A stretch of DNA of 64,000 nt from Ottowia sp. (GCA_017997715.1 JAGOEM010000001.1:1425-65424), one strand, 5' to 3'; counted from the stretch's first letter, positions 1 to 64,000 are shown. Notes: generated by a model from the letters alone, not told the origin. Numbers and translations are program-made.

Positions 1-723
1 GGCACCACCGACACGCCGCGCACCGACCTGCCGCTGGAACCCAACGCCACCGACGCCGAGGTGGACTTCATCCTGCGCGAGGCGGGCAAGTACCTCAAGC
101 GAGCACCTACTCACGCGGATATCAAGAGCCAGTGGGCGGGCCTGCGTCCGCTGGTCAAACCCGGTGGCGCCGAAGGCAGCACCGCAGGCATCAGCCGCGA
201 ACACACGGTGGCGGTGGCGCGGTCCGGCATGGTCACCGTGACGGGCGGCAAATGGACCACCTACCGCGCCATGGCGGCCGACGTGCTGGCGCGCTGCACC
301 CAGGCCGGCGTGTTGCTGCCGCGTGGCGCCAGCGCAACGGCCGGCTTGCACCTGGTTGGCGCGGCCGGGGCGGGCGCAGCGGCGCCAGTGCCACTCAGCC
401 AGCCGCCCGGCCTGCATCTGTATGGCGGCGAGGCGGATCAGGTCAACGCGCTGCCGGGCGCCGCCCATTGGCTGACGCCGGGCCTGAGCGAAGCCATGGT
501 GCGTTTTGCTGTGCGCCACGAATACGCACGCAGCGTGGAAGACGTGCTGGCGCGCCGCTCACGCCTTTTGTTCCTGGACGCCGCCCAGGCCGTCGCCGTG
601 GCGCCAAAAGTTGCCGCAGTGCTGCAGGACGAACTGAATACTGACGGCCAACTGGCGGCATTCCAGGCGCTGGCCGGCGCGTACGGGCCACTTAAATCGC
701 ATTCGCCCGATCACACCGCTTGA
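1..723 (+). CDS. glpD: FAD-dependent glycerol-3-phosphate dehydrogenase, C-terminal part (5' truncated by window)
   Basis: Frame open from base 1 (GTTDTP...); motifs WAGLRPL, SREH, GGKWTTYRAMA, EDVLARRSRL. Confidence 0.85.
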   Translation, partial: GTTDTPRTDLPLEPNATDAEVDFILREAGKYLKRAPTHADIKSQWAGLRPLVKPGGAEGSTAGISREHTVAVARSGMVTVTGGKWTTYRAMAADVLARCTQAGVLLPRGASATAGLHLVGAAGAGAAAPVPLSQPPGLHLYGGEADQVNALPGAAHWLTPGLSEAMVRFAVRHEYARSVEDVLARRSRLLFLDAAQAVAVAPKVAAVLQDELNTDGQLAAFQALAGAYGPLKSHSPDHTA

Positions 724-748
724 CACCCCAAAACCAAAGTGCCAGAAT
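720..748 (+). promoter_or_regulatory. sigma70 promoter of the spc operon
   Basis: TTGACA (720-725), 17-bp spacer, TG-n-CAGAAT (743-748), then GC-rich AGCGGGC discriminator. Confidence 0.7.
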
Positions 749-919
749 AGCGGGCTTCATCCAAATCGGGTGAGGAATCTGCCCCAATCGTTGGAGCGTT
801 GCTGAAGTCTTTCAGCAAGCAGCTTTGCCAACGGCGGGCCCAAGACTGATCCATCAGAGCGCACCGCCAACCGGTTTAGGTTGGCAGTTCTGTTGGGTGC
901 AAGTTGGGAAACATTTGAA

Positions 920-1288
920 ATGATCCAGACTGAATCTCGACTCGAGGTGGCCGACAACACCGGCGCCAAGTCCGTCCTGTGCATCAAGGTGCTGGGTGGA
1001 TCCAAGCGCCGCTATGCAAGCGTGGGCGACATCATCAAGGTGAGCATCAAGGAAGCCGCTCCGCGTGGTCGCGTCAAAAAAGGCGAGATCTACAGCGCTG
1101 TGGTGGTACGTACCGCCAAGGGCATCCGCCGCGGCGACGGCTCGCTCATCAAGTTCGACGGCAACGCCGCCGTGCTGCTCAACAACAAGCTGGAGCCCAT
1201 TGGCACCCGCATCTTTGGCCCGGTCACGCGCGAATTGCGCACCGAACGGTTCATGAAGATCGTGTCGCTGGCTCCTGAAGTCCTGTAA
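920..1288 (+). CDS. rplN: 50S ribosomal protein L14
   Basis: [28 protein letters not shown]...; true start is ATG 920, not 881. Confidence 0.98.
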
Positions 1289-1300
1289 GAAAGGCGCGCC

Positions 1301-1618
1301 ATGAACAAGATTCGCAAGGGCGATGAAATCGTCGTGCTGACCGGCCGTGACAAGGGCAAGCGTGGGACCGTGTCTCTGCGTGTCAGCGACGAGCGCGTGT
1401 TGGTCGACGGTATCAACGTCGTCAAAAAGCATTCCAAGCCCAACCCCATGAAGGGTGTGACCGGCGGCATCATCGAAAAATCGATGTCGATCCACCAGTC
1501 GAACGTGGCCATCTATAACAAGGCGACCGGCAAAGCCGACCGCGTTGGCGTCAAAACCCTGCAGGACGGAACCCGCGTGCGCGTGTTCAAGTCCAGCGGC
1601 GAAGAGATCAAGGCCTGA
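1301..1618 (+). CDS. rplX: 50S ribosomal protein L24
   Basis: [23 protein letters not shown] motif; spc operon order. Confidence 0.98.
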
Positions 1619-1626
1619 GGAAAATC

Positions 1627-2166
1627 ATGGCACGACTGCAACAACACTACCGCGAAAAAGTGGCGCCCGAGCTGATCAAGAAGTTCGGCTACAAATCGCC
1701 CATGGAGGTGCCGCGCATCACCAAGATCACACTCAACATGGGTGTGAGCGAAGCTGTCGCGGACAAGAAGGTGATGGACAACGCCGTCGCCGATCTGACC
1801 AAGATCGCGGGCCAGAAGCCCGTGGTGACCAAGGCCAAGAAAGCTATCGCAGGTTTCAAGATCCGCGAAGAGCAGCCGATTGGCACCATGGTCACGCTGC
1901 GCGGCGTGCGCATGTACGAATTCCTGGATCGTTTCGTGACCGTGGCGCTGCCGCGTGTGCGTGACTTCCGTGGTATCTCCGGTCGTTCGTTCGACGGCCG
2001 CGGCAACTACAACGTTGGCGTCAAAGAACAGATCATCTTCCCAGAGATCGAATACGACAAGGTTGACGCGCTGCGCGGCCTGAACATCAGCATCACCACG
2101 ACGGCCAAGACCGATGACGAAGCCAAGGCGCTTCTGTCGGCCTTCCGTTTCCCGTTCAAGAACTAA
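1627..2166 (+). CDS. rplE: 50S ribosomal protein L5
   Basis: [28 protein letters not shown]. Confidence 0.98.
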
Positions 2167-2175
2167 GGTAACGAC

Positions 2176-2481
2176 GTGGCAAAAGTAGCTTTGATCGAGC
2201 GCGAACTCAAGCGCGACAAACTTGTCGCCAAGTACGCCAAGAAGCACGCTGAGCTGAAGGCCATCGCCAACGACGCCAAGCGCAGCGACGAAGATCGCGC
2301 GCAAGCCCGTCTGGCGCTGCAGAAGCTTCCGCGCAACGCCAACCCGACCCGTCAGCGCAATCGTTGCGAACTGACTGGTCGTCCGCGTGGCACCTTCCGC
2401 CAATTTGGTCTCGGTCGCGCCAAGATCCGTGAACTGGCCTTCGAAGGCCAGATTCCTGGCGTGACCAAAGCCAGCTGGTAA
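2176..2481 (+). CDS. rpsN: 30S ribosomal protein S14 (long, non-zinc form; GTG start)
   Basis: [12 protein letters not shown]...IPGVTKASW. Confidence 0.98.
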
Positions 2482-2499
2482 TCGGCAGGAGATAACAAC

Positions 2500-2895
2500 A
2501 TGAGCATGAGTGATCCCATCGCCGACCTGTTGACCCGCATCCGCAACGCGCAGATGGTGGCCAAGCAGACGGTGTCGGTGCCGTCCTCCAAAGTCAAGGT
2601 GGCTATTGCCCAGGTCCTGAAGGACGAGGGTTACATCGACGGCTTTGAAGTCAAATCCGACAGCGGCAAATCCGAACTTCTGATCTCGTTGAAGTACTAC
2701 GCAGGTCGTCCGGTCATCGAGCGCATCGAGCGCGTGAGCCGTCCTGGTCTGCGTGTCTACAAAGGCAGCGGCGCAATTCCCCAGGTCATGAACGGCATGG
2801 GCGTGGCGATCGTCACGACACCCAAGGGTGTCATGACCGACCGCAAGGCGCGCGCCACCGGCGTGGGCGGCGAAGTGCTGTGCTACGTGGCCTAA
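2500..2895 (+). CDS. rpsH: 30S ribosomal protein S8
   Basis: [31 protein letters not shown]. Confidence 0.98.
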
Positions 2896-2907
2896 GGAGA
2901 AGTACAG

Positions 2908-3441
2908 ATGTCACGTATCGCAAAAATGGGTGTATCGCTGCCGACTGGCGTCGACGTCCAGTTGAAAGACAATCTGATCACGGTGAAAGGCAGCGGCGGC
3001 GAGCTCAAGCTGGCCCCTAACCCGCTGGTCAAGATCACCGCCGACAACGGCAAGCTGTCGTTTGTCCCGGTCGATGAGTCCCGTGAAGCCAATGCCATGA
3101 GCGGCACCATGCGTCAGCTGGTGAACAACATGGTGGTGGGCGTCAGCAAGGGTTTCGAAAAGAAGCTGAATTTGGTGGGCGTGGGCTTCCGCGCACAAGC
3201 GCAGGGCGCCAAGCTGAATCTTTCGGTGGGTTTTTCGCACCCCGTCAACTTCGAGATGCCTGAGGGCATCAGCGTTGCCACCCCCACGCCGACTGAGATC
3301 GTGATCAAGGGTGCTGACCGCCAGAGCGTTGGCCAAGTCGCCGCCAAGGTGCGCGAAGTGCGTCCGCCCGAGCCCTACAAGGGCAAGGGCATCCGGTATG
3401 CCGACGAACGCGTCGTCATCAAGGAAACCAAGAAGAAATAA
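2908..3441 (+). CDS. rplF: 50S ribosomal protein L6
   Basis: [19 protein letters not shown]. Confidence 0.98.
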
Positions 3442-3452
3442 GGGCCTGCATC

Positions 3453-3818
3453 ATGTTGACCAAGAAAGCTCAGCGTCTTCGTCGTGCACGTCAGACGCGT
3501 ATCCGCATCGCCGACAAAGGCGTCGCACGCCTGTCTGTGAACCGCACCAACCTGCATATCTATGCGACCGTGGTGTCGGAAGACGGCGCCAAAGTGCTGG
3601 CCAGTGCCTCTACCGCAGAAGCCGACATGCGCAAGTCGCTGGGCGCTGCAGGCAAAGGCGGCAACGTCGCTGCTGCGGAAGCCATTGGCAAACGCATCGC
3701 CGAGCGTGCAAAAGCCGCTGGCGTTGAAAAAGTGGCGTTTGACCGTGCAGGTTTTGCATACCACGGCCGCGTCAAGGCGCTCGCCGAAGCTGCCCGCGAA
3801 GCGGGTTTGCAGTTCTAA
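3453..3818 (+). CDS. rplR: 50S ribosomal protein L18
   Basis: [26 protein letters not shown]. Confidence 0.98.
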
Positions 3819-3836
3819 GACGGCAGGACTAGACAA

Positions 3837-4358
3837 ATGGCAAAGTTTTACGCTAAGACGCAGGGTGACGGCCCCGAGGACGGCCTGCGCGAAAAAATGA
3901 TCGCGGTGAACCGCGTGACCAAGGTCGTGAAGGGCGGGCGCATCATGGGCTTCGCCGCGTTGACCGTGGTGGGCGATGGCGATGGCCGCGTCGGCATGGG
4001 CAAGGGCAAGTCCAAGGAAGTGCCTGCTGCCGTGCAAAAGGCCATGGAAGAAGCGCGCCGCAACATGCTGAAGGTATCGTTGAAAGACGGCACCATTCAT
4101 CACGACGTGACGGGTCACCACGGCGCCGCAAAAGTCATGATGGCTCCGGCCCCTCGTGGTACCGGCATCATCGCTGGCGGCCCGATGCGCGCTGTGTTTG
4201 AAGTGCTGGGTATCACGGACATCGTGGCCAAGAGCCACGGCACGTCCAACCCCTACAACATGGTTCGCGCCACGTTGGACGCGCTGCGCAGCAGCACGAC
4301 ACCGTCCGAAGTGGCGTCCAAGCGCGGCAAGTCGGTCGAAGATATCTTCACCGCCTGA
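3837..4358 (+). CDS. rpsE: 30S ribosomal protein S5
   Basis: [20 protein letters not shown]. Confidence 0.98.
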
Positions 4359-4372
4359 TTTGGAGTCTTGTC

Positions 4373-4558
4373 ATGGCAACTGAACAGAAAACCGTCAAGG
4401 TTCAGCTGGTGCGCAGCCCGATCGGCTGCAAGGAATCCCACCGCGCGACCGTGCGTGGCCTGGGTTTGCGCAAGCTGAACAGCGTGAGCGAGCTGCAAGA
4501 CACCCCTGCGGTGCGCGGCATGATCAACAAGATCGACTACCTGGTCAAGATCGTCTGA
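4373..4558 (+). CDS. rpmD: 50S ribosomal protein L30
   Basis: VRSPIG...[11 protein letters not shown]...DTPAVRGMI. Confidence 0.97.
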
Positions 4559-4569
4559 GGAATCGGATC

Positions 4570-5001
4570 ATGGAACTCAATACCATCAAGCCTGCCGACG
4601 GTGCCAACCGCGCGCGCCGACGCGTCGGTCGCGGCATTGGCTCTGGCCTGGGCAAGACCGCTGGTCGTGGCCACAAAGGTCAGAAATCGCGTGCCGGTGG
4701 CTACCACAAGGTGGGCTTCGAGGGCGGTCAAATGCCTTTGCAGCGTCGTTTGCCTAAGCGCGGTTTCAAATCCGTTTCGCTGAAGTACAACGCTGAAGTC
4801 ACCCTGTCGGAACTGGATCGCCTGGATATCACCGACATCGACGTCCTGGCGCTCAAGAAACTGGGCCTGGTGCGTCAAATCGCCAAGGTGGTCAAAGTCA
4901 TCAAGTCCGGCGAGCTCAAGCGCGCTGTCAAGTTGACCGGCGTCGGCGCGACCGCAGGTGCCAAAGCTGCAATTGAAGCGGCAGGTGGTTCACTCGCCTG
5001 A
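4570..5001 (+). CDS. rplO: 50S ribosomal protein L15
   Basis: [30 protein letters not shown]. Confidence 0.98.
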
Positions 5002-5048
5002 TCGGCAAGTGAATGTCGAAGCTGTTCTGAATTGAAAGTGATTGAGTA

Positions 5049-6365
5049 GTGGCCACTAGCGCAACGCAAATTGCTAAGACCGGTAAGTACGGCGACCTTC
5101 GCCGTCGTCTGGTGTTCTTGCTGCTCGCGCTGGTGGTGTACCGCATCGGGGCGCATATCCCCGTGCCCGGTATCAATCCGGATCAGCTGCGTCAGCTGTT
5201 TCAGGGCCAGCAGGGCATCTTGAACTTGTTCAATATGTTCTCGGGCGGCGCGTTGTCGCGCTTCACCGTGTTTGCCCTGGGGATCATGCCGTACATCTCG
5301 GCGTCGATCATCATGCAGCTGATGACCTATGTCGTGCCAACCTTCGAGCAAATGAAGAAGGAAGGCGAGGCAGGGCGCCGCCGCATTACGCAGTACACGC
5401 GTTACGGCACGCTGGCTTTGGCGCTGTTTCAGTCGTTTGGCATTGCCGTGGCGCTGGAAGCCCAACAAGGCTTGGTGATCAGTCCGGGCTGGGGCTTCCG
5501 GATGACCGCGGTGGTGAGCCTTACGGCCGGCACCATGTTCCTGATGTGGCTGGGTGAGCAGATTACCGAACGCGGTTTGGGCAACGGCATCTCGATCCTG
5601 ATTTTTGCAGGCATCGCGGCCGGTCTGCCGAATGCGGTGGGCGGCATGTTGGAGCTGGTCAATACCGGCGCGATGAGCATCATCGTGGCGATTTTCATCG
5701 TGCTCCTGGTGGCAGCGGTGACGTACTTTGTGGTGTTCGTCGAGCGTGGTCAGCGCAAGATTTTGGTCAACTACGCACGCCGTCAGGTCGGCAACAAGGT
5801 GTATGGCGGGCAATCCTCGCATCTGCCGCTGAAGCTGAACATGGCTGGGGTGATTCCGCCGATCTTCGCATCGTCGATCATTCTGTTGCCGGCCACTGTG
5901 GTGGGCTGGTTCAGCGCGGGTGATTCGATGCGGTGGCTGAAGGACATGGCCAGCGTCTTGACGCCTGGTCAGCCAATCTACGTGATGTTGTACGCGGCAG
6001 CGATCATCTTCTTCTGCTTCTTCTATACGGCGCTGGTGTTCAACAGCCGCGAAACGGCAGAGAACCTGAAGAAGAGTGGTGCGTTCATTCCCGGCATTCG
6101 TCCGGGTGACCAAACTGCCAAATACATCGACAAGATTCTGGTGCGGCTGACATTGGCGGGTGCCATTTACATCACTGCAGTTTGTCTGCTGCCCGAATTT
6201 TTGATCCTTCGCTACAACGTGCCGTTCTATTTCGGTGGAACCTCGTTGCTGATCTTGGTCGTGGTGACGATGGACTTCATGGCCCAGGTTCAGAACTACA
6301 TGATGAGTCAGCAGTACGACTCACTGTTGAAAAAAGCGAATTTCAAAACTTCGTTGCCCGGTTAA
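5049..6365 (+). CDS. secY: preprotein translocase subunit SecY (GTG start)
   Basis: [44 protein letters not shown]. Confidence 0.98.
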
Positions 6366-6447
6366 CGGATCGACTCGGTTAATTTGTAGAGAAAGCGGGC
6401 AGACGGCGTAACAGGCCAGATGCCTAGATAAGGTTTAGGAGAGTGAA

Positions 6448-6561
6448 ATGAGAGTTTCAGCTTCGGTCAAGAAGATTTGCCGCAACTGCAAGATCATCCG
6501 CCGCAAAGGCGTTGTGCGAGTGATCTGCACAGACCCGCGCCATAAGCAGCGCCAGGGTTGA
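6448..6561 (+). CDS. rpmJ: 50S ribosomal protein L36 (37 aa, zinc-ribbon form; absent from ORF track)
   Basis: Manual translation [45 protein letters not shown] upstream. Confidence 0.97.
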
Positions 6562-6601
6562 GCACAGCTTGCACGCACCAACGTTTTTAGGATAAGAGCT
6601 C

Positions 6602-6967
6602 ATGGCACGTATTGCTGGTATCAACATTCCGCCACACAAGCACGCCGAAATTGGCCTGACGGCAATTTTTGGTATTGGGCGTTCGCGCGCACGCAAGATT
6701 TGCGAAGCTTGTGGCATCCCGTTCGACAAGAAGGTCAAGGACCTGACGGACGGCGACCAAGAGAAGCTGCGCGATTTGCTCGCTCAGTTCATCATCGAAG
6801 GCGATCTGCGTCGCGAAACCACGATGAACATCAAGCGCTTGATGGACATCGGCTGCTATCGTGGCTTCCGTCATCGTCGTGGCCTGCCGATGCGCGGCCA
6901 GCGTACGCGCACCAACGCCCGCACCCGCAAGGGTCCGCGCAAGGCAGCGCAGTCGCTCAAGAAATAA
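6602..6967 (+). CDS. rpsM: 30S ribosomal protein S13
   Basis: [24 protein letters not shown]. Confidence 0.98.
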
Positions 6968-6985
6968 TCAAGGAACTGCTGAACC

Positions 6986-7387
6986 ATGGCTAAAGCACCT
7001 AACAACGCAGCTCAGCGTGTCCGCAAGAAGGTCCGCAAGAACATTGCGGACGGTATCGCGCACGTGCATGCGTCGTTCAACAACACCATCATCACGATCA
7101 CCGATCGCCAGGGCAATGCCTTGTCGTGGGCGTCGTCGGGCGGTCAAGGCTTCAAGGGCTCGCGTAAGTCGACCCCTTTCGCGGCCCAGGTCGCGTCCGA
7201 AGTGGCCGGTCGCGCTGCGGTGGACCAGGGCATCAAGAACCTGGACGTCGAGATCAAAGGCCCCGGCCCCGGTCGCGAATCCTCCGTTCGTGCGTTGGCC
7301 GCGCTGGGCATCCGGATCAATTCGATTTCCGATGTGACGCCGGTTCCGCATAACGGCTGCCGTCCACAGAAGCGCCGTCGTATCTGA
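6986..7387 (+). CDS. rpsK: 30S ribosomal protein S11
   Basis: [21 protein letters not shown]. Confidence 0.98.
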
Positions 7388-7484
7388 TTCGCTTCGTTCA
7401 CTAAGCCCACCGCCGCAGCAAACATCGCTTGCGGCTCCCACGGCAAGTTTTGGCCGTGGCAGATGACTCAACAAGGATTTACCA

Positions 7485-8108
7485 GTGGCACGCTATCTTG
7501 GCCCCAAGGCCAAACTCTCCCGCCGTGAAGGCACGGACCTGTTCCTGAAAAGCGCACGTCGCTCGATCAGCGACAAGGCGAAATTTGATTCCAAGCCCGG
7601 CCAGCATGGCCGTACTTCTGGTCAGCGCACTTCTGACTACGGTCTGCAACTCCGCGAGAAGCAGAAGGTCAAGCGCATGTACGGCGTGCTCGAGAAGCAA
7701 TTCCGTCGCTACTTCGAAGAGGCCGACCGCCGCCGTGGTAACACCGGCGCCAACCTGTTGTCGCTGCTGGAATCGCGTTTGGATAACGTGGTGTACCGGA
7801 TGGGCTTTGGCTCAACCCGTGCAGAAGCGCGTCAGCTGGTGTCGCACAAGGCCGTTACCGTGAACGGTAAGCCAGTCAACATCCCGTCGTACATGGTCAA
7901 GACCGGCGACGTGGTGGCTGTGCGCGAACAGTCCAAGAAGCAGAACCGTGTGGTCGAAGCCCTTCAACTGGCCGGCCAAGTGGGTTTCCCAGCTTGGGTG
8001 GACGTGAACGCCGACAAGGTCGAAGGCACTTTCAAGAAAGTCCCGGATCGCGATGAGTTCGCTGCTGACATCAACGAATCGCTGATCGTCGAACTGTATT
8101 CACGCTGA
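7485..8108 (+). CDS. rpsD: 30S ribosomal protein S4 (GTG start)
   Basis: [29 protein letters not shown]. Confidence 0.98.
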
Positions 8109-8218
8109 TTTTTGCTTTTCAGCACCTTTTTTGTTCCGACCCGCCGCCCTGGCGGGTTTGGTGCTTCGCCAGCCTTACCGGTGTAACGAGCCGGGGGTAT
8201 TGAGAGGAAGTCTAGAGA

Positions 8219-9214
8219 ATGCAAACCCAACTTCTGAAACCCAAAGCCATCAATGTTGAGCCACTGAGCGACAACAAGGCCAAGGTCACCCTTGAGCCTT
8301 TTGAGCGCGGCTATGGCCACACATTGGGCAATGCTCTGCGCCGTGTCCTGCTGTCGTCGATGCTGGGTTATGCGCCCACCGAAGTCACGATTGCAGGCGT
8401 TCTGCACGAGTACTCGAGCATCGATGGCGTCCAGGAAGACGTCGTCAGCATCCTGCTGAACCTCAAAGGCGTGGTGTTCAAGCTCCACAACCGCGATGAG
8501 GTCACCCTGAGCCTGCGCAAGGATGGCGAAGGCGTCGTCACCGCGGCCGACATTCAGACGCCGCACGACGTTGAGATCATCAATCCTGAGCACGTGATCG
8601 CCAATCTGTCGCAAGGCGGCAAGCTGGATATGCAGATCAAGGTCGAAAAGGGACGCGGTTACGTACCAGGCACGCTGCGCCGCTACGCCGACGAGCCGAC
8701 CAAATCGATTGGTCGCATCGTTCTGGACGCCTCGTTCTCGCCCGTCAAGCGCGTGAGCTACGCCGTTGAGAACGCCCGCGTTGAGCAGCGTACCGATCTG
8801 GACAAGCTGGTCATGGAGATCGAGACCAACGGCGCCGTCACTGCGGAAGACGCTGTGCGAGCTTCGGCCAAGATCCTGGTGGAGCAGCTGGCCGTGTTCG
8901 CGCAGCTGGAAGGCAGCGAGCTGGCCGGCGTGTTCGAGCAAAGCGCGCCGCGCAGTGGTGCTTCCAGCTTCGATCCGATCCTGCTGCGTCCTGTGGACGA
9001 GCTGGAGCTGACCGTGCGTTCCGCCAACTGCCTGAAAGCAGAAAACATCTACTACATCGGTGATCTGATTCAGCGCACCGAGAACGAGCTGCTGAAAACG
9101 CCGAACCTCGGCCGCAAGTCGCTCAATGAGATCAAGGAAGTGCTGGCCTCGCGCGGTCTGACACTGGGCATGAAGCTCGAGAACTGGCCGCCTACCGGCC
9201 TGGACAAGCGCTGA
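8219..9214 (+). CDS. rpoA: RNA polymerase alpha subunit
   Basis: [35 protein letters not shown]. Confidence 0.98.
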
Positions 9215-9279
9215 TTGGTACTAAAATTGGCCGCTAGCGCCCAGTAGACGGGCGCAGGCAGCTATCAATTTCGAAGTAA
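9215..9279 (-). repeat. family A dispersed repeat, copy A1 (rpoA-rplQ spacer)
   Basis: Minus strand: TTACTTCGAAATTGATAGCTGCCTGCGC-N11-GCGCTAGCGGCCAATTTTAG. Confidence 0.8.
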
Positions 9280-9305
9280 TCGTCCTCATCGGACATTCAC
9301 AGTGC

Positions 9306-9332
9306 AAGGGCCGTACCTGATACGGCGGTCCT
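9306..9332 (+). ncRNA. putative L17 ribosomal leader hairpin
   Basis: GGGCCGTACCTGATACGGCGGTCC directly upstream of rplQ; resembles my recollection of the L17-Actino-Proteobacteria leader candidate; not searched. Confidence 0.5.
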
Positions 9333-9363
9333 CTTAACAAGGTTCCTAGAAGGAAAAAGCACC

Positions 9364-9750
9364 ATGCGACACGGCCACGGACTACGTAAACTCAACCGCA
9401 CAACCTCGCATCGACTGGCGATGTTGCGCAACATGATGAACTCGCTGATCGAGCACGAAGCGATCAAGACCACGGTCCCCAAGGCCAAGGAATTGCGCCG
9501 CGTGGTCGAGCCCATGATCACCTTGAGCAAGACCGACAGTGTGGCCAACCGCCGCCTGGCGTTTGCCCGCCTGCGTGATGACGCCAGCGTTGCCAAGCTG
9601 TTCAACGAACTGGGCCCGCGTTTCAATGCGCGTCCGGGCGGCTACACGCGCATCCTGAAGATGGGTTACCGCGTGGGCGACAACGCCCCGATGGCTTACG
9701 TTGAGTTGGTTGATCGCGCCGAATCATCGGGCGACGACAAAGCTGAATAA
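9364..9750 (+). CDS. rplQ: 50S ribosomal protein L17
   Basis: [27 protein letters not shown]. Confidence 0.98.
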
Positions 9751-9773
9751 ATCTGATATACTCGTAGGCTTAC

Positions 9774-9850
<77 letters not shown>

Positions 9851-9856
9851 AGTTGC

Positions 9857-9887
9857 AAAAAAGCCCACCGATTGGTGGGCTTTTTTT
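9857..9887. terminator. bidirectional Rho-independent terminator
   Basis: AAAAAAGCCCACC-GATT-GGTGGGCTTTTTTT between convergent tRNA and lipoprotein gene. Confidence 0.85.
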
Positions 9888-9935
9888 ATTGGCGCGGCTA
9901 AACGCCCCATGCGCCCGGACGAAGGGCGCGGCAGC

Positions 9936-10424
9936 CTACCAGCCCGCTCGTCTCAAAACGAATGGGCTTTCTTGGGCCGGCTTGCCGTCTTGCGGCAGGG
10001 TTTGCCAGGTACCACGGATTTCCGCGCCGCAACGCGCCGGCGTCAACTGACCGGACCAGAACGCATAAAGGCGCTTGCCGTCCACCGATTCGTCCAGGTT
10101 GAATTCCCCCGCTTCCACGTCGCCCGATGCGATCGAGCGCTGGTTGCCGTAGCGAAATTCACCGCGCAGGCTTTCGTTGAACTCGGGGTGCTGGCGCAGC
10201 GTCAGTTGGCCGCGTTGCTGGGTGGCCGTTAACTCCAGCTCCCACGTGCCATAAAGCTGGGCGGGGCTCAATGTCTTCACGTCTGGGCAGTCGGCCGAGC
10301 CTGCGGCAGCGCTGTCGCTTGTGCCTGGGCTCACGGCACTTCCGCTGCCGGCACATGCAGTGAAGAGCGCGGCGACGGCAAGGACAGAGAGCAACGCGCG
10401 AAGTGGGTGGGTAGTCTTTCGCAT
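9936..10424 (-). CDS. hypothetical lipoprotein
   Basis: Basic N-terminus, hydrophobic stretch, lipobox-like FTA-C; directly follows rep. Confidence 0.7.
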   Translation of the reverse strand: MRKTTHPLRALLSVLAVAALFTACAGSGSAVSPGTSDSAAAGSADCPDVKTLSPAQLYGTWELELTATQQRGQLTLRQHPEFNESLRGEFRYGNQRSIASGDVEAGEFNLDESVDGKRLYAFWSGQLTPARCGAEIRGTWQTLPQDGKPAQESPFVLRRAGW

Positions 10425-10426
10425 GT

Positions 10427-12493
10427 TCAATTCGCGGGTGTGGCAGCGGCGCTGTCGTGCGCGCGGCGGGCAAATTCGGCACGAAGCGCCTTCAACTTGG
10501 CGCGGGGGTCTTCACGCACGGTGGCGCTGTCCAGCGCCATCTCGGCGATAAAACGGCTGGGCTGGGCGGCGACGAGTTCACGCGCCTTTTTGCGGCGCCG
10601 GGTCCAGCTGACCGCCAGCGTGCGCTGTGCGCGCGTGATGCCCACGTACATCAGGCGGCGCTCTTCCTCGATCCGCGCAGCCAGGGTGGCCGCGCTGGCA
10701 TCCTCGTCGGGCCGAAACGGCAACATGCCCTCCACCACCCCCGCCAAGATGACGTGGGGCCATTCCAGGCCCTTGGAGGCGTGCAAGGTCGACAGCGTCA
10801 CCATGTTGGGGTCTTGTTCGCGCTCGTTCAGTGTGGAGATCAACGACACCGTTTGCGCCACCTGCAGCAGCGAGCTGACCTCGCGCGCCGTACCTGCGCC
10901 TGTGCTGTCGTCGATCTGTCCGCCGCAGCGCCCGGCCATCCAGTCGCAGAACTCCAGCACGTTGCTCCAGCGCGATGCCGCGACGGTCTCGCTGTCTTCG
11001 CTGTCGTACAGGTACTTCTCGTAGCCGATGTCTTTTAGCCAGTCGCTCAGGAAGGTGCGGGCGGCGTCCTCGCCCATTGCGCCGCCGGCCCGAAAGCGCA
11101 GGTCGTTCAGCTCACGGCCAAATTCCAGCAGGCTCTCGACGGCGCGGTTTGGCAAGGCGCTGCCCAGCGATTGGGCAAACAGCGCGCCGAACAGCGACAG
11201 GTGCGACCGGCTGGCGAAGTCGCCCAGTTGGGCCAGGGTCTGATGGCCGATGCCGCGCTTGGGCGTAGTCACGGCGCGCAAGAAGGCCGGGTCGTCATCC
11301 TCGTTGATCCACAGGCGCAGCCAGGCGCACAGGTCCTTGATCTCGGCGCGGTCAAAAAAGCTTTGGCCGCCGGTCACCTTGTACGGAATCTGCGCGCGGC
11401 GCAGGGCTTGTTCGAGCACGCGCGCCTGGTGGTTGGCCCGGTACAGAATGGCAAAGTCGCGCCATTCGTTGTGCGGCGATGTCTGGCGCAGCGACTGAAT
11501 GCGCGCCACGGCACGCTCGGCCTCGTGCTGCTCGTGGTCGCAGTCGACCACCCGCACCGGCTCGCCCTCGCCCAACTCCGAGTACAGCGTCTTGGGAAAC
11601 AGCTTGGGGTTGGGGCCGATGACGTTGTTGGCCGCACGCAAGATGGCGCTGGTGGATCGGTAGTTCTGTTCCAGCTTGACGACCTTCAGCGCCGGGTAGT
11701 CCTGCGGCAGCCGCTTCAGGTTGTCCAGCGTGGCGCCGCGCCAGCCGTAGATGCTCTGATCGTCGTCGCCAACGGCGGTGAAGTTGCCGGCATCGCCCAC
11801 CAGCAGTTTCATCAATTCGTACTGCGTGGCGTTGGTGTCCTGGTATTCATCTACCAGCGTATGTGCCAGCCGCGCTTGCCACTTCTGCGCGAGTAGCTCA
11901 TCTTTTCGTAGCATGCGCAGTGGCAGGCCGATCAGGTCATCGAAGTCGACACTTTGGTACGCGCTCAGGCGCTCTTCGTAGCGCGCCATCAGCTCGGCGG
12001 TATGGCGTTCGCCTTCGGACGTGGCCTGCGCGCGCGCGTCGGCGGCGTTCATGCCGTCGTTTTTCCAGCGGCTGATGGTCCATTGCCATTGGCGCGCGGT
12101 GGCGGCGTCGGTGGTGGCGCCGCAGTCCTTGATCAGCGACAGCACATCGTCGCTGTCGAGAATGCTGAACTGCGGCTTCAGCCCCACCGCGGCGCCGTCC
12201 TCGCGCATCAGCCGCACGCCCAGGGCGTGAAAGGTGCAGATCAGCACCTCGCTGGCGGCCTTGCCGACCAGGCCGCGCGCGCGTTCGCGCATCTCGGCTG
12301 CGGCCTTGTTGGTGAAGGTGATGGCGGCGATGCGCTTGGGCGCCACGCCGCATTCGATCAGGCGCGCGATCTTGTGCGTGATGACCCGCGTCTTGCCCGA
12401 CCCCGCGCCCGCCAGCACCAGACACGGGCCGCGCAAATGGTTGACGGCATCTTGTTGCGCGAGATTCAGACCAGAAGAAGACAAGGCGGGCAA
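10427..12493 (-). CDS. rep: ATP-dependent DNA helicase Rep (UvrD/Rep family)
   Basis: AGAGSGKTRVIT, VDEYQDTN, VGDDDQSIYGWRGA, LEQNYRS, HASKGLE, EERRLMYVGITRA; start codon approximate. Confidence 0.88.
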   Translation of the reverse strand: MPALSSSGLNLAQQDAVNHLRGPCLVLAGAGSGKTRVITHKIARLIECGVAPKRIAAITFTNKAAAEMRERARGLVGKAASEVLICTFHALGVRLMREDGAAVGLKPQFSILDSDDVLSLIKDCGATTDAATARQWQWTISRWKNDGMNAADARAQATSEGERHTAELMARYEERLSAYQSVDFDDLIGLPLRMLRKDELLAQKWQARLAHTLVDEYQDTNATQYELMKLLVGDAGNFTAVGDDDQSIYGWRGATLDNLKRLPQDYPALKVVKLEQNYRSTSAILRAANNVIGPNPKLFPKTLYSELGEGEPVRVVDCDHEQHEAERAVARIQSLRQTSPHNEWRDFAILYRANHQARVLEQALRRAQIPYKVTGGQSFFDRAEIKDLCAWLRLWINEDDDPAFLRAVTTPKRGIGHQTLAQLGDFASRSHLSLFGALFAQSLGSALPNRAVESLLEFGRELNDLRFRAGGAMGEDAARTFLSDWLKDIGYEKYLYDSEDSETVAASRWSNVLEFCDWMAGRCGGQIDDSTGAGTAREVSSLLQVAQTVSLISTLNEREQDPNMVTLSTLHASKGLEWPHVILAGVVEGMLPFRPDEDASAATLAARIEEERRLMYVGITRAQRTLAVSWTRRRKKARELVAAQPSRFIAEMALDSATVREDPRAKLKALRAEFARRAHDSAAATPAN

Positions 12494-12721
12494 TCGACCA
12501 AATCGTGCATCTTAGCGCGCGGTGGGCGTTCAGGCGTGCGCCACTCCGTTGCGCACTGCGTCACCAATCTGCCACATTTTTCGGCGACTTATGTGGTCGA
12601 AAGTTCGCGATTGGCCGGCCTTTGGCGACACTATGGCGCCGCTCGCTCAGCTAGCGAATGCCCGCGACCAGGCGGGTCAGCCGTGGTGCCGAGACCGACC
12701 AAAACCGATAAGGACATACCG

Positions 12722-13375
12722 ATGAAGAGACAACAGACGTGCAGCCTTTGGCTGGCCGCCAGCCTGGGGTTGGCCAGTGCCACGGCGGTGCTTGCGCAAA
12801 CACCGTCGCAGGTGCCCGGATCTCCGGCCGCGAAGGTCTCGCCCGCAGGGGCGCGTCTGACGCCCACCGCCCAAGTCGGCGGGCAGACGGTTCAGCTCAA
12901 TGGCAAGGGCACGCGCTACCGCGCGGTCGTGCGGGTCTACGACGTTGGCTTGTACACCACCGCCAAGGTCAATTCGGTCGAGCAGTTGGCCGCCCTGACG
13001 GGGCCCAAGCGCCTGCACCTGATCACACTGCGGGACCTGACCGGCGATTCATTGGGCGTGGCCATGGTCAAGGGCATGCAGGACAACGCGCCCGCGGGGG
13101 AAAGGATCAAGCTGATCGCACACATGGATCGCCTGAGCCGCATTTTTGGCGCAGAGCAACTGGCGCCGGCGGGTACCGTGCTGACCATCGACTACGTGCC
13201 GAGCCAAGGAACCATGTTCTTCCTCAACGGCGAGTCGAAGGGCGAGATCGTGACCGATCCGGCCTACTTCGTGGCGGTTGCCCGTATCTGGCTGGGCCCC
13301 AAGCCCGCAGACGCAGCGCTGAAAGACGCGCTGCTTGGCATCGAAACCCGCCGCCCGGAGTCCGCTGGCGGTTGA
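12722..13375 (+). CDS. secreted chalcone-isomerase-like protein
   Basis: Signal peptide; LQLNGxGxR-like start, VYDVGLY, IWLGPKPADAALKDALLG; the ORF-track upstream extension overlaps rep and is rejected. Confidence 0.75.
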   Translation: MKRQQTCSLWLAASLGLASATAVLAQTPSQVPGSPAAKVSPAGARLTPTAQVGGQTVQLNGKGTRYRAVVRVYDVGLYTTAKVNSVEQLAALTGPKRLHLITLRDLTGDSLGVAMVKGMQDNAPAGERIKLIAHMDRLSRIFGAEQLAPAGTVLTIDYVPSQGTMFFLNGESKGEIVTDPAYFVAVARIWLGPKPADAALKDALLGIETRRPESAGG

Positions 13376-13459
13376 TGCGCATGGCATGATCGAGGCGCGC
13401 CACCCGGTGCACTCGCTGAGGGGGCGAGTGGTTGATCCGGCGTTGGTTCGCGCTTCCGC

Positions 13460-14422
13460 TTGATCGCCATCTTCGCCGTCACCTTTCCTTTCTTTGCGCT
13501 GGTGCTGTGCGGCTACCTGGCGGCGCGGTCGCGTCTGCTGCCGTTGGATGCGGTGCCGGGGCTGAACACCTTCGTTCTGTACTTTGCGCTGCCGTGCATG
13601 TTGTTTCGGTTTGGCAGCACCACGCCCCTGGCTTCGCTGTTCGATCCGGTCGTGGCGGCGCTGTGGTTGCTGTGCGGCGCAGTCGTCATCGCCTTGGCGG
13701 CGTGGTTGGCCCGCGCGCGTGGCGCCGGTTGGCCAGATGCGGCGATGGGCGCGCTGGTGGCTGGTTTTCCCAATTCGGGCTTCATGGGCGTGCCGTTGAT
13801 TCTGGCGCTGCTGGGCGATGCCGGCGTGGGCCCGGTCATGGCCACTTTGCTGGTGGATCTGGTGGTGACCACCTCGGTGTGCATTGGCCTGTCGCAATGG
13901 GGTGCGGCGGATGAGCACGGGCCCGTCAAGGCCGTTTTGCGCGCGCTGAAGGGGGTGGCGCGCAACCCCATGCCCTGGTCGATTCTGCTGGGCGCGGCTG
14001 CCGGCATGGTCGGGCTCACCCTGTGGGCGCCGCTGGGCAAAACCATTGGGCTGCTGGCCGATGCGGCTTCCCCGGTGGCGCTGTTCACCATTGGCGCAGT
14101 GCTGGCGCGTTCCCAGATGCACGCGCGCGTCACGGGCGACCGGGGGGCGCACCTGCGGGACGAACCCTGGTTGGCGGGCATCAAGCTGCTGCTGCACCCG
14201 CTGCTGGTATGGGGGCTTGGCTGGGTGGCAGTGCGCCAGGGCTGGTTGGCGCCGACGATGCTGGTTCCGCTGGTGATGGCCGCCGCCTTGCCCGCCGCCA
14301 GCAATGTGTCCTTGCTGGCCGAACGCTTTGGTGCAGACAATGGCCGTGTGGCGCGCGTGATCCTGTGGTCCACCGCGCTGGCGTTCTTCACGTTTTCGGG
14401 TTTGGTGGCCCTGCTGCGTTAG
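13460..14422 (+). CDS. AEC (auxin efflux carrier) family transporter
   Basis: About 10 hydrophobic helices; FVLYFALP, NSGFMGVPL, ALPAASNV. Confidence 0.85.
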   Translation: MIAIFAVTFPFFALVLCGYLAARSRLLPLDAVPGLNTFVLYFALPCMLFRFGSTTPLASLFDPVVAALWLLCGAVVIALAAWLARARGAGWPDAAMGALVAGFPNSGFMGVPLILALLGDAGVGPVMATLLVDLVVTTSVCIGLSQWGAADEHGPVKAVLRALKGVARNPMPWSILLGAAAGMVGLTLWAPLGKTIGLLADAASPVALFTIGAVLARSQMHARVTGDRGAHLRDEPWLAGIKLLLHPLLVWGLGWVAVRQGWLAPTMLVPLVMAAALPAASNVSLLAERFGADNGRVARVILWSTALAFFTFSGLVALLR

Positions 14423-14480
14423 CGCCAGGGCAGCGGATGTGCGTCAACGCCCACGCTGGCCAACACGATGGCCTGAACGC

Positions 14481-14514
14481 AAAAACGGACCGGGTCTTTC
14501 GCAAGCCGGTCCGT
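14481..14514 (-). terminator. Rho-independent terminator
   Basis: Minus strand ACGGACCGG-N12-CCGGTCCGT-TTTT downstream of the 14552-14920 gene. Confidence 0.6.
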
Positions 14515-14551
14515 CCTTGGGACATCCCAGCTTTCGCCGGGCGCAAACTGC

Positions 14552-14920
14552 TTATTTGTGCTGGGGAGGCAGATTCATCGGCTGAATCTGCTTGACCTCG
14601 GCGTCCAGCTCGGTCTTGGGCATCGAGGTGACGCTTTCGCGGATCACACCACCGCCCACCACGCTGCCAGTAGCCTCGCCTTTGCCATTCACGCGGTTTT
14701 CGCAATCGACTTTGTAGAAAGCGGGCAGGTTGGCGCAACGCTGCAGCTCGTTCTGGCGCGCTTGCTCGGGCGTGACGCTGGTCAGCTGCGCGCCGCGTGC
14801 GTTGCGCGTTTCCATGCGCGCTGCGCTCTTGTCCTGGTTGGTCTCAGCGGGCGTCATTTGCGCCAACGCGGGCAGGCTCAGGGCGCCCCCCAGGGCGATG
14901 ACGGCGATCAGTTTATTCAT
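14552..14920 (-). CDS. small secreted hypothetical protein
   Basis: MNKLIAVIALGGALSLPALA signal peptide; GGAGAGG RBS; Cys pair (RCANLP...DCENRV). Confidence 0.75.
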   Translation of the reverse strand: MNKLIAVIALGGALSLPALAQMTPAETNQDKSAARMETRNARGAQLTSVTPEQARQNELQRCANLPAFYKVDCENRVNGKGEATGSVVGGGVIRESVTSMPKTELDAEVKQIQPMNLPPQHK

Positions 14921-15082
14921 GGTGTTACCTCTCCAATAGGATCGTTCTCGCCGCGCGAAAGCGGCGCTGCCGAAATGGCCATCGACCGGGCGATTGCTCG
15001 CCGCCGACTTCCTCGCGCAGTCTAGGTCAGATGGCAGAGTCTGCCTGTCGGACAAGACCGCAATCTGCCGCGCCCTTGCCGG

Positions 15083-17269
15083 TCACACCGCCAGCGGGTC
15101 CACGTCGATCGCCCAGCGCACCACGGCGCGGTGGTCGGCACTGGCGCGCAGCCCGTGCAGCAGCGGCTGGCAGGCGGCCAGCACGCGTTGCAGTGCCGCG
15201 CGCGACGGGCTTTCGATCAGCATCTGCGCGCGCTCGATGTTGGCCACACGCTGAATGGTCAACGGCACGGCGGGGTACCAGGTCAGCGCGGCAAAGGCTT
15301 CGGCCAGCTCGCCGCCAGACAGTGCCTGGGCCGCAGCCTGCGCCGCCGCATTCAGAAAGCCCTGCGCCACGTCTTGCGACCGGGCTTCGGCGCGCAGCAA
15401 AGCCAGGTGGCTGAACGGCGGCAAGCCGGCCTCAGCGCGCTCCTTCAGCTGCGTGGCGGCAAAACCGGGGTAGTCGTGCGTCTTCAGTGCGGCAAACAAC
15501 GGGTGCTGCGGGTGTTGCGTCTGCACCCACATCTCGCTGGATACGCCACTGTGCAAATCGCGCCCGGCGCGGCCCGCGGCCTGCATCAGCAGGGCAAACA
15601 GGCGTTCTGGCGCGCGAAAGTCGCTGGAATACAGCGCGCCATCGGGGTTGACGGCCGCCACCAGCGACACGCGGCGAAAGTCGTGCCCCTTGGCCACCAT
15701 CTGGGTGCCCACCAGCACATCCACGTCGCCAGCGTGCACCTGGGCCAGCTGCGCTTCCAGCTGGCCGGCGCCGCGCGCCGAATCGGCGTCGATGCGCAGC
15801 ACCCGCACGGGCTGGCCGTCGGGGCGGTGCACGTCCGCCAGCAGCTCGACCAGGCTTTCCTCCAGCTGCTCGGTGCCCCGGCCCAGCGTGCCGATGTCGG
15901 GGTTGCCGCACTGGGGGCAGGCGCGTGGCACGCGCTGGGTAAAGCCGCAGTGGTGGCAGCGCAGTGTGCGGTCGATCTTGTGAAACACCCGGTACGCGCT
16001 GCAGTGCGGGCATTCGCTTTTCCAGCCGCAATCGCCGCAGTGCAGCACCGGCGCCCAGCCACGGCGGTTCAGCAGCAGCAGCACCTGCTCGCCGCGCCTC
16101 ACCCGCTCGCCAATGGCGGCCAGCAGGGGCGCCGCCAGCAGCGTGCCCTTGGGCTGGCGGTTCATGTCGACCCGGCGCACGCGCGGCAGCCCGGTGCTGG
16201 CGTCTTCATCGGCGGCGGTGCCAATGCGCCGCGGCATCGCCAGGCGCTGGTAGCGGCCCGGGCCATCGGGTGCGGGCGTGCTGGCGTACCAGCTTTCCAG
16301 CGAAGGCGTGGCCGAACCCAGCACCACCTTGGCGCCGCACAGGTGGCCGCGGTACACCGCCAGGTCGCGCGCCGAATAGCGGGCGCCTTCCTGCTGCTTG
16401 TAGCTGGGGTCGTGCTCTTCGTCCACCACGATCAGCGCGAGCGCGGGCAGCGATGCCAGCACCGCCACGCGCGTGCCCAGCACGATGCGCGCGTGCCCCA
16501 GGTGCGCGGCCAGCCAGTTGCCCAGGCGTTGCGCCGGGGTCAGGCCGCTGTGCATGGCCACCACGGCGTCGGCGCCAAAGCGCTCGGCAAAGCGCGCCTC
16601 CAACTGGGGTGTCAGGTTGATTTCGGGCACCAGCACCAGCACTTGGGCGGCCGCATCGCGCGCCAGGGCGCTGGCGGCGGCGCGCATGTAGACCTCGGTC
16701 TTGCCGCTGCCGGTGGCGCCAAACAGCAGAAACGGGCCGGCGTTGCCCTCTATCTGATGCAGCGCACCGGCCTGTTCGGCCGACAAGGGCAGCGCCGCAT
16801 CGGCACTGAGCGTGACCGCCACCGCCGCGCCCTGCCGCTTGAGCCGGCGCGCCAGCTGCACGCTGCTGAGCGTGCGCAACTGCGGCGGCAGTGCGGCCAG
16901 GGCCACTTCACCCAGTGCGCGTTGGTAATAGCGCGCGGTGAAGGCGATCAGCCCGCGCCAATGTGCGTCCAGCGGCGGCAGGCCTTCCAGCGCGCCCACC
17001 ACGGCGCGGGTCTGCGCGGCCCATTCGGGTGGCGGCGCGGGCTGGTCGGCCGCCCACACCACGCCCAGCACTTCGCGCGTGCCCAGCGGTACCCTCACCA
17101 GCGTGCCAGCGGGCAAGGGCTGGTCGGCGCGGTAGGTCAGCAGCTCGGCCAGGCTGCTGTGCGCCGGCGTGGGCACCGCCACCGCCAGCCAATGCGGCCC
17201 GGCGGCGGTGGCGTGGGCGGCGCTATCAGGATCGACTTGCACAGTGGTTGCTAAGTCCTTGATTTGCAA
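15083..17269 (-). CDS. priA: primosomal protein N'
   Basis: GATGSGKTEVY, VDEEHDPSYKQ, four CxxC motifs, GTQMVAKGHDF, QAAGRAGR; start may be GTG 17242. Confidence 0.95.
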   Translation of the reverse strand: MQIKDLATTVQVDPDSAAHATAAGPHWLAVAVPTPAHSSLAELLTYRADQPLPAGTLVRVPLGTREVLGVVWAADQPAPPPEWAAQTRAVVGALEGLPPLDAHWRGLIAFTARYYQRALGEVALAALPPQLRTLSSVQLARRLKRQGAAVAVTLSADAALPLSAEQAGALHQIEGNAGPFLLFGATGSGKTEVYMRAAASALARDAAAQVLVLVPEINLTPQLEARFAERFGADAVVAMHSGLTPAQRLGNWLAAHLGHARIVLGTRVAVLASLPALALIVVDEEHDPSYKQQEGARYSARDLAVYRGHLCGAKVVLGSATPSLESWYASTPAPDGPGRYQRLAMPRRIGTAADEDASTGLPRVRRVDMNRQPKGTLLAAPLLAAIGERVRRGEQVLLLLNRRGWAPVLHCGDCGWKSECPHCSAYRVFHKIDRTLRCHHCGFTQRVPRACPQCGNPDIGTLGRGTEQLEESLVELLADVHRPDGQPVRVLRIDADSARGAGQLEAQLAQVHAGDVDVLVGTQMVAKGHDFRRVSLVAAVNPDGALYSSDFRAPERLFALLMQAAGRAGRDLHSGVSSEMWVQTQHPQHPLFAALKTHDYPGFAATQLKERAEAGLPPFSHLALLRAEARSQDVAQGFLNAAAQAAAQALSGGELAEAFAALTWYPAVPLTIQRVANIERAQMLIESPSRAALQRVLAACQPLLHGLRASADHRAVVRWAIDVDPLAV

Positions 17270-17480
17270 TCGCTTGTCCGTTCATACCCAATTTCTGTGG
17301 ATAACTTTGTTGACAACCCTCTTTGGCTCGCCCGAAAGCCTTGTCAGACAAGGCTTTGCTTAGCTTGCCCAGCAAAAGGGCAGGCTTCAGAATCCATTTA
17401 AATCAACCACTTACGAGTATGCGATGGCCGGCTGCCGGGGTCAGATGCGCAGGTTCCAACGATTCTCGTTTTGTGCATAA
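17252..17480. promoter_or_regulatory. DnaA-box cluster with IHF sites (DARS-like)
   Basis: TCATACCCA-N5-TGTGGATAA-N3-TGTTGACAA (17282-17316); TGTGCATAA (17472-17480); WATCAAN4TTR matches at 17252-17264 (-) and 17401-17413 (+). Confidence 0.65.
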
Positions 17481-17567
17481 GTCAAGCCCTTCGGCCCCAC
17501 AAATTGACGGAATAACTGCGTTTTGGCGGTTGACGGGCGGCCCGTGCCAGCGTAGGCCGCAGGCGGC

Positions 17568-18752
17568 TCAGCGTTGGCGCAGCGCGCGTGAATGGCGGTG
17601 CACCTCGTCCACCAGGTGCGACACATGCTCGGGCGGGGTGAATTGGCTGATGCCGTGGCCCAGGTTGAAGATGTGCGTGCTGCCCGGCGCCGCGCGGTCG
17701 GTGTGCGGGGTGCCAAAACTGTCCAGCACCCGGCGCACTTCGGCGCGAATGGCGTCTGGCGGGGCAAACAGCACGTTCGGGTCGATGTTGCCCTGCAGCG
17801 CCTTGGGGGTCTGATTTTTTATGTCATTTATGCCGCTGTCGCCCGTTGGGTGGGCGCTGGCAGCTATGGTTTCAGGAGTGGTCTGGCGTGCCGCATCGGT
17901 CACAATGCGCCGCGCCGTGCCCAGGTTCATCGTCCAGTCCAGGCCCAGCGCGTCGCAGTCCAGCCCCGTCATTTCGGGCAGCCACAGCCCGCCGCCCTTG
18001 GTGAAGACGATGCGCGGCACCACCGCGCCATCGGGCCCGGTGCGCTTGAGTTGCGCCAGCACGCGCCGCGTGTAGGCCAGGCTGAAGGCTTGAAAAGCCC
18101 CATCGGCCAGCACGCCGCCCCAGCTGTCGAACACCATCACCGCCTGCGCGCCCGCGTCGATCTGCGCGTTCAGGTACTGCGCCACGCTGTCGGCGTTGAT
18201 GGCCAGCAGGCGGTGCATCAAATCGGGCCGCGCGTACATGAAGGATTTCACCTGGCGGTAGTCGTCGCTGCCGCCGCCTTCCACCATGTAGCAGGCCAGC
18301 GTCCACGGGCTGCCTGAAAAGCCGATCAGCGGCACACGGCCCGCCAGCGCCTTGCGGATGCTGCTCACCGCATCAAACACGTAGCGCAGCTTGTCCATGT
18401 CGGGCACGGCCAGCGCGGCCACGGCGGCCTCGTCGCGCACCACTTTGGCGAACTTGGGGCCTTCGCCCACCTGGAAGGACAGGCCCAGGCCCATGGCGTC
18501 GGGCACCGTCAGGATGTCGCTGAACAGGATGGCCGCGTCCAGCGGGTAGCGCGCCAGCGGCTGCAGCGTGACCTCGGTCGCGTAGTCCACGTTGGTGGCC
18601 AACCCCATGAAGCTGCCGGCCTGCGCGCGCGTGGCGCAGTACTCGGGCAGATAGCGGCCGGCCTGGCGCATCAGCCAGACTGGGGTGTGATCGGTGGCCT
18701 GGCCCAGACAGGCGCGCAGGAAGGTATCGTTTTGCAAGGGGGCGAAGCTCAT
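17568..18752 (-). CDS. hemE: uroporphyrinogen decarboxylase with internal repeat-derived insertion
   Basis: [40 protein letters not shown]. Confidence 0.96.
17816..17880 (-). repeat. family A repeat A2, in-frame inside hemE
   Basis: CACTCCTGAAACCATAGCTGCCAGCGC-N11-GCGACAGCGGCATAAATGACATAAAA, encoding [21 protein letters not shown]. Confidence 0.8.
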
Positions 18753-19037
18753 CCGGCGATTGTCGCAGGCGGTTACCTGCGCTTTGCCAAGGGCGTTTTG
18801 GCCCGGCCGCCTGCGTCCGCCCGCGGCCATGGATGCGGCGCCGTCCTACGGGCGGGGCCTGCCGCGCCTGACAGTGTTTCCATCGTCTGGCCACTGGAGG
18901 CCAAGGCCGTGCGGCGCCACACTGCGGCATCGGTCAGGCCGACAAAAGGGACAGGCTGCAAAGCCTTGCCGGCCCCGGGCCGCCGATGGCGCCGCAGTGC
19001 CACTGTGGCGTCTTTCCCCGCAACGAGGAGATTCAAG

Positions 19038-19199
19038 ATGCTTCACTACGCCGTCGTTTTTTTCATCATCGCGATCATTGCCGCCGTTCTGGGCTTTGGC
19101 GGCATCGCCGCTGGTGCTGCGGGCATCGCCAAGATCCTGTTCGTCGTCTTTCTGGTGCTGGCAGTGGTTTCGCTGGTGGCCAACCTGATCAAGAAGTAG
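19038..19199 (+). CDS. DUF1328 (YtjA-like) small membrane protein
   Basis: [35 protein letters not shown]; GAGGAG RBS. Confidence 0.9.
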
Positions 19200-19271
19200 G
19201 CCGGGCGCGCTGCCTGTGGGCAGCGCTGCCCCCGCCGACCAAGTTCATCCACCGCCGGCAGCCCGGCGGTT

Positions 19272-19511
19272 TTTCATCGCCGGGCCGCCCCAAGATGAAA
19301 AGCCCCCTTGGGGGGCAGCGCACCCCGCGGAGCGGGGAAGCGTGGGGGCCAACTTTCATCGTCGGGCCGCCCCAAGATGAAAAGCCCCCTTGGGGGGGCA
19401 GCGCACCCCGCGAAGCGGGGAAGCGTGGGGGCCAACTTTCATCGTCGGGCCGCCCCAAGATGAAAAGCCCCCTTGGGGGGCAGCGCACCCCGCGAAGCGG
19501 GGAAGCGTGGG
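19272..19511 (+). repeat. family B structured repeat, 3 tandem units (82-83 bp)
   Basis: Unit TTTCATCGYCGGGCCGCCCCAAGATGAAAAGCCCCCTTGGGGGGCAGCGCACCCCGCGAAGCGGGGAAGCGTGGGGGCCAAC, starting at 19272, 19354, 19437. Confidence 0.92.
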
Positions 19512-19549
19512 AACTACAGCTGTCATGCGGCAGCACCCGGCCGAGGGTG

Positions 19550-20176
19550 TCAGCGCGCTCCGCCGGCACCGGCCGGCACGCCGGGCGCGCGATCAAACAC
19601 CCGCTGCAGCACTTCGGTATGGGGGTAGGCGTTGCCCGGGTCGACCTTGCGGCGACGTTCGGGCGCGCAGGGCATGGTGCCGTGGTCTACGTCGGAATGG
19701 CGCACCAGGCCGCTGCGCCCGACTTGCGGATTGCGCTGCACGATGCCGTGCAGCAGGGCGACCAGCGCGTCGATCTGCGCGGGCGGGAACGGGTCGCGCC
19801 CGTCACCGTCGTTGATCAGTTCAATCGCGATGGAGCGGCGGCTGTAGGTCAGCACGTGGTGGGCCACTTGCGATTCCGGCACGCTGGCGCGCACCGTGCC
19901 GTCGCGGTCGATCATCCAGTGAATGCCCAAGGTCGGGTGCGCGCCGATCACGCGCAGGTTGTCTTGCATCTCGCCACCGGGCACCCAGATCGGCTGGCCT
20001 TGGGCGTTGCACGTGGGGCCGCCGGTGGAATGGACGACCACCATGTCGACCGGCTGGGTCCGGGCAGGGCCGGTGGTGCGGGCGTGGACATGGCCGGCCG
20101 ACACCAGCAGCGCCGCGGCAAGCGTGATCAGCCACCGAGGGCGCAAGGGCCGCAATAAAACAGGCGAAGTGGGCAT
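19550..20176 (-). CDS. N-acetylmuramoyl-L-alanine amidase (Amidase_2/AmpD-like), exported
   Basis: VVVHST, IHWMIDRDG, AHH, SIAIELIN, VRHSD, RKVDPG; N-terminal signal-like segment. Confidence 0.85.
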   Translation of the reverse strand: MPTSPVLLRPLRPRWLITLAAALLVSAGHVHARTTGPARTQPVDMVVVHSTGGPTCNAQGQPIWVPGGEMQDNLRVIGAHPTLGIHWMIDRDGTVRASVPESQVAHHVLTYSRRSIAIELINDGDGRDPFPPAQIDALVALLHGIVQRNPQVGRSGLVRHSDVDHGTMPCAPERRRKVDPGNAYPHTEVLQRVFDRAPGVPAGAGGAR

Positions 20177-20225
20177 CTGAAAAAAAGGTGCGTCTGAAGT
20201 CAGTGGGTGGTGCGGTGTGCAGCGC

Positions 20226-20672
20226 CTATTCGGGCACGATGGAAAACCCGGCCGGCGCCTGGCTGGGCGCGGCGGCCTGGCAGTGGTACATGTCCAGGTA
20301 GACGGAATGCACGGCGTTGCTGCAGGCCACGCGGTACACGTCGACGATGTGGTAATCCTTGCCGTCGCCCGCCCTTTGTTCGTGCACGCGGTGCAAATAC
20401 GCCTCGCTCGATTCGCCTTCGATCTGTTCTGGCAGCGCCGTGCGCATGCCCACGCTGCCGCTGCGTTGAAACGTTGGCGCCTGCCCGTCGTCGCAGCGCA
20501 GGCGCGCCAGATAGGCGCGCTGGCCGGCGGGCATGCACACCTCGATGGCGTTTTGTTTGCTGCTGCCCAAGGTGACCGCCTCTGGGGCGGCCTCGGGCGC
20601 TTGTGCCCACAGCGGCAGAGCAGGGGCCGCACAGCAGACAGCGGCAACAGAAAGCAGGCGGGGCAGGTTCAT
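20226..20672 (-). CDS. secreted Cys-containing hypothetical protein
   Basis: Signal peptide; four Cys in the mature part; ATGA overlap with upstream gene. Confidence 0.7.
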   Translation of the reverse strand: MNLPRLLSVAAVCCAAPALPLWAQAPEAAPEAVTLGSSKQNAIEVCMPAGQRAYLARLRCDDGQAPTFQRSGSVGMRTALPEQIEGESSEAYLHRVHEQRAGDGKDYHIVDVYRVACSNAVHSVYLDMYHCQAAAPSQAPAGFSIVPE

Positions 20673-21232
20673 GGGGCTTGGTTGCGGTGGTGGGTAGCAG
20701 CGGCTTCGGCAGCCGGTGGCGCGCGCAGGGCGCGTTGGATCAAGGCGGACAGCCAGGCGGCGTCTGGCGTGGCCTGGGCGCGGCCCGCGGCGACCAGGGC
20801 CAGGCCCAGCGCGGCCAGCGCCAGCACGATGCCGGGCGTCCACCACAGGCGGTCAGCGTCCTGCTGCAGCGCGCTGCCGACCATGAACAGCGCCAGCACG
20901 GTGAAGCCGCCAATCAGGCTGATCAGCGCGCGCACGAAGGCGTGCAGCTCAAAACGGCCTTCCAGCACCACGCGCCCGTCGGCGTGGCGGAAGGCGCCGC
21001 TGAACTGCGATGGCACGCCGCTGCGCTGGCCGGCCGCGCTGCGCACCAGGCGCACGCGCCGCGCGCTGACTTGCCCTTGCGCCACGGGGTTGGGCACATC
21101 TTCTACGCCCGCGGTTGCGCCTGGGCGCGCGGTGGCCAGCGTCAGGCGCCGCACCGACTCGGCCAGGTCGTAATCGCTGACGAAGCGGGCCGGAATGCCG
21201 TCCCACAAAAAGCTGAGCAACGCGCGGATCAT
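20669..21232 (-). CDS. hypothetical membrane protein (paralogue of 21229-21759)
   Basis: Two C-terminal TM helices; ends WLSALIQRAL; ATGA overlaps on both sides. Confidence 0.7.
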   Translation of the reverse strand: MIRALLSFLWDGIPARFVSDYDLAESVRRLTLATARPGATAGVEDVPNPVAQGQVSARRVRLVRSAAGQRSGVPSQFSGAFRHADGRVVLEGRFELHAFVRALISLIGGFTVLALFMVGSALQQDADRLWWTPGIVLALAALGLALVAAGRAQATPDAAWLSALIQRALRAPPAAEAAATHHRNQAP

Positions 21233-21759
21233 GGGCCGCCCTGGGGTTGACCGTGCGGCGCGGCCAGCGCGCGCTGGATCAACGCGGACAGCCATTCGAT
21301 GTCGCGCTGCGCCATGGTGCGCGCCAGGTTGACGATGCCCAGCACGATGCCCAACAAAGCCAGCCCGACCAGCGGAAACCACCTCCACTGCGGCGCCTGG
21401 CGCAGCACCAGGTAAGTGGCGCCCAGCGTCCAGCCGCTGGCGATCAGCAGCCACAGCGCCATGAAGGCACGCACCAGAAAGTGCGGGGCAAACGTACCTT
21501 GCAGCCGCGTGTGGCCGTTGTCCGCGCGGAAGGCGCCGGTAAAGACGGGCGCAAAGGCATTGCGATCGCCAGGCCGAGAGGCTTGCAGCGACACATGGTC
21601 TGCCGCCACTTCGCCGCTGGCTGCGGTGCCGCGTTGGCGGCCCGCGCCGCCGTGCAGGGTAGCGGCCTGCAGCTGCGCCACCGCTTGGTTGACGGGCAGT
21701 GCGCTGTCGAACTGCGCGGGCACGCCGCCGAACAGGTAGCGCAGGGCGCGGCCGATCAT
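21229..21759 (-). CDS. hypothetical membrane protein (paralogue of 20669-21232)
   Basis: FTGAFR...LQGTF, two TM helices, WLSALIQRAL; ATGA overlap with metY stop. Confidence 0.7.
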   Translation of the reverse strand: MIGRALRYLFGGVPAQFDSALPVNQAVAQLQAATLHGGAGRQRGTAASGEVAADHVSLQASRPGDRNAFAPVFTGAFRADNGHTRLQGTFAPHFLVRAFMALWLLIASGWTLGATYLVLRQAPQWRWFPLVGLALLGIVLGIVNLARTMAQRDIEWLSALIQRALAAPHGQPQGGP

Positions 21760-23090
21760 GCGCAGGCGCGCTCCAGCGCCTGGTCGATGTCCCACAGGAT
21801 GTCCCCCACATCCTCGATGCCCACCGACAGCCGCACCATGTCGGCGCGCACGCCGGCACGCGCCAGTTCGTCGTCGTTCAGCTGGCGGTGCGTGGTGGAG
21901 GCGGGGTGGATCACCAGGGTCTTGGCGTCGCCGATGTTGGCCAGGTGGCTGAGGAATTCGCAGGCGTCGATGAATTTCTCAGCCGCCGCCGCGCCACCGT
22001 TCACCCCAAAGGTCAGGATGCCGGACGCGCCCACATGCCCGTCCACCGCGTGGAACTGCTTTTGCGCCAGTTCGTGGTACGGCGAATCGGGCAGGCCGGG
22101 GTAGTTGACCCAGGCCACGCGCGGGTGCTGGCGCAGGTAGTCGGCCACGCGGCGTGCGTTGCGGCAGTGTTCGCGCATGCGCAGGTGCAGGGTTTCGCAG
22201 CCCTGCAGCAGCTGCCACGCGCTCATGGGCGGCAGCACGGCGCCAAAGCTGCGGTTGACTTCCATACGCGCCTTCATGGTGTAGCCGAAGTCGCCAAAGG
22301 TCTCGTAGAACTTGACGCCGTGGTAGGCGCGGCTGGGCTCCACCATCTCGGGGAACTTGCCGTTGTCCCACGGGAAATGCCCGCCTTCGACGATCACGCC
22401 GCCCATGGTGGTGCCGTGCCCGCCGATGTATTTGGTGGCGCTGTGCACCACGATGTCGGCGCCCAGCCGCAGAGGGTTGCACAGGTAGGGGCTGGCGACG
22501 GTGTTGTCGATGACCAGCGGCACGCCGTGCGCGTGCGCCACGTCGGCCACGGCGGTGATGTCCAGCACGTTGACCAGCGGGTTGCCAATGGTTTCGCCGT
22601 ACACCGCGCGCGTGTTGGGGCGCATGGCGGCGGCAAAGTTGTCGGGGTCGGCCGGGTCGACAAAGGTGGTCTGGATGCCCAGCCGTTCAAAACCCACGCC
22701 CAGCTGGCCGATGGTGCCGCCATACAGCGTGCTGGCCGCCACGATGTGGTCGCCGCTTTTCAGGATGGCCAGCAGCGCCGTCATCTGCGCGGCCATGCCG
22801 CTGGCGCAGGCCAGCGCGGCGCGCCCGCCTTCCAGGCTGGCCATGCGCTCTTCAAACACCGCCACCGTGGGGTTGCCAATGCGGCTGTAGACGTGGCCAA
22901 AGGTCTGCAGGTTGAACAGGCTGGCCGCGTGTTCGGCGCTGTCGAAGACGAAGCTGGTGCTTTGGTGGATGGGCGTGGCGCGCGCGCCGGTCACCGGGTC
23001 GGGCACGGCGGCGGCGTGGATGGCGCGGGTGGCAAAGCCAAAGGCGCGGTCGGCGCCGGGCGCTTGAAGGGGGTCTGTTTTTTGAATCAT
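21756..23090 (-). CDS. metY: O-acetylhomoserine aminocarboxypropyltransferase (sulfhydrylase)
   Basis: GFATRAIHA, YSRIGNPT, VHSATKYIGGHG (PLP lysine), ANIGDAKTLVIHPASTTH; start approximate. Confidence 0.9.
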   Translation of the reverse strand: MIQKTDPLQAPGADRAFGFATRAIHAAAVPDPVTGARATPIHQSTSFVFDSAEHAASLFNLQTFGHVYSRIGNPTVAVFEERMASLEGGRAALACASGMAAQMTALLAILKSGDHIVAASTLYGGTIGQLGVGFERLGIQTTFVDPADPDNFAAAMRPNTRAVYGETIGNPLVNVLDITAVADVAHAHGVPLVIDNTVASPYLCNPLRLGADIVVHSATKYIGGHGTTMGGVIVEGGHFPWDNGKFPEMVEPSRAYHGVKFYETFGDFGYTMKARMEVNRSFGAVLPPMSAWQLLQGCETLHLRMREHCRNARRVADYLRQHPRVAWVNYPGLPDSPYHELAQKQFHAVDGHVGASGILTFGVNGGAAAAEKFIDACEFLSHLANIGDAKTLVIHPASTTHRQLNDDELARAGVRADMVRLSVGIEDVGDILWDIDQALERACA

Positions 23091-23143
23091 TTTGGCCTTC
23101 AGCGCAATGTACACGGGCGCAAGCAGCTATTAAAAATGTAGTC
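23078..23143 (-). repeat. family A repeat A3 (overlaps metY start)
   Basis: Minus strand GACTACATTTTTAATAGCTGCTTGCGC-N11-GCGCTGAAGGCCAAAATGATTCAAAA. Confidence 0.8.
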
Positions 23144-23163
23144 AAATAGGTGCGCTTGCCAGC

Positions 23164-23679
23164 TCAATACGGCAGCACCTGCGGCCGCTTGGCCGAGATG
23201 ACCCGCGTGTCCACACCGGCCCAGCCCAGGCCGCCAAACAGGCGCGCGTGTTCGATCTTCACGCAGCGGTTCTGTATCACCTGCAGGCCAGCGGCTTCGG
23301 CCAGATCGGTGGCGGCGTCGTTCGCCACGCCCAGCTGCAGCCACAGGCAGCGCGCGCCAATGGCAATGGCTTCTTGCGCCAGCGGCGGGATGTCTTCGCT
23401 TTTGCGAAAGCAGTCCACCATGTCGATGCGGCCGCCTTCGGCGCGCAGGGCGGCATCGGCTTCGCGCACGCTGGCGTAGGCGCGTTCACCCAGAATCGTG
23501 CCGCCTGCCTTGGCCACCAGCGGGTTGACGGGCACCACGCGGTAACCATGCGCCTGCATGTACTTGGCGGCGAAGTAGCTGGGCCGGTGCCATTGCGGCG
23601 ACAGGCCCACCACGGCCAGCGTGCGGCAGCGGGTCAGCACATCGCGCAGGGTGCCGATGGTGTCGGGGGTTTGGGGCAT
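23164..23679 (-). CDS. CoA-binding protein (YccU-like)
   Basis: AVVGLS...RPSY, VVPVNP, IDMVDCFR, LWLQLGV, NRCVKIEH. Confidence 0.9.
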   Translation of the reverse strand: MPQTPDTIGTLRDVLTRCRTLAVVGLSPQWHRPSYFAAKYMQAHGYRVVPVNPLVAKAGGTILGERAYASVREADAALRAEGGRIDMVDCFRKSEDIPPLAQEAIAIGARCLWLQLGVANDAATDLAEAAGLQVIQNRCVKIEHARLFGGLGWAGVDTRVISAKRPQVLPY

Positions 23680-23753
23680 GGCGCGATTGTCGGCCAGCCT
23701 GGGGTGTCGGTCCGGCGTCCGGCTTGGGGCTGCGCGTGTGCCCGCCGGTCGGC

Positions 23754-24830
23754 TCAGGCGCCCGGCGGGCCGCCAAAGCCTTCGGTCGCCAGGCGGCTGC
23801 CGTCGTCAAACACCAGCGTGCGTTCTGGCCATTGCAGTGCCCCCAGCTTGAAGGACTGCAACGGCGGCTGGCCGTTCAGGCGCGCCTGCCAGCGCCCGCC
23901 CACCGAATAGTCCACGCAGAACACCTTGCCCAGCGGCCCCAGCCAGGCCAGCGGCGGCACGCCGTCGAACAGGTCTTCGCCGTGCGTGTGCTGTTCGGCG
24001 GCGGGGTTGGGAAAACGCCGTCGCCAGTAATGGCCGACGACCACGGGCGTGGCTTCGTCGTAGGTGTTCCACCACGCCACGCGCATGACGAAGCGCCATT
24101 TGCCACCGGCATAAAAAGGCGTCTGGCCCTGGCATTCCACGCCAGAGGTCAGCACCTTCAGCGGGTTCAGCATCTGCTTGTTGACCTCGTTCAGGGCGTG
24201 TGCGGGCATGAAGGGCGGGGCTTGCGCGGGCGATTCCAGGTCGCCGCCCCAGCCGGCCAGTTCGCTGGCCATGCGTTCGTGCAGATCGCTTTGGTGCGCG
24301 ACCTGGCTGGCCTCGGCCTCGCGCGCGTCGTAGGCGCGGGTCAGCGTGCCCAGCGGCAGCTGGCGGGCGGCGTCGATATCGGCCGGGCGCCAGGCCGCGT
24401 GCACCACGCGCAGGTCGGCGCGCTCCAGCGCCACAGGCCAGTTGGCGGCCATGGTCTGCAGCGCGGCGCGGTCGGCAGGCGTGGCCCGTGCAAAGGGCGC
24501 GTACTTGAGCATGTCGCGCTGCACGCGCCCGTCAAAGAACCAGCCCGAGCCGTCTTTGGGGTCGTTGCGCAACAGATTGATTTCATGGTTGCCCGCCACC
24601 GCCTGCGCGCGCCCTGCATCCAGCAGCGACTGCACCAGGCGCAGCACGCCCGGGCTGTCGGGGCCGCGGTCGCACAGGTCGCCCACGAACACCAGGCGCC
24701 GCCCGCTGGGGTGGCTGCCATCGGCGCCGTAGCCCAGGTGGCGCAGCAGATCGCGCAATGCGTCCAGTTCGCCGTGAACATCGCCCACGATGTCGAGCGG
24801 CCCTTCAAACAGCGGCTGGATCAGGCCCAT
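23754..24830 (-). CDS. calcineurin-like metallophosphoesterase (PrpE/ApaH-like)
   Basis: GDVHG, VGDLCDRGPDS, GNHE, VVHA, VVVGHYW; AAGGAG RBS. Confidence 0.85.
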   Translation of the reverse strand: MGLIQPLFEGPLDIVGDVHGELDALRDLLRHLGYGADGSHPSGRRLVFVGDLCDRGPDSPGVLRLVQSLLDAGRAQAVAGNHEINLLRNDPKDGSGWFFDGRVQRDMLKYAPFARATPADRAALQTMAANWPVALERADLRVVHAAWRPADIDAARQLPLGTLTRAYDAREAEASQVAHQSDLHERMASELAGWGGDLESPAQAPPFMPAHALNEVNKQMLNPLKVLTSGVECQGQTPFYAGGKWRFVMRVAWWNTYDEATPVVVGHYWRRRFPNPAAEQHTHGEDLFDGVPPLAWLGPLGKVFCVDYSVGGRWQARLNGQPPLQSFKLGALQWPERTLVFDDGSRLATEGFGGPPGA

Positions 24831-25032
24831 GAAACTCCTTGGTCGCGGTGGCTGGCGGAAAAAGGGGATTCTCCGCGCTTTCTGCGCGGGCCCGTCGACG
24901 CACGGCGCGGGACTGAGCCAGCCTTGCCCTACGTCAAGACGCGCCGGCAGGCTCATGCTACAACCGACTTATCTCGCAACGGCGTGGCGGGCACGGCATC
25001 GGCTGGCGGCGCGCGCACCACCTTGGTGACCC

Positions 25033-27723
25033 ATGGACCAGCACTTCCTGACCCCCCTGTTTGATCCGCAGTCGATCGCCCTGTTCACCGGCCCCCAGGA
25101 CGCCCCCGAGCGCCTGACGCCCCAGGCGCGTGCGTTGCTGGCGCACCTGGCCGAACAGCCTTTCAAGGGCCACGTGACGCCGCTGGACGTGCACACCACC
25201 GGCACGCTGGCCGACCTGGCGCAGGCGCGCGCCGACCTGGCCATCATCGCGCTGCCAGAGGAAGAAATCCTGCCCGCGCTGGAACTGGCCGGGCGCATCA
25301 AGGTGGGCGCGGCGCTGGTGCTGTCGGCCGGGGTGTCGGCGCACAAGGCCAGCGACATGCAGCGCGTGGCGCGGCGCCACGGCTTTTGGCTGCTGGGGCC
25401 CAACAGCTCGGGCTTTCAGCGGCCACTGCAACTGCTGAATGCCAGCACGGTGGGCAGCCTGGCCTCACCGGGGCAACTGGCGCTGGTGTCGCAATCCGGC
25501 GCGCTGACGGCGGCGATTCTGGACTGGGCCAAGCACACGCGCGTGGGCTTTTCCACCGTGGTCACGCTGGGCGCGCACACGCAGGTCAACCTGGCGGCCA
25601 CGCTGGACTTTCTGGCGTCGGACCGGCACACGCAGGGCATCGTGGTCTATATGGAGGGCATCTCCAACGCGCGGCGCTTTACCAGTGCGCTGCGCGCCGC
25701 CGCCAACGCCAAGCCGGTGGTGGTGCTGAAGGCCGGCCGCAAGCTGGCTGGCAACGCGGCGGCGCAAACGCATTCCAGTGCCATCGTCGGCAGCGACGAA
25801 GTGTTCGATGCGGTGCTGCGCCGCGCGGGCGCGGTGCGGGTGCGTTCGTTTGTCGAGCTGTTCTCGGCCGCCAAGTGCCTGGCCTCGCGCTACCGCCCGG
25901 TGGGGCCGCGCCTGGCGGTGGTCACCAACGGCGGTGGCCCCGGCGTGCTGGCCGCCGACTGGATCAGCGAGCTGGGCCTGCAGCTGGGCGTGCTGTCGCA
26001 CGAGGCCAGCCAGGCGCTGGCGCCGCTGCTGGCGCCCAGCGCGTCGTTGACCGACCTGATCGACCTGAGCGAAGAAGCCACGCCCGAGCAGTACCGCGCC
26101 GCGCTGGAAGCGGCATCCAAAGACCGCGCCATCGACGGCGTGCTGGCGCTGTATTCGCCCAAGTTTGGTGGCGATGCCATGGCCGTGGCGCAAGAGCTGG
26201 TGCAGATCAAGCAGCGCATGAGCAAGCCGCTGGTGGCCTGCTGGCTGGGCGATGCCAGTGTGTCGGCGGCGCGCCACGCGCTGAGCGAGGCGCTGATACC
26301 GGGCTTTCGCACGCCGGAAGCGGCGGTGGGCGCCTTTGGCAACATCTCCAGCTTCTATCAGAACCAGCAGATGCTGCAGCAGACGCCGCCGCCGCTGTCG
26401 GATCTGGCGGCGCCCGATGTCGATGGCGCCCGCCTGCTGATCGAAAGCGCGCTGGCCGAGCGGCGCACCGTGCTGACCGAGATGGAATCCAAGGCGCTGC
26501 TGGCGGCCTTTCACATCCCGGTGACGCAGACCCTGCTGGCGCGCAGCGCCACCGAGGCGATGATGATCGCCGCGCAGATCGGCTTTCCGGTGGCGCTGAA
26601 GATCGATTCGCCCGACATCTCGCACAAGAGCGACGTCGGCGGTGTGGCCCTGAACGTGACGAACGCCACCGCCGTGCGCGACATCTACCAGGACATGATG
26701 GAAACGGTGCGCGCCAAACTGCCCGACGCGCGCATCAACGGCGTCACCGTGCAGGCCATGGCGCGCAAGAAGCATGGGCGCGAGCTGTACATCGGCGTGG
26801 TCACCGACGACCCCTTCGGCCCCGTGATCGCCTTTGGCGCGGGCGGCACCATGATCGAGCTGCTGGACGACCACGCCATGGAACTGCCGCCGCTGAACCA
26901 GTTCCTGGCGCGGCGGCTGATCGAGCGGTCACGCGTGCACGACACGCTGAAAGCCTGGCGCGGCGCGCCCGCGGTGGACATGGCCGCGCTGGAGCGCGCC
27001 TTGCTGCGCGTGTCCGAAATGGTGTGCGAGCTGCCCCAGCTGCGCGAGATGGACATCAACCCCATCATCGTGGACGAACACGGCGCCGTGTCGGTCGACG
27101 CGCGCATCGTCATCGGCGCGGCCGCGCAAACCGCGCCTGGCCGCGCGGGGCGCTACGGCCACCTGTCTATCCTGCCGTACCCGGCGCGCTTCGAGCAGAT
27201 GTGGCCGCTGCGCGGCGGCGGCGAATACGTGCTGCGCCCAATTCACCCGGACGACGCGCAGATGCTGCAAGAGATGATGAAGCGCCTGTCATCGGAAAGC
27301 CGTTACTTCCGCTTCGTGTCGAACATGGCCGAGCTGCCCGCGTCGATGCTGTCGCGCTTCACGCTGATCGACTACGACCGCGAGATGGCCCTGTGCGCCG
27401 TGGCCGAAACCGAAGAGGTGGGCGAAGACGGCCAGAAGATCAAGAAGAACCGCATCATCGGCGTGTCGCGCTACATCACCAACCCGGACCAGACCAGCTG
27501 CGAATTCTCTCTGGTGGTGGACGACGGCTACGCCGGCCAGGGCCTGGGCACGCGCCTGATGCTGAGCATCATGGACGTCGCACGCGAAAAAGGCCTGCAG
27601 GAAATCATCGGCCTGGTGCTGACGCACAACAACGGCATGCTGAAGCTGATGCGCAGCCTGGGCTTTGAGGTGAAGGCGTATGCCGACGACCCGGATTTCC
27701 GGCTGGTGACGCATGTGCTTTGA
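25033..27723 (+). CDS. pat: protein lysine acetyltransferase Pat (NDP-forming acyl-CoA synthetase-like domains plus C-terminal GNAT)
   Basis: LLGPNS, SQSGAL, TNGGGPG, HKSDVGGV, DINP, C-terminal GNAT with GQGLGTRL. Confidence 0.85.
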   Translation: MDQHFLTPLFDPQSIALFTGPQDAPERLTPQARALLAHLAEQPFKGHVTPLDVHTTGTLADLAQARADLAIIALPEEEILPALELAGRIKVGAALVLSAGVSAHKASDMQRVARRHGFWLLGPNSSGFQRPLQLLNASTVGSLASPGQLALVSQSGALTAAILDWAKHTRVGFSTVVTLGAHTQVNLAATLDFLASDRHTQGIVVYMEGISNARRFTSALRAAANAKPVVVLKAGRKLAGNAAAQTHSSAIVGSDEVFDAVLRRAGAVRVRSFVELFSAAKCLASRYRPVGPRLAVVTNGGGPGVLAADWISELGLQLGVLSHEASQALAPLLAPSASLTDLIDLSEEATPEQYRAALEAASKDRAIDGVLALYSPKFGGDAMAVAQELVQIKQRMSKPLVACWLGDASVSAARHALSEALIPGFRTPEAAVGAFGNISSFYQNQQMLQQTPPPLSDLAAPDVDGARLLIESALAERRTVLTEMESKALLAAFHIPVTQTLLARSATEAMMIAAQIGFPVALKIDSPDISHKSDVGGVALNVTNATAVRDIYQDMMETVRAKLPDARINGVTVQAMARKKHGRELYIGVVTDDPFGPVIAFGAGGTMIELLDDHAMELPPLNQFLARRLIERSRVHDTLKAWRGAPAVDMAALERALLRVSEMVCELPQLREMDINPIIVDEHGAVSVDARIVIGAAAQTAPGRAGRYGHLSILPYPARFEQMWPLRGGGEYVLRPIHPDDAQMLQEMMKRLSSESRYFRFVSNMAELPASMLSRFTLIDYDREMALCAVAETEEVGEDGQKIKKNRIIGVSRYITNPDQTSCEFSLVVDDGYAGQGLGTRLMLSIMDVAREKGLQEIIGLVLTHNNGMLKLMRSLGFEVKAYADDPDFRLVTHVL

Positions 27724-27730
27724 GTGGGCG

Positions 27731-27795
27731 TTGCTACTGAATACATAGCTGCTTGCGCCCGCTGGTATTGCGCTGAAGCCAGATATTGTTTGAAT
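27731..27795 (+). repeat. family A repeat A4
   Basis: TTGCTACTGAATACATAGCTGCTTGCGC-N11-GCGCTGAAGCCAGATATTGTTTGAAT. Confidence 0.8.
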
Positions 27796-27834
27796 AGTTG
27801 GGTGTTGGGTGCGTTTGCAGCGCATCCTCCAGGT

Positions 27835-27910
27835 GGCGTTCAGGCGTTCAGGCGTTCAGGCGTTCAGGCGTTCAGGCGTTCAGGCGTTCAGGCGTTCAGG
27901 CGTTCAGGCG
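27835..27910 (+). repeat. octanucleotide tandem repeat (GGCGTTCA)9
   Basis: Nine perfect units plus GGCG, read directly. Confidence 0.97.
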
Positions 27911-28365
27911 CGCGGTGGCCGCGCCTTGTGCAGCCGCACATCGCGATCGCCCACGGGTTCCTCGTCACCCCAACCGCGCGCCCGGTACAACGCGGCGGCG
28001 CGGCTGCTGGCCGCAGTTTCCAGCCAGGCGCTTGGGTGCACGGCGAACAGCGCGCGCTCGGCCTCGGCCAGCAAGTGGCTGCCGATGTCCCGGCCTTCGT
28101 GCGCGGGCAGCACGAACAGCGCGAACAGGCTGGCGTCGTCCAGGTCGACCATGGAAAAGCCCACCACTTCGGCCTCCACTTCAGCCAGCCAGGCACAGGG
28201 CGTGCCGCTCGTCAGGGCTTCGGCCAGGGCGGCGGGCGTGATGCCGCGCGCACGCAACTGTTGCAGGCTGAGGTGGTTCTCTTGCACCGCCGTCCGCACC
28301 TGCAGCAGTGCGGCCACGTCGCCGGGCGTGGCGACGCGGTAGCGCAAGCCGGGCGGCGCCGTCAT
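27904..28365 (-). CDS. GNAT family N-acetyltransferase
   Basis: VVGFSM, LFALFVLPAHEGRDIGSHLL, AAALYRARGW. Confidence 0.85.
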   Translation of the reverse strand: MTAPPGLRYRVATPGDVAALLQVRTAVQENHLSLQQLRARGITPAALAEALTSGTPCAWLAEVEAEVVGFSMVDLDDASLFALFVLPAHEGRDIGSHLLAEAERALFAVHPSAWLETAASSRAAALYRARGWGDEEPVGDRDVRLHKARPPRA

Positions 28366-28826
28366 GCGCTGGCGGCGGGCGGCAGCAGGGCCAGCGTCGA
28401 TGTGGCGGTGGCCACCACTTGCCGATCTTGCGCACGCAGCAGGCGCGCGTGGGTGAAGGCCAGCTGCTTGCCGCGCCGCTCCACCTCTCCGAAGGCGATG
28501 TAGCGGCCTTGCGGCGCGGGCCGCAGGAAGGCGGTGTTCAGGTTGACGGTGGCGCACGACGCGCCGATGGGCAACTGCGCCAGCGTGGCAAAGGCCATGG
28601 CGAAATCGAGCATGGCGGTGACGGCCCCACCCTGCAGCACGCCCGTGCCCTGGATGAACAGCGGATCGGGGTTGAAAGCCAGCTCCACCGTGCCGGCCCG
28701 CAGATCGGCGGCACACAACTCGGCGCCCAGCGCGCGCGCCATCGGGTTGGCGTCAAACGCAGTGGGCTGGCTGCCGCTTTCGATGAAACGGTGGAGCAGG
28801 GCTTGGTCGGGGTTGGCTGGGGTCAT
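28362..28826 (-). CDS. PaaI family hot-dog thioesterase
   Basis: GVLQGGAVTAMLDFAM, TVNLNTAFLRPA, RRGKQLAF. Confidence 0.85.
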   Translation of the reverse strand: MTPANPDQALLHRFIESGSQPTAFDANPMARALGAELCAADLRAGTVELAFNPDPLFIQGTGVLQGGAVTAMLDFAMAFATLAQLPIGASCATVNLNTAFLRPAPQGRYIAFGEVERRGKQLAFTHARLLRAQDRQVVATATSTLALLPPAASA

Positions 28827-29016
28827 GTCAAGGCACATTGTGATGGCAGCCTGGCCGTGGGGCGTTGGGCTGAGCGCCAACGGTGGGGTGGCGTCGCCCA
28901 TCCATTTGGAAGGGCGTCTCGCCAACAAGCCCGACGTTGCTGCCATGCCGGTTTGCACGCCTTCGCGGCGGCCGTCACGAAGGCTTGCGCCGCGCGCTGG
29001 GCTCGATGCCCTCCGT

Positions 29017-30094
29017 TCACTTCGTATAGCGGCTTGTGGTGTGGGCACCCGCCCGAAACGCCTCCGGCGTCTGCCCCGTCCACTCTCTAAACGCACGGAT
29101 GAAGCTCTTGTCGTTGCGAAAGCCTGCCGCGTGTGCCACGTGCCGAATGGGTTGCTGGGTGCGCAGCAACAGGGCGCAGGCCTGTTCGCGGCGGGTTTCG
29201 TCTTTCAGCGTCTGCAGGCTGGTGCCTTCGGTGGTCAGCTGCCGGTGCAGGCTGCGCGGTGACAGGGCCAGGTCGGCGGCCAGCGTGGTCGCGGTGTGTG
29301 ACGGGCGCTGGCGCAACAGCTGGCGCACACGCAGCGCCAGCAGGCGGTCGCGCCGGTAGGGCAGCACCATCAGGGGCAGGGCGCGGCGCAGCATCTGGTC
29401 CAGATCGGCGGCGCAGCGGCAGGGCCAGGTAAGCGGCGTCAAAGCGCAGCGCGGCGTGCGGCGCGCCAAAGTGCAGCGGCCCAGGGAACAGCGTGTCGTA
29501 CACGTCGGCGTGCGGCGGTGCGGCAAAGGGAAATTCAGCCGCCTGCAGCGCGATGTGTGAATCCACCCACCAGCAGGCCAGGCCGTGCACATTGCGCAGC
29601 AGCGATGTCAGGGCGAATTCGCGCACCGGGCCGGGTGCACGCTGTTCGGTGATGCGCACTTCGGCCCATGCGGGCGCGTCGGAGGGGGTGATCAGCTGCA
29701 GCGTGACGTCGGTGGTCAGCAAACCATGGTGGCGGCACCAGCGGCGCAACGCCACGCCCAGGGTGGGCGCGCTGTGCGAGGCGCGCGCCAGCATGCCGTA
29801 GCTGCCCCAGGGCAGCGGACGGCTGAACCAGCCGGGGGCTTCGTCGTCCAGCTCGCGCATGGCGGTGGCGCACAGGCGTTCGAACTGCAGGGCGCTGACG
29901 CGGTCTGGCCAGGCGCCGCCTGATTCTGGCGCAATCTGTGCCGATTGCAGGGCCGCCAAGGGGCTGAGCCCGCGTTTTGCATAGGCGTCCAGCACCGCTT
30001 TGACAAAGCCGAACGGGGTGCGTTGGTGCGGGGGTGAACGGGATTCGGCGTGGGGCGGCGGCACAGGGTGGCAGTTTCCATCATGCTGGCGCAA
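29017..30094 (-). pseudogene. AraC-family regulator split by a frameshift near 29405-29412
   Basis: N-terminal domain in ORF 29087-30094 (DDEAPGWFSRPLPWGSYGML); HTH (LSPRSLHRQL, GFRNDKSFIRAFREWTGQTP) in ORF 29017-29592. Confidence 0.8.
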
Positions 30095-30384
30095 TTTGCA
30101 ACCATACTGGCGCCAAACGCGGCGGCCTTGGCGCTAAGCTGGCGGCCAAGAGCGTGTTCCATGTCGCCTTGCGGGTGTGTGGGCGTGGCGTCGGTCGGGC
30201 TGCTTCGTTGCCAATCCGCGCGATACCCCCGGTGTTGCAGCGTTGTGCGCCTGGCAGCCCATCCCGGTCCACATGCCCCGCCCCTCGCGCTGAGACATTG
30301 AACGCGCTCTAAGGCCAAGCCATCGGCGGCCAGCGATTCGCTAAAGTGCTTGTTTCGCTGGTCGTGACAAGGAGACAAACCCAC

Positions 30385-32067
<1,683 letters not shown>

Positions 32068-32091
<24 letters not shown>

Positions 32092-32133
32092 GCGCCCTAT
32101 CTACCGGCGCAGTAAGCTATTAAATAAGTAGTA
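32068..32133 (-). repeat. family A repeat A5 (overlaps synthetase stop codon)
   Basis: Minus strand TACTACTTATTTAATAGCTTACTGCGC-N11-GCGCTCAAGCCGTTTTTTGCTCTGAAAT. Confidence 0.75.
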
Positions 32134-32146
32134 AACAGGAGATTTC

Positions 32147-33769
<1,623 letters not shown>

Positions 33770-33780
33770 AGCAGTGAGGC

Positions 33781-33866
33781 ACCCCCTGAGTCGCTTCGCG
33801 CCTTCCCCCTCTCCTGTGGGAGGGGGACAACGCCTATGTCCGGCGCAGGTCCGGGCATGGCGTTGG
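33781..33866 (-). repeat. divergent family B-type structured element
   Basis: Minus strand: CAACGCC...GGCGTTG stem, CCCCCT-N10-AGGGGG hairpin, GCGAAGC, terminal GGGGG. Confidence 0.6.
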
Positions 33867-33920
33867 CTGGAAGGCGTTGTGCCACGGGTCGGCGGCGTTC
33901 CATCGAGGTGATGGACTGAT

Positions 33921-34439
33921 ATGGATAACGCGAGTTACTTCACCACCCTGGCCCGCTACAACGTGTGGGCCACAGGCCGCCTGCTGGATGCGGTGGCGGC
34001 GGTGCCGGAGGACGACTACCGGCGCTACGTGGGGCTGTTCTTCAAGAGCATCCACGGCACGCTGAACCATCTTCTGGTGGCCGACAACATCTGGTTTCCG
34101 CGCTTTGCCGAAGGCCGTTCGCCCAGCATGGCGCTGAATGCCGAGCTGGCGCCTGACCGCGCACAACTGGCCGCACGCCTGCGTGAGGGCGTGGCGCGCT
34201 GGGCGCCGCTGATCGGCACCTTCACCGCGGCGCAGTGGCAGGGCCCGCTGGATTACGTCACCACCCAGGGCGTGCCGGTGTCCTTGCCCTTTACGCCGAC
34301 ACTGGGCCACGTGATCAACCACGGCACGCACCATCGCGGGCAGGTCACCGCGGCGCTGACGGCGCTGACGGCGCTGGGGCAACCCGCGCCTGTCATCGAT
34401 CTCGTTTACATGCTGGTAGAGGAACAGAAACAACCATGA
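33921..34439 (+). CDS. DinB/YfiT family protein
   Basis: YNVWAT, SIHGTLNHLLVAD, HVINHGTHHRGQV. Confidence 0.9.
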   Translation: MDNASYFTTLARYNVWATGRLLDAVAAVPEDDYRRYVGLFFKSIHGTLNHLLVADNIWFPRFAEGRSPSMALNAELAPDRAQLAARLREGVARWAPLIGTFTAAQWQGPLDYVTTQGVPVSLPFTPTLGHVINHGTHHRGQVTAALTALTALGQPAPVIDLVYMLVEEQKQP

Positions 34440-35221
34440 ACCAAGCCCTTCGAATCAGCACGCAGAACCGCGTGGCCACGGTGGTGCTCAGCCGCCCCGA
34501 CGTGCGCAACGCCTTCAACGACGAAGTGATCGCCGAGCTGTCGCACGCCTTTTCGCAGCTGGGCGAAGACCCCGCGGTGCGCGCCATCGTGCTGATGGCC
34601 GAAGGCCCCGCCTTTTGCGCGGGCGCCGACCTGAACTGGATGCGCCGCATGGCCGACTACACGCGCGACGAAAACGTCGAGGACGCGGGCAAGCTGGCCT
34701 TCATGCTGCGCACCTTGTACGAATGCCCCAAGCCCACCATCGCCCGCGTACAGGGCGACGTGTACGCTGGTGGCATGGGCCTGGTGGCGGCCTGCGACAT
34801 GGCCGTCAGTGTCGACACCGCCCACTACTGCCTGAGCGAGGTCAAGCTGGGCCTGATCCCCGCCACCATCAGCCCCTACGTGATCCGCGCCATGGGGCCG
34901 CGCGCCGCGCACCGCTACTTTCTGACGGCCGAGCGCTTCACCGCTGCCGAAGCGCTGCGCATTGGCTTTGTGCACGAAGTGGTGCCCGTCGAAGCGCTGG
35001 ACGCCACGGTCAGCGACATGGTGGGCGCGCTGATCAGCGCCAGCCCGAACGCCGTGCGCGAATGCAAACAGCTGCTGCAGGACGTGGCCGAGCGCGATAT
35101 CTCGCGCCTGCTGATCGACCGCACGGTGGAGGGCATTGCCGACATCCGCGCCAGCGATGAAGGCAAGGAAGGCGTGCAAAGCTTCCTGCAAAAGCGCAAA
35201 CCAGCGTGGCTGGCCGATTGA
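34436..35221 (+). CDS. liuC: methylglutaconyl-CoA hydratase (crotonase family)
   Basis: RPDVRNAFN, FCAGADLNWM, AGGMGLVAACD, SEVKLGLIPATISPY; liu context. Confidence 0.8.
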   Translation: MNQALRISTQNRVATVVLSRPDVRNAFNDEVIAELSHAFSQLGEDPAVRAIVLMAEGPAFCAGADLNWMRRMADYTRDENVEDAGKLAFMLRTLYECPKPTIARVQGDVYAGGMGLVAACDMAVSVDTAHYCLSEVKLGLIPATISPYVIRAMGPRAAHRYFLTAERFTAAEALRIGFVHEVVPVEALDATVSDMVGALISASPNAVRECKQLLQDVAERDISRLLIDRTVEGIADIRASDEGKEGVQSFLQKRKPAWLAD

Positions 35222-35281
35222 TGATCAAAATGCCTTCTGGCGCCCAATCCACGGGCGCAAGCAGCTATTGTTGATATAGCG
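35216..35281 (-). repeat. family A repeat A6
   Basis: Minus strand CGCTATATCAACAATAGCTGCTTGCGC-N11-GCGCCAGAAGGCATTTTGATCATCAATC. Confidence 0.8.
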
Positions 35282-35376
35282 AATATGTTGTTGCAGATCA
35301 GCCTTGTGCGTCCGCGTGTCGTCCCCGTTGCCCCGCGCAGCGTTGGGGTGCGGCGCGCGTGCGCAAGGAGAACCCC

Positions 35377-36150
35377 ATGAACGACTGGCTGCAAACCGTA
35401 GTGCAGTGGCTGCACAGCATCGGCATTCATCCCACCACCGACGCCGCCGCTGCGGTGGGCGACGCGGTGGGCCAGGCCGGCGCGGCCGTGGGCGGCGCCG
35501 TGGCGCCCGTGGTGGCCAAGATGGACATGCCTTCGCTGCTGGCACTGGCCGCGGCGCTGGGCTGGGCCAGCGGTTTTCGCCTGTACGCCGTGGTCTTTCT
35601 GGTGGGCGCCATGGGTTATGTCGGCTGGATTCCGCTGCCCGCAGGCCTGCAGCTGCTGATGCACCCGTCGGTGCTGGCCGCCAGCGGTTTCATGTTGCTG
35701 GTCGAATTTTTTGCCGACAAGATTCCGTGGATCGACAGCCTGTGGGACACCGTCAACAGCGTCATCCGCATCCCTGCCGGCGCGCTGCTGGCCGCTGGCG
35801 TGTTTGGCGCCGACAGCGGCAGCATGGGCCTGGTTGCGGGCTTGCTGGGCGGCTCGCTGGCCGCTACCTCGTTCGCCACCAAGGCCACCACGCGCGCGGC
35901 CATCAACACCTCGCCCGAACCCTTCAGCAACTGGCTGGCCTCGTTCTTTGAAGACGGGCTGGTCGTGCTGATGGTCTGGCTGGCCACGCAATACCCCGTC
36001 ACCTTCGGCGTGGTGATGGCGGTGATGCTGGTGGTGTCGGTGCTGTTGCTGGTGCTGCTGTACAAGTTTTTGAAGGTGGTGGTGCGCAAGTTGCGTGGGT
36101 TCTTTGGTGGCGGCACCGCTGCCGAGTTGACGGAGCCAGCACGACGATGA
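35377..36150 (+). CDS. DUF4126 family membrane protein
   Basis: GWASGFRLY, EFFADKIPWIDSLWD, NTSPEPFSNWLASFFED. Confidence 0.85.
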   Translation: MNDWLQTVVQWLHSIGIHPTTDAAAAVGDAVGQAGAAVGGAVAPVVAKMDMPSLLALAAALGWASGFRLYAVVFLVGAMGYVGWIPLPAGLQLLMHPSVLAASGFMLLVEFFADKIPWIDSLWDTVNSVIRIPAGALLAAGVFGADSGSMGLVAGLLGGSLAATSFATKATTRAAINTSPEPFSNWLASFFEDGLVVLMVWLATQYPVTFGVVMAVMLVVSVLLLVLLYKFLKVVVRKLRGFFGGGTAAELTEPARR

Positions 36151-36656
36151 AGCGAGCCCTTCGTTGGCGGACAGAGCTGCGCGATGACGGCGTGTGGGAG
36201 CCGCCCCTACGCAGATTCGCACCCCTGGCGCTGCTGTTGTTGCCCGGCGCCTCCCTGCTATCCAGAAACCCCAACGATGGTTGGATGCTTGTCTTCGTGA
36301 TCGCGATGGGCGCGATGGTGCTGTGGACTGTCGGGCTCGCTCAGTGGGGCTTGCGCGATCGACTTGTGTTCGGATTGCGTATGGAAGGCGCGAGCGGCAA
36401 CACGCTGCTGATCGCGGACAACCAGCGCATAGCCGTTGACCGGATCCAAAGCCTGCTTGTGCGGGGGCCACTGGCCAAGCGTGAATTGATGGTGTTTTCG
36501 ACGCTTGATGGGGCATCCTCATTGCTTGTGGGCGGGCCACAGCATCGTCGCGATCTGGCTGAACAGTATTTGCTGGCAGGTCTGGAAGACCTGCCCTTCA
36601 AGGTCGAAATCCAAGCGCCGGAAAGCCCCTTCCTTCAACCAGACACCGTGTTCTAA
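36147..36656 (+). CDS. hypothetical membrane protein, atypical codon usage
   Basis: ATGA overlap with upstream stop; hydrophobic segments; fills the gap between two real genes. Confidence 0.55.
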   Translation: MKRALRWRTELRDDGVWEPPLRRFAPLALLLLPGASLLSRNPNDGWMLVFVIAMGAMVLWTVGLAQWGLRDRLVFGLRMEGASGNTLLIADNQRIAVDRIQSLLVRGPLAKRELMVFSTLDGASSLLVGGPQHRRDLAEQYLLAGLEDLPFKVEIQAPESPFLQPDTVF

Positions 36657-36693
36657 ACAACGCCAACCGCAGCCCATTTCAGGAGACAAACCG

Positions 36694-38709
36694 ATGTTCA
36701 AAAAAATCCTCATCGCCAACCGTGGCGAAATCGCCTGCCGCGTGGCGGCCACTGCGCGCCGTCTGGGTGTGCGCACCGTGGCGGTGTATTCCGATGCCGA
36801 CGCGCATGCCAAGCACGTGATGGTTTGCGACGAGGCCGTGCACGTGGGCGGCAGCGCACCCAAGGACAGCTACCTGCAGTGGCAGCGCATCATCGATGCG
36901 GCCAAGGCCACGGGCGCGCAGGCAATTCACCCTGGCTACGGGTTCTTGAGCGAGAACGAAGAGTTCGCCAAAGCCTGCGCCGACAACGGCCTGGTGTTCA
37001 TCGGCCCGCCGGCCAGCGCCATCAAGGACATGGGGCTGAAGGCCGAATCCAAACGCCTGATGGAATCGGCCAAGGTGCCGCTGGTGCCGGGTTATCACGG
37101 CACGGATCAAACCCCCGCCCTGCTGCACAAAGAGGCCGATGGCATTGGCTACCCGGTGCTGATCAAGGCCAGCGCGGGCGGCGGCGGCAAGGGCATGCGC
37201 GCGGTCGAGAAGACGGAAGACTTCATCGCCGCGCTGGAATCGTGCAAGCGCGAGGCGATCAACAGCTTTGGCGACGATGCGGTGCTGATCGAAAAATACG
37301 TCCAGCGCCCGCGCCATATCGAGATCCAGGTGTTTGGCGATACGCAGGGCAACTACGTGTACCTGTTCGAGCGCGATTGCTCGGTGCAGCGGCGCCACCA
37401 GAAAGTGCTGGAAGAAGCGCCCGCGCCAGGCATGCCGGAAAGCATCCGCGCCGCCATGGGCGAAGCCGCCGTGAACGCCGCGCGCGCCGTGAAATACGTG
37501 GGCGCGGGCACAGTGGAATTCATCGTGGAACAGCCCGGCGGCTATGAAAAGCCCGAGCAGATGAAGTTCTACTTCATGGAGATGAACACCCGCCTGCAGG
37601 TGGAACACCCGGTGACCGAAGCCATCACCGGCCAGGACCTGGTGGAATGGCAGCTGCGCGTGGCCAGCGGCGAGCCGCTGCCGCTGGAGCAGGACGACCT
37701 GCTGCTGGAAGGCCATGCGATCGAGGCGCGCATCTGCGCCGAAAACCCCGACAACAATTTCCTGCCTGCCACCGGCACCCTGCACGTGTACCGCAAGCCG
37801 GCGCACAGCGCTTTCGAAATCGGCGCCGTGCGCGTGGACGATGGCGTGCGCGAAGGCGACGCCATCAGCCCGTTCTATGACAGCATGATCGCCAAGCTGA
37901 TCGTGTGGGGCGAAACGCGCGAAGAGGCGCTGGCCAAGCTGGACGAAGCGCTGGCCGCCACCCACATCGCGGGCCTGCAGACCAACGTGCAGTTTTTGCG
38001 TCACGTGCTGGCCACGCCTTCGTTCAGCCAAGCCAGGCTGGACACGGCGCTGATCCAGCGCGAAAGCGAAAGCCTGTTCGACCAGGACCGCCTGGGCGTG
38101 CAGATGACCGTGGCCGCCGCCGTGGCGCGCGCCGTGCTGACCGAGCGCGGGGCGCAAAGCCACGACCCCTTCAGTCGCCGCGACGGTTTTCGATCGCACG
38201 GCGTGGCTTCGCGCCGCATGGACTTCGACTACCAGGGCCAGCCGGTCGTGGCCAAGCTGCGCTATCTGGACGACGGCCTGCATCTGAAGGTGGGCGAGCA
38301 TGACGCTGCGCCGCTGACCTTCACCGCGCTGCCGGGCGGCGCCATCGACCTGCGCTTTGGCGGCGACCGCCAGGTGGTGCAGGTCTACCCGCTGGGTGAG
38401 GTGGCGCACGTGTTCGGCACGCGCGGCGCAGCGCCGATCACCGAGCTGGATGTGTTGGCGCACGCCGGCGAAACCAGCGCCGAAGGTGGCCGCCTGACGG
38501 CGCCCATGCCCGGCAAGGTGGTCAGCTTTGCCGTGACGGCGGGCGACAAGGTCAGCAAAGGCCAGCCGCTGGCGGTGATGGAGGCGATGAAGATGGAGCA
38601 CACCATCGCCGCACCGGCCGACGGCGTGGTCGAAGAGCTGCTGTACGCGCCCGGTGATCAGGTGATGGACGGCGACGAGCTGCTGCGCCTGGGCACGCCC
38701 GCGGCGTGA
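36694..38709 (+). CDS. liuD: 3-methylcrotonyl-CoA carboxylase alpha subunit (biotin carboxylase plus biotin carrier)
   Basis: MFKKILIANRGEIA, HPGYGFLSEN, GGGGKGMR, EMNTRLQVEH, EAMKME. Confidence 0.9.
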   Translation: MFKKILIANRGEIACRVAATARRLGVRTVAVYSDADAHAKHVMVCDEAVHVGGSAPKDSYLQWQRIIDAAKATGAQAIHPGYGFLSENEEFAKACADNGLVFIGPPASAIKDMGLKAESKRLMESAKVPLVPGYHGTDQTPALLHKEADGIGYPVLIKASAGGGGKGMRAVEKTEDFIAALESCKREAINSFGDDAVLIEKYVQRPRHIEIQVFGDTQGNYVYLFERDCSVQRRHQKVLEEAPAPGMPESIRAAMGEAAVNAARAVKYVGAGTVEFIVEQPGGYEKPEQMKFYFMEMNTRLQVEHPVTEAITGQDLVEWQLRVASGEPLPLEQDDLLLEGHAIEARICAENPDNNFLPATGTLHVYRKPAHSAFEIGAVRVDDGVREGDAISPFYDSMIAKLIVWGETREEALAKLDEALAATHIAGLQTNVQFLRHVLATPSFSQARLDTALIQRESESLFDQDRLGVQMTVAAAVARAVLTERGAQSHDPFSRRDGFRSHGVASRRMDFDYQGQPVVAKLRYLDDGLHLKVGEHDAAPLTFTALPGGAIDLRFGGDRQVVQVYPLGEVAHVFGTRGAAPITELDVLAHAGETSAEGGRLTAPMPGKVVSFAVTAGDKVSKGQPLAVMEAMKMEHTIAAPADGVVEELLYAPGDQVMDGDELLRLGTPAA

Positions 38710-38722
38710 CCGGGGCCGGTTG

Positions 38723-39649
38723 ATGAAGCTGCTGTTCTGCCAGCCCGCCGCCCGCGACAACGATGTGTGGTTGCAGGATTTGCGCGCGGCGCTGCCCGGC
38801 GTGCAACTGGACGAATGGCAGCCCGGCCTGCCGCCGGTGTACGACGCGGCGGTGGTCTGGGGCCCGCCGCAGCAGATGGTGGACGAACAGCCACAGCTGA
38901 AGGCGCTGCTCAACCTGGGCGCGGGCGTCGACAAGCTGTTGGCGCTGCGCCTGCCGCCCGGCATGGCCGTGGTGCGGCTGGAAGACGCGGGCATGGCGGT
39001 GCAAATGGCCGAATATGTGTGCCATGCCTTGATCCGCTTCTTTCGTGAATTTGGTGCCTACGAGCGCCAGCAGAAAGAAGGGCTGTGGCACCCACGCCGC
39101 CCGCACGCGCGCGCCGATTTTCCGGTGGGCGTGATGGGCCTGGGCGCGCTGGGCGCGCGCGTGGCGCAGGCGGTGCAGCAATTCGAATTTCCTGTGCTGG
39201 GCTGGAGCCGCACACCGCGCGATCTGCCCGGCGTGCAGTGCTTTCATGGCGACGGAGGTCTGCCCGGGTTTCTGCAAGCCACGCGCGTGCTGGTCTGCCT
39301 GCTGCCGCTGACCGATGCCACGCACGGCATGCTGAACCGCCCTACGCTGGAGCAGCTGCAACTGGCCGGCTATGTGATCAACGTGGCGCGCGGCGGCCTG
39401 CTGGTGGAAGACGACTTGCGCCAGTTGCTGGACGACGGCCACCTGGCGGGCGCCACGCTGGACGTGATGCAGCAAGAACCCCTGCCGCCCGGCCACTGGC
39501 TGTGGACGCACCCGCACGTGACGCTGACCCCGCACATCAGCGCGCAAACGCTGCGGCCTGATGCGGTGGCGCAGGTGGTGCGATCGGTGCAAGCCCTGGC
39601 GCGCGGCGAGGCGCCCAGCGGGCAGGTGCAGCGGGACCGAGGCTATTGA
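38723..39649 (+). CDS. ghrA: 2-hydroxyacid dehydrogenase (glyoxylate/hydroxypyruvate reductase A-like)
   Basis: GAGVD, GVMGLGALG, LLPLT, INVARG, EPLP, TPHIS. Confidence 0.8.
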   Translation: MKLLFCQPAARDNDVWLQDLRAALPGVQLDEWQPGLPPVYDAAVVWGPPQQMVDEQPQLKALLNLGAGVDKLLALRLPPGMAVVRLEDAGMAVQMAEYVCHALIRFFREFGAYERQQKEGLWHPRRPHARADFPVGVMGLGALGARVAQAVQQFEFPVLGWSRTPRDLPGVQCFHGDGGLPGFLQATRVLVCLLPLTDATHGMLNRPTLEQLQLAGYVINVARGGLLVEDDLRQLLDDGHLAGATLDVMQQEPLPPGHWLWTHPHVTLTPHISAQTLRPDAVAQVVRSVQALARGEAPSGQVQRDRGY

Positions 39650-39667
39650 CAGCGTGGCGCCATCAGG

Positions 39668-39733
39668 GCGCTGCTGAATTGATAGCTGTTCGCGCAGTCG
39701 TGTAGGGCGCTGCAGCCCTAAATCATTCAAAAA
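39668..39733 (+). repeat. family A repeat A7
   Basis: GCGCTGCTGAATTGATAGCTGTTCGCGC-N11-GCGCTGCAGCCCTAAATCATTCAAAAA. Confidence 0.75.
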
Positions 39734-41233
39734 TCAACCCGCCGACGGCCTGCGCGGCGTGTCTTGCAGGCAAGGCGGCGCATCCTGCTTGACCAGGATC
39801 ACCGTGCACGGCGCCTGCATCGCCACCTTGATCGGCACGGTGGCGACAAGGCGCTGCAGCTGCAGCCCGTGGGTGGCCGCGCCCATCACGATCATGCTGA
39901 CGTTGTTGGTGCTGGCGTAGCGCACGATGGCGTCGGCGCGGTCGCTGTCCTCCAGCACCTGGTACGACACCTGGTGCCCGCCCAACGCCATGGGCTGCGC
40001 CCAGCGTTTGAGCATGGCCAGCATCTGGCGCTGCAAGGTGGTTTCGCTGCGCGCGCTGTCGGTGCTGCTGGTCGCCGAAGCGGACACCACGGTGACCACC
40101 GCCAGGCGCGCGCCGGGGCGAATGCCCAGCGAACGCTTGACCGCTTCGCGCAGCGAATGCAGCGTAGCTTCGGTCACGTCGTGATGCGGCACGGCCACCA
40201 TGACGATGGGCACTTCGGCCACCACGCGCGCGGGCAGCGGGCTGGGTTGGTATTGTTCGCCCGCGGCGCGCAGCCAGCGCCTGAAATGTGCGCCGAAGCC
40301 GGTGCCACGCAGGCGCGCCCCGCGTTCGCCCACGTGCACCTGTTCGGGGTGCGAAAGATCGAATGCCAGGTGCGCGGCCGACGGGTAGCGGTTGGCGGCG
40401 ACGGGTTCCAGGCAGCGCAGGATCACCTCCTGCAGCCACGGCGGCAAGGTGGCCCGGTGCTGGCGCGGCGGCGCGGGGTCCATCCACAGGCGCTGGCGCA
40501 GGCCGCCCCGCGTGGTGGGCGCGCCAAAGGGCAGCTGGCCGGTGGTCAGCTCGTACAGCATGGCGCCGATGGCAAACACGTCGCTGCGCGGGTCGCCGCG
40601 CACGCCCACCACCTGTTCGGGCGACATGTAGGCGGGCGAACCGATGGCCGGGCGCAGCTCTTCGGCCAGCAGATCGGGCAGGTGCGCGTGCCAGGACAGG
40701 CCGAAGTCCAGCAGCACGGCGCCCAGCATGGCCGATGGGTCGGCCGCGGCGGCGGTGACGGCGGCTGCGTCGCTGGGCGGGCGCACGATGACGTTGGCGG
40801 GTTTCAGGTCCAGGTGCACCGCGTTCTGCTGGTGCAGCGCGTGGGCGGCGGTGGCCACGGCCGCGCCCAGGGCGCCCAGCGTTTCGGCGGACAGCGGCTG
40901 GCCCTGGGTGACGCGCTGCAGCCAATGGTCCAGCGTGTGGCCGGGCACGTGCTCCATCACCAGGTAGGGGGTGGTGGCCAGGTCGCCCACGGCCACCAGG
41001 CGCGGCACGTGCGGGCCATTCAGCGCCTGCATGATCTGGTGTTCGACCTCGAAGCTGACGATGGTTTCAGCACCGTCGCCGGGCGCCATGCGCGGCAGCT
41101 TCATCACCATGGGGAAGGGCGCTGCGCGGCCGTCGGCGTAGTCCACGGAATAGATCTGGGCCATGCCGCCGGTGTGCAGCAATTCGCCCAGGCGAAAGTC
41201 GTCCAGCACCGTGCCGGGGGCGGGCGTTGTCAT
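39734..41233 (-). CDS. Hanks-type Ser/Thr kinase fused to a universal stress protein domain
   Basis: GGMAQIY, VMK, HLDLKPAN, DFG, YMSPE, SDVFAIG; C-terminal USP (ADAIVRYA...IVMGA...APCTVILV). Confidence 0.9.
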   Translation of the reverse strand: MTTPAPGTVLDDFRLGELLHTGGMAQIYSVDYADGRAAPFPMVMKLPRMAPGDGAETIVSFEVEHQIMQALNGPHVPRLVAVGDLATTPYLVMEHVPGHTLDHWLQRVTQGQPLSAETLGALGAAVATAAHALHQQNAVHLDLKPANVIVRPPSDAAAVTAAAADPSAMLGAVLLDFGLSWHAHLPDLLAEELRPAIGSPAYMSPEQVVGVRGDPRSDVFAIGAMLYELTTGQLPFGAPTTRGGLRQRLWMDPAPPRQHRATLPPWLQEVILRCLEPVAANRYPSAAHLAFDLSHPEQVHVGERGARLRGTGFGAHFRRWLRAAGEQYQPSPLPARVVAEVPIVMVAVPHHDVTEATLHSLREAVKRSLGIRPGARLAVVTVVSASATSSTDSARSETTLQRQMLAMLKRWAQPMALGGHQVSYQVLEDSDRADAIVRYASTNNVSMIVMGAATHGLQLQRLVATVPIKVAMQAPCTVILVKQDAPPCLQDTPRRPSAG

Positions 41234-41994
41234 CGGCCCACTTCCAGCCGGTCGGCAAAGAAAACCGGCAGCGGCGTGGCGCGAATGGCTGCGGCGGCGG
41301 CCGGCACGTCGTAGGGCACGCGGTGGAAGGTGAGTTGCTGCGCGGCCTCATCGAACAGGGCGTACATGGCTTCAACGCGCCCATCGCGCGGCTGCCCGAC
41401 CGAGCCGATGGTGGCCAGCCAGCGGCGGTGCCGTGGCACCGGAATGGCAACGCCCGGCGTGGGCAGGAACGGCATCAGCTTGCCGGCGCCGCCGCGAAAG
41501 TACAGCGTCTGCAGGTGCACATGGCCGCCAAAGACGTAGTGCACGGCGTCGTCGCCCGCTGGCGGGGTGCTGGCCCCATCCAGGCTCAGCGCGGCCATGG
41601 CGGGGCTGGTGACATAACGCCACCTGCTGGGCGCATCGGCGCTGGCGTGCACCAGCAGGGCGCTGCCGCTGCGCGCCGTCAATGGCATGCGGCCCAGAAA
41701 GGCGCGTTCGGCGGGGCTGAGCTGCGCCCGCGTCCACGCCACCCCGGTGTGGGCCATTGGCGCGGCCTTGGCGATGTCGACGTTGGCGAAATGGTCGTGG
41801 TTGCCCTTCACGGTCAGCGCGCCAGCGGCCACCAGGCCCATCGCGCGCTGCACCACCTGCGAGGGAAAGGCGCCATAGCCAACCAGATCGCCCAACAAGG
41901 CGTACTGCTGCGCGCCCGCCGCTTCGGCATGCGCCAGGCAGGCATCGAAAGCGTGCAGATTGGCGTGAATGTCGGAAAGCAGGGCGAGTTTCAT
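41230..41994 (-). CDS. metallophosphoesterase (YfcE/PPP-like)
   Basis: SDIHAN, LGDLVGYG, GNHD, GHVH, GSVGQPRDG; ATGA overlap with kinase. Confidence 0.9.
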   Translation of the reverse strand: MKLALLSDIHANLHAFDACLAHAEAAGAQQYALLGDLVGYGAFPSQVVQRAMGLVAAGALTVKGNHDHFANVDIAKAAPMAHTGVAWTRAQLSPAERAFLGRMPLTARSGSALLVHASADAPSRWRYVTSPAMAALSLDGASTPPAGDDAVHYVFGGHVHLQTLYFRGGAGKLMPFLPTPGVAIPVPRHRRWLATIGSVGQPRDGRVEAMYALFDEAAQQLTFHRVPYDVPAAAAAIRATPLPVFFADRLEVGR

Positions 41995-42130
41995 CGGGCG
42001 CGAACCCCATCAGTCAAAGGGGGTAACGTGATCTTACGACCGCGCGGGACAAGGGATTGCCAGCAAGCGCCGATGCGCGCCCGAGGCTAAACTGCGCAGT
42101 TGATTTTTGCCAAGCTTTCAGAGCCCCACC

Positions 42131-43039
42131 ATGACACTTCCCACCCGAGTCAAGATCGTCGATGTCGGCCCACGCGACGGGCTGCAAAACGAGAAGCAGC
42201 CGGTGCCCGCCGCCGTCAAGGTGGAACTGGTTCACCGCCTGCAAGCGGCCGGCTTGAAAGAGATCGAAGTCACCAGCTACGTCAGCCCCAAGTGGGTGCC
42301 GCAGATGGCCGACAACCACGAGGTGATGAGCGGCATACAGCGGCAAAGCGGCGTGCGCTACAGCGTGCTGACGCCCAACATGAAGGGCTTTGAAGCCGCG
42401 CTGGCCGACCGGCCCGACGAGATCGTGGTGTTTGGCGCCGCCAGCGAGGCCTTCAGCCAGAAGAACATCAACTGCTCGATCGCCGAGAGCATCGAACGCT
42501 TCGCCCCCGTGGTAGAGGCCGCGCGCGCAAAGGGCATCTACGTGCGCGGCGCCATGAGCTGCACCGTGGGCTGCCCCTACGAAGGCGAGATCGCCCCCGA
42601 GCGCGTCAGCTACCTGGCGGGCCTGATGAAGGGCATTGGCGTGCAGCACATCGGCGTGGCCGACACCATTGGCGTGGGCACGCCGCGCAAGGTGCAGGCG
42701 GCGATCGAGGCCACGCTGCAGCACTACGAGCTGAACGACATATCAGGCCACTTCCACGACACCTATGGCCAGGCGCTGGCCAATACCCTGGCCGCGCTGG
42801 AAATGGGCGTGTGGCAGTACGACACCTCGGTCGCCGGCCTGGGCGGCTGCCCGTATGCCAAGGGCGCCACGGGCAACGTGGCCACGGAAGACGTGGTCTA
42901 CATGTTGCACGGCATGGGGATCGACACCGGCATCGACCTGGACCGGCTGGTGGATACGGGCGCCTACATCAGCGAACAGCTGGGCCGCAAGACGGGTTCG
43001 CGCGTCGCCACGGCTTTGCTGGCCAAGCGCGCGGGATAA
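42131..43039 (+). CDS. liuE: hydroxymethylglutaryl-CoA lyase
   Basis: VGPRDGLQNE, HFHDTYGQAL, GLGGCPYAKGATGNVATED. Confidence 0.93.
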   Translation: MTLPTRVKIVDVGPRDGLQNEKQPVPAAVKVELVHRLQAAGLKEIEVTSYVSPKWVPQMADNHEVMSGIQRQSGVRYSVLTPNMKGFEAALADRPDEIVVFGAASEAFSQKNINCSIAESIERFAPVVEAARAKGIYVRGAMSCTVGCPYEGEIAPERVSYLAGLMKGIGVQHIGVADTIGVGTPRKVQAAIEATLQHYELNDISGHFHDTYGQALANTLAALEMGVWQYDTSVAGLGGCPYAKGATGNVATEDVVYMLHGMGIDTGIDLDRLVDTGAYISEQLGRKTGSRVATALLAKRAG

Positions 43040-43042
43040 GCC

Positions 43043-43687
43043 ATGGCCCTGCATCTCTGGCTGGCGTACTTTGCCGCCGCCTGGCTGATTGCGCTGTCGC
43101 CCGGTTCGGGCGCCGTGCTGTCGATGAGCCACGGGCTGAACTACGGCGTGCGCCAGACCACGGCGACCATCTTCGGTTTGCAGCTGGGCCTGGCGTTCAT
43201 CTTCCTGGTGGCCGGTGCCGGCGTGGGGGCGCTGCTGATGGCGTCGGCCAACGCCTTCATGGTGGTCAAGGTGCTGGGCGCGGCCTATCTGGTGTGGCTG
43301 GGCCTGCGCCAGTGGCGTGCCCCGCTGGGCGCGCTGAGCGACGACGGCGCCCTGGCACCAGGCCCCACGCCCACGGTGCGCCAGCGCGTGGCGCTGGGTT
43401 TGTTCACCAACGCCACCAACCCCAAGGGCATCGTCTTCATGGTGGCGGTGCTGCCGCAGTTCATCACGCCTGCGCGGCCACTGGCGCCGCAGCTGGCGAT
43501 ATTGCTGGCCACCACGGTGGTGGTGGATCTGATCGTGATGCACGGCTATGCGTTTCTGGCTTCGCGCCTGCGCCAGTGGTTGCGTACAGTGCGCGCCCGC
43601 CGCAACCAGAACCGCGTGTTCGGCGGCGTGTTGATGGCGATGGGCGCCAGCCTGCTGCTGATCGACCGTGCGGCGCGCACCGGTTGA
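43043..43687 (+). CDS. LysE/RhtB family amino-acid exporter
   Basis: LSPGSG, LGAAYLVWLG, TNPKGIVF. Confidence 0.9.
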   Translation: MALHLWLAYFAAAWLIALSPGSGAVLSMSHGLNYGVRQTTATIFGLQLGLAFIFLVAGAGVGALLMASANAFMVVKVLGAAYLVWLGLRQWRAPLGALSDDGALAPGPTPTVRQRVALGLFTNATNPKGIVFMVAVLPQFITPARPLAPQLAILLATTVVVDLIVMHGYAFLASRLRQWLRTVRARRNQNRVFGGVLMAMGASLLLIDRAARTG

Positions 43688-43703
43688 AACGTGTTTCTTT
43701 GCC

Positions 43704-44210
43704 ATGGCCGACCTCGCTGAATCCCTCTTGCCCGAAGGCGTGAAGCGCGTGGCCGCCGCCTTGTCTGCCGCCGGCCACGCACACGCCCCCGTCATGCTGG
43801 ACGACGCTGCGCGCACCGCGCAGCAGGCCGCCGATGCGCTGGGCATTGCCGTGGGCCAGATTGCCAAGAGCATCATCTTTCGCCGCAAGCAAGATGACGT
43901 GGCCGTGCTGGTCATTACCAGCGGCGACCGGCGCGTGGACGAAAAGCGCGTGGCCGAGCTGGTGGGCAAGATCGGCCGTGCCGACGCCGACTTTGTGAAG
44001 GCACGCACCGGTTTCACCATTGGCGGGGTGGCCCCGCTGGCCCACGCGCAGCCGCCCGTCACCCTGATCGACCGCGAGCTGTACCGCTTTGACGTGATCT
44101 GGGCCGCCGCAGGGCACCCGCATGGCGTGTTTCAGCTGCGCCCCGGCGACCTGGAACGGCTGACCGGCGCGCCCGTGGCCGATGTGGTGCAACCGCTGGC
44201 GGCAAGCTGA
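43704..44210 (+). CDS. YbaK/EbsC family aminoacyl-tRNA editing protein
   Basis: TAQQAADALG, QIAKSIIF, TGFTIGGVAP, WAAAGHP. Confidence 0.9.
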   Translation: MADLAESLLPEGVKRVAAALSAAGHAHAPVMLDDAARTAQQAADALGIAVGQIAKSIIFRRKQDDVAVLVITSGDRRVDEKRVAELVGKIGRADADFVKARTGFTIGGVAPLAHAQPPVTLIDRELYRFDVIWAAAGHPHGVFQLRPGDLERLTGAPVADVVQPLAAS

Positions 44211-44211
44211 A

Positions 44212-44276
44212 TGCTATGAATAACGAAGCTGCTTACGCAGGTAAATCGGGCGCTGGCGGCCCATTTGATTCAGATA
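44212..44276 (+). repeat. family A repeat A8 (contains predicted start of DUF1289 gene)
   Basis: TGCTATGAATAACGAAGCTGCTTACGC-N11-GCGCTGGCGGCCCATTTGATTCAGATA. Confidence 0.75.
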
Positions 44277-44467
44277 ATGCCGCCCAGGTCGCATCGCCGT
44301 GCACCGGCGTATGCCGCCTGCACCCCACCACCGGCTGGTGCGAAGGCTGCTGGCGCAGCCTGGACGAGATCGCCGGCTGGTCTTCGATGAACGCGCCGCA
44401 GCGCCGCGACGTGCTGGCGCGCACGGCACAGCGCCGCGAAGGTACAGGCAACCAGGAAGGCACATGA
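44216..44467 (+). CDS. DUF1289 family small Cys-rich protein
   Basis: SPCTGVC...CEGCWRSLDEIAGW. Confidence 0.85.
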   Translation: MNNEAAYAGKSGAGGPFDSDNAAQVASPCTGVCRLHPTTGWCEGCWRSLDEIAGWSSMNAPQRRDVLARTAQRREGTGNQEGT

Positions 44468-45099
44468 AACGCATCGACTGCTATCTGGACTTCGTCTCGC
44501 CCTACGCCTACCTGGCGTTTGAGCAGCTGCCGCGCGCGCTGCAGGGCTTGGGCTACGAAGTGGTCTACCGCCCCATCCTGTTGGCCGCGGTGCTGAAGAC
44601 GCACGGCCAGCTGGGCCCGGCAGAGATCGCGCCCAAACGCGACTGGACCTATCGGCAGGTGCTGTGGCAAGCCGCCGAGCTGGACATTCCCCTGCAAATG
44701 CCGGCCGCACACCCCTTCAACCCATTGCGGCTGCTGCGCCTGGCGTGGGCGTGCGCGCAGCAGGGCGCACCCAGCCGCTACGTGTGCGAGACGCTGTTCC
44801 GCCACGTATGGCGCGCCGACGGCGCCCCTGCCGACGATGCCGCCAGGCTGGCCGAACTGACGGCCCAGCTGGCGCCCGCGCGCGACCCGGCCAGCGCCGA
44901 AGTCAAGCATGAGCTGAAAGCCGCAACCGACGCAGCACTGGCCGCTGGCGTGTTCGGCGTGCCCACCTTCGCCGTGGATGGCCGCCTGTTCTGGGGGCTG
45001 GACGCACTGCCCATGTTGCGCGCGCAATTGCAGGGCGACGCGCGCGTTGATGCGGTATGGCAACACGCCGCAAGCGTGGCGCAAGGCGTTCGGCGTTGA
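44464..45099 (+). CDS. 2-hydroxychromene-2-carboxylate isomerase / DsbA-like kappa GST
   Basis: DFVSPYAYL, GVFGVPTF, LFWGLD. Confidence 0.88.
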   Translation: MKRIDCYLDFVSPYAYLAFEQLPRALQGLGYEVVYRPILLAAVLKTHGQLGPAEIAPKRDWTYRQVLWQAAELDIPLQMPAAHPFNPLRLLRLAWACAQQGAPSRYVCETLFRHVWRADGAPADDAARLAELTAQLAPARDPASAEVKHELKAATDAALAAGVFGVPTFAVDGRLFWGLDALPMLRAQLQGDARVDAVWQHAASVAQGVRR

Positions 45100-45128
45100 A
45101 TAGGCCGGTGCGTTAGGCGCCGCCTGTC

Positions 45129-45192
45129 TGCTATTTGAAACATAGCTGCTGGCGCACAGTGCACGCCCGCCAGAGGTGGTTTTTGTTGCCAT
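45129..45192 (+). repeat. family A repeat A9
   Basis: TGCTATTTGAAACATAGCTGCTGGCGC-N11-CCGCCAGAGGTGGTTTTTG. Confidence 0.7.
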
Positions 45193-45211
45193 CCCAAGCC
45201 TTGCACCTGCC

Positions 45212-47035
45212 ATGCCCAATGCCTTCAACTTCGCGGCCTCGCCCTTTGACTGTCTGACGCTGGACGAGCAGCGCACCGTGCGCGACGCGGTGGACATCGC
45301 CTACTTTCCCGAAGGCGCCACCGTGCTGGAGCCCGGCGCCGCGCCTACCCACCTGTTCGTGGTCATCAAGGGCGTGGTGGCGCAGCTGGAAGACGGGCAA
45401 ACGGTGGCCACCTACGGCCCCGATGAATGCTTTGACGGCCGCGCCCTGGTGGCCGGGCGCGTCAGCAGCCGCTTCGTGGTGCTGGAAGAACTGGTCGCCT
45501 ACGAGCTGCAGCGCGAAGCCGTGATGGCGCTGATCGCATCCAACGCCACCTTTGGCGCGCTGCTGTTCGCCGACATTGGCGCCAAGCTCAGCGCGCTGTC
45601 TGAACGGCGCAGCCAGCACCAGCTGCAGTCGCTGACGCTGTCGCGCGTCGACGAAGCCTTCATGCGCCCACCCCTGATCGTGGAATGGGGCACGCCCGTG
45701 CTGGACGTGGTGCGGCTGTTTCAGCAGCAGCGCAGCACGCACGTGCTGGTGCGCGACGCGCGCAGCGAGCCCGAGCGCATGGGCATCTTCACCACCAACG
45801 CGCTGCAGCGCGCCGTGCTGGACGAACGGCCCCTGGCCACGCTGCCGGTGGGCGACATGAGCAACTTCGCGCTGATTTCGGTACAGGCGTCAGACCAGCT
45901 GGGCGACGCCATGGCGCTGATGCTGAAGCGGCGCATTCACCGCGTGGTGGTGCGCGAAGGCGAACGCATCGTGGGCGTGTTGGAAGCACTGGACCTGTTC
46001 AGCTTCCTGTCCAACCATTCGCACATGATCGCGGTGCTGATCGAACACGCCAGCGATCTGGACGGCCTGACCGAAGCCGCCGCGCAGATCACCCGCATGA
46101 TCAGCGTGCTGCACCGCGGCGGCACGCAGGTGACCCTGATCGCGCAGCTGGTGCAGCAACTCAACGCACGCCTGTTTGAACGCGCCTGGCAGATGATTGC
46201 GCCGCCCGAGCTGCTGGCCGCCAGCTGCCTGTTCGTGATGGGCAGCGAAGGCCGGGGCGAACAACTGCTCAAGACCGACCAGGACAACGCGCTGGTGCTG
46301 CGCGACGACTTCACGCCGCCGCCCGATCTGGAGGCGCTGTGCGATCAGTTCTCGGCCGCGCTGGCCCGCTTTGGCTATCCACCGTGCCGGGGCGGCATCA
46401 TGCTCAGCAACCCGGCCTGGCGTGGCAGCGTCAGCGAATTCAGCCGGCGCGCGCGCCACTGGCTGCTGGAGCCCAGCGACGAACACCTGATGTGCCTGGC
46501 CATCTTCATGGACGCGCACGCCGTGGCGGGCGACCCGGCCCTGCTGGAACAGGTGCGCGGTAGCGTCCATCAATTGGCTACCGACAACGACGCGCTGCTG
46601 GCGCGCTTTGCCGCCGCCATCGAAGCCTTTGGCCAGAACAGCGGCTGGTGGGGCCGCCTGCTGAGCCGGGGCGATGCCGAGCGCCTGGTGGACCTGAAGA
46701 AGGAAGGCATCTTTCCGATCGTGCACGGCGTGCGCAGCCTGGCCTTTTCGCTGCGGATCAACGCCACCAACACGGCCGAGCGGGTTGCCGCGCTGGTGCA
46801 GCACGGCGTGCTGGGCGCCGCGACCGGCGATGAGCTGGTGCAAAGCCTGCACCTGATGATGGGCCTGAAGCTCAAGGCCGGCCTGTCCGAGCTGGACACG
46901 GGCAAGCCGATCAGCGGCGCGATCGACATGGAGCGCCTCACCACGCTGGAGCGCAACCTGCTCAAGGACGCGCTGGCCGCGGTCAAGCGCTTCAAGAGCG
47001 TGCTGCGCCAGCGCTTTCGCCTGGACAGCCTGTGA
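45212..47035 (+). CDS. cNMP-binding/CBS/DUF294 nucleotidyltransferase-domain protein
   Basis: N-terminal cNMP-like domain (LFVVIKGVV), CBS pair, MGSEGRGEQLLKTDQDNAL motif, DLKKEGIFPIVHGVR. Confidence 0.88.
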   Translation: MPNAFNFAASPFDCLTLDEQRTVRDAVDIAYFPEGATVLEPGAAPTHLFVVIKGVVAQLEDGQTVATYGPDECFDGRALVAGRVSSRFVVLEELVAYELQREAVMALIASNATFGALLFADIGAKLSALSERRSQHQLQSLTLSRVDEAFMRPPLIVEWGTPVLDVVRLFQQQRSTHVLVRDARSEPERMGIFTTNALQRAVLDERPLATLPVGDMSNFALISVQASDQLGDAMALMLKRRIHRVVVREGERIVGVLEALDLFSFLSNHSHMIAVLIEHASDLDGLTEAAAQITRMISVLHRGGTQVTLIAQLVQQLNARLFERAWQMIAPPELLAASCLFVMGSEGRGEQLLKTDQDNALVLRDDFTPPPDLEALCDQFSAALARFGYPPCRGGIMLSNPAWRGSVSEFSRRARHWLLEPSDEHLMCLAIFMDAHAVAGDPALLEQVRGSVHQLATDNDALLARFAAAIEAFGQNSGWWGRLLSRGDAERLVDLKKEGIFPIVHGVRSLAFSLRINATNTAERVAALVQHGVLGAATGDELVQSLHLMMGLKLKAGLSELDTGKPISGAIDMERLTTLERNLLKDALAAVKRFKSVLRQRFRLDSL

Positions 47036-47682
47036 GTGCGCCGCTGCGCGAACACTGGCAGGCCTTGCGGCGCCGCTGGCTGCTGCGCCGGCTGTGGCTG
47101 CCAGAGTTCAGCTTCATGTTCCAGCCGCCGCCCCCGGGCGAATGGGTGGCGCTGGACTGCGAGACCACGGGCCTGAACGTGCGCACGGACGAAATCATCG
47201 CCATCGGCGCGGTGCGCATCGTGGGCCAGCGGGTGATGACCAGCGAACGGCTGGAGCTGCTGGTGCGCCCGCAAAAAGGCGTGTCGGCCGAAAGCGTGCG
47301 GGTGCACCGCCTGCGCGCGCGCGATGTGGCGGACGGCCTGCCGATCGACGAAGCCATGAAGCGGCTGATGCACTTCATCGGCAGCCGGCCCCTGGTGGGT
47401 TACTACCTGGAATTCGACCTGGCCATGCTCAACCGCGCCATTCGGCCGCTGCTGGGGGTGCGCCTGCCGCAGCCGCGAATCGAGGTATCGGCGCTGTACC
47501 ACGACCACAAGTTCCGTCAGCTGCCCCCTTCGCACCAGCAGGGCAACGTCGAGATCGATCTGCGCTTTGCCACGCTGATGGACGATCTGGCGCTGCCGCA
47601 ACGTGAAGCCCATGACGCGCTGAACGACGCGGTGATGGCGGCGCTGGCCTTCGTGAAACTGCGTCAGTTGCACAAGGAATGA
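47032..47682 (+). CDS. DEDDh 3'-5' exonuclease (Pol III epsilon-like)
   Basis: LDCETTGL, FDLAML, HDALNDA; GTGA overlap with upstream gene. Confidence 0.9.
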   Translation: MSAPLREHWQALRRRWLLRRLWLPEFSFMFQPPPPGEWVALDCETTGLNVRTDEIIAIGAVRIVGQRVMTSERLELLVRPQKGVSAESVRVHRLRARDVADGLPIDEAMKRLMHFIGSRPLVGYYLEFDLAMLNRAIRPLLGVRLPQPRIEVSALYHDHKFRQLPPSHQQGNVEIDLRFATLMDDLALPQREAHDALNDAVMAALAFVKLRQLHKE

Positions 47683-47690
47683 GTGGCGAT

Positions 47691-47756
47691 TGCTATCACT
47701 AACGTAGCTGCTTGCGCCCATTGGATAAGCGCTACAGGCCATTTTGATGCTGAAAT
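47691..47756 (+). repeat. family A repeat A10
   Basis: TGCTATCACTAACGTAGCTGCTTGCGC-N11-GCGCTACAGGCCATTTTGATGCTGAAAT. Confidence 0.82.
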
Positions 47757-47877
47757 GCATGGCCATGATGCCTGCCGGGCCGCGCACTGGGATCGTTCCT
47801 AGCTGGTAGCGATCCCAGCTGGGCAGACGGCGCCGCAGTGATTACGCTGGCCGCTTGGCACTTGAGGAGGCGACAAC

Positions 47878-49434
47878 ATGATGGCTGTGGGCGCTTGGGG
47901 CGCGCGCTGGCAAGGCGAGGCCACACCCCTGAGCTGCGGGGGCGTTGCTGCACCGGCTGGGTCAGCGGACACAGCCCAGCGTGGCTACCCGGTGGGCGAT
48001 GGCACGTTTGCCGCCACGGTGCGTGGCACCGCGCCACAGCCTGAGCGCGATCTGCAGTTCGCCATGATGGCCAACGACGCCTATGCGTCGAACGCCACCG
48101 GCCCCACCGGCACGCAGTCTGAACGCGAACTGGCCGCCGCCGGCTGGCAGCGTCTGACGCCCGTGGGCGACCAGCTGGTGGATGCGCAAGGCCACCCAAT
48201 TCCGATTGACCTGGGCATGCTGCACGATGCCAAGACCGGGTTCGATGCGGCGATCTACCAGAACGCGCAGGGGCAGTACGTCGTCGCCTACCGGGGCACC
48301 GACAACTGGAGCCCGGGCGTTGGCGGCGACACCCGGGCCAACCTGGGCCAGGGAGCGGGCCTGGCGATCGACCAGTACGAAAGCGCCCTGGCCCTGGCAG
48401 AGCGCGCAGACAAGGTGTTCGGCGCCGGCAACGTGGCCTTCTCGGGGCATTCCTTGGGGGGCGGCCTGGCGTCCGCGGCGATGTTGTCGGTGGGTGCGCC
48501 CGGGGTCACCTTCAACGCGGCTGGGCTGAGCGACAACACCTTGCGCCGGCTGGAGCTGGGCGCGTCCGCCAACGCCGTGCGCGCGGACACGGCCGCCAGC
48601 GGAGAGATTCGGCGCTACAACGTCGAGGGCGAGCTTTTGACCGGCATCCAGCAAGGGCCGCCATTGCCCGATGCGGTGGGCCATGAACTGCGCATCGCCC
48701 CGGCCAGCGGCAACCGCCATTCGAATCCGGTTGAGCTGCACGGGGGCGGGGGCGATCAAGCGTCCTACGTCGAAGCCCTGCGCGACAACACCGCCTACCG
48801 GCCGGGTGCGCCGATGCCGGGCGCGCAACTGCTGGAGCGCTACTACGAATCCCGCTTGAACACCCTGGCGTCCTTCGGCACCCATCTGGCCGACGCCGGA
48901 CGCCATGCGGGCCAGGTGGCGCAGGACACCGCGCTGGCCGTCGCCGAAGTGGCGCACACTGACCTTGCCCAGGGCCACGCGGCGCCTGCGGCTTTGCGGG
49001 TGGGCGGGGCCCTTACCGATGCCGCGCTGGACATCGGTGCCGGCGCTGCAGAGAACGCCGCAGACTACATGGGCGACCAGGTCATGGAGGCCGGCACGCT
49101 GGCGGGCAACGTGGTGCGCACCGCTGGCGCCGCTATGGGCCTGGGCCAGCAGTCCGCAGCGCTGGCCGTCCGGTTGGAAAGTGCGGGCCAGCGGGCCAAT
49201 CAGCTCATCGACCAGGCGGGCCAGCTGGCAGCCCGGGGCCTGGACCGTGCCGGTGACCACCTGAGCTGGGCGGCCGATCGTGCGGCCGATGGCGTCCGTT
49301 GGGCGACCGAGCAAGCGGTGGAAGGCGCCGAATGGGCGGCGGACAAGGTGGCCCAAGGCGCCGAATGGGTGGGCGATCGCCTGTCGGATGTCGGCCGCTG
49401 GGTAGGCCGCTGGAACCCCTTCGGAGGCGCCTGA
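47878..49434 (+). CDS. PhlA/YplA-like phospholipase A1 with Ala-rich helical C-terminal extension
   Basis: GFDAAIY, YVVAYRGT, GHSLGGGLA, TFNAAGLSDNTL, IRRY, PDAVGH; GAGGAGG RBS; no Sec signal peptide. Confidence 0.82.
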   Translation: MMAVGAWGARWQGEATPLSCGGVAAPAGSADTAQRGYPVGDGTFAATVRGTAPQPERDLQFAMMANDAYASNATGPTGTQSERELAAAGWQRLTPVGDQLVDAQGHPIPIDLGMLHDAKTGFDAAIYQNAQGQYVVAYRGTDNWSPGVGGDTRANLGQGAGLAIDQYESALALAERADKVFGAGNVAFSGHSLGGGLASAAMLSVGAPGVTFNAAGLSDNTLRRLELGASANAVRADTAASGEIRRYNVEGELLTGIQQGPPLPDAVGHELRIAPASGNRHSNPVELHGGGGDQASYVEALRDNTAYRPGAPMPGAQLLERYYESRLNTLASFGTHLADAGRHAGQVAQDTALAVAEVAHTDLAQGHAAPAALRVGGALTDAALDIGAGAAENAADYMGDQVMEAGTLAGNVVRTAGAAMGLGQQSAALAVRLESAGQRANQLIDQAGQLAARGLDRAGDHLSWAADRAADGVRWATEQAVEGAEWAADKVAQGAEWVGDRLSDVGRWVGRWNPFGGA

Positions 49435-49523
49435 TGGGCGATGGGCGGCCACCGCGCCACCACGTAGCCGCGCGGCGTGCGCCGGGGGTTAGCATTCGCA
49501 GCTGCACTCACTCAGAACCACGC

Positions 49524-50258
49524 ATGAATAGGCGCTTGCTGTCCCTGTCGCCGTTCGTGGCGCTCATCCTGGCGGCCTGCGGCCAGCAACGATCGGACGC
49601 GATGAACCCGCAACTGTTTCGCTCTCCCCAGGCGGCGGCCCTGTACGCGGCCGCGTCGCGTGGCGACCTGGAGCGCGCCCGCGCACTGATCGCTGAGGGC
49701 GTGAGCCTGAACAGCGCCAACCAACGCGAGCAGACCTTGCTGGACGTCGCCATGCTGGAGGGCGACCGCCGCGCCTTCAGCAGCCTGCTGAGTCTGGGCG
49801 CTGACCCGACGTACCTGGGGCAACACCGCGATACGCCGATGCACTTTGCCGCGGCGTTTGAAGACCCCTATTGGCTGCGGACCATCGTTGCCCGCGGCGC
49901 CTCGGTCGAGACGCGCAACCGGCTGGGGCAAACGCCGCTCTTTCGCGCACTGGGCGCTGGCACACAGGCCAACGTCGGGCTGCTGCTGGAGGCGCGCGCG
50001 AATGTCCGGGCGCGCGCCAGCAATGGCGAGACTTTGCTGCACCACGCCGCGGCGATCCGGAGCGCTGAGGATGTGTGGCGCTTTCTGCAGCTGGGTGTCG
50101 ACCCGAACGCGATTGACGATCTGGGCTACACCTTCCAATACGCGTTCTTCGGCACGCCCGACAGCAAACTCAGCGCGCAAGGGCGCGAGACGCGGGAAAA
50201 GGTTCGTGCCTGGCTGCAAGCGCGCGGCATTCCCATCCAGCAAGCGCACCGCCGGTAA
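49524..50258 (+). CDS. ankyrin-repeat lipoprotein (PhlB-like accessory/immunity protein)
   Basis: Lipobox LAA-C; ankyrin motifs TLLDVA, TPMHFAA, GQTPLFRA, GETLLHHAA, GVDPNAID. Confidence 0.82.
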   Translation: MNRRLLSLSPFVALILAACGQQRSDAMNPQLFRSPQAAALYAAASRGDLERARALIAEGVSLNSANQREQTLLDVAMLEGDRRAFSSLLSLGADPTYLGQHRDTPMHFAAAFEDPYWLRTIVARGASVETRNRLGQTPLFRALGAGTQANVGLLLEARANVRARASNGETLLHHAAAIRSAEDVWRFLQLGVDPNAIDDLGYTFQYAFFGTPDSKLSAQGRETREKVRAWLQARGIPIQQAHRR

Positions 50259-50431
50259 GCCGGCTGCAGGGCGCCGCAGCGCCAGCGGCCCGCGCGCTGC
50301 GCCTGGCACGCATCACTAGCTTCGGAGCGTCGCCAAAAAAGACGTCTTGTGTCTTGCCGCCCATCCGGCGGAGCAGGTCACGTCGCGCCCTTGTGGTCTG
50401 CGGTGTGATGGCTTGATCGAGACCGCGCGGT

Positions 50432-50495
50432 CGCTGCAATAAACATAGCTGCCCACGCCCACACCATGCGGAAAGTGGGCGTATTTTCCATAAAA
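50432..50495 (+). repeat. family A repeat A11 (degenerate)
   Basis: CGCTGCAATAAACATAGCTGCCCACGC-N11-GGAAAGTGGGCGTATTTTCCATAAAA. Confidence 0.6.
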
Positions 50496-50523
50496 AAAGC
50501 CGGGCGCCAAGGCCCGGCTTTTT
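50492..50523. terminator. bidirectional Rho-independent terminator
   Basis: AAAAAAAGCCGGGC-GCCAAG-GCCCGGCTTTTT downstream of actP. Confidence 0.85.
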
Positions 50524-50541
50524 ATAGCGATGCGCGACCGC

Positions 50542-52278
50542 TCAGTGGCTCGATGCCGTGGATGCGCCCAAGCCGGTTTCCGACCGCACCTTCTGCGCCG
50601 GGTACGAGGCGCGCTCGGCGGCGGCATTGCGGCTCTTGTCGGTGATCGAGAAGAACCAGATGCCGAAGAAGCCGATGGCCATCGAGAACAGCGCGGGCGA
50701 CGTGTAGGGGAACAGCGCCGAGCCGGCTGGGTTGCCCATGGTGGCTTCCCACACCGAGGGCGACACGATGGTCAGCCCCACGGAGGAGATCAGGCCCATG
50801 AAGCCGCCGATCACCGCGCCACGCGTGGTGCAGTCTTTCCACAGCACCGACAGCAGCAGCACGGGGAAGTTGGCCGATGCGGCGATGGCGAAGGCCAGCG
50901 ACACCATGAAGGCGATGTTCTGCTTCTCGAACAGAATGCCCAGGGCCACGGCGACCACGCCCAGTGCCAGGGTGGTGATGCGCGAGACACGCAGTTCCTT
51001 GGCGCTGTCGGCCTTGCCCTTCTTGAACACGGTGGCGTACAGATCGTGCGAGACCGCCGAGGCACCCGACAGAGTCAGGCCAGCCACCACCGCCAGGATG
51101 GTCGCGAAGGCCACGGCAGAGATGAAGCCGTAGAACACGTTGCCGCCGACGCTCTTGGCCACCAGCACCGCCGCCATGTTGGCCGTGCCGGCACCGCCGT
51201 GGATCACGCCTTTGATGGTGTCTGCAAACTCGGGGTTGGTCAGCACCTGGGTGATGGCGCCAAAGCCGATGATGAAGATCACCACGTAGAAGTAGCCGAT
51301 CCAGGTGGTGGCCCAGAACACGCTCTTGCGCGCTTCCTTGGCATCGGGCACGGTGAAGAAGCGCATCAGGATGTGGGGCAGGCCCAGCGTGCCGAACATC
51401 AGTGCCATGCCGAAGCTGATGGCCGAGATCGGGTCCTTGATGAATCCACCGGGGCCCATGATCGCCAGGCCGGCCTTGGCGGCGGCATCGGGCGTGGCGC
51501 CGTTGTTGGCAGCGATCTGCGCGCGCACCTTCACGCCGTCGGCAAACAGCGCTTCAGGGCTGAAGCCGTACTTGGCCATCACCATGAAGCCCATGAAGGT
51601 CACGCCGGACAGCAGCAGCACCGCCTTGATGATCTGCACCCAGGTAGTAGCCGTCATGCCGCCGAACAGCACGTACACCATCATCAGGCCACCCACCAGA
51701 ACCACGGCAATCCAGTAATCCAGGCCGAACAGCAGCTTGATCAACTGGCCCGCGCCCACCATCTGCGCGATCAGGTAGAACGCCACCACCACCAGCGTGC
51801 CGCTGGCAGCAAAGGCGCGAATCGGACCTTGCTGGAAGCGGTAGCCGGCCACGTCGGCAAAGGTGAACTTGCCCAGGTTGCGCAGGCGTTCGGCCAGCAG
51901 AAAGGTCAGGATCGGCCAGCCGACCAGAAAGCCGATGGAGTAGATCAGGCCGTCGTAGCCGGTGGCCATGACGGCAGCGGAAATGCCCAGGAACGAAGCG
52001 GCCGACATGTAGTCGCCCGCGATCGCCAGGCCGTTCTGAAAGCCCGTGATGCCGCCACCAGCGGTGTAGAAATCGGCCGCCGACTTGGTGCGGCCCGCCG
52101 CCCATTTGGTGATCCACAGTGTCGCCACCACAAAGGCGGTGAACATGATGATGGCGGTCCAGTTGGTCGCCTGCTTGGCAGCAACGCCCACGTCGCCGCC
52201 GGCCGCGTGGGCCAGGCCCACGCAGCCCAAGGCTGCGGTCAGGCCGATCAGGCCGCGTGAAATTCGGGTGGCGCTCAT
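50542..52278 (-). CDS. actP: cation/acetate symporter
   Basis: [57 protein letters not shown]. Confidence 0.92.
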
Positions 52279-52583
52279 TTCGTGGCGTCCTTGAGGATTT
52301 CGCGCGTCCGGGCGTCGAACTCGGTGTTCGCGCGGCGCACATAAAGGCCGGTGATGATGACGGTGAACACGATCACCCCCATGCCGATGGGAATGCCCAG
52401 GGTGGTGACCCCTTCGCCCAACGGCCTGGCCAGCAGTTCCTTGTCGAATGCGATGAGGCCGATGTAGCCGTAATACACGATCAGCATCAGGATCGTGAGC
52501 GCCCAGCTGTAGCGGTTGCGGGTCTGCGTCAGCTGCTGGTACTTGGGATCGCGCTGGATCCGTTCGACCGTAGGGTCTGTCAT
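52275..52583 (-). CDS. DUF485 (YjcH-like) membrane protein
   Basis: [20 protein letters not shown]; AAAGGAG RBS; ATGA overlap with actP. Confidence 0.9.
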
Positions 52584-53036
52584 GGCTTGTCTCCTTTGAG
52601 GTGGTGTGCAGTATGCGCCGGGCAATGCTGATTGCACCGCGGCATTCTGTGAACAGGCACTGACCAATCGCTTACGTAAGTCAGGCGTCAACCTGGCGTC
52701 GATGCCAACACCCATGCGATGTCAGCTGTATGTGCGTGCGGTGAGGTGTATCAGGCCGCGGCGCCGCTTCGACGCAAGAAATTTGCTCAGGGTTTTCGAG
52801 TGGGGCCCAGTGCCAGCGGTGGGAGCGTCTTGCGCCCGAAGGGGCTGATATTTCACATCAAAAAATATAGCGTCAGGGTTGATCCCGAGGCCGTGAGTTT
52901 GAAGAAAGCATGGTCGGGAAAAGGGCCAAAAGTCTGTCAGAAAACGGTCAGGTGGTACTTGGAAAGTGCCCTGCGGGACACCCCGTGTTTGCGTGTCCCG
53001 AGTTTGCATATTTCAAAAGTAACGGAGACAAAAAGC

Positions 53037-54704
53037 ATGGCAACTTCACAGGCCGCACGGCCGATGACGGGCGAGGAGAAGAAAGTCATCTTCGCCTCGT
53101 CACTCGGCACCGTGTTCGAGTGGTACGACTTCTACCTATACGGATCGCTGGCGGCGATCATCGCCAAGCAGTTCTTCGCCGGGCTGGATCCGACTTCGGC
53201 GTTCATCTTCGCGTTGCTGGCGTTTGCTGCCGGCTTCATCGTGCGGCCATTTGGCGCACTGGTGTTCGGCCGCCTGGGCGACATGATCGGGCGCAAGTAC
53301 ACGTTCCTGGTGACCATTCTCATCATGGGCCTGTCAACCTTCATCGTCGGCATCCTGCCCACCTACGCCTCCATCGGCGTGCTGGCACCGGTCATCCTGA
53401 TCGTGCTGCGCATGCTGCAGGGGCTGGCGCTGGGCGGTGAATACGGTGGCGCCGCGACCTACGTGGCCGAACACGCGCCGCACGGCAAGCGCGGTGCCTA
53501 TACCTCGTGGATTCAGACCACGGCAACGCTGGGCCTGTTCCTGTCGCTGGTCGTGATTCTGGTGGTGCGCAACGTGCTGGGCGAGGAGGCGTTTGTCGCC
53601 TGGGGCTGGCGCATTCCGTTCCTGGTTTCCATTCTTTTGCTGGGTGTGTCGGTGTGGATTCGCCTGTCGATGAACGAGTCGCCGGCTTTCCAGAAGATGA
53701 AGTCGGAAGGCAAGACCTCCAAGGCGCCGCTGACCGAATCCTTCGGCCAGTGGAAGAACCTGAAGATCGTGCTGCTGGCCTTGTTCGGCCTGGTCGCCGG
53801 GCAGGCGGTGGTCTGGTACACAGGCCAGTTCTACGCCTTGTTCTTCCTGACCAGCGTGCTCAAGGTGGATGCTTCCGCCGCCAACATCATGATCGCGATT
53901 GCCTTGCTGATCGCCACGCCGTTCTTCGTGATCTTCGGTACCTTGTCCGACAGGATCGGCCGCAAGCCGATCATCATGGCGGGCCTGCTGCTGGCGATGC
54001 TGACCTACTTCCCGCTGTTCAAGGCGCTGACCAACGCGGCCAACCCCGACCTGGCCGCCGCACAGCGGGCCAATTCGGTCACCGTGACCGCCGACCCGGC
54101 GGAGTGCTCGTTCGGCGGCAACCCCGTGGCGCGCGACATCGACTTCCGCACCTCATGCGACATCGCCAAGCGCTATCTGGCGCAACAGTCGGTGAGCTAC
54201 GAGAACGCCGCCGGTACCGGCCCCGCGTCCGTGAAGATCGGCGACAAGCTCATCACCGCACCGGCAGGCGTGGTGGAAGGCGGCAAGTTCGACGCCACCA
54301 GCGTGGCCGCCATTGCCGCGTTCAAGAAGGAGGTCAGCGACACGCTGAAGGCCGACGGCTACCCTGCCAAGGCCGACCCGGCCAAGGTCAACTGGCCGCT
54401 GACCATCGCCATCCTGACGGTGTTGGTGATCTACGTGACGATGGTCTACGGGCCCATCGCAGCGGCCTTGGTCGAGATGTTCCCGACCCGGATCCGCTAC
54501 ACGTCAATGAGCTTGCCGTACCACATAGGCAACGGCTGGTTCGGCGGCATGTTGCCCACCATTTCGTTCGCGATGGTGGCGTCCAACGGCAACATGTACT
54601 ACGGGCTTTGGTACCCGATCGTGATCGCCGCGATCACCTTCGTGATCGGCGTGCTGTTTGTGCGTGAAACCAAGGACGTGGACATCTACGCCGACGACGC
54701 GTAA
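53037..54704 (+). CDS. MFS transporter (metabolite:H+ symporter family)
   Basis: SSLGTVFEWYDF, FGRLGDMIGRK, GGEYGGA, EMFPTRIRYT. Confidence 0.92.
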   Translation: MATSQAARPMTGEEKKVIFASSLGTVFEWYDFYLYGSLAAIIAKQFFAGLDPTSAFIFALLAFAAGFIVRPFGALVFGRLGDMIGRKYTFLVTILIMGLSTFIVGILPTYASIGVLAPVILIVLRMLQGLALGGEYGGAATYVAEHAPHGKRGAYTSWIQTTATLGLFLSLVVILVVRNVLGEEAFVAWGWRIPFLVSILLLGVSVWIRLSMNESPAFQKMKSEGKTSKAPLTESFGQWKNLKIVLLALFGLVAGQAVVWYTGQFYALFFLTSVLKVDASAANIMIAIALLIATPFFVIFGTLSDRIGRKPIIMAGLLLAMLTYFPLFKALTNAANPDLAAAQRANSVTVTADPAECSFGGNPVARDIDFRTSCDIAKRYLAQQSVSYENAAGTGPASVKIGDKLITAPAGVVEGGKFDATSVAAIAAFKKEVSDTLKADGYPAKADPAKVNWPLTIAILTVLVIYVTMVYGPIAAALVEMFPTRIRYTSMSLPYHIGNGWFGGMLPTISFAMVASNGNMYYGLWYPIVIAAITFVIGVLFVRETKDVDIYADDA

Positions 54705-54796
54705 GCCGACGCGGGCGGGCAAGCCCGCGCAAGTGGCGCCGCAAATGCTGGTGGCGCCACTTGCCAGCCGCGCGGGCAGTCCAGATCCGCCCATGA

Positions 54797-54838
54797 AGAA
54801 TGCCGCCGTTGCTTGCGCACAGCGGCATTTTCTCTTTT
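54797..54838 (+). terminator. probable Rho-independent terminator
   Basis: AATGCCGC...GCGGCATT followed by TTCTCTTTT. Confidence 0.55.
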
Positions 54839-54916
54839 GGTCTGAACAGCGCGCGGCAACTGCGCCGATATCGTCAAAATCAAAGCCGCGCTGCTGTTTG
54901 TCCAGCCGCCCCGGGC

Positions 54917-56020
54917 TTATCGCTTGAAGCGGCCTTCGCTGATGATCGACAGATCGGCGTAGTCGATGCCGCTGTGGTCCTGCGGTGAATAGCTGATCTC
55001 CAGCCCGCCCAAATCAAAGCTCCTCAAGCTGTTGAGGCCGGCCACCACGCTCTGCCGCGTGGGGTTGGGGCCGGCGCGGCGCAGGCCTTCCACCAGCACT
55101 TTCGCCGCGGCGTAGCCCTCCAGCGCGGCGGGCGACAGGTTGATGCCCTTGGCTTTGGCGGCGGTCATGGCGTCTTTCACCATGGGCGTGGCGACGGATC
55201 GTTCGCTGGGGAAGACCTGGGTCACGATCACCCCGCGGCTGGCGTCGCCCAGCGCCTTGATGAAGCCGCTGGACGCGTTGTTTGACAAGGTGACCACCTG
55301 CGCGGCAGAGCCTGCGGCCCGCAGCGCCTTGATGCCATCGGCCACCGCCGTTCCCGAGCCGATCCAGATCACCGCCTGCGCACCCGCTACCTTGGGCACG
55401 ATGGCGGCGTAGTCTGGCCTGATGCGGTCGGCCGGCACCACGGCGGTGGGCTCCAGCTTGGCGGCTGTCAGCCCGTGTTTGGCGCCTTCAAGGGCATCCT
55501 GGCCGAACGAGTCGTCCGCGTGAACCACCGCAAAAGTGCGCAGGCCGATACTGGTCAGGTGGGTCACCGCTCTTTCCGCTTCGCGCTGGTAGGTGGCGCG
55601 CACGTTGAACACGTGCCTGGGCACCGGCTTGTGCAAGGCAATGGCGCCGGTCGATGGCCCCACCAGCGCCACTTCGTGCTTGTCCAGCATGGGCAGCAAC
55701 GCTTGTGTATTGGGCGTGCCCCGCGTCATGAACAGCGCCAGCACCTGCTTGTCTTCGATCAGCTGGCGCGCGTTTTCCACCGTGCGCCTGATGTCAAAGG
55801 CATCGTCCACGCGGATCAGTTCGATGCGCTGCCCGTGGATGCCGCCGTGCGCGTTCACCGCATCGAACACCAGCTGCGCGCCCTGGTCGGCTTCGCCCAC
55901 CGTGGCGGCCACGGTGCCCGTGATGCCCACGGTCTGTCCCACCAGGATCTGCGCGTTTGCGCCTGATCCCAAAAGCAATCCGGCCACCAAGGCGCAAAGT
56001 GAAAGAGGCAACACACGCAT
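54917..56020 (-). CDS. periplasmic ligand-binding protein (LivJ-like, type I), standalone
   Basis: Signal peptide; NAHGGIHGQRIEL, DD, FNVRATY, DDSFGQD, EGYAAAKV. Confidence 0.88.
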   Translation of the reverse strand: MRVLPLSLCALVAGLLLGSGANAQILVGQTVGITGTVAATVGEADQGAQLVFDAVNAHGGIHGQRIELIRVDDAFDIRRTVENARQLIEDKQVLALFMTRGTPNTQALLPMLDKHEVALVGPSTGAIALHKPVPRHVFNVRATYQREAERAVTHLTSIGLRTFAVVHADDSFGQDALEGAKHGLTAAKLEPTAVVPADRIRPDYAAIVPKVAGAQAVIWIGSGTAVADGIKALRAAGSAAQVVTLSNNASSGFIKALGDASRGVIVTQVFPSERSVATPMVKDAMTAAKAKGINLSPAALEGYAAAKVLVEGLRRAGPNPTRQSVVAGLNSLRSFDLGGLEISYSPQDHSGIDYADLSIISEGRFKR

Positions 56021-56206
56021 GTCCAAACTCCTGGTCTGGGTACAAGCCCTGGCGGGTATGCCGGGCAACGAACGCGCAGTGTACGACGATGTAATGAATT
56101 ATTACTAACGCAAAGTTGAGCGCATACCCCTTGTGCCAGCGGCGCGCCGCACTTGCAGGCAGAATATTTGCCCCACATGGGCCACGCGCCCACTGAGAGC
56201 CACTGC

Positions 56207-59200
56207 ATGACCACCGGTTTCATCCGCATTCGCGGAGCTCGCCAACACAACCTCAAGAACCTTGACCTGGACCTGCGCACCGGCGAGATGACGGTGGTGA
56301 CCGGGCCCTCGGGCTCGGGCAAGTCGTCCCTGGTGTTCGACACGCTGTACGCCGAAGGGCAACGCCGCTACGTCGAAACCTTCAGCGCCTATGCGCGCCA
56401 GTTTCTGGATCGCATGGACAAGCCCGCGGTCGACAAGGTGGAAGGCGTGCCGCCCGCCATCGCCATCGACCAGACCAACCCGGTGCGCAGCTCGCGTTCC
56501 ACGGTCGGCACCATGACCGAGCTGAACGACCACCTGAAGCTGTTGTTTGCCCGCGCCGGCCAGTTGTTCGACCGCCAGACCGCGCTGCCGGTGCGCCACG
56601 ACAGCGCCGACAGCATCTTCGACGAGTTGGTACGGCGTGCCGCGCAGGCCGGTGACCCGCGGCTGGTGCTGACCTTTGCCGTCGAGCTGCCCGCCAACAC
56701 CGGCGCTGATGAAGTGCAGCAATGGCTGTCGGCCAGCGGCTTCACCCGCGTACAGGCCGAGCGCGAAGTGGCTGGCAAGAAGGTGCTGGACGTGGTGGCC
56801 GACCGCTTCCGCATCGCCGGGGCCGAGCGCGCCCGCGTGGTCGAAGCGATCGAGGTCGCGCTCAAGCGCGGCAGCGGACGCATGACCGTGTACGCACTGC
56901 CGGCGGGCGAGGCCACCCCCTCGGGGGGCAGCGAAGCGCGCGAAGCGGCGAGCGTGGGGGCGAACGAGGGAACCGAGCGCCCCGGCGCCGGGTCGTCCCA
57001 AGGCGGGGCAGCCCCCTTGGGGGGCAGCGAAGCGCGCGAAGCGGCGAGCGTGGGGGCGAACGAGGGAACCGAGCGCCCCGCCGCCGGGCCGTCCCAAGGC
57101 GGGGCAGCCCCCTTGGGGGGCAGCGAAGCGCGCGAAGCGGCGAGCGTGGGGGCCCTATCACTTTTGTGGAAATTCTCCACCGGCCTGCACTGCCCGGAAA
57201 GCGACTTGCGCTACGCCGAGCCGATTCCGTCGATGTTCTCGTTCAACTCGCCCGTGGGCGCGTGCGAGACCTGCCGTGGCTTTGGCCGCGTCATCGGGGT
57301 TGACTGGGGCCTGGTGATTCCCGATGAACGCATGACCTTGCGGGCCGGTGCGATCAAGCCGATCCAGACGCCCGCCTGGCGCGAATGCCAGGACGATCTG
57401 ATGCGCCACGCCGAAAGCGCCGGCATACCGCGCGACACCGCGTGGAACCGGCTCACGGCCGAACAGAAAAACTGGGTCATCGAAGGCACGCCCACCTACA
57501 AGGACGGCCAGTGGAGCAAGCAGTGGTACGGCATCCGGCGCTTCTTCCAGTACCTGGAAAGCAAGGCGTACAAGATGCACATCCGGGTGCTGCTGTCCAA
57601 GTACCGCAGCTACACCCCTTGCCCGACGTGCGGCGGCGCGCGGCTGAAGACCGAATCGCTGCTGTGGCGCGTGGGCAGCAAGGCCGATGCCGACGCGGTG
57701 TTGGCGCCGTCGCCGCGCCGGCCCGCCCTCGGCGGCGACAGCGGGCAGCCCGCCAGCGCAGCGGCAGGGCCTGGGGCCACACGCTTCATGCCGCAAGGCG
57801 TGAAGTGGACGCGCGAACAGCTGGACGCGCTGCCCGGCCTGTGCCTGCACGACTTGATGCTGCTGCCCATCGACCGGCTGCGAACCTTCTTCGACCGGAT
57901 GGCCGATGCTCCTGAAAACAGAGCTGCTAGCGCCCATCCAGCAAGCGCTGAAGGCGTATTTGACCGAGAATCTGCCGATGCGCAGGCGCGCCGCCTGATC
58001 CTGGAAGAGATCCAGACCCGGCTGCGCTACCTGGCCGACGTTGGCATCGGCTACCTCACGCTGGACCGGCAAAGTCGCACGCTGAGCGGCGGCGAAGTGC
58101 AGCGCATCAACCTGACCACCGCGCTGGGCACCAGCCTGGTCAACACGCTGTTCGTGCTGGACGAGCCCAGCATCGGCCTGCACCCGCGCGACATGGACCG
58201 CATCACCGAAGCCATGCAGCGCCTCAAGCGCGCCGGCAATACGCTGGTGGTGGTCGAACACGACCCCGCCGTCATGCTGGCGGCCGACCGCGTGCTGGAC
58301 TTCGGCCCCGGCCCCGGCGCGGCGGGCGGGCAGATCGTGTTCGATGGCACGCCGGCCGAGCTGCGCGCCAGCGACACCCTGACCGGCGCCTACCTGGGCG
58401 GCCGCAAAACCATTCAGTCGGGCCTGGCGCGCCCGGTGACCGACAGCACGCCGCGCCTGATTCTGGAAGGCGTGACCGAACACAACCTGAAGCACGTCTC
58501 GGTCGACTTTCCGCTGACGCGGCTGGTCACCGTCACCGGCGTGTCGGGCTCGGGCAAGTCCAGCCTGATTCAGGACGTGCTGGCGCCCGCCTTGATGCGC
58601 CACTTTGGCAAGGCCACCGAATCGCCTGGCGCGCACGAACGCCTGCTGGGCGCCGACCATTTGAGCGGCGTGGTGTTCGTCGACCAGTCGCCCATTGGCA
58701 AAACCGCGCGATCCAACCCCGTCAGCTACGTCGGCGCGTGGGACACCCTCCGCGCCATCTTTGCCGACGCGCCACTGTCGCGCCAGCGCGGCTACACGGC
58801 GGCCAAGTTCAGCTTCAACAGCGGCGACGGGCGCTGCCCGACCTGCGGCGGATCGGGCTTTGAACACGTCGAGATGCAGTTCCTGTCCGACGTCTACCTG
58901 CGCTGCCCCGACTGCGATGGCAAGCGCTACCGGCCTGAGATCCTTGAAGTGAAGATCGAACGCCAGGCGCCCACCGATCTGCGCGCGCGCCACTTGAACG
59001 TGGCCGACGTGCTGGACCTGACCGTGGCCGAAGCCGTGCAACTGTTCGCGCGCGACCGCGAGGTCATCCGCGCGCTGCAGCCCATCGTCGACGTGGGCCT
59101 GGACTACGTCAAGCTGGGGCAGCCCGTGCCCACGCTGAGCGGCGGCGAAGCGCAGCGCTTGAAGCTGGCCGGCTTTCTGGCCGAGGCCGCCAAATCGCAA

Positions 59201-62200
59201 ACCGCCACGCGCCAACCGGCCGCGCGCAAAGGCCAGTTGTTCTTGTTTGACGAGCCCACCACCGGCCTGCACTTTGACGACATCGCCAAGCTGATGCGCG
59301 CCTTCCGCAAGCTGCTGGAAGCCGGGCATTCGCTGGTGGTGATCGAGCACAACCTGGACGTGATCCGCGCCAGCGACTGGCTGATCGACCTGGGCCCCGA
59401 AGGCGGCGACGCCGGTGGCACGGTGGTGGCCGAAGGCACGCCGGATGCGGTGGCGCGCCACGCCACATCGCACACCGGCGCGGCGCTGCGCGCCTATGCG
59501 CAGACGCTGGGCGAGGCGGTGGCGTTGACGGCCGAAGAGCCCCGTGCGCTATATAAAACAGAGCTGCCTGCGCCCAATGGGCGTGCGCTAGAGGCCAAAA
59601 ACACTTCAAACTCTATCGAGATCATTCACGCGCGCGAACACAACCTGAAGAACCTCAGCGTGGACATTCCGCGCGGCAAGTTCAACGTGATCACCGGCGT
59701 CAGCGGCTCGGGCAAATCCACGCTGGCGTTCGACATTCTGTTCAACGAAGGGCAGCGGCGTTACCTGGAATCGCTGAACGCCTACGCGCGCAGCATCGTG
59801 CAGCCGGCCGGCCGGCCCGAGGTGGATGCGGTCTACGGCATTCCGCCCACGGTGGCGATCGAGCAGCGCCTGTCGCGCGGCGGCCGCAAGAGCACGGTGG
59901 GCACCACCACCGAGGTGTGGCACTTTCTGCGCCTGCTGTACGTCAAGCTGGGCGTGCAGCACTGCGTGCACGACGACGCGGCGGTGCAACCACAAACGCC
60001 CGAACGCATTGCCGCGCAGATCATGACGCGCTTCAAGGGCCAGGTGATCGGCTTGATGGCGCCGCTGGTGGTGGGCCGCAAGGGCGTGTACACCGAACTG
60101 GCTGACTGGGCGCGCCCGCGCGGCCATACCCACCTGCGGGTGGATGGCGAGTTTCTGCCGACCACGGGCTTTCCGCGCATCGACCGATTCAAGGAACACA
60201 CCATCGAGCTGCCGGTGATGAGCCTGCCGGTCACCCCCGGCAACGAAGCGCAGCTGCGCGAATCGCTGACCCGCGCGCTGGAGCACGGCAAGGGCGTGGT
60301 GCATGTGCTGCACGACATCGGTGGCCTGCGCCACGCGCTGGAAACGGGCATGTCCACCCAGCACATCGGGCGGGTGGAGGTGTTTTCCACCAAGCGCGCC
60401 TGTCCGGTATGCGCCACCAGCTATGCCGAGCTGGACCCGCGCCTGTTCTCATACAACAGCAAGCACGGCTGGTGCCCCGACTGCGTGGGCACCGGCGTGA
60501 AGCTGACGCGCGAGCAGCGCAAGGCGCTGGACGATTCGGTGCTGGCCGACGACCAGAAAGGGCGCGAGCAGACCTTTGCCGAGGTGGAAGTGGAAGACGT
60601 GGGCCACGCCGCCTGCCCAAGCTGCCAGGGCACGCGCCTGAACCCGGTGGCGCGCCACGTGCGGCTGGATGGATACACCCCGCCCGGCACGGAGGTGCGG
60701 GACCGCGCGAAGGTGCAGGGCGTCGCCATCACCGACCTGGCGCGCCTGTCGGTGCGCGATTTGCGCCAGTGGTTTGACGGCTTGCGCCTGCAAGGGCGCG
60801 ACGCCGATATCGCGCGCGATTTGCTGCCCGAAATCCAAAGCCGGCTGGCTTTTCTTGAACAGGTGGGCCTGGGTTATTTGACGCTGGACCGCGGCGCGCC
60901 CACGCTCAGTGGTGGCGAGGCGCAGCGCATCCGCCTGGCCGCGCAGCTGGGCAGCAACCTGCAGGGCGTGTGCTACGTGCTGGACGAGCCGACCATTGGC
61001 CTGCACGCGCGCGACAACCAGATCCTGCTGGACGCGCTGCACAACCTGTCCAGCAAGGGCAACACGCTGGTGGTGGTGGAGCACGACGAGGACACCATCC
61101 GCCGCGCCGAGCACCTGATCGACATCGGCCCCGGTGCCGGCGTGCGCGGCGGCCACCTGGTGGCGCAGGGCACGGTGGCCGATGTGGCCGCCGCGCCCGA
61201 TTCCGCCACCGGCCGCTACCTGCGCGACGCGATGCGCCACCCCCTGCACCCGCGCCGGGCCATCGGCAAGGCGCCGCCCGCCGTGGCGGTGACCGAAGGC
61301 GACGGCTGGCTGTCGCTGAAAGGCGCCTACCTGCACAACCTGAAAGACGTGGACGTGGCCGTGCCGCTGAAGCGCCTGGTGGCGGTAACGGGCGTGTCCG
61401 GCTCAGGCAAATCCACGCTGGCGCGCGACGTGCTGCTTGCCAGCGTGCAGCGCTTTGTACGGCAAGAGATGAAGGGTAAAAAGGCCGCCATCGCAGACGC
61501 GGCGGGCGCAGGCAGCTATGAAATAAATAGCCACGGCCTGATCGGCTGTACTGGCCTGGAAGGCTTTGGCCAGATCGACCGCGTGCTGGAAGTGGACCAG
61601 ACACCCATCGGCAAAACCCCGCGCAGCTGCCCCGCCACGTACATCGGCTTTTGGGACACGGTACGCAAGCTGTTTGCCGACACGCTGGAAGCCAAGGCGC
61701 GCGGCTATGGCCCCGGGCGCTTCAGCTTCAACACCGGCGAAGGGCGCTGCCCGTCGTGCGAAGGGCAGGGCGTGCGCACCATTGAGATGAGCTTTCTGCC
61801 CGATGTGAAAGTGCCGTGCGAAGTGTGCCGCGGCGCCCGCTTCAACCCCGAGACGCTGGCCGTCACCTGGCGCGGCAAGAGCATCGGCGACGTGCTGCAG
61901 ATGGAGGTGGACGAGGCGGTCGACTTCTTCGCCAGCATGCCCAACATTGCGCACCCGCTGCAGCTGCTGAAAGACGTGGGCCTGGGCTACCTGACGCTGG
62001 GCCAGCCATCGCCCACGCTGAGCGGTGGCGAGGCGCAGCGCATCAAGCTGGTGACCGAACTCAGCAAAGTGCGCGACGACATCACCCGCCGCGGCAACAA
62101 GGCGCCGCACACCCTGTACGTGCTGGACGAACCCACGGTGGGCCTGCACATGCAGGACGTGGAAAAGCTGATCCACGTGCTGCACCGCCTGGTGGACGGC

Positions 62201-62413
62201 GGCCACAGCGTGGTGGTGATCGAGCACGACCTGGACCTGATCGCCGAGGCCGACTGGATCATCGACCTGGGGCCGGAAGGCGGCGACGGCGGTGGCCGCC
62301 TGGTGGCCGCCGGCACGCCGGAAGACGTGGTGCGGCTGGGCACCCACACCGGGGTGGCATTGGCGCCGGTACTGGCGCGGGACGGCGTGGGTCGAGAAGC
62401 TGTGCCTGCCTGA
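56207..62413 (+). CDS. uvrA: double-length excinuclease ABC subunit A (two fused UvrA units, 2068 aa)
   Basis: Four HNLK strands, four GxSGSGKS Walker A motifs, four LSGGE signatures, several CxxC motifs. Confidence 0.93.
56913..57154 (+). repeat. family B repeat array in-frame within uvrA (96-bp / 32-aa period)
   Basis: CCCCCTYGGGGGGCAGCGAAGCGCGCGAAGCGGCGAGCGTGGGGGC at 56916, 57012, 57108; peptide [13 protein letters not shown] three times. Confidence 0.92.
57709..57778 (+). repeat. degenerate family B element in-frame within uvrA
   Basis: GTCGCCGC-[GCCGGCCCGCCCTCG]-GCGGCGAC stem-loop, then GGGCAGC...GCGCAGCGG...TGGGGCC. Confidence 0.6.
57907..57972 (+). repeat. family A repeat A12, in-frame within uvrA
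   Basis: TGCTCCTGAAAACAGAGCTGCTAGCGC-N11-GCGCTGAAGGCGTATTTGACCGAGAA = [21 protein letters not shown]. Confidence 0.8.
59547..59611 (+). repeat. family A repeat A13, in uvrA inter-unit linker
   Basis: CGCTATATAAAACAGAGCTGCCTGCGC-N11-GCGCTAGAGGCCAAAAACACTTCAAA = [21 protein letters not shown]. Confidence 0.8.
61468..61532 (-). repeat. family A repeat A14, antisense within uvrA
   Basis: Minus strand GGCTATTTATTTCATAGCTGCCTGCGC-N11-GCGATGGCGGCCTTTTTACCCTTC; plus-strand peptide [21 protein letters not shown]. Confidence 0.8.
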
Positions 62414-62551
62414 ACCTTGGTGCCGCTGCCTGCGCCCGCAGGGCGTGGGCGGCCGCACCGGCTGCCAGCCCTAAACGGTGAGCCGACCCCGCTACAGTTC
62501 GGCCAAAGGTCGGCCATGTGGCGGGTCTGCAAACACTGGAGGGAGTTTCGT

Positions 62552-64000
62552 TTGAACAAGAATCTGAGCCGCGCATTGGCGGTGGTCGTCGCTTTGGGTG
62601 CGGTTTACACCGGCACCAGCTGGTGGCTGGGCCAGCGCGTGGAGGCGCAATACACCTCATTGCTGGACCGCGTGGCGGCCCAGCTGGGGCCGGACAAGAT
62701 CGCAGAACGGCGCTACGACCGTGGCCTGTTTGGCGCGCAAAGCACGGTGGTGCTGCAGTTCCGGGTGCCCGACGGCGAGGCGCCCGAGGCCGCTGAAGAA
62801 ACGCCAGGCGCAGACCCGGCCAAGCCAGAGGGCAGCGATGGGCCGGAAAGCGTCCGCATCGTGCGGGTCACGCTGCAGGACGACATTCGCCACGGCCCGT
62901 TGGCCGGCTGGCGGCCAGCGGCGGCGCGCGTGCGCACCCAGCTGATTAGTGTGGAAGGGCTGGACGACGAAACACGCCAATTGTTCGCCAAGGCCAGTGC
63001 GCCCGAGGTCGTTACCTACGTCGGGTTTGGTGGCAACTACCAGGGCAACGTCCACCTGCCAGCCGGCGAGCTGACCGACCCCAAGCGCCCTGAAAGCCGC
63101 GCGCAATGGCAAGCCCTTGACTACGACTTTGACCTGAGCGCCGATGCCACGCAGTTCAGCGGCAAGCTGCAGTGGCCGCAGATGAGTCTTCAGATGGAGG
63201 GGGCCGAGGCGTCGGACGGCCTGGACGCGCCCAGCACGGCCCCGGATGCCGCCGCCGCCCCGCCGGCCACCAGCACGACGCGCGTCGACCTGAAAGGCCT
63301 GGTGCTGAACTTCGCCTACCACCAGCCGACCGGCCAGTGGTTGATGCCGCTGGGCAAGAGCGACGGGCAGCTTGAAGCATTCACGGTGACGCACCGGGCA
63401 GGCCGGCAAACCGAGTTCAAGCCGACGCTGGCGCTCAAAGCGCTGCGTCTGGAATCGGAAACCACCGAGAACGCTGGCCTGCTGGATGCCGTCACGCGCG
63501 CCGTGGGGCCGGGCAGCCTGGGCGCCACCGAGTTCAAGGAAATCCGCTACGAGAGCAAGTTCTCGCGCATCGACAGCCAGGCCCTGGCCACCGCGCAGCT
63601 GCTGCTGATGGCCTTTGTCTTTGGCACGCCCGACAAGCAGCCGGTGGACGACGCCGCCATTCGTGACATGGCGCAGCGCTGGATGAACGCCAGGCCCGCC
63701 TACAGCGAACGATACAGCGCCACCGCGCAGGATGGGCAGGTGGGCGAGATGGGCTACGAGATGTCCTTGCGCGATGCGCCTTCGCCCGACAGCGCGTTGC
63801 CAGACGGCATGCCCTGGTTCTTTGCGCTGCTGCAGCGCCTGCATGTCAGCGCCGACATGCGTTTGCCCAAGACCTTCCTGCCCGCCATCGCCGGCATGCT
63901 GAACGACCCCGGCATGCAGCCGGGCGCCCTGGCCGAAATGGCGGACGACTTCGCCCGCCGCGGCTGGCTGCAGGACGATGCGGGCGTGTGGGTCGGCAAG
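62552..64000 (+). CDS. DUF945 (YdgA-like) protein, 3' truncated; absent from ORF track
   Basis: Manual translation from TTG: MNKNLSRALAVVVALGAVYTGTSWWLGQRVEAQY...YDRGLFG...DIRHGPL; GGAGG RBS; frame appears to run off the window. Confidence 0.8.
   Translation, partial: MNKNLSRALAVVVALGAVYTGTSWWLGQRVEAQYTSLLDRVAAQLGPDKIAERRYDRGLFGAQSTVVLQFRVPDGEAPEAAEETPGADPAKPEGSDGPESVRIVRVTLQDDIRHGPLAGWRPAAARVRTQLISVEGLDDETRQLFAKASAPEVVTYVGFGGNYQGNVHLPAGELTDPKRPESRAQWQALDYDFDLSADATQFSGKLQWPQMSLQMEGAEASDGLDAPSTAPDAAAAPPATSTTRVDLKGLVLNFAYHQPTGQWLMPLGKSDGQLEAFTVTHRAGRQTEFKPTLALKALRLESETTENAGLLDAVTRAVGPGSLGATEFKEIRYESKFSRIDSQALATAQLLLMAFVFGTPDKQPVDDAAIRDMAQRWMNARPAYSERYSATAQDGQVGEMGYEMSLRDAPSPDSALPDGMPWFFALLQRLHVSADMRLPKTFLPAIAGMLNDPGMQPGALAEMADDFARRGWLQDDAGVWVGK

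Follow-up and report, generated by a model that had tools for sequence, protein, structure and literature searches.

The genome of Ottowia sp. carries about 1,100 copies of a 65-bp motif at fixed positions, spelled through codon choice where it lies inside genes, and these properties together point to a likely mark for a putative reader protein rather than a jumping element. The reading that we favor, with a probability of roughly 0.4, is that the motif marks DNA as self for a protein to read and has spread by drive during DNA exchange.

Scanning with an ungapped weight matrix (score of at least 20), we found 1,088 copies in the 3.67-Mb assembly, one per 3.4 kb, and 0 in the locally shuffled assembly. 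The motif takes up about 2% of the genome and shapes about 200 proteins. Its consensus, at positions -12 to 52, is TGCTAY-N7(A/T tract)-RTAGCTGCYWGCGC-N11-GCGC-TRNAGSCC-N-ATTT-N7-AAW, with an information content of about 57 bits, and it is organized as two dyads, each with an 11-bp gap, lying 23 bp apart, plus phased A/T tracts. The initial annotation had described the N11 spacer as invariably 11 nucleotides long and the cores as free of indels. Both descriptions hold genome-wide, with 481 N11 spacers against one N10 and one N12, and a net indel of zero in 1,066 of 1,066 nhmmer matches (to a profile trained without gaps). The N7 spacer is likewise rigid (439 against 0 and 1 for the neighboring lengths), and what looked like N9 and N7 variants in the second spacer proved to be register artefacts in 19 of 20 and 8 of 9 cases, respectively. 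The further claim that the N11 sequence varies freely had to be abandoned, as strong, species-specific dinucleotide preferences are found there instead.

In the window, the whole 64,000-nucleotide stretch of DNA that was analyzed, a re-scan recovered all 14 copies annotated initially at their positions, 8 on the plus and 6 on the minus strand. It also revealed a weak fifteenth copy, in an ORF that we take, from its N-terminal motif, to encode a UvrD/Rep-like helicase:

9214..9278, minus strand: motif copy directly 3' of the rpoA stop codon, score 67
11849..11913, minus strand: weak fifteenth copy, absent from the earlier list, inside the UvrD/Rep-like helicase ORF, score 27
17816..17880, minus strand: motif copy inside hemE, in an extended loop, score 49
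23079..23143, minus strand: motif copy between co-directional genes, score 63
27732..27796, plus strand: motif copy between convergent genes, score 66
32069..32133, minus strand: motif copy overlapping a stop codon, score 58
35217..35281, minus strand: motif copy at a gene 3' end, score 58
39669..39733, plus strand: motif copy between convergent genes, score 52
44212..44276, plus strand: motif copy at a gene 3' end, score 60
45129..45193, plus strand: motif copy between co-directional genes, score 42
47691..47755, plus strand: motif copy at a gene 3' end, score 63
50432..50496, plus strand: degenerate motif copy between convergent genes, score 27
57907..57971, plus strand: uvrA copy 1, in a variable loop of the double-length uvrA, common to relatives
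59547..59611, plus strand: uvrA copy 2, inside uvrA
61468..61532, minus strand: uvrA copy 3, inside uvrA

Copies inside genes had been proposed to add extra residues, and the element to spread by insertion. The first proposal stands in so far as longer loops are common, with +4 aa or more in 22 of 38 coding copies versus 3 of 28 control windows, and a hemE loop of +29 aa relative to the solved HemE. Insertion as a general mode appears mostly unsupported: a gain of about 22 codons is seen in only 3 of the 38 (24-25 aa), 13 show no gain (within 3 aa of the family profile), and the net change lies between -10 and +25 aa, in many cases at zero. In folC and the mutase gene, coding sequence that was already there has been respelled synonymously. 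The alignment of the folC copy with E. coli FolC is free of gaps, and the gene has the same length in 47 of 47 other matches of the genus. Among 21 folC orthologues examined, all 13 from genomes with at least 331 left-module hits score 17 to 59, while the remaining 8 score -29 to -64 with a nearly identical peptide; the stretch is written in rare codons in motif-rich genomes and in ordinary codons in motif-poor ones. The same signature extends over 188 coding copies, where GC3 is 0.48 versus 0.87 in the flanks and rare codons make up 31% versus 5%. At the site of uvrA copy 2, relatives without a detectable copy are mostly 2-13 aa shorter and one is 3 aa longer, not 22 aa shorter; copy 3 adds a net of only 21 nt to the usual empty allele, which indicates replacement and not a 65-nt insertion.

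These data bear on the possibility that the family goes back to an ancient non-autonomous mobile element, of the MITE, REP or Rickettsia palindromic type, which seeded it by insertion and which a host protein domesticated later. Such an origin would account for the enrichment in longer loops, the three gains of 24-25 aa and the bias of copies toward gene 3' ends and gaps between convergent genes (198 of 335), but we consider it quite unlikely. With their copies, the folC, mutase and oppD products are no longer than is usual for their families, the ksgA and argS copies are as long as in a motif-free relative, and in 8 of 9 coding copies the length differs from that of a motif-free relative by -2 to +1 aa. 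Moreover, 1,084 of the 1,088 copies are unique, nearest neighbors differing at about 17 of 66 positions, and the near-identical copies among those listed lie mostly in duplicated segments with shared flanks. In agreement with the initial annotation, we saw no terminal inverted repeats and no transposase that tracks the motif: Y1 transposases are present in motif-free genomes, and no tracking one flanked by the motif was found in G000 (86% complete) or G024 (99%, 519 hits). Target duplications and clean empty sites were not found at motif copies, including the non-shared sites listed (16 in the between-species comparison). The motif thus differs from a MITE in lacking terminal inverted repeats, target duplications, clean empty sites and young near-identical copies. 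REP/REPIN-RAYT systems are also short dispersed repeats at gene 3' ends, yet the motif is without their hairpin selection, tetranucleotide-foot hairpin, doublets, young identical copies and tracking Y1 transposase. Elements of the Rickettsia palindromic type bring in their whole length and form hairpins, unlike the motif, with its often absent net gain and nearly absent covariation. Like the motif, Rickettsia palindromic elements and other in-frame repeats (listed in PMC3184786) have many copies in intact genes, often in loops. Random insertion would also not be expected to yield the mutual exclusion of copies described below, and as a present mode of spread mobile-element insertion is already refuted.

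Once present, copies are kept in place. Between species, 159 of 166 sites are positionally retained at about 74% identity at four-fold sites, with the AGC core 100% identical across the sites compared, and a second comparison gave 52 of 59. These figures bear out the earlier suggestion that the rigid spacing is selected for double-stranded recognition and does not reflect MITE decay. At the level of sequence, AGC and CGC are demonstrably under purifying conservation. The consensus itself shifts genome-wide between lineages, forming dialects at old sites through scattered point changes, and between several species the preferences in the two halves of the right dyad shift in mirror image, independently at each site. 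Identity of the N11 spacer between G000 and G018 is near random (kappa 0.07 versus 0.53 at four-fold sites), which we read as a dialect shift plus relaxed constraint; hypermutation or block swapping was rejected because in the close pair G007/G004 the point changes are scattered and about as frequent as in the flanks (25 sites).

The quasi-palindromic dyads, the enrichment at gene 3' ends and slightly more pairing between convergent genes (0.98 versus 0.79-0.87 of 2 pairs) would fit an RNA or single-stranded DNA hairpin, such as a terminator, stability element or HUH substrate. This function is nevertheless highly improbable and already largely refuted, as compensatory pairing is nearly absent within genomes: the 15:25 pair occurs at 0.42 versus 0.37 expected in G000 and below expectation in G018, and in G007 the second GCGC has become GGGC in 67% without a compensating change. 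Both strands are used equally, and at the Rfam gathering threshold the only match in the window was one tRNA elsewhere, away from the motif.

We observed no bias for the transcription strand (234 versus 253 intergenic copies, 110 versus 118 coding) or the replication strand. Orientations are interspersed along the first 2.9 Mb of a G008 contig, where an apparent bias was a listing artefact, and mixed in three G018 blocks (111, 101 and 110 copies), so the motif has no replichore polarity, unlike Chi and KOPS. Only 5 of 16 close pairs are inverted, and no inverted terminator pairs are formed. Copies tend not to lie within about 1 kb of one another: a neighbor lies within 800 bp of 17% of coding copies versus 39±4% in a length-matched null, in which 0 of 300 simulations gave a value as low. 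Intergenic occupancy grows with distance to a plateau at about 2 kb; distance-based tests are significant, and evenness among intergenic slots alone, in a first test, is not (p 0.24). This exclusion scale is close to the length of neisserial conversion tracts, reported as 1.1-1.7 kb (PMC2397512). Genomic islands are depleted (40 copies in 323 kb versus 282 in 877 kb), and motif density is 4.5-fold higher in the longest genes. Genes flanked by two copies were ordinary, and an expression proxy was discarded after drifting to AT-rich foreign genes.

By analogy, the motif behaves as DNA uptake sequences do, comEA-less carriers apart, a likeness drawn here from sequence. It shares with DUS and USS, as described in PMC1626085, PMC2397512, PMC2817400 and bioRxiv 10.1101/2025.10.24.684340, a high copy number (1,088) without strand bias, an origin in place in coding sequence with a frame preference (many copies lying also in longer loops), permissive core-genome sites with rarity in islands, and lineage dialects at fixed sites. 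Its density in phage DNA, a third to a half of that in the host, runs counter to this likeness. It differs in its 65 bp, 57 bits and two dyads, compared with their 9-12-bp core, in having no inverted terminator pairs, in which DUS and USS often occur, and in being kept without comEA. Uptake sequences are reported to follow codon bias (PMC2817400), which the motif overrides.

The distribution of competence genes divides the evidence. In 13 of 13 genomes with at least 400 hits comEA is present, versus 4 of 14 with at most 5 hits, kin among them not being independent. Against the DNA-exchange reading, no comEA could be found in five genomes of relatives that have 249-355 hits, nor in two complete ones from other genera, which have 200 and 23, these seven motif-bearing genomes being 90-100% complete. 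Also against it, comE1 is reported as kept by 8 of 8 Pasteurellaceae with uptake sequences (PMC1626085), comEA is retained in six motif-poor genomes of other genera, and motif-poor G012 retains comEA, comEC and dprA. The motif has not decayed in five comEA-less genomes (broken cores 23 per 1,569 versus 79 per 7,755 in comEA-positive ones, chance accounting for roughly 2 hits per genome in either group), and comEC is present in the five comEA-less genomes tested. Both comEC and dprA are present in this genome and two motif-rich relatives; neither tracks the motif, nor do the PilE/ComP-like and FimT/GspH families, which are near-universal in the genus. No reader protein was found among the protein families and gene screens examined, and a comparison of gene order with 400 kb of motif-free G016, about 10% of that genome, gave 23 candidates, none plausible as reader. 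Natural transformability is reported for strains of Acidovorax temperans and A. facilis (PMC4212676), whose genomes have about 500 left-module hits each; A. defluvii, of which a genome also carries the motif, was not transformed in the same study.

A different role for such a protein is only slightly less probable: the motif could be bound inside the cell by a dimeric or tetrameric protein that organizes or maintains the chromosome (bending, compaction, topology, repair loading), needed every few kb and created and kept by ordinary selection. The two 11-bp-gap dyads 23 bp apart with phased A/T tracts, the mirror-image dialects, the conservation undiminished without comEA, the exclusion spacing and density in the longest genes, the presence in phage DNA and a force exceeding codon bias are all consistent with it. 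Repeated loss among congeners (0 versus 155, 4 versus 167 and 12 versus 305 hits) speaks against it, as does the need for a local benefit at each step in building a 57-bit site inside folC. No copy lies in islands of 15-41 kb or in the 8.3-kb ribosomal protein operon of the window, which argues against a role in transcription topology, and a co-occurring gene was searched for and not found.

Phage DNA carries the motif at one third to one half of host density, and 68 of 70 viral locus groups are without a host-like gene. The same drive could act through transduction, packaging, conjugative mobilization or nuclease survival of incoming DNA, independently of ComEA. This alternative, which the phage copies favor and which would jointly explain in-place origin, exclusion, loss and comEA independence, seems unlikely: the 1-2 kb over which copies exclude each other is a short distance for a process such as headful packaging or conjugation, the motif lacks an orientation such as Chi shows, and among 22 viral loci inspected by eye none had a conspicuous link to an integrase, relaxase or terminase. 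The Rha/Ant antirepressor, near the motif in the first viral loci, was rejected as a partner, being so in only 2 of 70 groups of a larger sample, and no homologue was found in G000. Empty phage alleles were looked for and not found. A plasmid search with a single 91-bp copy, of low sensitivity, gave no match; among the matches listed in a read-data search there was no RNA dataset, and the contigs were near-identical or from other organisms.

The motif occurs patchily in about 25 genera of the Comamonadaceae. It had been called undescribed, which may hold for the full unit but not for its fragments, as Tong et al. 2017 (PMC5217627) had listed these with no function assigned. Their pairs ATAGCT(N22)CAAAAG in Polaromonas naphthalenivorans and GCTTAT(N5)AAGCG in Acidovorax ebreus correspond to motif positions 1-6 with 29-34 and 13-18 with 24-28, and share its intergenic and convergent bias. 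In the available text of that work the pairs are separate and unexplained, with 114-125 copies, and it presents no full 65-bp unit, copy number, conservation, recoding, spacing or dialects. Its table gives no motif pair for Verminephrobacter eiseniae, in which, alone in the family, selective uptake has been hinted at, and this counts against the DNA-exchange reading. In a literature search over open journals and bioRxiv main texts, exact 12-13-mers of the motif matched no paper, and only Tong 2017 was relevant. The BRE of Bordetella and Comamonadaceae (Hot et al. 2011, PMC3110155) is dispersed, partly in the same genera and sometimes in genes, but is described as another sequence of about 90 bp and 69% GC, with at most 29 copies and tandem arrays.

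Under the self-mark reading, the motif would be built in place in the chromosome and kept at fixed sites at least about 1 kb apart, where a putative host reader would recognize it as a double-stranded self-mark. The reader would favor marked fragments during DNA exchange, most likely transformation, and better matches would then spread through molecular drive, like uptake sequences. The left dyad (CT-N11-AG plus CGC) may be a constant anchor, and the right dyad (GCGC-N11-GCGC) may be contacted by a two-fold symmetric partner, because its halves shift in mirror image yet independently per site; the A/T tracts at about -13, -3, 41 and 51 could provide bends or minor-groove contacts.

We give close to even odds to the broader proposal that this 65-bp address code of the Comamonadaceae, with a symmetric putative reader complex and a force that rewrites essential genes and phage genomes and spaces the sites, independent of a ComEA ratchet, is a new signal class, being either a third, much larger system of self-recognition in DNA exchange or a previously undescribed chromosome-maintenance system. 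Self-marks that rewrite coding DNA are established in two bacterial families, Pasteurellaceae and Neisseriaceae, and the motif is several times longer than their cores and persists without comEA. Its roughly 25 carrier genera are common in water and wastewater, one carrier is a transformable laboratory species, and for annotation it accounts for recurrent Ala-rich peptides and rare-codon patches in carrier genomes. The independent losses, dialect shifts and comEA-less carriers constitute a natural experiment on drive versus selection in the spread of such motifs.

A weight matrix seeded with the 14 copies of the initial annotation, whose positions and orientations (8 plus and 6 minus) were right, recovered 1,088 copies of the 65-bp motif at a score of at least 20 in the 3.67-Mb source assembly (G000), 1,113 at score 12, and none in DNA shuffled by 100-bp blocks. 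With the A of ATAGC numbered 1, the unit spans positions -12 to 52 and comprises a left dyad, GCTAY-N7-RTAGC (11 bp from CT to AG), followed by TGCYW, a right dyad, GCGC-N11-GCGC, and, 3' of the latter, TRNAGSCC and A/T tracts at 39-42 and 50-52. Its information totals ~57 bits, positions A3, G4, C5, C12, G13 and C14 are 98-100% conserved, and the rigid spacing claimed from the window holds for all gaps of the unit. The Rfam search suggested at that time returned no match to the motif. The motif has already been partly noticed in print, since the available part of Tong et al. 2017 (PMC5217627) lists two of its fragments as unexplained motifs, with many more in the supplement; the searchable literature neither explains it nor describes the complete unit or its role, and BRE, known from Bordetella and Comamonadaceae, is a different repeat. 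Three features of the window concern the copies or this search:

920-9213: ribosomal protein operon (spc/alpha region), 8.3 kb without a copy, the first copy lying just past the rpoA stop codon
9774-9847: tRNA gene, the sole Rfam match within the window
56207-62413: double-length UvrA (2,068 aa) containing three motif copies

Sites are retained between relatives while the sequence occupying them changes. In a comparison with the related genome G018 covering 1.2 Mb and 322 copies, a copy in unchanged orientation is present at 159 of the 166 G000 sites that could be aligned, with four-fold sites only 74% identical, and 52 of 59 sites keep one between G000 and a second relative, G007. At positions 15-16, G000 has mostly CC, G018 TG or AG, and G007 AG; in G007 the second GCGC also carries G at position 27 in 67% of copies, and two 11-mers account for 18 of 118 spacers. 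At 25 sites of the close pair G007 and G004, the differences are scattered point changes, and A3 is broken in ~1% of copies in every motif-rich genome. Because sites are kept while the consensus changes at old sites, ~1,000 sites are each held to an evolving preference, and the force holding each site is selection or drive.

Copies inside genes bear on the earlier proposal of spread by insertion, and with it on a domesticated mobile element, which we consider quite unlikely. Among 228 copies within called genes, 188 are over 150 nt away from both ends. We compared 49 of 70 coding windows with NCBIfam, and in the 38 matched on both flanks the net length relative to the family profile was within 3 aa in 13, below -3 in 3, +4 to +8 in 8, +10 to +18 in 11 and +24 or +25 in 3; only 3 of the 28 informative control windows (45 in total) reached +4, so copies favour longer loops. 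The extra residues previously noted in hemE (here +29 aa) and uvrA are present as longer loops, but the gain seldom equals the unit length. The folC copy (score 59) aligns without gaps to E. coli FolC, and the alignment contains a stretch of identical residues; the region has the same length in all 47 other matches of the genus. Of 21 orthologues read, 13 from genomes with at least 331 matches score 17-59 and use rare A/T-ending codons, whereas the other 8, including that of G063 despite 319 matches in its genome, specify an almost identical peptide through G/C-ending codons, with scores of -29 to -64. The same pattern is seen for the copy in methylmalonyl-CoA mutase, and over the 188 coding copies GC3 is down to 0.48 from 0.87 and rare codons make up 31% instead of 5%. 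Insertion cannot account for this in-place recoding; some of the longer loops may have originated as inserted units. The UvrA loops of some relatives (loci L015, L020 and L025) carry a different GC-rich repeat in the same place.

Two dyads could suggest a role in RNA, which we regard as very improbable. Across the 1,088 copies the strong couplings join adjacent bases (15-16, 24-25 and 40-42), with almost no complementary covariation at paired positions of either dyad, as also in G018 and G007. Pairing does appear among 120 copies pooled from various named genomes, yet whole species there favour TT..AA or CC..GG, and we therefore take it as a between-species effect. The motif is probably recognised as double-stranded DNA. 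Using genes from our own codon-model caller, orientation relative to transcription was 234 against 253 in co-directional gaps and 110 sense against 118 antisense in genes; both orientations also occur relative to replication. Occupancy of convergent (198/335), co-directional (440/1,307) and divergent (55/394) gaps is as expected if the motif simply avoids promoters.

The motif spaces itself along the chromosome. Another copy lies within 800 bp of only 17% of 127 coding copies, against 39±4% of positions drawn at random in genes of similar length; 0 of 300 simulations gave so low a frequency. Coding copies are placed away from the nearest copy within their own gene (mean rank 0.575±0.024, n=148), and co-directional gap occupancy rises from 0.17 when the next copy is closer than 0.8 kb to ~0.4 beyond 1.5 kb. 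In G018 stretches lacking a G000 match, copies occur once every 8.1 kb, compared with once every 3.1 kb elsewhere, although some of these stretches are not true islands, G000 being 86% complete; 29 ribosomal-protein-like genes contain none. At G000 contig C204 (31000-34400), and on C227, C82, C319 and C150, attC-like sites lie between short genes, each of which follows a shared ~250-bp leader with one motif copy, an arrangement resembling an integron-type array of cassettes whose leader is repeated. A second dispersed repeat often lies just upstream of copies (C296, C335, C305, C199, C52 and others), with 18 flank matches in one cluster.

One motif pattern matched 63 of 301 family genomes, with at least 10 matches in 37 of them (~25 genera, counted by hand), and single genera contain both motif-rich and motif-empty genomes; a stricter pattern gave 0 matches in 24 genomes from other families of the order. 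Named carriers among the matches listed (80 of at least 120) include Acidovorax, Rhodoferax, Polaromonas, Giesbergeria, Simplicispira, Ottowia, Xylophilus and Ramlibacter, all Comamonadaceae. The left module has 0 to 801 matches per genome across 49 genomes of the genus, and since G036, G015 and G004 are nearly blank for the full pattern and rich in this module alone, it is the left half that stays constant. Another relative, G021, has 20 Y1 (IS200-type) transposase matches, its congeners 0-5. Phage contigs carry the motif at at least 123 loci, a host-like gene is absent from 68 of 70 locus groups, and phage density near a copy is a third to a half that of the host. Some phage copies (L027, L029, L033, L042-L044) lie close to the 3' end of Rha/Ant antirepressor genes, an association that holds in only 2 of the 70 groups and is no general rule.

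The published signature of uptake sequences, as given in the available parts of its sources (PMC1626085, PMC2397512, PMC2817400), comprises in-place origin, no polarity, core bias, dialects, saturation at 1-2 kb and repeated loss, all features that the motif has in common with DUS/USS of Neisseriaceae and Pasteurellaceae. The motif may have been spread by drive in DNA exchange, most likely through uptake, a reading to which we assign a probability of roughly 40%. A. temperans and A. facilis, described as transformable in the accessible part of PMC4212676, have ~500 matches in their genomes, and in the genus comEA was present in 13 of 13 motif-richest genomes and not found in 10 of 14 motif-free ones. 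Against uptake count five related carriers (G003, G025, G061, G063 and G064; 249-355 matches) with intact comEC, in which protein and family searches found no comEA and the motif shows no decay; six motif-poor genomes elsewhere that retain comEA; and V. eiseniae, where uptake looked selective, for which the available part of Tong's table has no pairs of this motif. So do two complete genomes belonging to other genera (200 and 23 matches, by another pattern), where the same searches found no comEA. According to the part available of PMC7811196, comEA loss in one studied species lowers transformation ~100-fold, not to zero, so weak uptake may persist in such carriers. Drive by a route other than uptake is unlikely. 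Both GCGC flanks change in mirror image between G000, G018 and an Acidovorax-rich sample, which points to a symmetric dimer as the putative reader, probably more typical of a cytoplasmic DNA-binding protein than of a pilin; a maintenance site acting inside the cell is a possible reading, somewhat less probable than drive in DNA exchange. The motif behaves like DUS/USS, yet we do not class it as one. It is a real, family-wide DNA signal, very likely read by a protein, and its role is directly testable.
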